A stretch of 64,000 nucleotides of DNA, from positions 868,001 to 932,000 of the forward strand of contig NC_134472.1 in NCBI RefSeq assembly GCF_964194025.1, given 5' to 3'. The DNA is from Convolutriloba macropyga (taxonomy: Eukaryota). How positions within the stretch are numbered: position 1 is the first letter of the stretch; the number at the start of each line of letters is the position of its first letter. Below, piece after piece: positions 1 to 64,000 of this stretch. A model generated the notes under the pieces. The model was not told the origin of the DNA. It saw only the letters and a list, made by a program, of their open reading frames with translations, and ran no database searches. The translations under genes were made by a program, and so were the position numbers.

Positions 1-99
1 AGGAAATCTCCATCGAAATTCTTCTAAAAATGCAACTGTATTTCTTGAAAAAAAGCACATGCAAAAGTCGGACAAGCGATGACTTACTGTTTGAGTTAC

Positions 100-246
100 A
101 ATACAATTAGATAGTCGAAAATAAACTGTTAAACATTCACATCAGTTAAGGGTTTAATTAGAAGTTTTGAGAATTTACAAACAGTTTCATATTCAAGAGT
201 ATTTTCTACTCAGATAATTTTTCTGTGCGTTGATCAAAAATTGTTG
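100..246 (+). pseudogene. Tc1/mariner-like transposase remnant, 5' part (interrupted by TIR element 247-1884)
   Basis: Degenerate translation gives TVKHSHQLRV (cf. Tc1 TVKHxxxxMVWG) and FYSDNFSVR*SKIV (cf. FQQDNAxxHxS), directly abutting the inserted element. Confidence 0.5.
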
Positions 247-1884
247 CATTACAACGCAGAAGTATACCCAAAATGTCCACCTTAGTAAAAATCGCACACA
301 AAATAAAAAGATAAAATGAACGAAATTGAGAGACACGCTTTGTATCTTATTTTTCGCAAAAGGATTTACGCCATTTTTGCGAAATTAAGTTACTTTTGCG
401 AATTAGTAAAATAGGTGACAAGCCTAGTAGCACGTTTGCGCTCATTTTAGGTATCTATTTTTCGCAATAAATTTATCTCTAATTCGCAATTGAGCCCAAT
501 TAAAAGCGAGCTTTTGGGCATGCAAGGGTAAGTTAGAGCTTTATTAATTGATCATGCAACATTTATTTGAAGCTTTCTAAGTGATTTAAAGATGTGAACT
601 AATGGCGAGACAAAATCTATTTATTTAGAATTTCGGTTTTTGTTTTTTTTAGGGGAAGTCATTTCTTATGTGATATACACCCTTTTCTGCTTCTGAATTT
701 AATTTTTATGAGATTTATTTATAGAGAGAGAAAAAGCGAGAGAGAGAAAGAGAGAGAGAGAGAAAGAGAGAGCAGAAGGGAGAATTTTTCCCGAAAAAAT
801 TATAAGACACCTGTAGACCTGTATATAGACAAAAAAAATAAATAGACCACCATGAACCTGTAAATAGGCGCAAAAATATGTTGATCCAAAAATAAATTGG
901 CCCCTGTAAAGCTGTAAAAAGACGCAAGAAGCGGCCGAGCAATGATGGGATTTTTCAAAAAAAAATAATGCACATCCAAAACAGACGCAGAATTGGAGTA
1001 TTTTCCAGAAAAAAAATGCTAGACACATGTAAACCAGTAAATAGACGCAAAAATATTAATCAAACTCAATTTATCAAATCATTTGCTGAGTTCAAATGCT
1101 AATCTCTCATTAAATCAAATTTAGCAGGAAAAAACAGTAATCAAATCAAATGAAAAATTTAAATCAGAGGGAGTTTGCAGAAGATAATTTATTTGTCAAA
1201 ATTTAATAAATCATCTCAAAATAATGATGCTTGAATACAAACAAAAGCCTGAAAAGGCATGAAGAATTAATGAGCCGACGATCAAGAGTATCAGCTAATG
1301 TTATTTTAATTTGCCATGAAGGAAACAGGTATCTTTTAGAGTTTAATTTATTTGTCAAATTTTGAGAAAAATCCCTCAAAAAGACTTTGGGTGATGCCAA
1401 TTCCATTTCTCGGCCTGCAACTCACATCAAATAAAAATTTCGAGATAATTATAAGCCCTATATGGTATATTTTTTTTACCAGTAAACCAATTTTAATTAC
1501 TTAATTGCTATCAATTAATAAAAGCGCATTAAATTAGGCTGAATTGCAGATTATAGATACATTCAGTGCGAAAATTAGATACATTCAGCGCGAAATAAAG
1601 TTACCTTACAAAAGAAAAACAGATACACAAATCGACCAGATTCGTGATACGTAGCGCGCAAAAAAAAGGATACACAGCTTGTATCTCAAATTCGCGGTTA
1701 AAATTTGGACACTTTTGCGAACACGGGTTGCTCAATTCCTTTTAATTTTGCCTGTTTTTGCAAAAGTATCTTTTTAGCAATATTGTTGCATTGTCAATGT
1801 ATTAACATAGGAAAAACGAACAAGAGATGCGCAGATCGGGCGAATTTGACCGTGACTATTTGGGTATACCTCTGCGGCGTAATG
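247..1884. mobile_element. Non-autonomous TIR DNA transposon, copy 1
   Basis: ~26-bp terminal inverted repeats CATTACAACGCAGAAGTATACCCAAA (247) and TTTGGGTATACCTCTGCGGCGTAATG (ends 1884). Both ~300-bp subterminal regions are homologous to the copy at 24885-25723 in opposite orientation. No transposase inside. Confidence 0.8.
722..779. repeat. (GA)n-rich microsatellite
   Basis: Imperfect GA dinucleotide run, followed by degenerate CCTGTAAATAGACGCAAAAA-like repeats to ~1055. Confidence 0.85.
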
Positions 1885-2060
1885 CGCCAGTTTCTTCAAA
1901 GAGAAAGAACAGGGAAGTACTGAAATGGCCAACAAACAGTTCAAATTTGAATCCCATTGAAAGTTTCTTGGCAAATTTGCAGCAACATTTACGCAGAGTT
2001 CATTACAAAATATCCAAATCGTCTGCTAGATGTTTGAACTCTAAATGTTTTTTTTTGTGA
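1885..2060 (+). pseudogene. Tc1/mariner-like transposase remnant, 3' part
   Basis: EVLKWPTNSSNLNPIESF matches the Tc1 DDE C-terminal motif WPxxSPDLNPIE. Confidence 0.75.
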
Positions 2061-5000
2061 TGTCTGTGGCAATTTTTTAGAATTCTCTAAGTATACGTAG
2101 CTTTTTTGTACCATAGTTTATTACTGAGAAAAGAAGTTAAAATGGAAGGAATAAAAATGTATAATGTATATAGTTCTAACAATAACTTTTTATCATGGGA
2201 AAGCATAGAGCTCTTAGATTGGTTTGTTTTATTCTATCTATTTGTTTCTATTATACTCATTTATCTCATACTTCACTGATCAACTTTTCTGGCAATGACG
2301 TTTTTTTTCGACAAACTTTTAAATCCCACCGACACACTAAATGAACTAAGTCTTAGAAGTTAGTACGAGCTTACTTGTGGCTGTGAAATCTCACCAACTA
2401 ATCATTAATATGAATACTTATTAGCAAGTGCAATCTTTAAATGTATACACTCTTGCTTAAAATTCGTATGTGTTTGTATATTACGGATATAGAGTCTAGC
2501 CAGATTTACGAGTTTGTATAAATCTTACAAGATACTCATTCTCTCAATTGATTGAATTTTCTGGGAACAACGAGAGATCTGATAATTAAATCGAATTTGT
2601 TCACTTTAACGTCAATTCGAAGCTACAATAGCTAATTAAAGTGACCGCCCATTTCCACCCCTTTTTCACCCTATCATTTTTGCATGTAAGAGCACAAGTG
2701 TAGGAGTGAATAAACGGAATAAAAATGGGATGTACAGAAAGGAGGGGCTAATTTGTTGGCTAAGGGGAAGATTTTTAGCCCATTGCTGTAGTATTATTTT
2801 AGATTTGACTAGGAAGCACGACGTATACACCCCACTTATCCCCTCAAATGAAGTCGAAAATCAGAGGTTAAATTGTAGTTGAGGTAGTATGATGAAATTA
2901 TGTCTGAGCTTGGCTGGTAAATTTAATGGCATAGCGGCATTCTATTCAAGTGGTCGTCTCAGCAATGGTACTCAGAATTTTACCCAAGGCTTGTTAATTT
3001 GTTTCAAGTGATTATAATACTCCTGATACGCTTCATTCTTCTATATTCCATTTATATCGATCTCAAGTTACTTTTACAGTGTAGGGTTACGAGTAGTACA
3101 TCGATGAACAATTTATACAAGGTAATGCTTTTTAATTTTTGTAACGCTGTTCAGCATACAATTTTAAGTATGCTCAAATTTTAAGTACACATCCACTCCC
3201 TAATACAACTCATGTATATAAAACTTATTTTTTTGTTATTCTTAAAGTAAAAATACAAAAGATCCAAAAATAATTAATTAAAATTAACATTTTTAGATAT
3301 TTGTATAAAGTTTTTAGAGATTTTATAAACCTTAAATAAAACTTCAACGGATATTGTCAATTTCTTTAAAGTTCAAAATAAACGAAAATCGCCATTTTAA
3401 AAGATTAAAAAAATAATTGAAAAATAAATTATTTATATATTGCTATTCGATTAATTTTATGACACTGAGTCCAAAAAATTAGTTTTAAAAATTTTGCGAG
3501 CATATTAAACTTACCTCGCTGAAACCCGGGAGTTTATTTGATGATAATTGCGTTTTGAAAACGATATTTTCTGAAACCAATGACAACGAACATGGCAGAC
3601 AAAATTTGAATAAATCGAAGCTAAATTCGTTAAATCCTGGATGAAAATTCCATTGGCAGCAGCAATGCGTAAATTGGCGACTAATCCCCCAAATCAAATG
3701 ACTAGATTCGAGTCGGCGACGAGATCAAAGGATTAGAAACAATAACCTTTTTACGCACACTTAGAATACGAAAACTGCCGACGTATATACCAGAGTTCGA
3801 GCACGTCAGCGTTTTTCCCACTCGCTTACTTTCCTGATCTTAATACATATATACTCAGTACGATGTGGTTTTAGTTTTGTAATGATAACTGCTAATTCCA
3901 ATAATTTTGAGAAACTGAATTGAATGATTGAAGACCCCCACCGCGCTGGCACAAGAACCAACTTCAGTTTTCACCTTTGAAGTGTAATATTGAAAATTGA
4001 CCAATTTAGAAAGATTTGAAAAAACGTAAATTTTCATCAATTTAATCCAAGTTTCTCAATTTTTCACTTTTAAATTTTTTGTAACCTAAACTTGAAAAAA
4101 AACAACAGACCGCAGGTATAAGATATTGGGCCACAGATCGATCAGGCAAAGAGAATTTTGAAGACATTAAGCAAAAATGCTCAACTTTTACTTGTGGACG
4201 TTCTCAGAAAAAAACTAAAAACACTCAAAAAAACAACCATAAAAATCCATTTAACACTATTAAGTAATCAGTTGTCCCTAACATTTGTCTGACCATTCAT
4301 ATGAGTTAAAAAGCTTCATGGAAAGTTTATTATCCGAAATCCTTTGCGTAAATCAGCTCTCCCCTCCCTATGGTGGGCAGTCTAAATTTTGGTCCAGCCT
4401 CGTCTCAAAGGACATGAATTAAAAGTCAAACTGCCGAATTAATATAAAACGAATAGACAAAGAGGTCAAACGAACTGAAAAGACTTAATTTTTACTGTTT
4501 TTGTAACACATTTTCTAGGGAACAGAAATGTCAGGAGACTTTGACTCCTTATATTGTCAATTGGGTTTTCAAGTGCCCTGTTTAAATGTTTTAATGGGGT
4601 TTCGCCTAATTTTAGCCCATTCGAGTTTTTACCTAATGTCCCATCGACCGTGAAATGCTTTGACCTGGGCAACAGAAATAGAATTTAGCGCAGCTGCTTA
4701 AAATATAATGACTCGAATAACCATAATAGTTTCAAATTAATGATGACGGATTTTCGAATAAAACTTTACTAAGTCACTTTAAGCAAAAAGGAGGAAATGG
4801 AGTTCTTGTAAAACCTTCAGCTATCAAATTTGTTACTCGAGATATTTCCAGAACCATTTTAGGCCAAAAGAATAGCCTCTTCAATTGTTGAGATAAAACA
4901 CAACTAAGTTTTTGCAAAGAACGACTCATATTGTATTGAAAGCTGATTATGATAGAAAAATTTTTCAATTATGAGTAATCAGTTTTTCATCAGTTTTTCA

Positions 5001-5195
5001 TCAGAACTCAATAACTTCAGATGAGAAAAAATGATACCCGAAATTGAGAAGCGGTGCATATGTGTAGCTGGTTTCCACCGTGGTTTGACACATTTGTTCA
5101 AGTTGGTTCAAAATCTGAGAGATTTATGAAATAAAACTCATATTTCAATTTCCACTTCGTTCTTTAAGTTGTAACATCTGGTCTCTTTCAAGTAG

Positions 5196-5536
5196 GATCC
5201 GAAGAGATGCAAGAAACACTGAACAAACTGCCCATAGTCTTCGTGACTGGTGGTCCCGGAAGTGGGAAGGGTACCCAGTGTGACAAGATAGTGAAGGAAT
5301 TCAACTTCACCCACCTCTCCTCAGGAGACCTGTTGAGGGCAAAGGTCGCCTCTGGATCCCCTGATGGACAGGAGCTGGAGGCTGTCATGAAGGCTGGCAA
5401 ACTCGTCCCACTCGAAAAGGTTCTCGACCTCATCACAGAGGCTATGTCTGACGCTGTAGCTGCTGGACCTTGCAATGGATTTTTGATCGACGGCTACCCG
5501 CGAGAAATTGAACAAGGACTGAAGTTTGAGGAAAAG
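5196..5536 (+). CDS. Adenylate kinase (AK1-like), domain 1, exon A
   Basis: P-loop [25 protein letters not shown] and [14 protein letters not shown] at 5207; a possible phase-1 acceptor (tttcaagtag) ends at 5195. The exon ends at a GC donor, AAG|gcaagt. Confidence 0.93.
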
Positions 5537-5746
5537 GCAAGTACTTGAAGATTTAGTTACTGTTGTCATAGGTCGTTTAGTTATATTCTTTGGTCATTAT
5601 GTCTGCCGATTATAGCTATACCTGAACAACTAATTTAATCAAACCCACATGACTTTCTGACTTAGTACTCTATATAAAGTTTCATGTAAGAAGTTGAAAC
5701 TAGTTTGGGCAAAAAGAAGTTGAAACTAGTTTGGGCACCTTTTTAG

Positions 5747-6002
5747 ATCAAGCCGTGTTCGTTGGTGATAGACTTCGACGTGCCAGATGAGATAATGGTG
5801 GAGAGGTTGATAAAGAGAGGAGAGACAAGTGGGAGACAGGATGACAATGAGGAGACCATCAGGGCCAGACTCACCACATACAGAGAGGCCACTGTGCCCG
5901 TAGCCAAACATTATAATGAACAGGGCAAACTAGTATCTATTGATGCCAACAGATCTGTCGATGAAGTATTCTCAGATGTTATCAAAGCCTTCGCCACTAT
6001 CG
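5747..6002 (+). CDS. Adenylate kinase domain 1, exon B
   Basis: Acceptor ctttttag|, then IKPCSLVIDFDVPDE...RGETSGRQDDNEETIRARL (short LID). Ends at a consensus phase-1 donor ATCG|gtgagt; if unspliced, it stops at 6022. Confidence 0.92.
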
Positions 6003-6264
6003 GTGAGTTCTCTCAAATCTGAGACAAATTTAAGACATTCTATATTTTATATAACTATTTTTCTAACTTTAATATACTGAAATCATATCAGCCGGATTAA
6101 ACCTCTACCTGAATTTTTACTCCGATAAAGACGAAAAAATATTTTGTTGTGAGGGAGTCTTATTGTTTTCTTGCAATTTTAAACATGAGATTTTGCTGTC
6201 TTTCCAAGCAATGAAGATACTGAGGTCCTGGTTCACAGACATTTGACGCATAAAAGACCACACA

Positions 6265-6266
<2 letters not shown>

Positions 6267-6346
<80 letters not shown>
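6267..6346. repeat. (TA)n microsatellite
   Basis: ~40 AT units with one interruption, at the 3' side of the minus-strand LINE. Confidence 0.97.
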
Positions 6347-6348
<2 letters not shown>

Positions 6349-9300
6349 TTTCACCAACGTGCATTTGACAGTTTCTTTTGTGGTGCGGGGTATTACTCTT
6401 CTTAGATGTTTCAATTACTTTAAGGCCATATTGAGGTGACAATTCCCAGTCATGCTTGACGTAAAAATAATCCGAAGGCTTTAATTTTTTTTTGTTTTTG
6501 AACACAATGCCTTTTGAGGATAACTCTGTGAACGAGTCTTATGTATTTTTGTATGAGAACTCGAGAATGCAGAATTTATCGAAGCTGAAATTTAGTTTGG
6601 TTGAGCCATTCGGAAGCTCTATTTATATCAAACTGAATTTCTTCATGTTCTGAAATCTCTACTTTTTTCATATAATCAACATAAAGGAAAGTTTATTAAT
6701 AAGTTGATCAGGTAGGTCATTTATAAACACAGAGAACAAAAACACAGCGAATATTGATCGCTGAGGAACCCCGCTTGAGATTTATGAAAATTTCAAGTAA
6801 CTGTTTGCAATTTTTACTCTCTGCTGTCGATTAATCAGATTTAAAGCTAAAAATTTTTAAAACATTTTATCAAACCCAAAACGAGCGAGTTTTTGAAGAA
6901 CATTATTAGAAATAATCTTAGCAAAAGCTTTAGCAAGGTCCAAGTAAACTGTTATCAGGGATCAATTCTCATCTAAAGCTTGATATAAGTTATCACAATG
7001 TAGTACAAATTGGGTTACTGTTGAATGCTTTTGCCGGAATCCATGTTGTTCAGCTGAAAGCTTCTTTTCGGCTGTCTTCCTAATTTGTTCGCAAACTATT
7101 TTGCACAGAGCATTGGAATTGGTCTGTAATTAGAAATTTCCATTTTGCGACCATTTTTGCAATGAGGACGCACGTATATGTTTTTCCAGACAATGAGAAA
7201 ATTGCAAGCGTTAATAATGAAGCTAATCAAATATAAGATACTGTTTGTGATGTACGGTGCTAAGGTTTTAAGGAAAGATGGTTATATCTGATCGTAACAT
7301 TTGGCGACAGATTTAATCTGTGATATTTCTTGTAGCACGACTTTTGCGTTGAAAGTGATGTCGTCTAGAAAATCTCTGGTTGGGTTGTTTTAGGCACAAC
7401 AATGTCAGAATCATCTTCGATAAAAACTGACGCGAAAAGCTCGTCGAAACATTCCGTAATTTGTTGAGAACCATGTTCAGATTGACCTCTATATTCATTG
7501 TTCTCGTGGAATGTTTATTCTTAGCTAAATTTGCTCAAAAATTTTTATACATCTTTGTTTGTACAAATACGGGAACCCTCGATAAAATTTGGTTTGTCCT
7601 TAAGCAATGGTAAACTCATTTCCACCAGCAAATTTCTAATTTTCTCTGATCTTTTGTTCGCTTTCCTTAGCGTCTTCAACTTGTTTTTTATATGTACACT
7701 ATGGGAAGACATGTAGGATGGTGCCTCAAGCCGGAGTTTTGTTACGTGAGGTATTTATTTTTAGCAAACATTTGAAAACTGATAAAACAATGTAACAGGT
7801 CACTGGACACCTGTTCGACATAGTGGGGGGTTTCAAATTGTGATAAGAATAAAAAGCCAATCTGTCATGTTGGTGTTGAGTTTTTGGAAGAGAAGCACTT
7901 GTTCTTTTCTTGTGAGTTTGACAAAAATTTTCTGCTATGAAAAATTTTAGATCAGAGAAGAATTTTGCTTCATCTGCTAGATTACTTTGCTCCACGTTAT
8001 TGCGTAGAAAAATGTCGGGACAGCAGCTTGAGTTGAGGATTGAGTAAGGGTGCACTACTTCTAATCCCTACTAGTGTATTCCAATCAGAATGTGAAAAGT
8101 TTACATCAGCATTTATATTTATACTTTTTTGAGCAATGGAGTCGAAAAAGGATTCCAATTTAAAAAAACAATACTTTTTCGGTATTAGAAACCCGTTAAT
8201 CAGTATTAAGAACCCGGTATTTGCTAATTTGTGGAGGGTTAAACATGGTGATGAATATTAATAAAAGCTCGTTCAGGAAATGAACAGAACGTGATATATA
8301 TTTTTTTCAATTTATTTTGCTTGCTTGAAACAAAGATTTGTTTTGTGAGCAATAGTAGTACCATCGTCAGTTCCAAATTTTCTTTCTTTTCTTGACTGCA
8401 AAAAACTGCCCAGTTGAAAAAATTTCTGAGTTTCTTACCGTGTCTGTAATTCATGTTTCCGTTAAGCAAAGTATGTCAATATCAACTTCCTTTAGTAATA
8501 TATCGTGATTTATTCTGCAATCAATTGTTAAATTAATCCGGCAGTTCAAAAAACTTAGCCTCAGTACTTGCTTTCTCTCTAGTTGTGTTTTTGAGGTTGT
8601 CTAATGAACTACCTTTTGACATGTTTCTTCTTCTGAGAGAGTTGTGTCTGCACCGGTTTTGAGGAACAGTACTTCTGATCTAATTTTGAGTTCTGATCTG
8701 TTAATGTTCGGTTTTTGAGCAAGTTTAAAACAATAGTCAAGTAGCTTCTTTTCTTTCTCCCAATTTTCTTTGGATAAGAATGCTTCAACAAACACGTTTT
8801 GAGGATTCAATTTTTAATTTGACGTCAAGAGCAGTCGATAGTTCCAGGGATTTGTCAACCTAACCAGAATTTGACGTAATTTTTGTGCTGCGTCGTCCTG
8901 AAAAAAACTTAAATCATGATTTTGTCAATTCCAGAAGACTTAGCAATCTGTCCTGTTTGTTTTTATCGTAGCTGATCAATTCCACAAAAGAAATTGTCCC
9001 CGTATCATCTTTGGTTTTCTCAGCAACTCTAAAAGCGATCAATTAGTTTTGATTTTCCATTTTCTGAGTTTTTTGTTGTCACTTGATGTTTTTGAAGTGA
9101 GCTATTTTCATGTTTCGAAAATTTCACGAATTCATATTCGTGTGAACATTGCTTATTCTATCGCGAAGTTCAGTTTTGAATGAATCTATTTCAGCTTTTA
9201 AATTGTTTTTCATATCTTCAATTCATTTTCAATGTTTGACTGATCTTGGGGAATCATGACTTCAGTTCGACAATATAAACATGCCCCAAAAACATCCATT

Positions 9301-9530
9301 AATGTTTCCGAGTGTTTTAACTTCCTCTGACAGGTGTGTGCAGTTAACATGGAACCATTTGTGACACTTGAAGCTTTTTCTGCTAAACTCAGTACAGTTG
9401 TTTCTACATTTACCGGAAGGAAATTCTTTGCGACACGTTTCTCCTAGTTTAGAGTCTTTTTGTGAGGCCTATTTCCTTTGAAACTGCCCAGTGGCATCTC
9501 ACGGAACTTGGGACAGCTTAAAACAACACT
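6347..9530 (-). mobile_element. Decayed non-LTR retrotransposon (CR1/L2-type LINE) with PHD-finger ORF1 and APE-RT ORF2
   Basis: Minus-strand motifs in the expected order: CHKWFHVNC (PHD, ~9350), LSFLNCR and DIDILCLTET (endonuclease, ~8560-8455), NYRPI (~7125), QHGFR (~7040), VYLDLAKAF (~6935), SGVPQRSIFAVFLFSVFINDLP (~6775-6710) and LYVDYMK (degenerate YADD). Many stops and frameshifts; the 5' boundary is approximate. Confidence 0.9.
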
Positions 9531-10032
9531 TGTTGGGGTGCATCAATGCTTAAGTTTTTGGGGGACTGTTCTTCTTTCTAAAATCAATAAAACAACCAAA
9601 TGAATGGAATGATCTAACCGGATATTTTGAGTCCTTTTTCTTGCTTTAGAGTGTTTTCCACCCCAAATTAACATGCAGGCCACAAAAAAGCGTTCTCGTT
9701 CTGAAATTTATTTTATGATTATTCTTTGATATGTATAATCTTCTCTCAACGCTTTTCTTTAGTAAGGAAAAGCTAGGGTTGCGTGCGAAAACCCCTTAAA
9801 TTGGGAGCGAATTAGCATAAAACTTTTCTGTTAGGCAAAAATTTTGATGTCTGACGAGAATTAAATAAAACTCAAGAAATAGGTTTCTAATGTTACATTG
9901 GCAACATTTAACCACGCAGCGACATAACTTCATGAAGTCTCAGTCGATATCTGTCTGATTTGAACTAAGTCAGGAAGCTGAACGAGAATTAACAATTATT
10001 TAGCATGGCAAAAAACACAAGCAATGAAATAA

Positions 10033-10160
10033 AATTCTCATAGACCATATAGAAATTAGAATAATAGAATTCTCATTGAAATCAAACTGAACTACATGTA
10101 GTTCAGTTTGATTTCAATGAAAATTCTATTATTCTAATTTCTGTATGGTCTATGAGAATT
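10033..10160. repeat. Spacer-less palindrome, 64-bp arms
   Basis: Centre AACTACA|TGTAGTT at 10096/10097; arms are complementary with 2 mismatches. Confidence 0.95.
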
Positions 10161-10941
10161 ATTATAGAAAAATGAGGTTTCACAGCAGATAGAAATCTAC
10201 TTTGCAAATATCTTTAAAAATTAACCATTTAGAACAAGTATTTCTCTATTCACTAGTAAATGGCCAAAAATGATGTATAGTTTTTCAGTCTTCCACAAAT
10301 ATTTTTATCATGCGTACCTATATGATTCCGGCATCACTTCTGTGGGTCGTTACAACAAAATTTATATTTTTGTCTTTTATATGAGAAGAGTTGCAAGGTA
10401 ATAAACAAATAGAAAAAGGTAAATCTATAACGCGAAGTAAGTATAATCTAGAAATAAGTACCACACTTTTCCTACTCCTTGAAGCCGTAAATAGCCTTTC
10501 AGATTCTGCCATATTTCTACGGGAATTGGTTTTTTAAAAAGCAAGATGCATCTTGCTTTTTAAAAAAACCAATTCCCGTAGAAATATGGCAGAATCTGAA
10601 AGGCTATTTACGGCTTCAAGGAGTAGGAAAAGTGTGGTACTTATTTCTAGATTATACTTACTTCGCGTTATAGATTTACCTTTTTCTATTTGTTTATTAC
10701 CTTGCAACTCTTCTCATATAAAAGACAAAAATATAAATTTTGTTGTAACGACCCACAGAAGTGATGCCGGAATCATATAGGTACGCATGATAAAAATATT
10801 TGTGGAAGACTGAAAAACTATACATCATTTTTGGCCATTTACTAGTGAATAGAGAAATACTTGTTCTAAATGGTTAATTTTTAAAGATATTTGCAAAGTA
10901 GATTTCTATCTGCTGTGAAACCTCATTTTTCTATCATAATT
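10157..10941. repeat. Spacer-less palindrome, ~390-bp arms
   Basis: Centre GCAAGATG|CATCTTGC at 10548/10549. Arms are near-identical (one homopolymer indel, one mismatch near the outer end). The mirror ORFs 10318-10512(-) and 10553-10780(+) share the same peptide. Confidence 0.97.
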
Positions 10942-11563
10942 ACACGCTAAATCATTATAGTGAGTCATATATTTTAACAAAAAAAGGTCAATTAAAAGAA
11001 AGCCACTCCCCTAAAAGGGTAGTCAGTCATATAATTGTCAAAAATCTTAAATTTGAACTAAACTAAATTAATGAATGTTTTTTTTCCTGTTTTTCTGAAT
11101 GAAACCTAACGGTTTGGGTAAATTAATTGTAAAAGCACACTGAAAATGCTAGTTTTTAAAGATTGATGTCGAACTTTATAACTTAAAAGATTAAAGCGAT
11201 TCTCGGATTGCCCTTTTACAGTAAAAAAAATCCTGTTAATGCAAAAAGAAGAGTTAATAGACGAAGAATAAGACCATTTTTTCAATATTATAGACATTGT
11301 CATCATGAAATGAGTTGTTCATGTTATCATCAAATTTGAGTTTCCGTCAAAGTCATCTATTGATTAGTTTGTTCCAAAACCTTAAAGGCGAAAATTCTTG
11401 ACTTGAAGGGCATTTTTTGGGTGGGGGGGGGGTCGACCCCGTGTTCACCAATTTTCTTGCCCCTTTTCGTAAACAGCACAGCAATTCAATCCAAAACTAG
11501 TCGATTATTGCCCCCTCACGAAATTATAGCCCCACCCCATTATAGTATGTTCACCGTTGTCAG

Positions 11564-11710
11564 GACATTTTACCCAATACCATTTTACCCAAGGCCATTT
11601 TACCCAATGCCATTTTACCCAATGCTATTTTACACAACCTGCCATTTTACCAAATGCCATTTTACTCAATGTCTTTTTACCCAATGCCATTTTACCAAAC
11701 CTGCCACTTT
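11564..11710. repeat. 15-bp tandem repeat (CCATTTTACCCAATG)n in the MULE left terminus
   Basis: About 9-10 degenerate units; about 3 inverted units at 13545-13586. Confidence 0.9.
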
Positions 11711-12540
11711 ACGGAAGGTCAAATTAGCCTAAGTATCCAATAATTAGTATAATCTAAACAATTAGGTACCCGTCAAAAATTAACACGGTTTTAAGTAACC
11801 AACGGCATCTAATTTAAACATAATGATGCTCTCCTTTAGGTACCAGTCAACAGATAACACGATTTAAGTTATTCGATTGTACTTAATTTAAACGGACGCA
11901 ATACCACATAAACAAAATGTATTAATTAAACCTCTTTGAGGCATCATTCTGAGCAAAAGCTTGATGAAAATTATACGCATAGAATGAGTTCAATGACTTG
12001 GGGTACGTCCCAGAGAGATAAATTGAATTTGATAATTGACGGCACTGCTTTTCACAAAATTTGAAATTAGAAACAAAAACGACAACGAATTGGGGTGTTC
12101 AAAATGGAACTCACACAAATGCAAAATGACTTCCATCACCGCCCACTAGCAATTAATATCCACGAAAAATGAACACAACAACGAAATTATTCCTGGGCTC
12201 ACTGAACAAATTGTGGACGAAATGAAGAAAACAGCTAGAACAGAGCAGAATCCAGTAAACAATATGACTGTTGGCAGTAAACTTCAGCCCATTGCGTCAG
12301 ATAATTGCAAGACAATTGTCCCTGGCGACATGATCGGCAATGAACTGGAGCCTCAATAGGCAAAACATTAAGGAAAATAAAAGAAGAGGCAACCATAATA
12401 GACAGACAATTCGCTGTTCCGGCACAATTTGAAGAATTCTTTCGGTATGAAACCGGTAAATTAGATAACGAGTGTAGAGAAAAAGTGTAGAGAAAAAGTT
12501 TCTGAGGTCCTCAAACTAGAACAATAATCTTTACAATTGA

Positions 12541-12861
12541 TTGATGATCTTACTTCTTAATTACAGAAGTCAAATTAAAGGTGAAACAATTGGAGGAAAC
12601 GCAAAAGCGGCGCTATACCCCTTACAGCTCTATAATCATAGCAGACACGCAGCTGATGGCTTAGCGAAGACGACAAATGCTGTAGAGGGGTGGCATCTGG
12701 GCATGACTACACTTTTGCAAGGCAATCATCCGTGCCTCAGAATCGTTCTCGCGAAAATTTTGCTCGACGCCACAAACCAGAATTTCAATATCATTAAAGC
12801 AACAAGTGGAAATCACAACAGAAGCCGCAAAAAGTATCGGGTGATAGATGAAAACGTGTAA
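12541..12861 (+). pseudogene. MULE transposase C-terminal fragment
   Basis: LYPLQLYNH...GLAKTTNAVEGWH...NHP matches the MULE RTNNxxEGWH motif; the central DDE region is largely missing. Confidence 0.8.
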
Positions 12862-14786
12862 ACATTTTCAAAACTGATATAACTTCTTATCTGCGATTTT
12901 TGGCCTATCATACCCATTCGTAGCCTTCATTGCCTTTTTTAAGCTCTTTTTATTTGTATTTGTCAGTATAAATTTTCAAAAAAAAACGTATTTAAAACTA
13001 GAAGAGCTAGAGGGATCATTTCGTGACATTAAAGAAGATGGGTACCAGTAGTTGTTTCATCCTTCTTTGTTATTGACTAGGCCAATTGGTTTCCCTGATT
13101 GTGACTAGTTTTTCCTATTTTCCCAACTTTGCCCAGTTTGCCCTTTTGCTTTTAATTTTTTGCGATTTCGGGGAAAATTTTTCGACGGGAATTGAACTAC
13201 CGCGTATGCTGGTCAGACTGAGTGAACAAACCACTAAACCAATCGTGCCGGACATGTAGCGTTAATTTTGTTGTAAGTATTGCATTGCACGCATTTCAAA
13301 TGACCGAAAAGCCGCTTTGACAAAGAAGTGTCTCTGAGCTAAAAGATACTTTGACATAAAAGCCGCTTTTTAGGACATTGACCGTTTTGTTGCCATTTAA
13401 TCTCTTGTTTCGCATTTTTTTAAGCATGCTTGACTTCATTTGCTTTGAACAGAACCGTTTTATTTATGCGGTGTAATTAGCCTTACGCACTTTGCTTTGA
13501 ACTTGAAAAGAGCATTAATTCTCAAAATTGGTTACGTTGGGAGTGGGTAAGTTGGCATTGGGTAAAATGGAATTGGGCAAATTGTCATCTGACCACAAAA
13601 CGGGGGGGGGGCTATAATGGCATAGACCCGAATTTTCAGATTTTTTTCATTAAATTTGAACTGCAACAATTCTGTGACCGGTTAACTGTCGGTCATTTGA
13701 ATTTCAATTGGACGGATATAAAGACAATAACTCAGCTTCATTATTTTTGAATACAATTGTATAATTTAAAAAGATGTATTGTTTTCATTAAGCATTGCTC
13801 TTGTTGAAGTATTAATTCCGTTCATACAACCAATTGAAGATTAAAAACTCGAAGCTCTATTACATTTGATAGCACGTGTCATATTATTACACTACTAATA
13901 TCATTCTGGTTGACTGTACTCCAAATTTATCTTCAACTGGTTAACTGTGAATCTAAATTTGAGCAGCAACAGAATTGATAACTGAGCAATTATTGGTAAC
14001 AAGGTAAGAAAAACTTTCTTGTCCGCTATATTTCCTGACAAAAAAGAGCTGAAATGAATTAAATATTCAGCAGTTCCAAAATGACCTCTTTAGTTCGCCA
14101 ATAAGTTGACAAACGTAATAGGAGTACTGCTAGTAAATAAAAACTCACATTAAAAACGAAATATTAAGAGAATTTTGCGTTTTCCACGAACGTCTTTCGA
14201 GAAATTTGTTCAATTTCGATCATTCCAGAATCCCTTGAAGCAACTTTTGCGATGTGAATTTATGCATCGTGATCGAATTGAACAGAATTTATGCTGGACT
14301 CAAGATATTATTAAAAGTTTATAGCGGTTTCAAAATTAACTTCTACAGCAAACTTAGAATATTCTTTGGCCATTATAATTATTTTTATTTTTGTTCGACG
14401 AGTCAAACCAATTATGCTCCTCCCTTTTTTCTGAATAATTAAATAATCGGTCGGTGCAGCACATGAAATGTCGAAATTGTAATTAATAGTGCAAGGGCAA
14501 CACTTTTTCGTCAAAACTGTCCCTCATCTGAGTGTATTGGAAACAACGCACATTTATATCAGCAAATGAACAAATCAGTAATTTTCATAAAAGTTTCAAA
14601 ATGAGTGGTTTTTTTGAAATGTTTTGTTGGTATCAGTATGCTGGTTCTTAATTGCACGGAAAGCTAGATTGAGGATTAAAAAAAATCAAGAGTACTAAAA
14701 TTCACTTTTCCGCAAAATGTTACTTTTCCGCATTGTATGCGCTCCATTTTCTCTATCCAAATAAATTGAGTTCCAAGTATATCATA

Positions 14787-17398
14787 TGTGGAATTGATAC
14801 AAATCATGGGTCCTTAACCCCTAGTTGAGAGAGGTACTTGGCTTTCAAAATAGTAATTAATTTGCAAAGTTTCGAAGTTTATCTTGAGCGTATTCGATAA
14901 GTAAACAAAAGGAGCGAACTTGAGCGATTTAGGTTGGTGTGAAATCTTATGTAAACAAAAGGTAGATTAGATTTGCAAAGTGATCAAGTTGTCAGAAATA
15001 GTCAGAATCAAACTCCAAGGTCATTAAACGAAAGAAACCAAGTATGAATATACCAAAAAAAGAACGGAAGGGCTTGGCAAAAGCAATGATAATTTAATAA
15101 ATAAATTCCCCGAAATCCCAAAAATGCGTCCTCTAATAGCCATTTTGGTATGATAAACGCAAGTATTTATTCCCTATAAGTAACTACAAGTTTGGGGTTA
15201 CTGCTTAGTGTTTTCAGGAAAAATATAAAGGTTATCTCAACAAGGAAAACTTAAGGCTTAAAAAGGGAAAAACAAAAGGAATGCTTTGAAGAATTTGTCG
15301 GCCAAATTTATTGTATTTTTCGAACGAAAAACATGTTTGTTAGCCTCCAAAAGTTACCCACAGCATGGGGAAGACCAATTAAAGACAAAGAGGTAAAGCT
15401 GTTGTCACAACCTATACTCTGTGAAAAAACAAAGCAAATTATATGTGAAAGAAAAAGCACTTACCAATATTTTGTTTTTCAAATGGTAGAAAAGAGACTT
15501 TTAATCGTTAAAAACTGATACTTTTATGGTGTAATTCAGCAAGTGTTTTCTGCACAAAAATCAAACGGGCTTGAATCCATATTAAAATTAGTAAAATAAA
15601 AAGATGGTTGAAGGGACACGCATGAAGAAATGAAAAGGAAAATAAAACGGTTTGAAAAAGTGTTAGCTTTTTATTGCAATAGTGTTTTGAATCCAAACCC
15701 GGTAACCCCATTTTGGGAGAATTAGTGAGAGTATTATTTCAGTAGTGTTTTGTTTTTGCAGAAGAAAATTGGAAGAGATCTTGGGAATTATTGCAATTAA
15801 TTGTTGGAGTTCTTATATCCAAATTTTGTCAGTCAGGTCGCATTTAGCGGGGGATTTTCGGTTAAATCATAGTGTCTAGTAGAATCAGAGCTCGGAAAAA
15901 GTAACGCTACTATCGGTTTGGTAATTACACATTGTAGGAAATCATTGTTGTCAAGGAAAAGCGGTAACTAAAGTATTAGAGGTTCAAAAGGTCTAAACAT
16001 TTGCAAAAGAGAATTTTTGGTGGAAAAAACGAGTTATGAAGTGAGTTCAATGTATGAGATGGGACTAATTATTGCCCTGAAGTGTTCTAGAGAATAGATT
16101 GATAAGTCCAAAAGAGCACAATAGCTGTTTGAAGGAATTTCTGATAGAGAGAAACTCCAAAGTTACAAAACCAAGCGTCCAAGCAAGTCCTGAAAACCCT
16201 ACTTCCTCAAGTCCGATCACCATGAAATTTTAACTGATCACTCCTCGGACAATTCCTTGCACCTTGAAAAAAAACAACAGGCTTTTTCCGGTACCCGCAA
16301 CCGCCGCCTTTTTGGCCTTTAAAGAAAACAAAGAAAAAGGCAGAAAGAACTATGTTTTCCCTGATTTTTAAATAACTGCCAGATCATTAAAAAACAATAT
16401 TCTCAGAACCACAGGGGAGCAAACGTATTCTTGGGTTAAATCAGGCAAGTTTTAGCAACATGAAAAAGGATAAAACAGAGTGTATGTACTTGTATAAGAA
16501 CTGTTGAACATGAAACATAAGTTTTGTTGCATCTTGAACTTATCAAAGCGAGTTGTTCACAAAATTCCGGTCATCTTTAGCAAACATTTACATTAGATAA
16601 ACTACAGCGCATAGACAATATCCTACGCCCACTAATACGCTTATACGTTAGGTCAAAATGTTCGAAAAGGAACGACACGTTACGTTTTACTGATAAAAAC
16701 TGATAAGGTTGAGTACCCTTAAGAACAAGAAAAACCATCAGACGCGAGAGAGCAAGTCTGAGAGAAAGACTTACGAGACTGAAACACAGCAGTTTGTTAG
16801 TCAAAACTGTGTGAGAGAGAAAGCTCAAGTGGAGCAGTTGATTCTCAGAGTGAGAAAATTGTAGTTGTTTAGTGAGTTCTTTGCGAATGAACATAGTTTG
16901 GCAGTTGCAGTGAGTGAAACTGCAACGTTTTTCAAAAGTGTTGATTGCGAAGATTATAAGTTTCTGGCCAGTAACATAGCTACTGGGCGGCAGAACTTAT
17001 TTCAGTTATCGGTGAAAAGAAGTAGAGTGACGGATTTGTGGATACTTGCGGAGAGAGTGATTGAATTGGTTTGATTTAGTGTGGATCATTAATTAGTTTT
17101 GATAGAAAAATTACTTTTGATTGTTGAATTTACTCAATTAACTGTCTCTGGCTATAACATAACTTGTTGCTGGTATTACATATTTTGATTAATAATTGAA
17201 TTATCTTGAGTGAAGTGTTCAAGCAGCCGATAGAGCAACATTTTTTGGGGACAACACAGTACACTCCCTATTACAAGAGGAACCACCAAACAAATCTTTC
17301 GGAATTTTGACGGAGTTTTGACGGAAATTTTCGGAGTTTTGGGCGCTAGCCAGTCCCCAGCTAAAAGCCTTCTAACGACAAAAATACAAAATTCTACA
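14787..17398 (+). repeat. 5' LTR
   Basis: TGTGGAATT...AATTCTACA; ~99% identical to the 3' LTR by eye, with an extra ~22 bp near 17310-17335. Confidence 0.97.
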
Positions 17399-17399
17399 G

Positions 17400-17419
17400 T
17401 GGCGCTCCTGGGTGGGCTC
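17400..17419 (+). other. Primer binding site, tRNA-Asn-like
   Basis: TGGCGCTCCTGGGTGGGCTC lies one base after the LTR. Its reverse complement GAGCCCACCCAGGAGCGCCA resembles the 3' end of animal tRNA-Asn(GUU) plus CCA. Confidence 0.8.
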
Positions 17420-17809
17420 TTTTGTTAAAAATGGAGTTATTCGGAAAATTTGAGTGTGAAGAGAGTTCTGCGAAACTTGCAACAACTTCTCAAAGCTGGC
17501 GAATTTCTACGCAGAGCAAGTCGAGGAACACGTTGAAGATAATTTGAACCAGATTACAAGTGTTGTGGAACGGAGGAGATTGATAGAATTTGAGCAACAG
17601 AGACAGACATTACCCGGAGAGGGTTATTTTGGAACACAGTCAGTCATTTTTCTCGGGACGAGGATTCTGAGTGTAGAGCTGGGAGTACCCGAGCAGATAG
17701 ATTGAGGAGAATACTCAGACAGAGATGAGAAGAAGAACTAAGACGACTTGTAGCAGAGGTTGAAGCCTCAGAAGAGCAGTCGGAGTGAAAGGCAGTATTT
17801 TGGAAAACA

Positions 17810-19324
17810 ATGGCAGGATTCGGGTCCATAAAACGCTTTCCTTCGCCTAGGTATGAATTTTGGGAGGACTGGCGTGAGTATTACTTGGATGTTTGTGAAG
17901 TGTTCATGTGGACAGAAGACGAAGTCAAGAGATACTTGCCAGAGAAGTTGTGTGATTGGGCACTTGACTCCTTGAATTATTTGCCACACAAATTTTGGAA
18001 ATCCGATCAAAAGTATCGTGCTTGGACTCTTCAAGAAACTTTGTACTTCTTTGATCTGAGACTGTCCAATAACCCACAGTTTTATAAGGATGCGTTTGAG
18101 AGATACTTGATAGAGAAAGAGGAATATGAGGAAGCGGTTTTACAGTGTGAAATTGACAGACCAGTTTTTCAAAGTGACGTTGTTGACGGAGAGGAGTTAC
18201 AGCGCCAAGAGCGGACTCCAACATCAGACAAAAAGAAAGACGTTCAAGTGAAAACCGATATAATTGTCAAATCAGTGATGACCAAAAAGCCAGCAAAGAT
18301 TTCTTCGACTAAACATTGGTCTGCCATAAAAGCTGTTGGTTTTGGGGTAAAAGCAATGCTGGAAGAGAACCCGAAGTTCAGAGACGGTACGAGAAGAAGC
18401 TTTTCAAAATTGGCTGACAGTTTGTCCGGTGTGGAGATTGTTGCTGATTCGAATGTCATTGGTGGCAATCTAACCTTCAATTTTTACGGAGAGATGGAGG
18501 AGCAGATTACGACAAAGACAATATCTGAAGATGAACAGTTCAAGAAAATGATGGATCGATGCATTGCACGGTGGGACAATAGTGAGAAGATAAAAATTGC
18601 AGAGCAGAGGAACGAAGCACTCGAAGAAATTGATTTCAGTGAGTTGGAGGATGATGCAACTTTTATTCACGACGATTTTAGTGATGATGACAGCTTCTTT
18701 GAAAGTGACGATGAACACAAGTTTTACTGCATGGACGACGATGTGTTCCTACCAAACATTCGTGGGCGGCACAGTAGTTCTGATTCTTTGGCGTCGACAC
18801 CAGGAAACGAATTGACAGTTGTGAAGAAGTGCTCCAAAAGTTTGACAACTCTTGAAGAAATCACGTCCGGTCCTGGCGTGCCGTGGCACTTTGGCAAATG
18901 GATAGATGTTGGAGAAACAGCTATGCCGCATTTTAGCGTTGCTCACAGAGATGATTTGGCCACAGCAGCAGAAAATATTTTTAGTGGAAATTTGATTGCT
19001 ATTAGTTCACGCCAGGGTATAGTCAGTACTGGGTCGCAGCACTTTGACCACATTAGTGTGACCCGAACGTCTGAAGATAACTCTGAGAAATTACAAGGGA
19101 GTTTTGTATCTTTCCCAACAGACGGTGCCGATCGCAAAGCCACCCAAAGTTTTGGTAGCAAGGCTGCAAAAGCAAACACGGATGGATTTCTAGAAGAAAG
19201 CAAAGAAGAAAAATCGACTACAGCCGCGAAATCAGGCGCGGAAATTTTTTCTCCGAGAATTGGAAAGAAAACGCAGTTGATGAAACAGATAAATATGAAA
19301 AAGAGGACTCAAAAAGTTGCGTGA
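17810..19324 (+). CDS. Retroelement ORF1: N-terminal Gag/capsid-like segment plus long acidic, low-complexity orphan region (504 aa)
   Basis: Long ORF after the PBS. The N-terminal pattern FWEDWREYY...W...YLPEKLCDWALD resembles retrotransposon Gag. No CCHC knuckle. Confidence 0.7.
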   Translation: MAGFGSIKRFPSPRYEFWEDWREYYLDVCEVFMWTEDEVKRYLPEKLCDWALDSLNYLPHKFWKSDQKYRAWTLQETLYFFDLRLSNNPQFYKDAFERYLIEKEEYEEAVLQCEIDRPVFQSDVVDGEELQRQERTPTSDKKKDVQVKTDIIVKSVMTKKPAKISSTKHWSAIKAVGFGVKAMLEENPKFRDGTRRSFSKLADSLSGVEIVADSNVIGGNLTFNFYGEMEEQITTKTISEDEQFKKMMDRCIARWDNSEKIKIAEQRNEALEEIDFSELEDDATFIHDDFSDDDSFFESDDEHKFYCMDDDVFLPNIRGRHSSSDSLASTPGNELTVVKKCSKSLTTLEEITSGPGVPWHFGKWIDVGETAMPHFSVAHRDDLATAAENIFSGNLIAISSRQGIVSTGSQHFDHISVTRTSEDNSEKLQGSFVSFPTDGADRKATQSFGSKAAKANTDGFLEESKEEKSTTAAKSGAEIFSPRIGKKTQLMKQINMKKRTQKVA

Positions 19325-20229
19325 CTGCCGTAGGCAGCGGGAATACTATAGAAGAAGAAATATCTAGTTTTGGAAATTCGCTTCAGCTAGTGCCTGTAAT
19401 TTTTAGAAAGCTGGATAATCAGAGCTTCGATGCAGAAATAGCGGCGGCTGGGGAAACAGTTATTTATGATGTTTGTGACCATTCAATTGCTGAAGAATTA
19501 GTAAAGTCTGGCGCCCTCATTAATGGGCAAGATGGAAGTGGTGATGGCTCGGGTGATGTGGTTTGTGGTTTAGTTCAGATGAATTTGGAAGAGCCAGATC
19601 GCAAGAAAAAATGTTCATTAAACTCGGAGGCCCTATTACTCCACTCGGATGAGAAAAAGTTGAAACTGAGTTTCTCTTATGCTGCCAATGATGGGACTCC
19701 TCAGCGCAACCAGTTTGAAAGAAGCGCAAATGAGCAGTCACTGATGTTGGGGCAAGGCAGTGTTTCTACTCCAGAAGAAATCTTATTCCGAGAATATTCA
19801 ACTAGCGAATCAGATTGTGAAGTGTTGCACATCCAGAAGGGAGAGTTTGGCGACGATAAGTCAGTGTCACCTTCAAGGGAAATTGATCTGGAGCTGAAAT
19901 TGCTATTTGACGGAGAAAACAGTTTTCCGTTTGATTTTGGAGAGAATGTAGTGCCAGTACAATTCGAGAGTTCTTATTCGAAGCAAGATAATAAACGGGA
20001 GCAGTCCTCGGATTTTGAAGTCAAGAAAGCAGTAAATACTGATCTAAATCAGTTTTCAATGGGCGTATTTGGCCAAGAAGAGATAGTACAAAATAGGAGG
20101 GAGGTATCGTATAGTTCTTCTCCGAACTTGTTGAGGGCGAAGGACGATCAGAGAGGTCTGGAACTGGAGTACCCTGAGTTGTACAAGCTGTTGTTTAGAA
20201 AGCAAAAAGTCAGTCGGAAGGAGAAGTAG
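19321..20229 (+). CDS. Retroelement ORF2, acidic orphan protein (302 aa); probably the frameshifted continuation of ORF1
   Basis: This frame is open from 19159, lies at -1 relative to ORF1 and has a similar D/E/S-rich composition. No pol motifs. Confidence 0.6.
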   Translation: MTAVGSGNTIEEEISSFGNSLQLVPVIFRKLDNQSFDAEIAAAGETVIYDVCDHSIAEELVKSGALINGQDGSGDGSGDVVCGLVQMNLEEPDRKKKCSLNSEALLLHSDEKKLKLSFSYAANDGTPQRNQFERSANEQSLMLGQGSVSTPEEILFREYSTSESDCEVLHIQKGEFGDDKSVSPSREIDLELKLLFDGENSFPFDFGENVVPVQFESSYSKQDNKREQSSDFEVKKAVNTDLNQFSMGVFGQEEIVQNRREVSYSSSPNLLRAKDDQRGLELEYPELYKLLFRKQKVSRKEK

Positions 20230-20869
20230 AACAAACTGAAAACGAGGTGTTATTCGTCCAGGGGAGTCTTGCGCAAACGAATGAAAAGGTCGAAGAATGA
20301 GAATGGAGGCGGTCATCCATTCAAGCATCGGAGGAAGAAAGAAGAGTTGACAAAGTTGGTAAAGTTGAACTGTCTTTGGTGAGAACTAGTTATTCAAATC
20401 TGCAGCTCTTATGGTTGGGGGTTTTTATGCCATAAATTAAATTAGAAGCTCACAATTGACTCAACAAATCTTCTGTTAATTTTCAAAGTGCATGTGCTCT
20501 TAATGACAAAAACCATTGGAAAAAGATGGTCAGTTTAATTAAAATGTACGGAATTGAGACTAGGATTAAGAGTTACGGTTGTTGCTATAGTATTTTTTTT
20601 AACATTGAGCTTCTTTTCAGCCAGTGTTTTGATCTAAAAACAATTGGTTAACTGTGTCATTTTTTAATGATCATGCTTATATCTTCTAATTTTTACTTAA
20701 TCAGTAAACGGTGCTCTGGGCATTTTCTAATTTTCATTTAATTGGAGCTCCATTTAATTGGTTCACACTAACGGATGTTCACTAAGTTTCTAAACTAAAA
20801 ACGCTCTGTGCTAAAGAAAAAGTGTACTAGTACACAGGACATTTTAATTATTCGGGAGAATAATAGTCT

Positions 20870-20881
20870 GGAAGGGAGGAG
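20870..20881 (+). other. Polypurine tract
   Basis: GGAAGGGAGGAG directly before the 3' LTR. Confidence 0.9.
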
Positions 20882-23472
20882 TGTGGAATTGATACAAATC
20901 ATGGGTCTTTAACCCCTAGTTGAGAGAGGGACTTGGCTTTCAAAATAGTAATTAATTTGCAAAGTTTCGAAGTTTATCTTGAGCGTATTTGATAAGTAAA
21001 CAAAAGGAGCGAACTTGAGCGATTTAGGTTGGTGTGAAATCTTATGTAAACAAAAGGTAGATTAGATTTGCAAGGTGATCAAGTTGTCAGAAATAGTCAG
21101 AATCAAACTCCAAGGTCATTAAACGAAAGAAGCCAAGTATGAATATACCAAAAAAAGAATGGAAGGGCTTGGCAAAAGCAATGATAATTTAATAAATAAA
21201 TTCCCCGAAATCCCAAAAATGCGTCCTCTAATAGCCATTTTGGTATGATAAACGCAAGTATTTATTCCCTATAAGTAACTACAAGTATGGGGTTACTGCT
21301 TAGTGTTTTCAGGAAAAATTTAAAGGTTATCTCAACAAGGAAAACTTAAGGCTTAAAAAGGGAAAAACAAAAGGAATGCTTTGAAGAATTTGTCGGCCAA
21401 ATTTATTGTATTTTTCCAACGAAAAACATGTTTGTTAGCCTCCAACAGTTACCCACAGCATGGGGAAGACCAATTAAAGACAAAGAGGTAAAGCTGTTGT
21501 CACAAACTATACTCTGTGAAAAAACAAAGCAAATTATATGTGAAAGAAAAAGCACTTACCAATATTTTGTTTTTCAAATGGTAGAAAAGAGACTTTTAAT
21601 CGTTAAAAACTGATACTTTTATGGTGTAATTCAGCAAGTATTTTCTGCACAAAAATCAAACGGGCTTGAATCCATATTAATATTAGTAAAATAAAAAGAT
21701 GGTTGAAGGGACACGCATGAAGAAATGAAAAGGAAAATAAAACGGTTTGAAAAAGTGTTAGCTTTTTATTGCAATAGTGTTTTGAATCCAAACCCGGTAA
21801 CCCCATTTTGGGAGAATTAGTGAGAGTATTATTTCAGTAGTGTTTTGTTTTTGCAGAAGAAAATTGGAAGAGATCTTGGGAATTATTGCAATTAGTTGTT
21901 GGAGTTCTTATATCCAAATTTTGTCAGTCAGGTCGCATTTAGCGGGGGATTTTCGGTTAAATCATAGTGTCTAGTAGAATCAGAGCTCGGAAAAAGTAAC
22001 GCTACTATCGGTTTGGTAATTACACATTGTAGGAAATCATTGTTGTCAAGGAAAAGCGGTAACTAAAGTATTAGAGGTTCAAAAGGTCTAAACATTTGCA
22101 AAAGAGAATTTTTGGTGGAAAAAACGAGTTATGAAGTGAGTTCAATGTATGAGATGGGACTAATAATTGCCCTGAAGTGTTCTAGAGAATAGATTGATAA
22201 GTCCAAAAGAGCACAATGGCTGTTTGAAGGAATTTCTGATAGAGAGAAACTCCAAAGTTACAAAACCAAGCGTCCAAGCAAGTCCTGAAAACCCTACTTC
22301 CTCAAGTCCGATCACCATGAAATTTTAACTGATCACTCCTCGGACAATTCCTTGCACCTTGAAAAAAACAACAGGCTTTTTCCGGTACCCGCAACCGCCG
22401 CTTTTTTGGCCTTTAAAGAAAACAAAGAAAAAGGCAGAAAGAACTATGTTTTCCCTTATTTTTAAATAACTGTCAGATCATTAAAACACAATATTCTCAG
22501 AACCACAGGGGAGCAAACGTATTCTTGGGTTAAATCAGGCAAGTTTTAGCAACATCAAAAAGGATAAAACAGAGTGTATGTACTTGTATAAGAACTGTTG
22601 AACATGAAACATAAGTTTTGTTGCATCTTGAACTTATCAAAGCGAGTTGTTCACAAAATTCCGGTCATCTTAAGCAAACATTTACTTTAGATAAACTACA
22701 GCGCATAGACAATATCCTACGCCCACTAATACGCTTATACGTTAGGTCAAAAATGTTCGAAAAGGAACGACACGTTACGTTTTACTGATAAAAACTGATA
22801 AGGTTGAGTACCCTTAAGAACAAGAAAAACCATCAGACGCGAGAGAGCAAGTCTGAGAGAAAGACTTACGAGACTGAAACACAGCAGTTTGTTAGTCAAA
22901 ACTGTGTGAGAGAGAAAGCTCAAGTGGAGCAGTTGATTCTCAGAGTGAGAAAATTGTAGTTGTTTAGTGAGTTCTTTGCGAATGAACATAGTTTGGCAGT
23001 TGCAGTGAGTGAAACTGCAACGTTTTTCAAAAGTGTTGATTGCGAAGATTATAAGTTTCTGGCCAGTAACATAGCTACTGGGCGGCAGAACTTATTTCAG
23101 TTATCGGTGAAAAGAAGTAGAGTGACGGATTTGTGGATACTTGCGGAGAGAGTGATTGAATTGGTTTGATTTAGTGTGGATCATTAATTAGTTTTGATAG
23201 AAAAATTACTTTTGATTGTTGAATTTACTCAATTAACTGTCTCTGGCTATAACATAACTTGTTGCTGGTATTACATATTTTGATTAATAATTGAATTATC
23301 TTGAGTGAAGTTTTCAAGCAGCCGATAGAGCAACATTTTTTGGGGACAACACAGTACACTCCCTATTACAAGAGGAACCACCAAACAAATCTTTCGGAAT
23401 TTTGACAGAGTTTTGGGCGCTAGCCAGTCCCCAGCTAGAAGCCTTCTAACGACAAAAATACAAAATTCTACA
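20882..23472 (+). repeat. 3' LTR
   Basis: TGTGGAATT...AATTCTACA, followed by the TSD TCATA. Confidence 0.97.
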
Positions 23473-23487
23473 TCATAGAACATAAAT

Positions 23488-23664
23488 CTTAGTCGCCCGT
23501 GAGACTTAGCATACTGACACGAGGGGGCTAGGAACAATGCCTAGGATACTAGGTTTTATATACTAACGTGTTTAGAGACGCAACGGTAAAAATTTAAGCG
23601 CTGATTCTTGACACTTGAGAAAGAGTCAAAAGTTAGATTTTGCTAGTGCGAACGGGCGACTAAG
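23488..23664. mobile_element. Putative small MITE
   Basis: Perfect 13-bp inverted repeat CTTAGTCGCCCGT / ACGGGCGACTAAG. Confidence 0.45.
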
Positions 23665-23741
23665 TAGGGCTAGCAATAGTTCACTTATGAGGGCAACTAA
23701 GTGGGGGACAATATTTTAGACAAATACTCGATAAAAACATA

Positions 23742-23888
23742 TTGGATCTTTTCCGTTTGTGCGCCTACCCAGTAGCAGAGCACGTGTCATTAAATAGTAA
23801 ATCATTATGCCAAAATACGCCAAGTGCGTCTTGGGGGTGCAAATAATATACACCCACTAAGCTGGAGGCACAAACGGAAAAGGTCCAA
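23742..23888. mobile_element. Putative small MITE
   Basis: 21-bp inverted repeat TTGGATCTTTTCCGTTTGTGC / GCACAAACGGAAAAGGTCCAA with 1 mismatch. Confidence 0.6.
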
Positions 23889-24884
23889 CATATTTATATT
23901 GCGAACGTATTTTCCACGAGCGCTTCTAAGATTTCACAGCAAATTAATTGACTAAGTTGAGCTGTTTCGAAGTTTTAGTGCCTGACTATTTTTAAATCCG
24001 ATTTTTTCGCCTAACACGAAATCAGTTCAATCTCAATTTGAAATTTTGATGAATCTAAAGGACAAAACTTTTAGACAACTTTTGCAATAAAAACTTCTGA
24101 GCCGATTGTCTTTTTTTAGAGAAGCAATTGTCTATTTTTAGGAGAATCAAGAAGCCTAACAATGAATCAGGTGTCAGAACCAAATAACCAACTTAACTTA
24201 TTTAATTGGTAGCTAAAACATAGAAACTCACGTACAAGTATATGTTAGAGTATAGTTCTGGGAAGCCTAAAGCAATTAGAGCTCACAGCCGACGGCTCTT
24301 TATTGTTGATTTTCTTTTAATAGCAAAATTGAGGACTAAAAGTTACGTGCTAGTGGAAAGTATGGTTTTATCACGCAAAATCGTGTCATTTTTTGCCCTA
24401 TTTTGTTGCCCTAACTTAGTACATACTTTTTTTGAAATAATACATTTTCGCAATACCATGATCTCACTTTTAACGTTTCCGCAACTGTTACTAGAAAAGT
24501 GGCTAAATAAAATTTAGATGTGACGGAGAGTATTAAATAAATCATTTTTTCTCAAAAACGGGTGTCCTAAAATTGCTCGCCAAATAACACATGTTTAGTT
24601 TATCAAATTAGTTTATCATTGATTCTCCAATTACATCTAAGTGCTCGTACTTATAAGTTGTTTCTGGAATAAAAAATCAAATACAAAAAGGTAAACTTCG
24701 TTTTAAAAAATTCATGTAGCTAAAATTTTTCTTTGCTGCTGGGATATTGCAGAACCAATATTTTCTGAATAATAAACCGGTTAAAATAAAAAAAAATGGG
24801 GGAAGGGATAGGGAACAAGTTTTCACGATTTCAATTTTACTTTTTTTAAGTACACCTTGGTATGTCTGGCGAAGAACATTGGTA

Positions 24885-25723
24885 CATTACATCTCAGAGG
24901 TGTACCCAAATCGTCACGGGCAGATATGCCCGATGCGTGTATCTCGTGTTCACTTTTCTTACGTTAATACATTGCAAATGCAACAATATTGCGGAAAATA
25001 GCTACTTTAACAGAAACCTGCAAAATTGAAGGGAAATTAGCAACCCGTGTTCGCAAAAGTGTCCTAATCTTAGCCGCGAAATACAAGTACAAACTTTATA
25101 ACCTATTTTTCGCGCGTCTTGTATCATGCATCTGCTCCATTTATGTAGCAATTGTTCGCACGCAATGTAGCTCGATTTCGCATATAGTCCGCAATTAAGC
25201 CTAATTTATTACTACTAGTATTACTTTACTACAACTTTATTACTACTTATAGTACTTTTTTACTAACTATTACTACTTATTAGTACTATTTATTACTACT
25301 TATTAAAAGTGGCCAGTCCCACATTGATATACAAAGTCTTTGATGTGTGAGGGATTTTTCGGGAAAAATCAGTTTTTGTGGTTGCATGTATTTAAAGCAC
25401 TTTGAAGCTTTGAAAATTTCAATTAAATCTTTATTAAATTGCTTATTGCATGCTCAAAATGTGCGCATTTAATTAGGCTCAATGGCGGATTAGAGATATT
25501 TTTAATGCAAATAATAGATACCTAAATTGAGCGGAAACGTGCTACAAGACTTGTAACCTACTTTTCGATCCGAATGTTCTTTTAATTCGCAAAATTGGCG
25601 GATCCCCTTTTGCGATAAGTAAGATACAAAGGATGTCTCCTAATTTCGTTCATTGTATGTATCTAATTTTCGAGCCACTTTTACTAAAGCGGAAGTTTTG
25701 GGGTATACCTCTGCGGTGTAATG
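24885..25723. mobile_element. Non-autonomous TIR DNA transposon, copy 2 (inverted relative to 247-1884, shorter interior)
   Basis: TIRs CATTACATCTCAGAGGTGTACCCAAA and TTTGGGGTATACCTCTGCGGTGTAATG, flanked by TA on both sides. Contains a (TTACTAC)-like simple repeat at ~25207-25283. Confidence 0.82.
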
Positions 25724-26400
25724 TATTACAACATCCGGAATTAACTGGTTCTAAAAATTCTCCAAAATTAGGCAGAGTAAGTTAACACGGTAATAACTTC
25801 AGGTGAAGATACAAAATGTGACTGAGTTTTATTTCTTGGAATTTTTGCGGATAGCAGATCACAAATTTGCATAAATTTTTGCATTCTTGTTCTTTTTGTC
25901 AAGGGTGTGACAATATATGGCTGTAATCAACACGAATCAAGTCTGCTATGTTTAAAAATTGCGTTTTGGGTCTTTATGATAATTTGATTCCAGTTATTTT
26001 CACTTTCGAGACGATTTGAACTCACTTTGCTTTATTTCACTAATTTTCTTTCTTGCTTACAATTATGTAGAACATATATAACTAGAAACAGAGAAAAGCG
26101 CAGCGATATTTTTTTGGCCAAAATAAGCTATATGTCACCTAATGACTAAACCAAAAGTTGCCAAATATAGCTTACCAAAAACATTTGATGACAGCAGATG
26201 TCTAGAAACCAAGAGAAGAATAACTTAGAAGGCAGTTTTAAAAGATGCAGGTGTGTGACATTTGAGTGCAATTGCAAACATGCAGCTAAAGACAAGGCAG
26301 AGGGACAACAGAGAGATTCTTCTGCAAAACCAGTACTACAAGGTTGCCATAGGAAAAAAATTCCAGATGATTTTTCGAGGGACCTCAGTATAAGCCAATT

Positions 26401-26587
26401 GTCGATCTGCTCTGCCCCCCCCCCCCCCGCTTAGTGGACATATAACTTTTACGCCCCCCCCCCCCCGCTTAGTGGGCATATAACTTTTACGCCCCCCCCC
26501 CCGCAGGTACATAATAACGTGCTATAAAACAATACATAATTTATAAGTAAGGGCATAAAAAACCATTGGGGGACAGAATAGATCCAC
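26401..26587. mobile_element. Putative MITE with poly-C/G termini and internal ~38-bp tandem repeat
   Basis: Imperfect IR GTCGATCTGCTCTGCCCCCC / GGGGGACAGAATAGATCCAC; related sequence at ~29730-29808. Confidence 0.5.
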
Positions 26588-27120
26588 CAATGGATATTTA
26601 TCTCGTTCAATTTCTGTTCGGTTTAATTGATTTGATATAGATCAAGTTTTAAGCAAAATTATTTCTGATTGGATGTTCTATGATACGCTGTTCGACAGAA
26701 CAGCTTTGATTGACTGATCGCTAAAACCCTGAATAACAAAAGTAGAAGTCTTTAAAATTTGTCCCTCATTATTCTGCTAAATAGCAAATCTATGGAGGGA
26801 ACAGCAGCTCCAAAGTTATGGACTTTATCCTTTTTTGAGGAATTACCGCTCAGCCCATTAGAAATCTAAAAGCCGGGGTTATAACTAATAAAGATTATAA
26901 CCACTAGGGCTTATGAGCAAAGAAGTACGCAATTCGCATTTTTGTGCAAAGTATAAATGAATGAATGGATCTTTTCAACAATTGCCCTCCCCCCCCCCCC
27001 CCCCCCCTTAGTACCTAGTAGAAAATCACCACCCCAAGGTGGGGGGGGGGGGGCAAAAGATGAAGCAATAAATAAAGAGAGAGTGGAGAAAGTATGTGAG
27101 TGTTTGAGTTTGTGTTTCAG

Positions 27121-27165
27121 GGATGGCTCCATCAGGAATTAGTCAGCCTGTCTTCTTCATAGTGG
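27121..27165 (+). CDS. Adenylate kinase domain 2, exon C (45-bp micro-exon)
   Basis: tgtgtttcag|GG ATG GCT...GTC TTC TTC ATA GTG G|gttagt encodes (G)MAPSGISQPVFFIVG, the beta-strand preceding the P-loop; phase 1-1. Confidence 0.85.
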
Positions 27166-27634
27166 GTTAGTAAGTAACTTAATACCAACAAATTCTGAGT
27201 GTCATATCCGCGCACTACAAAATGTATTAACTATAATAAATACATGGCGACACTTGGACAGAGTTTATCAAAAACAAGTGCAATTTTGTACTAATATTTT
27301 TATTTCTTGAATTAGTAAAGCTAACATAGCATCCCAGCAAGATTCCATGGTAATCTTCGGAAAAATTGCCAAATATTTATGTACTTTGTAAAAGTACAGG
27401 GAAAAGGTTCAAAAAGGAAAAACGTACGAAAAAGACGAAAACTTTTCGTAGCGAATAAAATTGGAGTTTCTATTGCCATTATAGCCCTTCCAATTTAGTG
27501 ATCATACAATACCCCCTATATAGCCCCCTAATTACCATGAATATGCAATAATGGGGGCTATAATTAAGCTGGGGGAGGGCTATGATGAGAAAAACCAAAG
27601 AATTGTTGGTAAGGCGTGTGTTGTAAATGTACAG

Positions 27635-27789
27635 GTGGTCCGGGAAGTGGAAAAGGAACGCAGTGTGAGAAGATTGTGGCCGAGTTCAGTTTCACCCATT
27701 TGTCCTCTGGTGACCTTTTGAGAGCAGAGGTCGCCTCTGGGTCAGAGAAGGGCAAGGCACTCGACGCAGCCATGAAGGCCGGACAGCTG
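27635..27789 (+). CDS. Adenylate kinase domain 2, exon D
   Basis: tacag|, then [14 protein letters not shown]...[12 protein letters not shown]...GQL|gtatgt. Confidence 0.93.
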
Positions 27790-29864
27790 GTATGTCACGT
27801 TACCATCTGCTGTAATTATTGTTACCTACTTTATTGTTTGAGACACAGAGGCCAATTATAATAGGTAAGCTTTCTTGGTGAATTTTTTCAAGCTTTGAAC
27901 ATAAAGCCAGAACAATAAATTTTAACAAAATGTTAACGCGTTTTGAAAAACGATTTGGGCAAATCGATTTTCGATTTAGTTAAACGACAAGTCATTTTAT
28001 GTACCGATTAAGTCCAACTAAATCTATCAGCGCTATCTGTTACGATTGATTCACTTACAAGGTCAAGTTGAGTAATGCGTTTGTTTGATATCGGGTTTGA
28101 ATGAATTGCTCCTCAAAAGAGTTTTAAATTAACCAACTTAACAATGTTTCGTTATATCAACCACCGCAGAGCCGTATTCCAAGAGAATTCTTTGTCATTA
28201 TATTCTGGGCCATTATCAAAACAGTCTCAGACACAATAGATCTAAATTGCTAAAAAGTCCGCGGAAAAAAGCTAAGGGTGCAATGAGCCGTTGTTAAAGA
28301 ACGAATTTTAACTCAGAGTTTTGTATTATTTGATGTTTAATAGCCGCCCTCATCTTCTCAGCCGGCTATTATACCGCTCCTATTTTTACAATTCAAAGAA
28401 TTTGAATTGTATTGGGGCGCTGTCTTTTTTTAAGATCTGTTCACACATTTTTCATGATTTTTGAAGTCAAATTGGAGTGGTGATTTTGGTCACGCCGAAA
28501 CAGGAAGTGGAGCGAAAAGCGAGTGGTTTTGCGGTGTGAATTGTTTTCGCTCTAAAATTAAAGTAGAGTGCGAAAACGGTGTTTGAACAAAAATTCACTT
28601 TTTCGCTAGTGGTTTTTTGTTCACATGCGGCAATTTCACTTGGATTTTTACTGTTTTTTCGATTTTTTGGACCAGATTTTTTTTCTAAATGGTTTTCCCA
28701 ATCCATTCATAGTCCGTTCTAGGTCTAGTTGTTTGTTTAGTCAATTAAAATTCTTGGAATTGTACGTCAGGACTTGTCCTGTTATGTTTTTTTACTTCGT
28801 CGAACAAATGTTTCGCTTTACCTCCATTTGCCGCTTTTTCAACATTTTGCCTGAAATATTTTTGACTTCTCTAGGCTAGTTTCTCTCTTCTTTCATTCTA
28901 CTAAAAGTGATTTTGAACATCAGTTGCTCAGCAAAGCAATTCAAAATGAACAGAGTCAGTATAAAAAATTGAAGTCAGAAATAGAAACGGGATAAACCCA
29001 TAAAGTCCAATTTTAGATGCCCGCTATTTGAACGTTGTTCCTGTAAGTCTCAGTTACCATCTCTAATACTTATTGGTATTGATAGTAGCCCCTGTAGCCT
29101 CTCTCTAAGAAACAGAAGTACGTTATGTTCAACGACGAAATGCCAGCAAAATAAATCGGACTTAAAAAATGTTTTCGTACAAAAATCATTTTTTTCAGTA
29201 TCTTCTATTCTTTCAATCCCAATCATGCTTTTCGGCAATCTGCCGGGTATGTTTGTAATTTTTGTTACGAAAATCTTCATGTTTACAAATATTTTTGGTA
29301 GCAGAGTGTATGTTATACAAGGATGAGCTAGGCTTTCCACGTCGTGCAAAGAAATACTACATTTTCCTCTATTTCATGCAAGGATCATATAGGACTTCCT
29401 TGATTCTATACAAAGATCGTGTATGATTCTCTGGGTGTCGTACAAGGATCCCAAAAGATTTTCTTGGTTTTTGAGCAGTCTCGTACTTTCTGGAAGCTCA
29501 ACAAATTTTTATCAGTACAACAATCAGTTTCTTGAGACCGCTAAATTCCAAAAATTCCATTGTGATCCTTGTAGGAAATCATGGTAATCGAATAAGGTCG
29601 TAGCAGTAAAAAATATAAGAATTGATGCGGTAGGACATGGAGTACATACATGATCTATATCTAATCTTTTTTCCACAACATATAAATTTTACACCTCAAG
29701 GCACACGTGCTATTATTCACATAGTAACATGCTATATAACAACACATAATTTATAATTGGGGGAGGAGGCATAAAAAACTCTGGGGGGGGGGGGGCAAAA
29801 TAGATCCGTTTTTTTTTTTCATTATGAGGATTGTGCTCCTATTTGAATGGTTTGTGTGCTACAG

Positions 29865-29990
29865 GTGACGACAGAGACAGTGTTGGACCTGATGAAGTCG
29901 GCGATGTTGAAGGAGAAGGAGACTAGCAAAGGTTATCTGATTGATGGATACCCCAGGAAGGTCGACCAGGGAGAACTCTTCGAGAAAATT
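29865..29990 (+). CDS. Adenylate kinase domain 2, exon E
   Basis: ctacag|VTTETVLDL...GYLIDGYPRKVDQGELFEKI|gttagt; 126 bp, phase 0-0. Confidence 0.93.
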
Positions 29991-30309
29991 GTTAGTAACA
30001 ATGCAATCGAGCGTATCGTGCAGAAGTATCGATCGTATTCTGGACACAATTAAACAAATTACCTTTTCTGCCCACAAAGACGATGTTGTTTTCGTGAGAA
30101 ACTTCACGCGCACATACTATTTTGAATAAGTTAACGTGCTATGTAACAACTCATAAATTGCAACTCTGGCGGAATGGGGTGTAACAGGCAGCATGGGGGA
30201 TAGAGGTTGAATACCTCCGATTTCATGACAAAAAGACGGATGACAGGACAACCATTATCAGGTAAAATTGCTATGTCAGAAATTGCTGAATAGTATACAT
30301 TACATTTAG

Positions 30310-30573
30310 GTGGCCCCTTGTGCAGCTTGTATATTCTTTGACGTGCCGAACGAAGTGATGAAGGAACGACTTCTGAAGAGAGCCGAGACAAGCGGAAGAG
30401 CGGATGACAACGAGGAGACCATCACCAAACGACTAGTGACTTTTGACAATGAGACGAAGCCAGTGTTAACCTACTACGAGGGACAGGGCAAATTGCACAA
30501 GATAGATGCCCAGAGAAGTGTAGACGACATTTATGCAGATGTCAGAACTGTCCTGCTGCCCTATGGTTATTAG
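30310..30573 (+). CDS. Adenylate kinase domain 2, exon F (terminal)
   Basis: catttag|VAPCAACIFFDVP...RAETSGRADDNEETITKRL...LPYGY* (TAG 30571-30573). Confidence 0.92.
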   Translation: MAPCAACIFFDVPNEVMKERLLKRAETSGRADDNEETITKRLVTFDNETKPVLTYYEGQGKLHKIDAQRSVDDIYADVRTVLLPYGY

Positions 30574-32568
30574 AGTCAACTTGACCTGTCTGTCTATAAT
30601 TTGCCCAATTCCTTGTTTCGACGTTTGCTTGACTCGAAGTCTGAAAAATGAGAATCCTTTTTTGGCAAAAACTATTTATTAGATATCGAATTTGATACTT
30701 ACCCGGGTTGACCAAACTTACGTACCATAAGAAGTACCATATATGGTACCTTACATACCACAGAACGAACCATATATGGTCCATCAAAGCCATAAAAACA
30801 GTTTATATTCTTGCTATGATTAGTAAGGAACCATATATGATCCCTTTTATGGAAACTAATTTTCCATTTAAAAAATCTGACTATAGTCTACCTCTCACTT
30901 AAGAATAACAAATAATTCGAAGCTTTTCTGAAAAAAAATCAGAAGGCCTAATTTAGATTGCTCCAAATTTAAAAGAAGCCTCTCTATATAAATTGAATAT
31001 GGGCCGTATTACACTAGATTCCTATATTTAATCAGTACTTATGGCCACTAAGCTAGGGGATATAATAGGAAAGATCAAAAAAATGTAGCGTTATTTTGCT
31101 TCTTTTTGTTTCAGTGAAATAAGCAATTATCAGCTCAACTAAGAGTGGTCACGAATTCAACACACGAGCTGCTCCATTTGCGTTGTCCCCACACAATCAC
31201 GCCAACCAATCAAAACTACAGCTTCGAGATTAAATTTTCTAGAACTATCTTAATTCTTTTCCCACCTGCTTTCGCCAGATCTCTCTTACTTTCCCTGCCT
31301 TCTCCTCGGCGGTATCTGTTTACAGTCAAAAGTGCTTACCCTAACACCATTGTGTAACTTCATATTCTACTGACCAAAAATTAAGTTTAATAGCTGAATT
31401 TATTTTGCGCACTACCATTTTGTTTTACTTCGAAGTTGGGAGGCTAAGTTGAAAGTTGGGATCATTTCCTTTGTTATTCCGACACAACTAGTCATTTATA
31501 CTGGCAAAAACAGCAATATTTTTTTTAAACAAGAAGGCTCGCTTGTTTTTTGCGTGGCACAGAATGTTCCCATATTCGCTTTTGAAAACAACAAATCAAT
31601 ACATCGAAAAGGATAATTCAGAAAAGTTTGCATTGGTACCAAAAATTGTTATCAAGCTGTTACGAAAAAACTGAAGTTTGGAACAGAAACAACAGGAAAA
31701 AATTTGTTAGTTTTGAAAGGCACCAAAAAACCTGAGTGACCTATAATTACTAAAAACTTAGGTGCACTTAAATTATGATAAATAATATCAAAAGAGCTTT
31801 CCTAACACCTGTTGCAACTAAACACGGACCCTTTGATTTCTGAATTCTGTTGCATTATTGGAGATTTTGATCGAGCTTGATCAGTTTTTTTCTATAATTT
31901 TTTGAGGAATTAAAGATTTTTTAACAATTGAAACTTCAAATTGGTGACTTCTGATTCCAAGTTAGCCGGTAATGTTAAATATGTATATAAGTTAGAAGTA
32001 AATGTGGGCTGTAGAAGTTAGAGTAATCTTATTAAAACAATGTTTCCATGTTTTTCTGGATAATCGAAAAGGAACCCAAAAATCAAAAGGAAAAAAGCGG
32101 CTCTACGTCACGTGTAGTCAGTGAAACTCTTCTCATTTCAGAATTTTGTACTCGAGAAAATTTGTTTCAGAAATGCAAAATGGAAACTCAAACAGTTTCT
32201 TTGAATTAAGTGTCATAACTATTTCCTTTACGTGCTTACGTCATCAGCGGGACAAAATCGTCCTAATTTTTCTCATGTTCTTTTCTTGCAGCTTGCCCGA
32301 TACCATATGATAAAACGAAAGAATTAAATAGCATATAGAGGTCAAAGAGAAATTAGACAGCTGAATAATCAACCGGCAAAAGCAGGTGAAACGAATACAT
32401 CTGTTTGAGAACCTCAAAACCTTAGGACAAGTTTTGGTCTATAAATCACGGTATTTAAATCATTAAAATAACAAAATGCGATTCTGACTCTTTGACTGAT
32501 ATACTGACTATTGAGGGGCTGCCTTAACGATAAAGCAAACGGGGTAACACAATTGAGAGTGAACGTAT

Positions 32569-34783
32569 ATCACTGAAGTAGTAAGAAAGTGTTGGTAGTG
32601 TATACCATGTTACTGGGCAGTTCAATAAAAAGTAATTTGATACCCTCAAAAAATTAGTAAAAAATATGCTATAAAATTTGTTTTAACCCTCCGAGAAAGG
32701 TTAATTTTCTATATGGGCATCAAATTTAAATTGTCAAACTCTGAAAAAAACAAATATAATTTTGTTAGAACCGTAAGCTGTGTACAAGGCGGGTCAGAAT
32801 GAAAACGACATTGTTTAAGCGAGAGCGTTTCAGACTGCGTAATTGTGTTTTTTTTTTCAGACATTAGGATGAGAAGTTTACCAATAAAATGAAAAATTTA
32901 ATCTTTTAAAAAAAAGTTGTAAAATATGTTTCCCTAAAAACGACGTAAATTTTTTTAAAAAAGAAAGATATGTACAGTTTATTTTCAATTTGTTCTAAAG
33001 TCCTCTACTTTAAATTCTACAAAATTGTCAACAAGAGGGAGGACAACAGTGTAAAATATATTTTTAAAAAAACTCCTTTCTAAGCAGGTAATCTTCATGA
33101 GTATAAGTAACTCTAATTTAACAAAGAAACGGCCACCTTTGAAAGCCAATTGTTATCGTTAAAGATAATCAGTAAAGCGATCAAAAATATCTATGAACAG
33201 GAGAACCAGAATTAATTAGTATCGACAGTTTTTTTCACAACAATTACATTTAAAGTCAAAAATAATTTAAGAATTTCGAAAGAGCTATTCAAAAATTTCA
33301 AGCTCATCACTACCAGAAGTAAGTTGTATTTATTAGTAACAGTTGTCAATTAATTCGATATTTTAAATGGGATAAAACCAAAAGCAGCAATCAGAGCCCG
33401 GCAAGACGTTAAAGACTCGCAAAATCTAAATTCTCTTTGATCTCAGAAATAGCTGTTAGCGCGCTCAGGCCTAATAATTCTTGTTAGCCTCAGATTAGCG
33501 CTTCAGCTACCTGATGTGATCTCCAAAATGTGACTTCCAATAAACCTCCAAATCATCAAAAAATGCGAAGAGTTCTTTAAGAAGAGTTGTTTTTCAAAAC
33601 AGATGGCATCTCACTTATTCCAAAATGTGCCAAATTTGATAACTCGAAAACGAACAAAATAAGAAAAAAATAGATTTAAAAGTGCATTTCGAACTAATTT
33701 TTAACAACGTAGCTGTAAGAATATGCGATATAAATAATAAAGAGCTCAGTTTTCTTCACATCTTGAGATGTTTTTTATGTGAGATCACTGAAGTAGTCAG
33801 AAAGTTTTGGTAGCTTATAACACAAAATTCGGCAGTTCAATAGAGATTCCTTTGAGCCCCCGAAAGTTTAGAAAAAATACGCTATAATTTTTTTAGCACT
33901 CCGAGAAAGAAAAATTTTTTATATGAGCATAAAATTTAAAAAGTCAAGCTCTGAAAAAAAAACAAAATTAATTTTGATAGAACCCTAAGCTGTGTATAAG
34001 GAGGGTCAGAATGGAAACGATATGATTTAAGCGAGAGCATTTGAAATTGCGTAATTGTTTTTTTCAGACAGTAGGACGAGAAGTTTAATAGTAAATTTAA
34101 AAATCTAACCAATTGTAAAAAAAAGTTGTAAAATTTGTTTCCTTAAAAACGAAGTAAAATTTATTGAAAAAGAAAGATATGTACAATTTATTTTCAATTT
34201 GTTCTAAAGTCCTCTACTTTAAACTCTACAAATTTGTCTACAACAGGGAAGACAACAAAGTAAAATATATATTTTAAAAAACTTAATTCTAAGCAGGTAA
34301 TCTTCACGAGTATAAATCACTCTAATTTCACAAAGAATTGGCCTCTTCTGAAAAAGAATTGTTATCGTTAAAGATAGCCAGTCAGGCGATCAAAAATATC
34401 TATCAACAGAAGTACTAGAATTAGTTAGTATTGGCAGTTTTTTCAACAATTACATTTAAAGTCAAAAAAATTTAAAAATTCCAAAAAACTATTCAAAGAA
34501 TTCAAGCTCAGCACTAACGGGAGTAAATTCTATTTATTAGTAACAGTTGTCAAGCAACTCGATAGTTAAAAGGGGTAAAACCAAAAGCAGAGCCCAGCAA
34601 GACACTAAATACTCGCAAAAATCTAAATTTTCTCTTATCTCAGAAATAGCTGTTAGCGCACTCAAGCCTAATAATTCTTGTTACCCTCAGTTTAGCGGCT
34701 CAGCTACCTGAAGTGATCTCAAAAGATTGACTTTCAATAAACCTCAAAATCATCAAAAAATATCAAAAGAGTTCTTTAAGAAG
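32569..34783. repeat. Diverged direct duplication of ~1.0 kb (32569-33584 and 33784-34783)
   Basis: Both copies start ATCACTGAAGTAGT and end GAGTTCTTTAAGAAG and are colinear throughout; non-coding. Confidence 0.9.
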
Positions 34784-35779
34784 GACTGAGTCCAAGCAAC
34801 TCATAATTGTTGTTATTTTAAGAAATAACGCAAATACGAAAAAGTTCATTTTGTGAAATAAACTGTGACTAAATGTTGACAATTTCTTTAGAAATTTCCT
34901 TATTTCAAATTTCAGTGTCGTCCAATAAGTACAAAATGCAGAATGAGTCAAGGGTGATTGGTGTTCAGTCAATTCAGTGCATGCCGAAAAATATGCATGT
35001 CCTAATATTTAAAATTTTGCTTAGTTTTTTAGCTTCAATTTGAAAAAAAAAATTTTTGACTCGTCAATTTTGTAAAGAAATAACAGGTTTCAGACATCTG
35101 AAAAAATTTTCTCCCTATTTCTCAAAATTTAAACAAAGATTTAAAACCAACTGAACCCTTGGAAGAAAGTAAGAAAGTTAGGTAAACACAGGTGAGAGAC
35201 GGGTTAAAAGTTCACAAAAACGTTTAAAAATCGGTTTAACTTCAAAAATCGCATTTTAAAAAATTTTTGTACAAAATTGAAACATTCACAAAACAATAAG
35301 ATATTTGTTTTTCAAAAACATTAAAAAACCGCCAGTTGTAATTGATCAACAAATAGGCTGAATTGCTTGAAATTAATGGTAATAAAATCGGTAACATTTT
35401 TTCCAAAAAAAAAATCCTGAAATTTCCCCTTCTAGTAAAATTCGAGATTAAGAGAACTCCAAAATGATACCATATGTGCCAGCCTATTATGCCCTCAGAA
35501 AAGTCAAAAGTTGTCCGAACAAAATTATATTAGGGGAAACCCTGGAACACAATCAAAAGAATAGGATGAGAAAGTTAGAACTACTGCATATGACCAGCAT
35601 GTCAATTAACAATGGCTGCTAAAAAGGCAAACAGTCTCAAGCAGGGATGAACTACAACAAACAAAAAACTCAACAAACACAAAATCACCTAAAAGTACCC
35701 AACAACTCACGCATAATCATTGGAAAGGGTTAATTAGCACTAAAAACGATAAATTAAAGCAAGAAAAACATGAAAAAAT

Positions 35780-38420
35780 CGAAAAATGCAATTTTTTCAC
35801 AGTCACAAAAATTGCCAAATTATTATGTTAAAATCGTTTTTGTTGGCGGCCTATTGAATCCGTCTTGTAACCCATCAGCAAAACGATTAACAATCTAATT
35901 TTTCTTGGAGATCACTAAACTGAAAAAAAAACATTTCCAAAATTTTGTGAAATTCAAATTTTTAAAGCATTGCAAAACTAATATTTATATCTTCATAACC
36001 TTTCATGGTCTCCAGAAATCATCCATTTACCCAAGTTCAAGACCCCAAAAAATTTCCACGGGCCTATAAAAATCGATAAAGTTGGAACATGATAACCTTA
36101 GGGACTTTGAAAAAATTTTTAACTTTTGTCACAAAAGTAACAAAACATGCGTCATAGCAAAATGTTAATTACTATTCCATTGACCCTACCAACCAGAAAT
36201 TCCTTGGCCCCAGAGAATGGAAAAACTCAATAAATGCCAAATTTTTTTTTGAAAAAAACTCAAAATTGTTGTTTTTGTCATAACTGCTAAAAATTGAGAC
36301 ATTCGCTTGTTGGATACAACTCCATTACTATCAAACACTTTGCAGTAACATTATTCTCAAACCCTAGAGGAGGTTCTTCGATCCCAGGAGCTGGCAAACC
36401 TTAAATAAGGACAAACAATGTCAAAACAATTATCAAAAGATTGCTAACATTCTTGATTTTAAAATGTTGAAATGCATCCCATTACAGCTCGAAGCAATGT
36501 AGTCACCTATTATCGAACACAGGAAAAGGTTTTATGGCACGTAGAGCTGAAACCAATTGAAAAATGACAAAAACGTTCGAGAAATTATAAAAAATTATTA
36601 AGAACTTAGGTGCTATGTTGGAAGTAACAAAACATATAGCTAACAAAAGGTCAAAATGATTTATGTCTTGCAAAAAAACCTTTATCAACTTCTGTAATCC
36701 TCAATTTTAGACTGTTCCAACAAAAAATTCGAAAAAGTCGAACATTGCAAAGAACTGGCAAAAACTTGGGCTGAAGAACCAATAACTGCAATTACTTTAA
36801 CACTGACTTGATTAACGACTAAACGCGGCTAAGGCCTCTAACGAGAAGCAAAAAAACAATGTCGAAAATTGAGAAAATAAAATAATAAAAAAAAACTAAA
36901 CAAAATGACAGCAAATTGCAATTTTTTTCAAAGTTTCTACGTTTCTCAAAAATATTATGTTAATTTTGTCAGAAAAAAAGCAAATCATGCGTGATAGTAA
37001 AATTTTAAATACTATTCCCTTGACCCTACCAACCATGCAGCAACCTGCTATCAAAATTTAGAGGAAGCTCTCTGTCCCCCAGGGCTAGATAAACTCAAAA
37101 GACAAACTTCGAACAAAAGTTTAAAAAAACTGCCGCAATTTTTATCAAAAAAGTGCGTGAATAAAAAAAATCGCGATATTAAAAAGTTTAATACCTGTCC
37201 ATAACAACTGAAAACTGTGCAGTAATTATTATCAAATCCTAGAGGAAGTTCCTTGGCCCCAAAAACTCAATAAATAAGTATTAAATTTTTGAAAAAACTC
37301 GAATATGTTGTTTTTAAAAATTGAGACATTCGATAGTTTAGAACAACTCCATTACCACCAGACCCTTTGCCGTAAAATTGTTATCAAGCCCTAAAGGAGG
37401 TTTCTCGATCCCTGGAGCTGGCACACCTTTAATACCAACAAACAATGTCAAAAAAATTAAAGAAAATTTGCTAACAATCTTGATTCTAAAATATTGAATA
37501 CCATTCCATTACAGCTAAAGCAATGCTGTCACCTTTTACCGAAAACTGGAAGAGGTTATATGGCAAGTAGGGCTAAAAAAAATTTGAAAATTGACAAAAC
37601 ATTTAAGAAATTAGTAAAATTATTACAAACTTAGGTGCTATGTTTGAAGTACCAAAACATTTAACTAACAAAATGATCATAAAAAATTATGTAATGAGAA
37701 AAACTTTATCATTTTTTGTAATCCTCAATATAAGACTGAGGAAAACTATACTTAAATTTGAGAAACTACAATAAAAAAACTAAACAAAAAACAGAAATTT
37801 GCAAATTTTTTCAAAATCTCCAAATTTTGCAAAATTTTTATGTTGAAAATCATTTGCGCTACCTGCCTCTTCAATCTGTCTAGTGACCCATCTGCAACAC
37901 TTTTTATATATTAATTGGCCTTTGAAGATCAATAAACTAAAAAAACATTTCTGAAAATTTGAAAAATTTCAATTTTGTTAAAGTTTTGCTAAAATTGATA
38001 TTAATATTTTCAGAACCTTCCATTTTTTTAAAAATCATTCATCAATCCAAGTTCAAGTCCCCAAAGGTTTTCATTGGCGGAAAAGAACCGATAAAGTTGG
38101 AACAAGATAATTTTCAAAGCAACTAAAAAAAATTTTGAATTTTGTCATAAAAACAGGAAAACATACGTGATAGAAAAACGTTAAATGCTATTCCATTGGC
38201 TTTACCAAGAATGCAGTACTTTGCTATCACACCGAACAGTAAATTCCCTGTCTTCTCAAGCTAATCAAATTTAAAAGACAATTATTGATCAAAAATATTT
38301 GAAAAACTGCAAGTTTGTGCGAAAAATTGCTAAAATTTGTTAGATTTGAATGTTGAAAACAACTCGTTACCACTAGACACTATGCAGTAATATTTTATCA
38401 AACTCTAGAAGAAGTTCTTC
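35780..38420. repeat. A-rich block of diverged, shuffled duplications
   Basis: 36290-36715 is similar to 37316-37738, and 35950-36200 to 37965-38210. TGACCCTACCAACC occurs at 36181 and 37021. Confidence 0.8.
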
Positions 38421-38489
38421 CCAGGTAAAAGTGTTGTTCCCATTGATGGTATTCTTCACCAACGCAACAGACACAGATGATTCATTACT

Positions 38490-39900
38490 ATGACGTTATT
38501 AGCTTACTTCTGCTTTCTTAATCAATATATTCTCTTCCAGTGACACTTAGTTGCCCTCAATATATACACCATAAATTTAGCCCAAAAAGCAATCTTCAAC
38601 TTTACTTATCTCAAAATCAGCAGCATTCTCGGCTTGAAAACCAAATCAATTCATTGACCAACAATGTTCAGCCTTTCGAAGACAGCCATAGCCTGCCTAC
38701 TATCTTACTTATTGGGATATATTCAAATTATCTCAAGTAACCATCACATTTAACTTACATAAAATTTCTTCAAATGAAAAACTAAAAGAAAATGAAATTC
38801 TGATCGCATAGACAGTCTACAATAAAACTTCAGAACCAAAACTTTAAAATCTCACACGAGAACTAGCGAAGATGTGGGCTTCAAAAAATTATGGTTGCAA
38901 ATAGTATTATACTAACATGAGCGAACCTAGATCTGGCTAACATTAGATTGCAGAACTAGCAATTATAAAATACCAACTTGCACAACAAGATATCGAATCA
39001 TTAATATTGAAAATGTCACATCTCATTCGCTCACGCGCCGCAACGGACACAAGTTTTCCCATAAACCACAAACTGCCGCCAATGCCATCAAAAACACTAT
39101 AATGAACGCGCTATATGTCATTCAAAATCCCCATGCCAGTCGGGGACACAAACAGAGCACTAGTTTGGCTTCTAGAAGTCCAAAATATGCCCTTCTCGGA
39201 CGACAGAGATTACTTCAAATTAATCGACGATAACGAGCTCGAAAATTGCACTGGGTTCAAAAAATACGAAATATGCACAAAAACTATACAGAGGCAACGA
39301 AAAGCTACTTGCCTCGTACCGCTGTCAATTGGATTTTATCGAATTACCACGGACCGAAAAAGCTTGCAATTTTGGCTTTGGTCGTTGGTTAGTTACGTCG
39401 GCAAGCGACTACACAGTCTTCGAGAGCACAGTGAAAAGCAGAAATCTTTCAGCAAGTATTGAGGATACCGGATGCAGAGTTTACATAATCACTTTAGGAT
39501 TCGGAAAACAATTACGTGGACCAAACAAACAGCTAAGATCAGATATCACTGTTTTTGTTTTGGTACCGGTAACAAGACTTGAGTTCCAACTAGCCAACCC
39601 AATCAGTATTATCTTCAACCTGCTACCGCCTCTTGGGGAATTACCAAGTATCTCGTCAAGATCAGAAGCACAAAACCCAATTCTTCGTCAACGACAGCCT
39701 CAATTTCAACACACTGATTCACGGAAAATCAACACACAATCGATCCAAAAGATAGCGCAACCAATTCTGGAAAAAAATCAAGCAGTGAAGCCCAAGCTTG
39801 AAAAAAAACTGAAAGAATACATTCAGTGGTAGATGTCACTATTATTTGGATTTCTTTCTTTCCTGATAAGTGTTATTCTGCATCTCACACATTCACATTT
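38490..39900 (+). pseudogene. Degenerate envelope / class I fusion (F-like) glycoprotein of a retroelement
   Basis: The overlapping ORFs 39115-39462 and 39329-39832 join by a frameshift into a Cys-spaced ectodomain (LENCTGFKKYEIC...TCL...LPRTEKACNFGFGRWLVTS...GCRV). After an in-frame stop comes a hydrophobic TM (MSLLFGFLSFLISVILHL) and a basic tail. The 5' boundary is tentative. Confidence 0.55.
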
Positions 39901-40499
39901 TTAACATAAATTTGCAAAACTACACCGCAGGTTACGTTTCCGAATAACACACGAAGATAGAAAGATCAGAACGTAGCCAGTGTAAGTAGTTCCAACCAAT
40001 GACTTTGAATACCTACAAGAGCATCCTGAACATTCAATACATGAATCTTCACTTTTTCGCCTTTGCAAACTAAAAACAAATTTCACACCTAGAAGGACAC
40101 CGATAGCACACAAGTACATACACCGTATACGTTTTTGAGGGACATCAAACGACTGAAAACATTGCAAGAGCCCACGCTAACGGTTGAACGCATTAAGAGA
40201 CCTCCAACAGTCACTTCGCAACCAACTTACACCCATATGTCAGAATATGCACAACCAAAGGTACCAACCCATTACGTGGCCGTCCCACTCAGAACCATGG
40301 GCACCGGAACTGTCTAAAAAGAATTGAAATAAATAAAAATTGAAAATATAATTGAAAATTTCTTGAAATAAATAACGAGAAAAAATTTTTTCAACAACAT
40401 TTCAAAAACACTAACACACGAACGATTTAAAAAAATTGGACTACCAATGCCGGAAAAAACTCAAGCACTGAAATCAAAGCTTGTGAACAGACCGAAAAA

Positions 40500-41005
40500 T
40501 TACATTCCACGGAAAATGTCATTTTTGTTTTTTGGATTTCTTTCGCTCTTGATAAGTGTTTTCCTGCATCTTACATATTCACATTTTTTACACAAAAGGG
40601 CAAAACTACAACGCAGGTTGCGGTTCCGGCTAACACACGAAGAGCGAAAGATCAAAAGAAAACCTGTACAAGTAGTTGCAATAAATGACTACGAAAATCT
40701 ACAAGAGCGTCCGGAGCACGCACTATAAGAATGTTTGCTTGTTTCACCGTAGAAAACTAAGGGCAAATTCGACACGCAGCAGGAAACCAATAGCACACGT
40801 GTACGTACGCATTTTTTGTCGAATTACATCAAACGTCTGAAAAGGTCGGGAAAACCCACGCTAACGATTTTAAAACGGAACATACCTCCAACTGCATATT
40901 CCCAGTGAACTTACACTACTGTACTAGAAATTTCACAAGCAAAACTGCCCACCCATTACGGGGCGTACCCACTCAGAACCGTGAACACTGAAAGTGTCTA
41001 AAAGA
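40500..41005 (+). repeat. Second copy of the env-like TM/cytoplasmic tail
   Basis: ORF 40447-40728 (MSFLFFGFLSLLISVFLHLTYSHF...ERPEH) is homologous to 39830-40320. Confidence 0.85.
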
Positions 41006-42239
41006 ATTAAAAAATCTGCAAATAAAAAACCTGAAGTACTTTTTTTCAACAAACGTCCGAAGAGGAAAAACGCCTCAGACTGATTTAAAAAAAACGTGTC
41101 GGGCAAAAAATTAAATTCTAAAATGAAAGTGCGATATCTCAAAAATTAGAAGAGCTGCATCAATCCTCAACTCAAACTTTCAGCCCGAAAATGAATAACT
41201 CAAAAAAAGAATAGCGGTTCCTAAAGCTGCTAGTGGAACCGGGATTAATGTCATCCCTAAGTTTTTACTCAAATATTCACTAATTTCATTCTCTACAAAC
41301 AAAATTTTCTATAAAAAGACAAAAAGAAGCAGTGCCAGTATGGACAGTAATTTTGCATTTCATTTTCACCTTTCTAACACCCCCTACAATCCGAACATTT
41401 ACTTTTTTCTAACAATTATTTTCATTCAACGTTCGAAAACCATCAAACCGATACTTGTACACGACTTATGCATTTAATCACTTTGTTGTTTACCAAAAAG
41501 AAAAACGAGAAGGACAGGGGGCAATTATTTTACGAATATCCTACATTAAACCGGGTGAGTTGGATTGAAAAAAAAACTATTTCTTGTGAATTCGTTATTC
41601 ATTTATTATGCGACTGAGTTTATATCAAACTTTTGAAGGCAATTACTGCCCAACCATTAAATGACGTACCCACTCAGAACCGAAAGTGTCTAAAAAGAAA
41701 TAAAATATCTCCAAAAAAGCGAGACATTTTTCAACATTTTTTCGAACGGGAAACACTTTCGAGCCTGAAACATTTCTTTGGGACGATTAAATTTGAAAAA
41801 AAAATTAGGTGTTGGAAAACAACAAAGTGAATAACCTTCGGACTAAAAATTTAGAATAATCGTTTTCGCGCACCCCGCGGAACTCGGATTACAATCATTC
41901 CTAAGTTTTTCCTCAAAAATGCACCAATTTCAGAATTTGAAAAAAAATGAAATTGCACAAATTTTGAGAAAAACTCAAAACAAATTTCACATTGCCAATC
42001 TCAATAATCTCTTAAGCACAGCTCTGTTATCAGTTCAAGCTCCGAAGAAGTTTGCTCCTTATTAGTCTCAGTCAGACTTTAGTGTAAAAACCGTAGAAAA
42101 TAACGCGAATTACAAATTAGCAACATTTTTATTATTCCAACAAAGAAAAATAATAAGTTTCTTCAATTTCAGAATCCAAAAAAGATCAAAAAGAAAAACT
42201 TGAATTCTTAACTGAACACAAAACAGGGGATTTACTTCA

Positions 42240-43440
42240 GAAGAGGAAAATTATTTGCGAAAAGCAGCATTTTTATTTTCGGCACTTGACTGCACCTAAC
42301 AAACACCAGTAGCATCTTGCGAGATTGAAAAAAAGAAATTTCGAATCGCTGAACCAATTTATGAATTCTTAATCGAAAAACAAAACCTTTTTAAGTCCTT
42401 TAACCAATCTAATGGAACCAACGATAGTTACAGAATTCAACTTTTTTAATCAGGAACCAATTATGCAATTTAATATCCGCCAGGAACTTACGCTTAACGA
42501 AACTGTAGCCCTACACACAAGTCCTGTAAAAACTGAAAACTCTTGCCCTGTTTGATCGGAAGTTCAAAATTGCATGAACACAAATACCCAAAACGAGAAC
42601 ATTGATTTCATATTCCACACTCCAATAATCAGTGGTAGTATCCTCCGACAAACAAATCCAATCCGCAATACCCCAGAATCCCCTCTTTACGACAACATTC
42701 CCGACATACCTTTAAACTCTCCCACAATTGCAAGTTCTCCTTTTAGCCAATCCCCTTCCTCGCCATGAACAATAGCAAACCATCCCGACCACATCAATGG
42801 CAAGTCCTCTAATCTTGAATTTGTTCCCCTTGAACAGTCTGAAGAAACCATCCCATATTTCAATTTCTTACTCATTTGCTTTGTTTATGTATTTTTATAT
42901 CGATTTTGGAAATTCCTTATGTTATTTTATTTTATTTGTGGATAACCACTCTTGGAAACACCACCCATTAGGTACTTTTTGAAAAAAAATCTCCATCATA
43001 CCTCGATATCACATAATAGAATTTAACATCAAAGAATTTTTAAATGGGGAATAACTAAGATGAGCAATTTCAACCACAGCAACAAGTGATCCATCATAAA
43101 CCAGGATCAATATCGAATAGACACCGAATCCAAGTATACCCTAAAAAAGTCCCTTTCTCGAGGTACATATATTCATGGAATGACAGAAGATAGAAGCAGG
43201 GCACATCCGATGACTACATTATTGGCAACAACGCAGTCATATTCCTTTTATTAAATTTACAGAGCCCGGTTATAACCTATGAACAGTCACTTACTGTTCC
43301 TTATGGGTACGATTTTGTACTCAGCTCCCTAGAAAACGCTTCTCATATACCCTTGAATATACATATAACATCAACAATGAAAGAAATAACAATTCCCAAT
43401 AACGCCCAAAAGTATCAATCGATTCCCAGCCTCATCAAAT
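42240..43440 (+). pseudogene. Decayed orphan ORF-like module X
   Basis: Colinear diverged homologue on the minus strand at ~61680-62950; shared peptides include FRIAEPIYEF/LRMAEPAYEF and PLILNLFPLNSLKKPSHI/PLLLNFFLLSTLKKPSYI. Confidence 0.5.
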
Positions 43441-44534
43441 GAAACAAAGAGCTCTCATACAAATAAGGAAACAAAGAGAGCCAAACGCTTTTTTGACAAC
43501 AACAAAAACCGAAAATATTAAAAACAAAAATCATTGGCCTTTCTAACGAAAAAAACCATTGTCCTCTCAGCCATCCTTTTTATAAGTTCTTTGAAAAGAA
43601 TTTTTAAAATAAAATAGACAATAGGAAGCACTGCTCCTCTTTACTTTACATTTTTTATTATAGTGCTGACAGTAATCTTGTAGGGCATTTTCACTTATAT
43701 TACATCCCCTACAAGACAGAGATTTACTTTTTTCTAACAACTATTTTCATTCAACGTTCCAAAACCATCAAACCGATATTTTACACGTCTTATGCATTCA
43801 CAGCTTTTTATACCTTTTAAGGGTGACAGCTTGATAGTTTTTGGGTTTTATGATACAGAATGCATTCAAAATTACAAAACTAAAAGTCTCCTTCAAAACG
43901 GAAAACCAACAAGTTCAAGCTACTTCTATGACAACAGTTTCTTCCTACAACTTAATGCACAACATAGCCGACTAACGTCGAACTCATTGCTACAAATCGA
44001 CAGGCAAGCGGTCTACTTCCGCATTGACTGGCTAGCATAGAGTTACACCTCAAAGGAGGGAAAAGCGAGTGACCCAAAATCATCCCCTTACACAATGACT
44101 TCTAGCAGCTTCGGTGAATATTATACTTAGAGCTCTAAGAGAACTGCTGAGGGAATTTTTGCCCTCCGGGAAAGAAATCTCCTAACGGATTTGCGTTCTG
44201 TATTAAATAGATAGAAAGAGATACAGATAAGTTGAAAAAAATATCGATACCGCCCAAAAAGCTATGCATAAAACATTCGCGATAAATTAATACAGCTTGC
44301 TAAAATTTATAACGCAGAGTTCTTTTTAATGGGGACCTTTATTACATATACGAGTTCTTTGTTCTTCAAATAATGCAAATTAGACTAAAGTTTTGAAGTC
44401 CAAAGTTCATTTTATTGAATAAGGTAAATAAAATTGATCAAGCAAATCATCTAAAAACTTGTAAATGTTTTGTACATGCTCATTAACATATGAGGAGCCA
44501 GTGACGTCCTTATCTCTCTCAAATGCCCATTGTA

Positions 44535-46445
44535 AAGCGGCTTCCTTGCCTTCGTCAATCAAAATTGTCTCAACCCAAACGAACCCCTGACCCAAATGAA
44601 AAAAATGTCGTTTGGGCAACTCTCGCATTACTTTGTTAATTACCGAAAAGAAAAAACGAGAAGGACACGGGGCAATTGTTTCAAGAATATCCTACATTAA
44701 ACCGAGTGAGTTGAATCGACAAAAAACTATTTGTTTTCTCTATGGATTTATTATTCATTTTTTATGCGCCTGAATTTATATCAAACTATTAATATTCAAC
44801 CATATTTGTACTCAAATTCAAGATAATAACTCCGAGTAATCGTCACAAGGTCAGGCAATTACTGCCCACCCATAGGGTGGCGTACCCACTCAGAACCACT
44901 CACTAATTATTTTCAATCAACACCCCAAAACGATCACACCCAGATTTGTACACCTTTTATGCATTTCATTTCTTTATATTTTAAGTGAAAGAGAAAAAAG
45001 GACACGGGGAAATTGTTTTACGATTATTCTACGTCAAGCCGGGTGAGTCTGATTGTCAAAAAACTATTTGTTTTCTTTAAAAATTGTTATGCGCCTGAAC
45101 ATATGTCAAACTATAATGTTCAATCATATTTGTACTCAAAATTCACGATCTCAACTCTGAATAACAACATTCAAATGATGGGGCAATTAAATTAATCAAT
45201 ATTCACACCTGTCGTCGCTCAAAATTTGAAAACTAAAACTCACGTTAAAGATCTGAAGGATACCTTGGAGGCAGTAAAGTATACACCATTGAGTCTTCTT
45301 TGACCATTGAGGCAGTTCCCGTTTCATGTGACTTCTTAGACCTACGCACACCCCAACCTTTTTCTCAAACGGTCTCTTGTCTTTGTAAATTTATTCCTTA
45401 CTAGATTGTAAATATTCTGTAACATCTGTTCCGTAACGTTCTAAAGCAGGAGCCTTGTCTTCATCATTCCAAATTGTCTCAACACAAACGAGCCTCTGAC
45501 CCAAATGAAAAAAATGTCGTTTGGGCAACTCTCGCATTACTTTGTTAATTACCGAGAAAAAGAGAAGGACACGGGGCAATTGTTTTACGAATATCCTTTA
45601 TTAAACAGGGTGAGTTGGATTGACAAAAAACTATTTCTTTTCTCAATGAATTTATTATTTGTTTATTATGCGCCTGAATTTATATCAAACTAATAATGTT
45701 CAACCATATCTGTACTCAAACTCAGAATAATAACTCCGAGTAATCGTCACAAGGTCAGACAATTGTTGCAATTCCAATAAGTTGGCGTATCCCTTCAGAA
45801 CCATTCACTAAATATTTTCAATCAACACCCCAAAACGATCACACCCAGATTTGTACACCTTTTATGCATTTCATTTCTTTTAAGTGAAAGATAAAAAGAA
45901 GGATACGGGAAATTATTTTATTATTATCCTACGTCAAGCCGGTTAAGTCTGATTGTCAAAAAACGATTTGTTTTCTTTAAAAAATGATATGCGCCTGAAC
46001 ATATATCAAACTATAATCTATAATGTTCCACAATATTTGTACTCATACTTCACGATCTCAACTCTGAAAAAAAAACATCCAAATGATGGGGCAATTAAAT
46101 TAATCAATAATCACACCTGTCGTAGCTCAAAATATGAAAACTAAAACTCACGTTAAAGCTCTGAAGGATACCTTGGAGGCAGTAAAGTATACACAATTGA
46201 GTCTTCTTTGACCATTGACGCAGTTCCCGTTTCATCCGACTTCTTAGACCTACGCACACCCCAACCTTTTTCTCAAACGGTCTCCTGTCTTTGTGAATTT
46301 ATTCCCTACTAGATTGTAGATGTTCTGTAACATCTGTTCCTTAACGTTCTAAAGCGGCTTCCTTGCCTTCGTCATTCCAAATTGTTTCAACCCAAACAAG
46401 CCCCTGACCCAAATGAAACAAATGTCGTTTGGGCAACTCTCGCAT
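44535..46445. repeat. Nested ~0.91-kb tandem duplication inside unit 1, itself containing a ~350-bp sub-repeat
   Basis: 44535-45442 is similar to 45443-46350, with a third copy at ~55393-56293. Confidence 0.88.
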
Positions 46446-49400
46446 TTCGTAAATTGTGTGCCTCTCAGCCAGTAAATAAGGAAACCCCAGCTGCATTGTT
46501 AAAACATCAAGGGCACGGAGTGAAGGCTGACATGAAGCTCGAGACTTATTTGATATATAGAACTAAATATCACTCGGTAGCTCACTATCTTTAGCACCAT
46601 GTTTAACTCCACGAAAATCTGGGGTGTTGCTACAACTATATCCAATGTAACGGACTTGTAGCTCCCACAGGAGAAAAAAAAGTTTTTCTACAATTGTTTT
46701 TGTTATGCTATCACTCCCGCCTATTTCTATATGTGATCGTGTCCACCAAGAACCTAACTGAATCAATACATCTCTCAAATTACAATCTAAAATGAAGGAA
46801 ATTTCTCCTTTTAATGTTTCTTCCATATGAAATATCCAGTCGCCTGAGCCATACAAACATCCACAGACTGATACCTCAGTTTTTAAGTATGATTCGTCAC
46901 AATAGGCTGGCATATGATCAAAAAGCTTTCAACGTGCTTTACATCAGCAAGCGCTTCCCGTTCTCAACTGAAACAATTCACGAAACCGAAACAGAAACCA
47001 AGACTTGCTACTTGATGGGTTTTCCAAGCCATTCCAACCCATGAAGAATCCGTTTACAAAAAATGAAAAAAAAATCTGTCTATTAAAAGAACGAGCTGAA
47101 TTCTTGTTGAACAAAAATGTAAACAAGATGCCTAAATAAGAAATGCACAGCACGGTTGATTCATTGATTGTAAAATTAAATTTTATAAAACTCAGTGCAA
47201 TTGTTCATCCCCAGAAATTAATCGGAAAAGGAAATACAAAGTCCGCCCTTGAAATTTTAACGTTAGGAGGAGACCTCCTACTAGAACCACTCTACAGAAA
47301 GTACCCATAACGGGCAACTCTCAAAAATTCACTAAAATTGTAAAAAAGAATCTAGTGTTTAAATGAGGAAGTCATTTTTGATATTGACGTGTTACCAAAA
47401 ACCTAAGGACGCGAATGAACAAAAAACTGGATGAACAAAAATGACTTAACACTCGCACATCAATTGAAATTGCACGAACAGATGAACAAAAAGAAGATTT
47501 GAAGTGGTAATGACGTCATTTGGTAGTAATGAGAACCTTTACGGCAACATAAAAAGCCAAGAGAAGGCCAAAAATAAAACAGGTTATCGCTGTGCGGCTA
47601 TTAATAAAAATGTGGCTATTAAAAGAAGGAGGGCACCGTAAAACAATTTTGATGACTATAGCGTACGAAGCATAGAATATAAATCATCACTAATTTTAGC
47701 TTTCACAGCTTATTAAACCGTTTTAGGGTGACAACTTGATAGTTCTTATGACACAGAATGCATTCAAAAGTACAAAACTATAAGTCTCCTTTCAAAACGG
47801 ATTACAAACGAGTTCCAGTTACTTCTATGACAACAGTTTCTTCCTACAACTTATTGAACAACATCACCGACTAACGTCGAGGACATTGCTACTAATCGCC
47901 CGGAAAGCGGTCAACATCGGCATTGACTGGCTAGTAAAGAGGTAAGCCTCAACGGAGGGAAAAGCGAGTGACCCAAAATCATCCCTTTACACCATGACTT
48001 TTATCAGCTCCGGTGAATATTACACTTAGAGCTCTAAAAGAACTGCTGAGTGACTAGTGACTTTTTGCCCTCCGGGAATTGAATCTCTTCGCGGACTTGC
48101 GTTCCATATTAAATAGATAGGAACAGGTACAGACATGTTGAAAAAATTATCGATACTGCTCAGAAGCTATGCATAAAACTTTCGACCATTAATTGATACA
48201 ACTTGCTAAAACTTAGTACGCAGAACTCTTTCAAATAGGGACCTTTAATACATATACAAGTTCTTTGTTCTTCAACTAATGCAAATTGGACTAAAGATTT
48301 GAAGTCCAAAGTTCATTTTATTGAGTAAGGTAAACAAAACTAATCAACAAAATCATCTAAAAACTTGTAAATATATTGTACATGTTCCGTAACATCTGAC
48401 GAGCCAGGGACGTCCTTCTCTCTCTTCAATGCCCATTCTAAAGCGGCTTCCTTGCCTTCGTCAGTCAAATTTGTCTCTTTTCGTATCGAGCCGGTGACCT
48501 AAATGAAGTAAATGTCTTTTGGGCAACTGTCGCATTTTGTAAATTATCTGCTTTCCAGTCAGTAAATCAGGGGAATCCGGCTGCCATAGATGAAACAGCA
48601 TGAGCACGGAGTGATGACTGACATAAGAGTCTAGACCTATTTGGTATATAGAAAAGATTTTACTGGGTAGCTCACTAGCTTTAAGGCCACGTTTAATTAA
48701 CTCCATAAAATTCTAGGTTGTTCCTACAACTTTATCCAATGCAAAGGACGGGTAGCTCCCACAAGAGGGCAAAAGATTCTCAACAATTTTCTTTATATAA
48801 TATCACTCCCACCTATTTCTCTATGTGGCCGCGTCAAACAAGAATCTAACTGAATCATTACACTCTCCTGTTACAATCTAAAATGGAGGGAACTTCCTCA
48901 TATTGAATTCCTTTAATATTAAATATCCAGTCGCCTGAGCAATGCAAAGATTCATAGACTGATAGCTTAGTATTTAAGTAAAATTCGTCTCGATAGGCTG
49001 GCATATGATCAAAAAACTTTCTTTTCTCAACCTGCTTTACATCATTCCGCGCTTTCGAATATCTAATGGCAACTCAGGCCAATCGTTTTTACCAACTATT
49101 GATCACCAACTAACTTAGCCCTCGACTGATGCCCACTCTTCATTCCACGACCTTCCACCCATGGAACTTCTTTCTGTCAAAGATCTTCTTACCAATCCCT
49201 CTCTGGCTAATCGTGCTTAAATTTAATTATAACACCCAGTATGTCGTCTCTGTCGGATACGCCTAAAGAAGGCCATATTAAAACCTTTGCAGAAAAAAAC
49301 AAAATCCTTAAAACCATAAACAAATCGATACTTTCGGGTTGTGTTGATAGAAGAGTTGACAACTTTAACCCAGTAAACTGTCTCGCCATAACACGTCCCT

Positions 49401-51199
49401 GGAATACAAAATAAAAACTCGACAAATAACAAAATGAATTTCAAAAAACCTCAGAAAATACAACCCATAAATTAAGAATCCAGCCCCCTTCCCCCAAAAA
49501 CTTGTATCAAAATCTCGAGACTGTTAGCATTCAATAGAACTATTATATTATTCCAATGAAAATCAAAACTTCAATTAAAACCCTCCTCGAGATTAATCTA
49601 CCTCAAATGCCGACGATCTAGTTTTTAACACAGTATAATAAGGTAAAGACACTGGGGAACCATACCTATAATTTCCATGCAGTACAAAAATTGAATTTAG
49701 TTCTCTCAATTCTAATTGCTAAGCATCTCAAATGCACTACTACTAAAAGACACTGTTTTGCCTTTGACGCCAACTTAGAAAAAACAACACTGCCAGTGCC
49801 GCCATCAATAGCTGAATTGGAACGCTAATCCGTTGGTCTCCAGACGCCTGAACTCACACACCGCAAACTGATCGACGAAAAGGAAAGAAAGCTGCCATTC
49901 CTGCTTTCAAGAAAAAAAATGTATTATGCTCACAACAAAAGGTAAAAGAAACGTTCGTTGTGAAGTCTCTCATACGCAACACTTGCATACAGAAAATGAC
50001 AAGATAAAACCACCAATCTGTGCATTTCTCACATGAAACACGTTACAAAATTGAAACAAAAACATATACTTACTACTTAATGGGATTTCCATGCCACTCC
50101 AAAACACGACTCCGATTCAAAAAAGATTGGAAAATATTTTCTGTATTTTAATAGATTGATCTAAATCCTGATTGAACAAAAAAGCATAAAGAAAAAAAGC
50201 ACGGCACGGTTGAGTAATTGATTGTAAAATTAAATCTTAAAAAATTCAGTGCAATTATTCATATCCGGCATTTCTAATTTTCCAATCTTTGCAAAATACC
50301 GGACGTTTGCGAGCCTAAACATTTAGAAATTAGTTGGAAAAGGAAACACAAAGCCCGCCCTTGAAACTTTAACGTTAGGAGGAGACCTCTTACTAGAACC
50401 AACCTACAAGGAGTCCCCATAACGGGCAACACTCAAGAATTCGCTAATCTGGGTAAAAATTATCTTGCGTTTAAGTGAGAAAATCATTTTTGAGAGTGAC
50501 GGGTGACCAAAACTTTATGACGCGAATGAACAAAAAACTGGCTCCTCAAAGTAAATCAAAAAGGCGTCACACATGCACATCAAATGAAATTACATCAACG
50601 GATGAACAAAAAGAACATTTGAAGTTGTTACGACGTCATTTGATTGTAACGAAAATCTTTAATGCGAAATGAAAAACCAAGAGAAGGCCAAAGATAGAAC
50701 AAGCTATCGCTGTGCGGCTATTAATAAAAATCACTAATACAGAAGTCAAACTGAGTCACGTGAACGAGTCTCGAAAGCCCAAATTCAAATACTGTTTACT
50801 GACTCCACTTTCGAAGCAAAGATTTAACCCCCTAAAACTACTCGCCTTTTGCTTCTTTTACTGCTCTAATGTGACTGAAATCTAATAAATTTATTTTTTT
50901 TGGACAAGTTATCAAAAATGTGAACAGATCTTTAAAAGACAGCACCCCAAAACACTTCAAAATCTTTGAATGTGATGCATTCTTCGAATGGCACAATTCA
51001 CGCTTAATTCTCGGGTTTATTACAGACAGCTATTAAGTGAAATCAATTCGCATTGCGTGGCAAGATAGTAATCAGAACTTCTGCAAATCATCAGACTCGC
51101 AAAAAGAAGGAGGGCACCGTAAAACATTTTTGATGATTATTGAGTACGAAGCATAGAATATAAATCATCACTAATTTTAGCTTTCACAGCTTATTACAC

Positions 51200-52520
51200 C
51201 TTTTAAGGATGACAACTTGATAGTTCTTATGACACAGAATGCATTAAAAAAAACAAAACTAAAAGTCTCCATTCAAAACGGAATACAAACGAGTTCCAGT
51301 CACTTCTATGACAACAGTTTCTTCCTACAACTTATTGAACAACATCACCGACTAACGTCGAGGACATTGCTACCAATCGCCCGGAAAGCGGTCAACATCG
51401 GCATTGACTGGCTAGTGTAGAGGTAAGCCTCAACGGAGGGAAAAGCGAGTGACCCAAAATCATCCCATTCCACCATGACTTTTAGCAGTTTCGGTTAATA
51501 TTACAATTAGAGCTCTAAGGGAGCTGCTGAGGGGCTTTTTGCCCTTCGGGATTGGAATCTCCTCACGGACTTGCGTTCCGTATTATATAGATAGAAACAG
51601 ATACAGATAAGTTGAAAAAATTATCGATACTGCCCAAAAAGCTATGCATAAAACTTTCGACCATAAATTGATACAACTTGCTAAAACTTAGTACGCAGAA
51701 CTCTTTCAAATAGGGACCTTTAATACATATACAAGTTCTTTGCTCTTCAACTAATGCAAATTGGACTAAAGATTTGAAGTCCAAAGTTCATTTTATTGAG
51801 TAAGGTAAACAAAACTAATCAAGAAAATCATCTAAAAACTTGTAAATATATTGTACATGTTCCGTAACATCTGACGAGCCAGGGACGTCCTTCTCTCTCT
51901 TCAATGCCCATTCTAAAGCGGCTTCCTTGCCTTCGTCAGTCAAAATTGTCTCTTTTCGTATCGAGCCGGTGACCTAAATGAATTAGATGTCATTTGGGCA
52001 ACTCTCGCATTTCGTAAATTATGTGCTTTCCAGTCAGTAAATAAGGAGACTCTGTCTGCCATGGATGAAATAGCATGAGCACGGAGTGATGACTGACATA
52101 AGAGTCTAGACATATTTGATATATAGAACAAATATTACTAGGTAGCTCACTAGCTTTAGGACCACGTTTAATTAACTCCATGGAATTCCGGGTTATTCCT
52201 ACAACTTTATCCAATGCAAAGGACGGGTAGCTCCCACAAGAGGGCAAAAGATTCTCAACTACTTTCTTTATATAGTATCACTCCCACCTATTTCTCTATG
52301 TGGCCGCGCCAAACAAGAACCTAACTTAATCATTACACTCTCCTGTTACAATCTAAAATGGAGGAGGGTACTTCCCCCATATTGAATTCCTTCAATATTA
52401 AATATCCAGACGCCTGAGCAATGCAAACATTCAAAGGCTGATAGCTTAGTATTTAAGCAAAATTCGTCTCGATAGGATGAAATATGATCAAAAAACTTTT
52501 CTCAACCTGCTTTACATCAG
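51200..52520 (-). pseudogene. Decayed orphan ORF Y (antisense to the env-like gene); best-preserved copy
   Basis: Minus-strand fragments 51990-52247 and 51563-51784, with homologous fragments 46563-46913, 48461-48706, 44407-44628 and 55310-55531, tile into a single protein-like sequence of roughly 400 aa. Confidence 0.5.
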
Positions 52521-55500
52521 TCCGCGCTTTCGAATATCTAATGGAAACTCAGGCCAATCGTTTTTACCAACTATTGATACCCTCTACTCACCAACTAACT
52601 TAGCCCTAGACTGATGCCCACTCTTTATTCCACGATCTTCCACCCACGGAACTTCTTTCTAGCAAAGATCTATTAACCAATCCCTCTCTGGCTAATCCTG
52701 CTTAAATTTAATTATAACACCCAGTATGTCGTTTCCGTCGGATACGCCTAAAGAAGGCCATATTCAAACTTTTGCCGAAAAAAACAAAGTCCCTAAAACC
52801 ATAAACAAATCAATACTTTCGGGTTGTGTTGATAGAAGAGTTGACATCTTTAACCCAGGAAACTGTCTCGCCATAACACGTCCCTGGAATACTAAATAAA
52901 AACTCGACAAATAACAAAACCAACAATTTAAAAAAACCTCAGAAAAAACAACCCATAAAGGAGGAATCTAGCCCCCTTCCCCCACAAATTTGTATCAAAA
53001 TCTCGTGACTATTAGCATTCAATAGAATTATTATATATTCAAAAGAAAATCAAAACTGCCATTAATAACCCTCCTCGCCAATAATCTACCTCAATTGACG
53101 ACAATCCACTTTTTAACACACAGTATAATAAGGTAAAGACATTGGGGAACCACATCTACAGTTTCCATGCGGTACAAAAATTGAATTTAGTTCACTCAAA
53201 TCTAATTGCTAAAAATCTCAAAGGCAATACTACTAAATGACACTGTTTTGCCTTTGACGCCAACTTAGAAAGAACAACACTGCCAGTGCCGCTATCAATA
53301 GCTGAATTGGAACGCTAATCCGTTGGACTCCAGACGCCTGAACTCACACACAGCAAACTGATTGACGAAAAGGAAAGAAGACTGTCATTCGTGCCTTCAA
53401 GAAAGAAAATGTGTTATGCTAAAAACAAGTGGCAAAAGAATCGTTCACTGTGAACTCTTTCAAATGCAATACTTGCATACAGAAAAAGACAAAATAAAGC
53501 CGCAAATCTGTGCATTTCTCACCTGAAATTAATTACAAAATTGAATCAAAAACATGGACTTACTACTTAATGGGATTTCCAAGCCACTCCAAAACATGAC
53601 TCCGATTCAAAAGGGGTTGGAAAAAATTTCCTGTATATCAATAGAATGAACTGAATTCTGATTGAACAAAAAAGCATAAATAAGAAAAGCACGGCACGGT
53701 TGATTCATTGATTGTAAAATTAGATCTTAACAAACTCAATGCAATTATTCAACCCCAGAATTTCTGATTTTCCCATCTTTGCAAAATACCGGACGTTTGC
53801 GAGCCTTAACATTTAGAAATTAGTTGGAAAAGGAAACACAAAGCCCGCCCTTGAAACTTTAACGTTAGGAGGAGACTTCTTACTGGAACCACCCTACAGA
53901 GAGTCCCCATAACGGGCAACACTCAAGAATTCAATAATTTTGGTAAAAATTATCTAGCGTTTAAGAGAGGAAATAAATTTTGAGAGTGACGTGTGACCAA
54001 AAACTTAATGACGCGAATGAACAAAAAACTGGCGTCTCAGAGTAAATAAAAAGGCGTCACACACGCACATCAATTGAACTTGTATCATTAGATGAACAAG
54101 ATTTGAAGTGGTTATGACGTCATTTGATTGTAACGAAAATCTTGACAGCGAAATAAAAAACCAAAAGAACGCCACAAATAGAACAGGCTATCACTGTGCG
54201 GCTATTAATAAAAATCACTAATACAGAATTCAAACTGAGGCACATGAAAGAATCTCAAAAGCCAAAATTCAATTACTTTTTTCTGACTCCACTTTCGAAG
54301 CAATGATAAAACCCCTTAAAACATCTAGCTTTTCGCTCCTTTTACTGCTCTAATGTGACTGAAATCTCTCGCATAAATCTATTTTTTCTGACAAGTTAAC
54401 AAAAATGTGAACAGATCTTCAAAATACAGCACCCCAAAACAAATCAAAATCTTTGAATGTGATGCATTCTTCGAACGGCACAATTCACGCTTAATTCTCG
54501 GGTTTATTACAGACAGCTATTAAGTAAAATCAATTTGCATTGCGTGGCAAGATAGTAATCAGAACTTCTGCAAATTATCAGACTCGCGCAAAAAGAAGGA
54601 GGGCACCGTAAAACATTTTTGATGATTATAGAGTACGAAGCATAGAATATAAATCATCACTAATTTTAGCTTTCACAAACTATTACAATTTTAAGGGTGA
54701 CAGCTTTATAGTTATGGGGTTCTATGATACAGAATGCTTTCAAAAGTACAAAACTAAAAGTCTCCGTCAAAACGGAATACAAACGAATTCGAGTTACTTC
54801 TATGACAACAGTTTCGTACTACAACTTATTGAACAACACCGACTAATCTGAGAACATTGCTACCAATCGACCGGCAAGCGGTCTACTTCAGCCTAGACTG
54901 GCTAGCATAGAGGTATGTCTCAACGGCGGAAAAAGCGAGTGACCCCATGCCTTCACACCGTGACGTTTAGCAGCTTCGGTGAAAAATACACTTAGAGCTC
55001 TAAGACAGCGGCTGAATGACTAGTAAAATTTTGCCCTCCGGGAATTGAATCTTTTCGCGGACTTGCGTTCCGTATTAAATAGGTAGAAACAGGTACAGAC
55101 AAAATGAAAAAATTATCGATACCGCTCAAAAGCTATGCATAAAACTTTCGGCCATAAAATAATACAGCTTGCTAATATTTATAACGGGGAATTCTTTTTA
55201 ATAGGAACCTTTATTACACATACGAATTCTTTGTTTTTCAACTAATGCAAATTAAATTAAGGCTTTGGAGTGCAAAGTTCATTTTATTGAGTAAGGTGAA
55301 CAAAATTGATCAAGCTTTGTAAATGTATTGTACATGTTCCGTAACATCTGACGAGCCATTGACGTCCTTCTCTCTCTCCAATGCCCATTCTAATGCAGCT
55401 TCCTTGCCTTCGTCATTCAAAATTGTCTCAACCCAAACGAGCCCCTGACCCAAATGAAAAAAACGTCGTTTGGGAAACTCTCGCATTACTTTGTTAATTA

Positions 55501-58500
55501 CCGAAAAGAAAAACGAGAAGGACACGGGCAATTGTTTTACGATTATCCTACATTAAAACCGGGTGAGATGGATTGACAAAAAACTATTTTTTTCCCTATG
55601 AATTTATTATTCATTTATTATGCGCCTGAATTTTTATCAACTTACTAATGATCAACCATTTTTGTACTCAAATTCAGGATAATAACTCCGAGTAATCGTC
55701 ACGAGGTCAGGCAATTACTGCCCTCCCATTAGGTGGCATACAAATTCAGAACCATTCACTAAATATTTTCAATCAACACCCCAAAACGATCACAACCAGA
55801 TTTGTACACCTCTCATGCATTTCATTACTTTATATTTTACGAAAAAGAGAAAAAGGACACGGGGAAATTATTTTACGATTATTCTACATTCAGCCGGTTG
55901 ACTCTGATTGCCGAAAAGCCATTTGTTTTCTTAAAAAATTATGCGCCTGAACATATATCAAACTATAATGTTCAACCAACTTTGTACTCATACTTCACAA
56001 TCTCAACTCTGAATAACAACCTCCAAATGACAGGGCAACCAATTTAATCAATATTCAGACCTGTCGTAGCTCAAAAGTTGAAAACTAAAACTCACGTTAA
56101 AGCTCTGAAGGATACCTTGGAGGCAGGAAAGTATACACAATTGAATCTTCTTTGACCATTGACGCAGTTCCCGTTTCATCCGACTTCTTAGACCTACGCA
56201 CACCCCAACCTTTTTCTCAAACGGTCTCTTGTCTTTGTAAATTTATTCCCTACTAGATTGTAAATGTTCTGTAACATCTGTTCCGTAACGTTCTAAAGCG
56301 GCTTCCTTGCCTCCATCATTCCAAATTGTCTCAACCCAAACGAATCCTTGACCCAAATGAAACAAATGTCTTTTGGACAACTCTCGCAATTGTGCTTTGC
56401 AGTCAGTAAATAAGGAGACTACGGCTTTAAATAGGGACCTTAATTACAGATACGAGTTTTTTGACCGTCAACTAATGCAAACTAGACTAAAATTTGGAAG
56501 TGCAAAGTTCATTTTATTGAGTAAGTTAAACAGAATTGAACAGGCAAATCATCTAAATACTTGTAAATGTATTGTATCTGTTCCGTAACATCTGACAAGC
56601 CAGGGGCGTCTTTTTCTCTCTTCAATGCCTTTTTTAAAGCGGCTTCCTTTCCTTCGTCGTTCAAAATTGTCTCAATTCATATCGAGCCCGTGACCTAAAT
56701 GAAGTAAATGTCATTTGGGCAACTCTCGAATTTCTTAAATTATGTGCTTTCCAGTCAGTAAATAAGGAGACTCCGGCTGCCATAGTTGAAACAGCTTGAG
56801 CACGGAGTAATGACTGATATAAGAGCCTAGACCTAATTGGTATATAGAACAAATTTCACTAGGTAGCTCACTTTCGGACCACGTTTAATTAACTCCATGA
56901 AATTCTGGGTTGTTCCTACAACTTTATCCAATGCAATGGACGTGTAAATCCCACAAGAGAGAAAAAACTTTCTACAATTGTTTTTGATACAGTATCACTC
57001 TCACCTATTTCTCTAGGTGGTAGTTTCCACCAAAAACCTAACTGAATCATTACACTCTACTGTTACAATCTAAAATGGATGGAACTTCTCCATAAAAAAC
57101 TTCTTCAATATTAAATATCCAGTCATCCTAGCAATACAAAATTCATAGGCTGATACCTTAGCATATAAGAAAGATTCGTCTCGATAGGCTGGCATATGAT
57201 CAAAAAAACTTTCAACCTGCTTTACATCAGTCGGCGCTTTCGAATATCTAATGGCAACTTAGGCCAATCGTTTTTACCAACTATTGATACCCTCCGTCCT
57301 CCAAATAACTTAGCCCTCATGTGATGCCACTCTTCATTTCGCAACTTTCCACCCATGGAACTTCTTTCTACCAAAGTTCTATTAACCAATCTCTCTCTAG
57401 GTAATCCTGATTAAATTTAATTATAACACCCAGCATGTCACGTCTCTGCCGGGTACACCAGAGAAGGCCATATTAAAGGTTTTGCAAAAAACAAAATCTT
57501 TAAAATCAGAAACAAACCGATATTTTGGGTTGTGTTGATAGAATATTTGACATCTTTAACCCAGTAAACTGTCTCGCCATAACACTTCCCTGGAAAATTA
57601 ATTTGCATGCAGTAAAAAAATTGAAGTTAATTCACTCAAATCTTATTGCTAAAAATCTCAAATGCAATACTACTAAAAGGCACTATTTTGCCTTTGAGGC
57701 CAACTTAAAAAAAAAACAACACTGCCAGTGCCGCTGTCAATAGCTGAGTTGGAACGCTAATCTGTTGGGCTCCAGATTCTCAACTCACACACAGCAAACT
57801 GATCGACGAAAAGGAAAAAACTGCCATTGCTGCATTCAAGAAAGAAAATGTAATATGCTCACAAATGGCAAAAAAATCGTTCGTTGTGAACTCTCTCATA
57901 CGCAACACTTGCAAACAGAAAATGACAAAATAAAGCCACAAATCTGTGCATTTCTCACCTGAAATTAATTACAAAATTGAATCAAAAACATAGAATTACT
58001 ACTCAATTGGGTTTCCATGCCACTCCAAACCATGAATCCGATGCACTTAAATGGAAAATCTTTCCTGTCTATCAATAGAATGAACTGAAATCTGATTGAA
58101 CAAAAAAGCATATATATGAAAAGCACGGCACGGTTTATTCATTGATTGCAAAATTAGTTTTTGCGAAACTTAGAGCAATTATTTACACTCATAACTTCTA
58201 AATTGCCCCATCTTTGCAGAAAACAGGACGTTCGAGCTAAAACGAGCTCATACACATAATTTGGAAAAAGAAACACAAAGCCCGCCCTTGAAACTTCAAC
58301 GTTAGGAGAAATTCACCTACCAGAACCGCTCTACAGAGAGCCACCATAACGGACAACAGTCAAAAATTCACTAATATTAGAAAAAGAACATAGTGTTTAA
58401 GGGAGGAAGTCATTTTTGAGAGTGACGTGTGACCATAACTTATTCAACCCAGTGAGCCAAAAAACGGCTTCACTCAGAGTGAAAAAATGACGTTACGCAC

Positions 58501-58929
58501 GCACATCATTGAAACTGTTTGTATGAACGAATGAACAAAAAAGAAGACTTGAACTGGTTCTGACGTCATTTGGTCGTAACGGGAATCTTGACGACAAAAC
58601 AAAAAACCAAAAGAAGGCTATCGCTGTACGGCTAAAAATAAAAATCAGTAAAACAGGAGTCAAACTGTGTCCGAAACTCAAATACAGTTTTCTGCCTCCA
58701 CTTTCGAAGCAAAGTTTCAACCCCTTAAAACTACTCATTTTTCGCTCCTTTAACTGCTCTAATTTGACTGAAATCTCTCCTATAATTTTATTTTCATTGA
58801 AAAGTCCACAAAAAACGTGAACATCTCTTCAAAAGACAGCACTCCAATACAATTCGAAGTCCTTGAATGGTATGAATTCTTCGAATGGTACAATTCAAGC
58901 TTATTGTTTGAGCTTATTGTCCGAGCATA

Positions 58930-61900
58930 GTGGTTCTAATAGTAGTTTTCCTACTAATTTTTAGGTCCCAAGTACGTTTTTTGTGTTTCTTTTACCAAAT
59001 TTTTTCTAAGTGTTTAGTATCGTAGGCGTCATGTATTCGGATAATAAAAGAATTTCTTACAAGTTCTGAGAATAAAGAGTTGCACTGAGTTTCGCGAGAA
59101 TGCATTTGAAAAAGAACGAATAAAACTCGCGAAGCATTTCTTTTCATACTTTTTTTTTACATTTTCGACCAATCAGAATTGAGTTCGTTCTATTGATATA
59201 TAGGAAATATTTTACGATTTTTGCCCGATATTGCGGCTACCTAGAAAAGCGTTTACCATGGGTTGGAAAACCCTTTAACATGTGAGTTCGAGTTCTGGTT
59301 TTCAGTTGTGTCAAGTTTTTCAGTGGTGAAATGTTGAGTTTCGTTGCTTTGTTGTGCGTGCCGGTATGTACAAGTGTTGCTTGTGAAAGAGTTCATAAGA
59401 ATGAGTCTGTTGTGATTTGATGCCAACGAAATACAACTTTTATTGTTGAGGGCCGCAACGTCAGTTTTAAGGCTTATCGTCACTCTCTTTGTGGTGTGTG
59501 GGTGGAGGCATCAGGTGCCCCAGGGATAAGATTCACAATTATCCCCATAGTAATTGCGTTGGTAGTTGGAGTTCTAAAGTGCTGGAAGAGAATACCCCGG
59601 CAGATTGCATTAGCGAGAGCAGTAGTAGTAGTGAAGACTAGAAGCTGAGTTAATGGAACTTTTCCTCAAGCCTTTTGAATAGTATCAAATAATTTGATTC
59701 CCAAGTGTTTTTTTTTAGGTTTGGTGGGAGCGGAAAAATGACTGATCGAAATTGGGGCAATTTTAATGAGAACGTTGATTGTAAATCAACGATTTGAATT
59801 TCATTTGAAAATATACTAATTCGATTGACTGATAACGGTCACGAGTTTTTGATACTTATTGTTGGGCGGGTGTAGATTCGTCCTATTTTGGATTGTTCAC
59901 TGGACTTTATTTGGAAGTTTTCTGGTTTTGTTATTTGTCGATTTTATCATTAATTCAGAGAAGTGTTATGGCTCGACAGTTTACTAGGTTAAAGGTGTCA
60001 AATATTTTATCGACACATCCAGAAAGGTTCGTTTTTTATAGTTTTAAATTTTTTCTTTTTGTAAAACTTTTAATATGGCGTTGCTTAGGCGTACCCGTTA
60101 AAACAGTGATCTATTGGGGGATATAAATAGGTCTCAGGAGGAGTATCTAAAGAGGGGTAAGTTTATAGAACTTGGGTGGAAAGAAGTTTCATAGGTTTAC
60201 GGTTTTGGGAAGAAGAGTTGGCATCAGTTAAGGGCTAAGTTAGTTGAAAAGGGGGAGTCACTAGTGGGTGAAAACGGTTGGCCGAATTTGCCGTTACCGA
60301 TTCGAATTGAAGAAACAGTCGGGTAAACGGAAAACTTTTGCAGAGAAGTGGAAGCGCTTGCTGATATAAATTAAGTTGAAATTCATGAATTTAAGCTAAG
60401 ATATCAGCCTATGAATATTTGTATGCTTCACGCGACTGGATATTTAATAATGAAGGAATTTTAAATGAAGAAATTTCCTTCATTTTAGATGGTAATAAGA
60501 GAGATGTAATATTTCAGTTAGGTTCCTGGTGCACAGGATCACATGTAGAATAAGGTGGGAGTGGTAGTATATCAAAAACAACTGTAGGAAAACTTTTTCT
60601 CTCTTGTGGGAACAACACGTCCATTGCATTTGATATAGTTTTAGTAACAGCCCAGAATTTCATGGAGTTCGTTGAACGTGGTCCTAACGATAGTGATCTA
60701 CCGATTGCTATTTGGTTCTATATATCAAAAAAGTCTAGTGTTTTATGTCAGCCATCACTCATGATTGAAGAGTTGCCCAAAGGACATTTAATTCATTTGG
60801 GTGAGGGGCTTGAAAAAGAGTTGCTGAGAAAATTTTGAAAGACAAAGGCAAGGAAGCCGCTTTAGAATGGGCATTAAGGAGAGCTGCTGACGTCGGTGGC
60901 TCCCCAATGTTACGGAAAATATACAATCTTCATTTAAAAAAGGAATTTACTATGACTAAGAGACCATATAAGAAAAGAATTAAGTGAGAAAGGCGTGTGT
61001 AAGTCTAAGGAACAGAGTGAAACGAGAACTGTGGGTGAGAAGCAAGAAGACACATTGTGTACAATTTCCTGCCTCCAAAGGATCCTTCCAAGCTTTTCTA
61101 TGTTTTAATTTTTATTATTTCGTTTAGGGCAGGTCTGAATGTTGAGGTGAAAGTAATTGCCCGACCTTTTAGAAATTGTTATTCAGAGTTCAGATTGTGA
61201 TTTATGTGTACATATATGGTTGAACAATAGTGGTTTGATACAAGTTCAGGCGCATAATAGTTTTTTTTCGAAAACGATTCGATCTTTTCATCAATTCGAA
61301 TTACCCGGTTTGATGTAGGATATTCGTAAAAATTACTTGCCACGTGTCTTTTCCACGTGAATAAAGTAATAACGTGCATAGGAGGTGTACAACTCTTCAT
61401 TTGGTGGTTTTTGAGGTGTTGGGGAAAAGTATTTGTTAGAAAATTTCAAATTGTATTTTTGTGAAGAATGTAAAATAGGTGAATATTGAATACAAAATAA
61501 CTGCTCATACTATATTTTTCCTTGTGAAGAGAAGCAGTGCTTCTTTTTTGTCTTTTTTTAGTTTCTTCTGTTTTAAGTACTAGAGTTTTGTTTAGATTGT
61601 ACGACGGTTTTGCCGTGAGAAAATACAATGCTTTTGTTGTTTACGCGAATGATTACGTCCAAAAGCATTTATTCTCTTTCTTCATTCCTTCGATAGCATT
61701 TTAGTTGGTTTAGAGGGGATATGAAGGAAAATTTTGTGCTTTATTGGGAGTTGTGGTTTTATTCATTGTAGATGTTATATGTCCGTTCTAGGATATGTGA
61801 GATGGGATTTTCCAGAAATCAAGGTATAAGATTGTACTCGTAAAAATTGGGGTGGAGCGTGACAATTTTAGGGTAAATCCGTGCTCTGTAAATTCAACAA

Positions 61901-64000
61901 AAAGGGAAATGAAGTCATCAAATGTGCCAAGAATCTGTCTTCGGGCGTGCCATAAATATATGTACACGGGGAAAGGGAGTAACTTAGGGATATAATTGGC
62001 GTCGGGGTCCTGTCGGTATTGATCCCAGTGCATGAAGGGTGAGTTCTTGATATGGTTTAAATTATTCATTTCAGTGGTTGAGGTTAGTTAATTGAATTCT
62101 CCGTTTAAAATTTCTTCGGTACCTAAATCTATGAAACTATATCGAGGTATGATGGGGAATTTTTCTCAAAAATTTTTTATGGGTTGTGTCTTCAAAAGTC
62201 ATTATCCGGAATACAATTTTTTTGTCAGGAATTTGAGGTAGCGATTTCAATAATATCAGGAAATATTGAAATGGATATAAAAATACAAAAATAATATAAA
62301 CCGTGTAGGTACAAAATCAATATAAGATGGTTTTTTCAGAGTGCTCAAGAGAAAGAAATTCAGGAGTAGAGGACCTGGACATTGATGTAATATGGGTAGC
62401 TTGCAGTTGTTTATGGCGAGGAAGGCGGTTGGCTGAAGGGCGAACTTGAAATTGGGGAACGGGTCAAAGGTTCGTCGAAATAATCTCGTAATCTGGGGTG
62501 TCAGGTATTGGATTAGAATGTTGCGAATGTTTGGGGATACTACCAATGGTTATTGGGGTGTGGAATATGAAGTCAATGTTCGCGTTTTGGGTTATTGTGC
62601 TTAAACAATTTTGAATTTCTGACCATACAGGAGAGTAGTATTCAAATACTACAGGGTACGTGTGGAGGGTTACAGTTTCATTAATAAAAAATTCCTGGCG
62701 GATATAAAGTTGAATAAGCGGTTCTTGATTTTAAAAAAAGAAATTCTGTAACTGTTGATAGTTGCATTATAATGGTAGAAGGTAAAAATAGGGTTTTGTT
62801 TTTCAAAAAAGAATTCATAAGCTGGTTCAGCCATTCGAAGTTTCTTACTCTTCCAAACTGGCAATATAATATTGGTTTCTATTTGGTGCAGTCAAATGAA
62901 AAAAAAACAAAATTACTGCGTTTCTTAATTATTTCCGCTCTTCTGAAATTTATTCCCTATATTGCGATTGGTTGAGAAATCAGTTTTTTCTTTTCGCTTT
63001 AGTTTTTTTGTTTTTCTTCGAGTACAATTTTCATTTATTTGATTCTGTTTCGTGGCAGGCAAGTTGTTTTATTTAAGTGACAGGCGTTATTCAGGCGACA
63101 TCCGGGAAACCGTTATTCTTTTTTCTGAATCCGAATTCTGGGCTGAATATTAGAGGGTCGTAGCTCTTCTAGTTTTCAAGACGTTGCACCAGTTGAAATG
63201 TTTTTGACGCTTGTAATTTTTTCAAAATTAGTCTTCAAAGGAAAATTTTTGGACTAGGCATTTTTTTCCATTTTTTGTTGAGAAAAAAATTTTGGTCGAG
63301 ATTTTAATCCGGGTTTGCGAGGATCCCGGTGAAACCTTATTCTTTTTTGTGAGTCCGAATTCTGGGCTGAATATTAGAGGGTCGTAGCTCTTCTAGTTTT
63401 CAAGACATTGCACCAGTTGAAATTTTTTTGACGCTTGTAATTTTTTCAAAATTAGTCTTCAAAGGAAAATTTTTGGACTAGGCATTTTTTCCATTTTTTG
63501 TTGAGAAAAAAATTTTGGTCGCGACTTTGATCCCGGTTTGCGAGGAGCTCGGGGGGCAGTTATTCTATATTTTGATTCCGAAAGTCGGGCTATAAGTTTG
63601 AGGTCCGTAGTTCTTCTAGTTCTTGAGATATCGCACATTAAATTTAATAAATTTTTCCAACACTTAATTTTTTCTCAAATTTGATCTTCTCAAGGAAAAG
63701 TTTCTGGAATTAGGCGTTTTTCCGGTACGAAATTTTGTCGAAAAATTTTTCCCGTTCTTTTATTTCAAGAAACTTCAATTCTTTTTGGACAGTTCCCGCG
63801 TTCATGATTCTGAGTGGGTACGCCCCATAATGGGTTGCTAGCTTTGGTTGTGGATGTTCTGATATATGAGTGTAAGTTGGTTGGGAAGTGACTGTTGGTC
63901 TGTTAATATGTTCAAACTTTAGCATGGGCTCTTCCAATCTTTTCAGTCATTTGATGTAGTCCCTCAAAAACGTGTACTTGTGTGCTATCGGTGTCCTGCT
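58930..64000 (-). mobile_element. Inverted, more diverged copy of the 40-50 kb module series (runs off the window end)
   Basis: Reverse-complement matches: 63770-64000 to 40090-40330; 61680-62950 to 42240-43440; 60960-61400 to 44930-45370; 60400-60900 to 48400-48970; 59900-60300 to 49060-49460; 58960-59220 to 50140-50350. Confidence 0.85.
63113..63760. repeat. ~224-bp tandem repeat, 3 units
   Basis: Units start TTATTCT at 63113, 63337 and 63560; the first two are nearly identical and the third is diverged. A related inverted sequence lies at ~41050-41215. Confidence 0.9.

Follow-up and report, generated by a model that had tools for sequence, protein, structure and literature searches.

Analysis of the 64-kb window (the whole stretch of Convolutriloba macropyga NC_134472.1 under study) identified a broken copy of a pol-less LTR retrotransposon family, whose protein joins the N-terminal lobe (N-lobe) of a Ty3/Gypsy capsid to a long acidic spacer and a basic C-terminal module. 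We regard it as close to certain that this family (family A) exists and lacks pol, that its protein contains a capsid N-lobe fold, that selection acts on this lobe and keeps the reading frame open through the basic motif, and that cis signals are in common with H1, a gag-pol-env Gypsy family of the same genome. The best explanation, to which we assign a probability of roughly 45%, is that the family is copied by H1 enzymes and that its protein would act as a cis adaptor, with docking, RNA binding and a tether function all predicted.

Table 1. Features of the pol-less element; coordinates are positions in the 64-kb window.
Feature	Position	Strand	Remark
5' target-site duplication TCATA	14782..14786	+	
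5' LTR, 2612 nt, TG..CA	14787..17398	+	
LTR block common with H1, 88% identity	16183..16337	+	
Second LTR block common with H1, 77%	16509..16751	+	
Last 65 nt of LTR	17334..17398	+	95% identical to H1; 94-95% to family E
Primer-binding site, 20 nt	17400..17419	+	exact complement of host tRNA-Asn(GTT) 3' end with CCA
Leader with ATG-less open stretch	17460..17788	+	most copies have about 105 codons; not continuous in window copy
Residues 1-95, Ty3/Gypsy capsid N-terminal lobe only	17810..18094	+	
Acidic spacer, part 1	18095..19324	+	frame breaks within 19159-19324 in window copy
Acidic spacer, part 2, another frame	19159..20229	+	ends at stop private to window copy
Basic C-terminal module with GGHPFKHRRKK (20308-20340)	20152..20382	+	interrupted by stop 20227-20229 in window copy
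7-bp hairpin directly before polypurine tract	20847..20864	+	same stem in families A, B, C, H1
Polypurine tract	20870..20881	+	
3' LTR, 2591 nt, TG..CA	20882..23472	+	
3' target-site duplication TCATA	23473..23477	+	

The cis signals predicted for the window element, including intact TG..CA ends, a target-site duplication (TSD) on both sides, a primer-binding site (PBS) and a polypurine tract (PPT), were all recovered (Table 1), and one contig of a public run spanned the junction from flank to 5' LTR without differences. As had been estimated, the LTR pair makes up about 60% of the element (59.9% of 8686 nt) and the two LTRs differ at about 1% of sites (26 substitutions over 2590 aligned sites, 1.0%). 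The description of the insertion as recent calls for qualification, since at this divergence the window copy ranks sixth in age among the 28 dated copies, for which LTR divergence ranged from 0.04 to 3.3% with a median of 0.23%. The proposed tRNA-Asn-like primer agreed with the host tRNA set, as the PBS complement corresponds exactly to the last 17 nt of the host tRNA-Asn(GTT) gene plus CCA, and this pattern had 16 gene-type matches in the host genome in comparison to none for a control pattern. The hairpin before the PPT carries a compensated pair in family D and H2, and Rfam gave no matches within the element.

Of 40 candidates scored for family A, 30 have a full 3.5-kb interior, with one frame of 838-860 aa open in 18 of these, and matching 5-bp TSDs were found in 26 of the 28 dated copies. 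Fresh insertions have occurred repeatedly although H1-like pol was found at none of the 53 family A loci where it was sought. All 53 have the pol-less layout, indicating a non-autonomous family rather than a one-off deletion, and the prospect that other copies would carry a normal pol was not realized. Across five families, no H1 pol, env or capsid C-lobe was detected inside the element at any of 108 pol-less loci. The interior of the window element had been predicted to lack protease, RT, RNase H and integrase, in line with which positions 14000-24000 showed no pol, env or capsid C-lobe similarity (best match E 0.10) and Pfam searches of the element gave no family at cut-off. With a TG..CA LTR pair, TSD, PBS, PPT and no pol in any copy examined, family A represents non-autonomous LTR retrotransposons. 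Deletion of the N-lobe was seen once, in a single copy (L033).

The original prediction of a single ORF of about 800 aa did not hold for the window copy, where the coding sequence is divided over two different frames, one of 504 aa (17810-19324) and another of 356 aa (19159-20229). The latter ends at a stop (20227-20229) that falls inside the C-terminal module of the family and is private to this copy. The open stretch of the leader is only putatively coding, with a dN/dS of 0.64 (0.41-1.01) that is inseparable from other frames, and readthrough or frameshifting from this stretch into the main ORF was set aside because their mutual register varies between subfamilies.

Residues 1-95 adopt the fold of a Ty3/Gypsy capsid N-lobe. 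Their predicted structure had a pLDDT of 83, and the top 36 rows of a structural search (VIA) were all capsid or capsid-derived proteins; the lobe aligned with dArc1 42-121 (Z 7.6, rmsd 2.4, 74 aligned), PNMA2 162-244 (Z 6.4) and the Ty3 N-lobe (Z 5.7), with all Z-scores below 8 and Foldseek E-values of 0.05 or weaker. Profile comparison matched the lobe to helper-type Gag with a probability of 97.9, covering only Gag residues 24-139 and profile positions 26-115 of 357, and showed no capsid C-lobe or zinc-knuckle match in the family protein, so the whole Gag is not retained. The segment called Gag-like from its sequence does have a capsid fold, but of the two capsid lobes it retains just one. 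The fold by itself does not tell a capsid N-lobe from a C-lobe; the assignment follows from alignments that place the segment before the Retrotrans_gag match of H1 Gag and on PNMA2 162-244. The lobe is only 31% identical to H1 Gag, and the satellite N-lobes form their own long branch that is not nested within H1. Pfam and PDB sequence searches with the lobe remained below cut-off. A word search with the lobe returned 19 near-copies among 189 candidates of lengths 470-1497 only. A profile search of 1.84 billion proteins gave 33 matches, all of which look to belong to the same families, and neither search found relatives beyond near-copies. A motif in family D that had been suspected of being a capsid C-lobe was unsupported (E 0.6-0.8).

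The remainder of the protein, described previously as a D/E/S-rich acidic tail, is indeed acidic beyond base composition (D+E 20% versus 9% in shuffles), but this description overlooked a strongly basic end. Net charge is -55 for the spacer and +18 for the last 76 residues, and K+R accounts for 26-33% of the C-terminal module, where the basic residues come in clustered runs. Both protein ends are kept across families A, B, C and E around a middle of about 370 to more than 1000 residues, and the basic end motif is kept in four sister families. Across three families this motif is kept as protein with mostly synonymous changes; it is also well kept at the DNA level, so part of its conservation could reflect an RNA signal. 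The module had no Pfam, Atlas or helper match and no known fold or family, and a weak H1 match (E 1.7-2.9) was rejected as out of frame in other H1 copies. Modelling an open natural copy over its full length gave no usable structure (mean pLDDT 30.6, with even the N-lobe below 50), and disorder of the spacer is therefore suggested by composition only.

The ratio of non-synonymous (dN) to synonymous (dS) substitution bore out the expectation of purifying selection, with N-lobe values of 0.20 (0.11-0.34) in family A and 0.22 (0.13-0.38) in family B. The C-terminal module had a value of 0.39 (0.27-0.59) in family B and a non-significant 0.70 (0.39-1.31) in family A, while that of the spacer (0.74) was near the non-coding control (0.78-1.01), indicating that most residues are barely constrained. 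Shared, and hence inherited, indels were in frame in 8 of 8 cases in the ORF versus 6 of the 28 found in the 3' UTR (P 1e-4), and all 18 stops were private in comparison to approximately 66 shared stops expected at the UTR rate; in family B, one internal stop is common to 2 of 21 copies. Twelve of 30 copies were broken after insertion and source lineages stay open. The in-frame inherited indels and private stops indicate that broken copies do not spread, a pattern which suggests that the family protein likely acts in cis. The selection and the capsid fold on which the original prediction depended were thus both found.

A candidate for the anticipated autonomous partner, a pol-bearing element with the same LTR end and PBS, was found in H1, a young family with gag, PR-RT-RNaseH-IN pol and an F-type-like env between its LTRs (the env match to Baculo_F is weak and below cut-off, E 0.006). 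H1 is multi-copy, has LTR pairs up to 99.7-99.9% alike and shares the PBS, LTR end, pre-PPT hairpin and 5-bp TSD with the pol-less family; from these shared cis signals H1 is quite probably the helper. The LTR of sister family E is unrelated outside the last 65 nt, which by sequence likely form the integrase/priming end. The family A interior had no DNA similarity to the H1 interior beyond the PBS, and 74 junctions with the same LTR end included 56 pol-less versus 17 H1. When four helper capsid domains were predicted in complex with the window N-lobe, with alignments not used and controls not folded, the score was 0.01, a value that speaks neither for nor against docking. H2 was rejected as family A helper for its different LTR end, hairpin variant and lack of LTR similarity, and Troyka does not fit by its described 3-bp TSD and CG ends (PMC12440569).

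Our preferred reading is that H1-type enveloped Gypsy enzymes copy the pol-less family in trans. The lone N-lobe would dock on the helper capsid lattice, the acidic spacer would serve as a tether between lobe and basic tip, and the tip would bind RNA, making the protein an adaptor that carries its own RNA into helper particles; taken jointly, this putative set of functions is tentative, at slightly less than even odds. The cis pattern of selection favours help to the element's own RNA over pure interference. Against an adaptor, one expressed copy per cell of a trans-acting product would also leave breaks private, and RTL8 is described as lowering particle yield with no help (PMC11684626). The scant constraint on most residues, the low identity of the lobe to H1 Gag and its separate branch, the shared stop in family B, the DNA-level conservation of the basic motif and the modest structural scores likewise count against it. 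A wider version of the adaptor reading is doubtful, in which a satellite radiation parasitises an enveloped endogenous retrovirus through a docking lobe, an acidic tether and, in place of the nucleocapsid, a new basic tip that binds RNA, so that the RNA would load itself and could travel between cells; this would form the retroviral counterpart of phage satellites reworking helper capsids.

Alternatively, translation itself may give the cis effect, where a long open frame stabilises genomic RNA or routes it to assembly and the conserved ends are secondary. Frame selection with little residue selection in the spacer is consistent with this, as are its length, which varies freely among copies and includes an in-frame deletion subfamily, and the cis effect reported for the Gag-derived ORF of IAP 1-delta-1 (PMC6466679). 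Nevertheless, the low dN/dS of the N-lobe (about 0.2 in each of two families), its retained capsid fold, a C-terminal motif maintained as protein and an acidity far over base composition make this explanation unlikely. The lone lobe could also compete by entering helper lattices and blocking or biasing helper RNA packaging, leaving more particles for the satellite, as RTL8 (PMC11684626) and Ty1 p22 are known single-lobe capsid inhibitors and pol-less junctions outnumber those of H1. A diffusible inhibitor would, however, benefit broken copies equally, yet breaks are not inherited, and H1 itself is young and multi-copy, which renders competition distinctly unlikely.

Nuclear import or chromatin targeting by the basic tip, which would accompany the particle as a signal and promote integration of the satellite's own cDNA, is improbable. 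The clustered basic runs of the tip would suit such a role, which would also be cis-acting if the protein stays with its own RNA, but the module has no known fold or family and N-lobe docking would still be needed, so this proposal overlaps with the adaptor. Service to the host, for which the family would be tolerated, is reported for zebrafish Bik-1 Gag, and Bik-1/2 are described as young families that lack pol, encode Gag and have roles in the host (PMC12067270); we consider it very improbable here, as selection for a host function would maintain a single locus or a few, whereas copies break after insertion and source lineages stay open, and only near-copies were found as relatives. The frameshift and stop of the window copy might be read as the decay of an ordinary element that had suffered an internal deletion and makes no working protein, but this is scarcely credible in view of the layout common to all family A loci examined, the selection on lobe and frame, and an interior unlike that of H1.

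Known answers to how non-autonomous LTR elements win packaging over helpers are RNA signals or whole Gag. LARDs are defined as having a non-coding interior, whereas the family A ORF is under selection. The 8686-nt element exceeds the 4-kb LARD length (PMC13570524). Non-autonomous LTR elements were originally stated to be described mainly in plants, but pol-less Gag elements (Bik-1/2, ENS-1 and IAP 1-delta-1) are known in animals too. Gag-only elements (TR-GAG, Bik-1) are thus known, and no N-lobe-only mobile satellite was found described in the literature searched. Families of this kind may nevertheless already be listed, though not analysed in this way, in Repbase-type libraries or subscription journals, which lay outside that search.

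As described, TR-GAG and other plant Gag-retaining elements resemble family A in their LTRs, PBS, PPT and Gag-derived ORF without RT, RNase H or integrase, but retain a GAG or GAG/protease ORF (PMC13570524), whereas family A keeps the capsid N-lobe alone, lacking both the C-lobe and a zinc knuckle; its lobe continues into a long spacer unrelated to Gag and a basic tip, and its candidate partner is envelope-bearing. Zebrafish Bik-1/Bik-2 (BHIKHARI) and chicken ENS-1 are likewise young multi-copy pol-less LTR families with one long Gag-derived ORF; Bik Gag, however, comprises a coiled coil, whole CA domain and glycine-rich tail from lokiretroviruses, with no partner found in the reference as described (PMC12067270), whereas family A has one half of a Ty3/Gypsy capsid and shares its genome with a candidate helper. 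Mouse IAP 1-delta-1 is also non-autonomous, outdoes its helper and has a Gag-derived protein working in cis, but is described as a simple gag-pol deletion fusion near-identical to its helper (PMC6466679), whereas the family A interior lacks DNA similarity to its candidate helper and its tail is not pol-derived. The env-carrying Ty3/gypsy 'ancient errantiviruses', described in a paper whose main text does not use the term 'non-autonomous', are comparable to the candidate helper H1 and not to the pol-less family, in their gag, pol, F-like env order, LTRs and tRNA PBS (PMC13524379).

Several sister families keep a half-capsid protein that seemingly works only for its own RNA, beside an identifiable, equally young helper, and offer a small testable pair in a 95-residue lobe and a 170-residue helper capsid domain, together with a 75-residue basic module. 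RTL8 is similarly a Gag-derived protein with the capsid N-lobe only, which enters full-Gag PEG10 particles via N-lobe contacts, but is a 113-aa domesticated inhibitory host gene in comparison to an 850-aa protein that is selected in cis on a mobile element (PMC11684626). If docking proves true, single-lobe capsid proteins would be a boarding device of the parasite as well, and not just host restriction factors such as RTL8 and p22.

The window element is one copy of a pol-less LTR family (family A) that is real and belongs with the Gag-retaining non-autonomous LTR elements. A DNA search of the genome (40 scored of 244 candidates) gave at least 30 full 3.5-kb interiors at 81–100% identity, the window copy included. 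From this search 39 loci were fetched, and 20 more were later added from N-domain or junction matches, 14 of family A and 6 of a pol-less relative, family E. Matching 5-bp target-site duplications were present in 26 of the 28 A copies with two complete LTRs, and LTR divergence in these 28 ranged from 0.04% to 3.3% (median 0.23%), which places the window copy among the older copies. The original description of the insertion as recent thus needs a qualifier for this member. Its termini (TG..CA), duplication (TCATA), roughly 60% LTR content and approximately 1% LTR difference (26 substitutions over 2590 sites) were all recovered, and its primer binding site (PBS), described as tRNA-Asn-like, is the exact 20-nt complement of a host tRNA-Asn(GTT) end plus CCA. 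The 300 nt of left flank are single-copy, and one public-run contig covers left flank and LTR start with 0 differences. Elsewhere, the right-flank duplication of L026 is identical to that of L013 and the two duplications of L020 differ, which suggests recombination or assembly joins.

Locations of features in the window and at other loci
Feature	Location	Strand	Description
LTR element, family A	window 14787–23472		LTRs 2612 nt (5') and 2591 nt (3'), together 59.9% of the element
ATG-less open stretch	window 17460–17788		about 105 codons in the leader, directly before the main ATG
Inverted repeat	window 10033–10941		384 nt, 99% complementary, 17-nt loop; adjoins a 64-nt palindrome; a young fold-back or MITE-like element
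Open stretch	window 39224–39832	+	202 aa; only other one above 140 codons in the window
Diverged-repeat array	window 41000–63900		periods of about 0.9 kb and 3.5 kb, partly inverted past 59 kb
Two ORFs in H1 LTR	L103, 1653–2567 and 2636–2989		304 aa (antisense) and 117 aa (sense)
Tandem H1-type units	G000:C2 17.26–17.31 Mb (L070, L115, L116)		11.9 kb apart, below full H1 length

A single frame of 838–860 aa from first ATG to terminal motif was found in 18 of the 30 full A copies and was broken in the other 12. The window copy is one of the latter: instead of the predicted single ORF of about 800 aa it has frames of 504 and 356 aa that overlap out of register, the second terminating within the terminal module of the family, so that this copy cannot make the full protein and its first frame would yield only the N-terminal lobe (residues 1–95) and part of the acidic spacer. 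One subfamily (L034, L035, L037, L038, L125–L127, L131, L133) lacks about 590 nt of spacer, and in L034, which is open, the frame still arrives at the terminal motif. The ATG-less leader stretch, also seen in other copies, is poor in indels and less diverged than the 3' UTR, and may have a coding or RNA-structure role.

Residues 1–111 were predicted to fold with a mean pLDDT of 83; Foldseek placed the PNMA2 capsid first, at probability 0.99 and E 0.05, nearly all of its rows were capsid proteins, and the first 36 chains of a wide structure search were all of capsid type (best Z 7.6). Residues 9–85 are 31% identical to Gag residues 47–123 of H1, a young gag-pol-env Gypsy family. A capsid fold is thus supported for the proposed capsid-like segment, but profile alignment was restricted to the N-lobe plus the first helix beyond, indicating that C-lobe and zinc knuckle are absent. 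As N-lobes are established to build the five- and six-fold capsid rings that C-lobes join (quoted in PMC11684626), the family A protein should not assemble a shell on its own. The proposed acidic tail of about 700 residues was likewise correct in part: the spacer is acidic (D+E 20% versus 9% in shuffles, net charge −55), but the last 76 residues (the tip) are strongly basic (K+R 33%, net +18). Both protein ends, including the GGHPFK-basic motif, are retained in A, E and two further pol-less families, B and C, with a middle that varies in sequence and length. When 40 lobe sequences were placed in a tree rooted only at midpoint, satellite lobes formed one starred group separate from H1, a second pol-bearing family (H2) and 20 database Gags.

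Purifying selection was evident on the lobe. Pairwise Nei-Gojobori dN/dS was 0.20 for lobe, 0.74 for spacer and 0.70 for tip in A (10 divergent representatives of 20 copies open over 780 codons or more), and 0.22, 0.76 and 0.39 in B (14 copies), where intervals are codon bootstraps, pairs are non-independent, the copies are mosaics and one of the A representatives loses frame close to its end. For the control, the 3' UTR, the values were 0.78–1.01, indicating that spacer residues are nearly free. Indels common to at least two of 30 A copies kept frame in 8/8 cases in the ORF versus 6/28 in the 3' UTR, and private ORF indels in 8/26; in B (21 copies) shared indels were in frame in 2/2 cases versus 2/16. 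All 18 in-register stops in A were private, against about 66 shared stops expected at the UTR variant rate, which misalignment may inflate, or about 46 scaled to the ORF's own rate. In B 12 of 14 stop sites were private, one internal stop was common to 2 copies and one common to 6 falls beyond the motif. The spacer thus appears constrained in frame and close to unconstrained in residues. As copies break after insertion and broken ones hardly ever found lineages, the product probably acts in cis, although one expressed copy per cell would give the same pattern.

H1 encodes a zinc-knuckle Gag and a Pol complete with protease, RT, RNase H and integrase; its third ORF has a furin-type site and weakly matches Baculo_F; env-bearing Gypsy elements are widespread among invertebrates (PMC13524379). 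Three H1 LTR pairs were 98.8–99.9% alike over 3.2–3.4 kb, and both copies checked had 5-bp duplications. As a pol-bearing element sharing A's LTR terminus and PBS, it is the likely helper: the LTRs of A and H1 have three blocks in common, one of them the last 65 nt (95% alike), and A and H2 LTRs have nothing in common. A 7-bp hairpin stands ahead of the polypurine tract; A, B, C and H1 share one stem, whereas H2 and the pol-less family D have a compensated variant of it. Exact junctions carrying the H1-type LTR end numbered 74; by the seven letters following the PBS, 38 were assigned to A, 18 to C and 17 to H1, of which four lie in a single tandem array, and 1 was of another kind. A search with H1 Pol, Env and Gag C-half found nothing inside the 108 pol-less loci covered (53 A, 8 E, 32 B, 8 C, 7 D), the sole match lying in a neighbouring element beyond the LTRs of L090; the copies examined thus carry no H1-like pol. 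Apart from the PBS, nothing in the A interior resembles H1 at the DNA level, which rules out that A is a recent deletion derivative of H1. The two H1-LTR ORFs (the 304-aa ORF with a weak integrase-type zinc-binding match, E 0.034; the 117-aa ORF with a basic start) are missing from A's LTR, so A may rely on the helper for these products as well. Between env and 3' LTR of H1 and H2 (L104, L106, L108, L112, L114), ORFs of 100–200 aa occur on both strands, some kept across copies.

A genome search with the N-terminal 111 residues gave 867 candidates, of which 150 were scored; 20 fetched matches included family B (distinct 2.5–3.0-kb LTRs, 2.1–2.3-kb interior, ORF of about 550 aa) and E, whose interior is A-like. 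The PBS preceded by CA occurs 199 times (100 listed), and 40 sites, fetched from about 52 listed ones left unexplained by the protein search, comprised 14 B, 8 C (1-kb LTRs, longer ORF), 7 D and 11 with pol or its remains (8 H1, 2 H2, 1 degraded). Family E (L058, L059, L134–L136, L138, L140, L142) is 72–80% alike to A in its interior with only the last 65 LTR nt in common: the LTR body has been exchanged and its end retained. The B LTR end had no counterpart in any pol-bearing element among the 40 sites, and the helper of B (L040–L057 and other loci) may be H1 despite this difference or some unseen element. An insertion with an RT-like motif is nested in the B copy at L063, and the B 5' region is duplicated in tandem at L057. 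Family D (L064, L067, L082, L083, L087, L089, L098) has LTRs of about 2.3 kb, 85–90% alike to those of H2, and neither Gag, N-lobe nor basic motif could be detected in its long acidic ORF; D and H2 thus appear to be a second satellite-helper pair with other cargo.

From the shared signals, element RNA is most likely primed by tRNA-Asn, then copied and integrated by H1 enzymes. In the most likely model the protein would be translated from the same RNA, its lone lobe putatively docking on the growing helper shell, the basic tip holding its own RNA and the long flexible spacer serving as tether. Rival explanations are a cis effect from translation alone, a protein that competes with the helper for packaging, targeting to the nucleus, or a role for the host.

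The proposed satellite-helper relation would be comparable to that of phage satellites, and Ty1 p22 is, beside RTL8, a reported single-lobe capsid inhibitor. Non-autonomous LTR elements were originally said to be described mainly in plants; family A resembles both the plant TR-GAG (PMC13570524) and the animal Bik-1/2 and ENS-1 (PMC12067270) in being pol-less with a Gag-derived ORF. Searches of the open literature did not turn up the combination seen in A. Family A resembles IAP 1-delta-1, a Gag fusion acting in cis (PMC6466679), in the probable cis action of a Gag-derived product, and RTL8, which enters particles (PMC11684626), in having an N-lobe-only capsid protein, although RTL8 is a host gene and that of A is a mobile-element ORF.

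Follow-up and report, generated by a model that had tools for sequence, protein, structure and literature searches.

The part of the window from 38.5 to 64 kb (the window being the whole 64,000-nucleotide stretch of Convolutriloba macropyga DNA that was analysed) consists of decayed copies of one 14.6-kb, env-bearing LTR element of Ty3/Gypsy type. Copies elsewhere in the genome leave hardly any doubt that its anatomy is LTR-gag-pol-env-B-C-D-(Y antisense)-(W antisense)-LTR, and profile, predicted fold and active-site residues make it very probable that Y encodes a divergent, active JmjC Fe(II)/2-oxoglutarate oxygenase. The element copies inside the window are dead, and all window copies of Y and W are broken.

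Young copies elsewhere in the genome have 340-bp LTRs whose pairs are 100%, 99.7%, 100%, 99.4% and 99.1% identical; the family has dispersed recently. Among elements with both ends paired, the 5-bp TSDs were exact in seven of eight, one carrying a mismatch. The LTR termini are TAT...ATA, not TG...CA, the PBS-like 11-mer TGGCGACAGAG ends in the CCA complement, and exact PBS-plus-leader sites numbered 51, against 0 for the control. The order gag then PR-RT-RH-IN was found, and Pol carries a YVDD motif; in its natural 1720-aa frame the RT, RNase H and integrase zinc-finger scored above the Pfam cut-off and the protease and integrase core below it, while the Pfam match of gag was weak (E 0.21). 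A PDB sequence search gave foamy-virus RT (E 9e-30) and Ty3 (1e-26) as the best matches to the RT. The env gene is a separate ORF of ~790 aa, with a signal peptide, RKPR at 144 as furin site, a hydrophobic stretch at 148 as fusion peptide and a TM at 643; Pfam and PDB sequence searches for its type returned no match, and with Atlas values of 0.94–0.96 to Baculo_F and Fusion_gly clusters it is predicted to be F-type. The accessory genes occupy 4.8 kb 3′ of env. Subfamilies I and II are 99% alike in pol plus env and 49%, 56%, 47% and 64% alike in B, C, D and Y, respectively; the accessory region has been exchanged on a near-identical gag-pol-env backbone.

An earlier note, made from the letters of the window, had proposed decayed copies of one large mobile element with accessory genes 3′ of env, naming four ORFs (X, Y, Z and a Cys-rich peptide). 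The first proposal is borne out by co-linearity at many dispersed loci and by codon-level constraint. As to the second, several accessory genes on both strands are real, but two of the four named ORFs, Z and the Cys-rich peptide, are wrong-strand shadows. The features are as follows.

38462..40961, + strand: env remnant of the left copy, with stops, frameshifts and a large internal deletion
42345–42732, 42799–43051 and 43122–43358, + strand: decayed sense ORFs B, C and D of the left copy, found by tblastn with natural intact ORFs
43794..44460, no strand: non-element module, repeated at ~47621, ~51102 and ~54591
44440–44635, 45248–45538 and 46156–46928, − strand: broken pieces of Y (JmjC-like)
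47076..47219, + strand: partial LTR remnant
48364..49276, − strand: broken Y copy, whose reverse strand had been read as ‘ORF Z’ (~49065, +)
49776..49955, − strand: broken W copy, whose reverse strand had been read as the ‘Cys-rich module’ at ~49790
50108..50398, + strand: LTR remnant of tandem unit 2, then a piece of another dispersed repeat
51839..52733, − strand: broken Y copy of tandem unit 3
53266..53445, − strand: broken W copy of unit 3
53621..53903, + strand: LTR remnant of unit 3
55295–55501, 56100–56387 and 56560–57466, − strand: broken Y pieces of unit 4
57710..57900, − strand: broken W copy, seen in the six-frame translation, with no tblastn row
58055..58348, + strand: LTR remnant of unit 4
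58934..59222, − strand: 3′ LTR of the inverted full-length copy
59331..59576, + strand: inverted-copy W, lying antisense to the element, with 61% identity to an intact W and one stop
60075..61095, + strand: inverted-copy Y (JmjC-like), likewise antisense, with 60–75% identity to intact Y
61762–62069, 62091–62382 and 62476–62834, − strand: decayed D, C and B of the inverted copy, the former ‘ORF X’
63102..63721, no strand: 224-bp tandem repeats of the post-env spacer
63827..64000, − strand: C-terminal end of the inverted copy's env; the remainder of env, with pol, gag and 5′ LTR, lies beyond the window

Self-BLAST placed the repeated modules where they had been described, including the inverted copy at 58.9–64 kb. 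Intact copies elsewhere show a co-linear order, from the env tail over the B/C/D region and antisense Y to a terminal module, which is the 3′ LTR (58934–59222 in the window); ORF Z has no slot of its own, being the reverse strand of Y. ‘ORF X’ resolves into three separate ORFs, B, C and D. To the right of position 64000, where the earlier note had advised looking, the inverted copy runs on over env, pol and gag and ends ~10.5 kb right of the window, with its 5′ LTR at G000:C5:~942170–942501. The two LTRs of this copy share 79% identity, and its Y at 60075..61095 carries stops, frameshifts and an internal deletion. The 224-bp repeats are present in the post-env spacer of the window and absent from the three young copies tested. 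In the left copy the C-terminal part of env is duplicated at 40402–40959, and a search to the left of the env remnant found no gag, pol or 5′ LTR match.

The expanded order at 40–59 kb had been taken for element anatomy; it is instead a local rearrangement that includes non-element DNA. Anatomy was ruled out for 44–59 kb, which contains non-element DNA; the long matches of the 43794..44460 module are all local and include G000:C5:942589–943461, beside the 5′ LTR of the inverted copy. Flank plus element 3′ end were duplicated locally in tandem to give this arrangement. Contigs of two public runs cover window-like sequence in all 30 bins; the runs are not independent because they belong to one study and possibly to the source sample.

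Both peptides quoted in the earlier note occur in the window, interrupted by stops. ORF Z is the opposite strand of the Y N-terminus, and the Cys-rich peptide (QHCQCRCQ...ERKC, at 57710..57900) is the opposite strand of W, whose true strand had been missed. Over Y, all three sense frames contain 9–30 stops in five of five young copies; over W, each sense frame has at least one stop in five of five copies. In both cases the antisense frame is open, and neither ORF Z nor the Cys-rich peptide can be accepted as a gene.

The three sense ORFs B, C and D that follow env are conserved orphans; C and D are paralogous, while no relationship between B and C was detectable. W, which is antisense and 83–90 aa long, has a signal peptide, four Cys and a hydrophobic tail; by our reading 13 of 15 loci have it upstream of Y, two of them doubtful, and it was looked for but not detected in subfamily II. 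Pfam searches placed B, C, D and W in no family, profiles of B and W had no match in the PDB, and C had only 10 relatives, all unnamed. Subfamily I-like copies were the only ones found to have two further short ORFs, A with 77 aa and ‘F’ with 64 aa and no Met, which were left out of the gene count.

Y is a protein of 378 aa with a Lys/Arg-rich C-terminal tail, and its place as a real antisense accessory gene 3′ of env, claimed from the outset, is upheld by an open and constrained frame. It had 113 matches (109 of 899 candidates scored), of which ~46, by our count, span at least 340 aa without a stop; they group at ~100, 64 and 52% identity. A check for codon-level constraint, also suggested in the earlier note, shows purifying selection on all of B, C, D, Y and W. 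For B, C, D and W, omega was 0–0.58 where defined. Within subfamilies, omega was 0.26–0.28 for Y; between subfamilies, Y showed pN of 0.22–0.33 against a saturated pS of 0.75–0.80, so that deep omega values are bounds only. Third-position differences in the antisense genes exceed second-position differences 2–3 fold between subfamilies.

In all 16 elements examined Y follows env in antisense orientation, and in related elements it lies antisense between integrase and env. More distant Y loci lie in LTR context in 10 of 10 cases in one set and four of eight in another, and in the Y tree LTR copies and non-LTR loci are intermingled; of the four non-LTR loci, two have a SET-domain ORF, a chromatin context, within ~3 kb of the Y relative. 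JmjC branches are longer than integrase branches. The family comprises at least 219 clusters at 50% identity, and Pfam does not see it.

The earlier note had recognised no family for Y; by profile, predicted fold and triad it falls in the JmjC superfamily. A profile of 123 Y relatives matched only KDM7-family chains (nine of nine, best E 0.004) and aligned H169/E171/K186/H246 and T166 of Y with the PHF8 ligands. The AlphaFold model (pLDDT 87, pTM 0.84) has the JmjC double-stranded beta-helix fold; Foldseek returned ceKDM7A at E 4.3e-10, with ranks 1–13 all from the KDM7 family, and VIA gave Z 15.2 (rmsd 5.0, 276 residues aligned), with JmjC proteins in all of the first 16 rows. Atlas assigned Y to JmjC at 0.96, with a recognition value just below the tool's 2300 mark. 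The H-x-E...H triad is present in 22 of 22 open genomic copies, sampled for long open frames, and the Lys in 21; among 67 library relatives spanning the site, 50 have the triad and 48 the triad plus Lys, so that metal triad and 2OG Lys are retained across 20–35% identity.

Not every search detected this relationship. PDB searches with the single sequence and with a 19-row profile found no JmjC, and a first AlphaFold model from a shallow alignment (pLDDT 40, Foldseek matches not significant) was set aside. Pfam PF02373 had no match on Y, and weak JmjC or JmjC_2 matches in six of 46 relatives (E 0.01–0.05) were all sub-cut-off; the Pfam miss reflects how far detection reaches, and a PF02373 match is no biochemical hallmark of these enzymes. 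We do not class Y as a member of KDM7 or KDM2, since the reader domain is absent (Pfam found neither PHD nor CXXC) and pocket residues are replaced: the Phe (His+3) and Tyr (His+10) of PHF8 are missing from Y, and at the position of the Asn of KDMs it has a conserved G-W-E. None of six host JmjC loci scored significantly against the Y profile, so that no donor KDM was identified, and capture from a current host KDM is unsupported.

In animals, repressive histone methylation is the main means by which hosts silence LTR elements (the passage on H3K9 in PMC9406493). We lean, by a modest degree, towards the view that Y is the element's own histone demethylase directed against host silencing. W and Y would be expressed from an antisense transcript starting near the 3′ LTR; Y, carried into the nucleus by its basic C-terminal tail, would strip proviral chromatin of repressive marks such as the KDM7 substrates H3K9me2 and H3K27me2, and element copies would thereby stay transcribed, while W might serve as a small cell-surface protein. 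KDM7 structures are titled in the PDB with H3K9me2 and H3K27me2 peptides. If this is true, a retroelement erases host heterochromatin marks by its own enzyme.

A rather less probable reading makes Y an active JmjC oxygenase, like JMJD5 or JMJD6, with a non-histone target: a host small-RNA or restriction protein, or proteins of the element. The VIA scores of JMJD5 (Z 14.3, tying with KDM7A, PHF2 and KDM2A) and JMJD6 (13.7), at only 10–13% identity, are close to the KDM7 matches, and Y lacks a reader domain, does not have the KDM7 pocket residues and travels with a membrane-type W. Nevertheless, KDM7 comes first in the profile, Foldseek and VIA, with JMJD5 within 1 Z unit in the last, and the basic tail and the SET genes adjoining relatives at two of four non-LTR loci also speak for a histone demethylase. 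It is improbable that Y has a JmjC fold without catalysis and serves as an anti-silencing scaffold or a decoy that binds chromatin; Y differs from KDMs at several positions next to the active site and the JmjC branches are long, but the triad and 2OG Lys are kept in 48 of 67 rows and 21 of 22 copies. That the accessory ORFs are silent passengers, or that sense-strand Z and the Cys-rich peptide are the true genes, would fit the broken state of all window copies but is very improbable and largely refuted by the open antisense and closed sense frames, the excess of third-position differences and the coherent enzyme fold predicted for Y.

With Y taken as an active demethylase, these elements could represent an old radiation of enveloped animal retroelements with an antisense two-gene cassette bearing its own enzyme of an undescribed JmjC family, the cassette having shifted between pol-env and post-env slots, been swapped between sisters and been traded with SET-bearing non-LTR elements; we put this forward tentatively, as somewhat less than an even prospect. 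To our knowledge, few element-encoded countermeasures have a defined chemistry. With a conserved JmjC enzyme on animal LTR elements that moved recently, a single protein of 378 aa would suffice to test whether transposons remove their own silencing enzymatically, and a Pfam-invisible JmjC family is defined.

No JmjC-bearing LTR element was found in the literature searched; supplements, Repbase/Dfam or subscription journals may hold one. The F-type ‘ancient errantiviruses’ (Chary and Hayashi, PMC13524379) share the LTR-gag-pol-env order, the F-type env and an invertebrate host other than an insect, with several near-identical copies in its genome; their main text has no mention of JmjC, accessory, antisense or demethylase, whereas here accessory genes fill 4.8 kb. 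Grande, RIRE2, Retand and Boty (PMC7264820) also have conserved additional ORFs, in part antisense as here, in the interval from pol to the 3′ LTR, where the role of the antisense additional ORFs of plant elements is stated as unknown; Y would supply a predicted function for one of this class. The rotifer ORF3 types (PMC5408684, JmjC being absent from the abstract) and planarian Burro (PMC6431247, no mention of JmjC in the main text) also carry extra ORFs. In fungal TET+ DNA transposons (PMC12730594, main text likewise without JmjC) an enzyme is common to unrelated mobile elements.

Closer in chemistry are orchid Ty3/Gypsy elements with an AlkB m6A RNA demethylase (PMC9289625), an LTR lineage that fixed an extra 2OG-oxygenase ORF with a proposed counter-defence role. 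There the enzyme is AlkB, the target RNA and the host a plant; here it is JmjC, antisense, on an env-bearing animal element, and the Y family, unlike the orchid AlkB, moves between slots and element types. Endogenized giant viruses of Amoebidium (PMC11244446) likewise place JmjC-only proteins without reader domains, KDM4-like, on genomic parasites, and passages of that paper discuss giant-virus JmjC genes against H3K9me3 silencing. Those genes are intron-containing, Pfam-detectable KDM4 paralogs of a giant DNA virus, whereas Y is a single open frame on a retroelement, Pfam-invisible and apparently nearest to KDM7. With KDM7 (PHF8, KDM7A, PHF2), JMJD5 and JMJD6, Y shares the predicted fold and the H-x-D/E...H triad, and with PHF8 the Thr and Lys 2OG ligands at the same spacing; it differs from them in its low identity (10–13%), the absence of a PHD finger, other pocket residues and Glu in place of Asp.

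The reverse-oriented copy at 58.9–64 kb, proposed from the sequence of the window (G000:C5:868001-932000), was borne out by self-comparison. In this 1.18-Gb animal assembly it has counterparts at over 30 dispersed loci (scoring 40 of the 297 candidates gave 104 matches). It is a full-length, old member of its family, with gag, pol and the 5′ LTR lying within 10.5 kb to the right of the window, and its two LTRs share 79% identity. Natural copies, LTR elements of 14.6 kb, comprise gag, pol (1635–1720 aa), env (∼800 aa) and a further 4.8 kb up to the 3′ LTR; in young copies this region carries sense B (145 aa), C (105 aa) and D (110 aa), then antisense Y (378 aa) and W (83 aa), bearing out the earlier note's suggestion of a large env-bearing element with accessory genes on both strands. 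In the youngest copies the paired LTRs show 100% and 99.7% identity, and in sister subfamilies 100%, 99.4% and 99.1%. Elements end in TAT...ATA, with 5-bp target duplications that are exact in seven of eight paired elements, and a primer-binding-like site adjoins the leader, the two occurring together 51 times as against none for the control. Pfam gives Pol a Ty3/Gypsy domain order. Env found no match in Pfam and PDB sequence searches; it has a furin-like site followed by a hydrophobic stretch, and a TM segment, and its Atlas features resemble F-type fusion proteins. We conclude that the element is genuine: a complex retroelement with env, mobile in recent times, that carries a JmjC gene in antisense.

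Two rearranged copies were seen elsewhere. One (L014–L015, G000:C2:40817035-40827822) contains three tandem 3.6-kb units of 99.5% identity, each with pol tail and env. The other (L029/L030, G000:C12:16131877-16142000) is a young copy of ∼6 kb, 99% identical, in which LTR-PBS is fused to the tail of env together with the complete accessory region; lacking gag-pol, it is a non-autonomous derivative that retains an open Y.

Within the window the following features were distinguished:
5168-6022 (+) and ∼30200-30570 (+): two coding stretches sharing an 11-residue motif, which we take to be adenylate-kinase-like
27631-27782: a third piece, 75% match to the 5168-6022 stretch
14787-17398 and 20882-23472: 2.6-kb direct repeats, 98% identical
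17789-20229: overlapping 511-aa and 356-aa ORFs between these repeats; 14787-23472 may be a further LTR-like element, young and lacking pol
∼38.5 kb onwards: left copy, beginning at env
43.8–58.9 kb: tandem units of 3.5–4 kb
58.9–64 kb, reverse: the inverted copy

All local copies are decayed, because no ORF longer than 121 aa begins past 40.8 kb. The tandem units, 77–91% alike across the Y core, include DNA that does not belong to the element; its long matches are confined to this locality, among them the flank adjoining the 5′ LTR of the inverted copy. They are a local duplication later than the insertion, and the expanded 40–59 kb order is not the element anatomy for which it had been taken. 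Likewise, ORF Z and a Cys-rich peptide, both read as genes in the earlier note, correspond to the strand opposite to Y and to W, respectively; both contain stops in the window, and the sense frames are closed in young copies.

Env, B and C lay upstream of antisense Y in 16/16 further elements. Subfamilies I and II are 99% identical in pol and env, as against 47–64% in B, C, D and Y, and a third combination joins type-I B/C/D to type-II Y; the accessory region has therefore been swapped by recombination. Codon tests on B, C, D and W gave omega of 0–0.58 wherever it was defined, and C and D are paralogous (hhalign 95%, E 1.7e-8). W has a signal-like N-terminus, a C...CC...C pattern and a hydrophobic C-terminus. 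By our reading, 13 of 15 loci examined have a W-like ORF upstream of the JmjC gene (L057 and L063 are doubtful), and neither type-II Y copy has one. In subfamily III, the copy at G000:C4:49835000-49840000 (L037/L038) repeats the B–C pair four times in tandem, and L039 and L041 have an extra ∼92-aa sense ORF (MPVLFAADPP...) between Y and W, which is absent in subfamily I.

Y evolves under constraint within subfamilies (omega 0.26–0.28 in codon tests); between them pN is 0.22–0.33 and pS is saturated. Pfam and single-sequence PDB searches with Y did not find JmjC. Atlas pointed to JmjC with a high score, and a profile search of a 50% library gave 219 relatives at E ≤ 0.001, with weak Pfam JmjC hits in 6 of 46 tested. 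A 123-row profile matched KDM7-family chains only (9/9; best E 0.004) and placed T166, H169, E171, K186 and H246 on PHF8 T-D-F-H-I-D...G-E-K...H. AlphaFold on this alignment (pLDDT 87, pTM 0.84) yielded a model closest in Foldseek to ceKDM7A (E 4.3e-10), with VIA Z of 15.2 for ceKDM7A, 14.5 for PHF2, 14.3 for JMJD5, 14.2 for KDM2A and 13.7 for JMJD6. Of 67 relatives that span the triad, 50 keep it intact and 48 have the Lys as well. Both the predicted JmjC fold of Y and its active site have good support.

Distant Y relatives in this genome lay within gag-pol-env elements at 10/10 loci, nine antisense between integrase and env and one after env, with LTR-like repeats at eight. Among still more distant loci, 4/8 lay in such elements; the other four lay outside, two near a SET ORF. 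L087 (4069-9860) and L101 (4388-8872) are JmjC-family ORFs of this kind adjoining SET-domain ORFs, with a tyrosine-recombinase-like ORF also near L087; large tandem arrays (174–179 bp) adjoin L087 and the locus L090. In midpoint-rooted integrase and JmjC trees (18 and 32 rows; loci picked for long open frames), a post-env group agreed (support 84/89 and 83/81, not starred), as did a nine-member mid group, starred in both. Two JmjC clades interleave non-LTR with LTR copies. Library relatives included some from outside this assembly, with best identities to it of 42% and 45% and, in a further search, no match at E ≤ 1e-50, whereas one relative reaches 99%; the family therefore likely reaches other genomes. 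None of six host JmjC loci scored significantly against the Y profile. One locus (L051, G000:C2:54516994-54520344) is, by our reading, a KDM5-like host gene with a single 1450-aa open frame, apparently intronless there; at G000:C6:30432302-30445677, four tandem 4.1-kb repeats each hold an open 379-aa JmjC-family frame.

In the likeliest mechanism, W and Y would both come from antisense transcription; Y, which has a basic tail, would reach the nucleus and strip repressive histone methylation from the element's own copies. Anatomy, selection and ligand conservation are observed and the JmjC fold is predicted; we infer transcription, localisation, substrate and benefit, and lean slightly towards the chain as a whole. 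The substrate of Y is not well supported, since Y lacks both the reader domain and the pocket residues of KDM7. The same differences favour action upon a non-histone substrate, which we consider less likely; against it, the profile matched the KDM7 family only.

The published articles searched yielded no JmjC-bearing LTR element. F-type env-carrying Ty3/gypsy elements are common across invertebrates (PMC13524379), and LTR elements carry extra enzymes in orchids (AlkB; PMC9289625), rotifers (PMC5408684) and planarians (PMC6431247). TET is known from DNA transposons of fungi (PMC12730594), and KDM4-like JmjC from giant-virus insertions of Amoebidium (PMC11244446).
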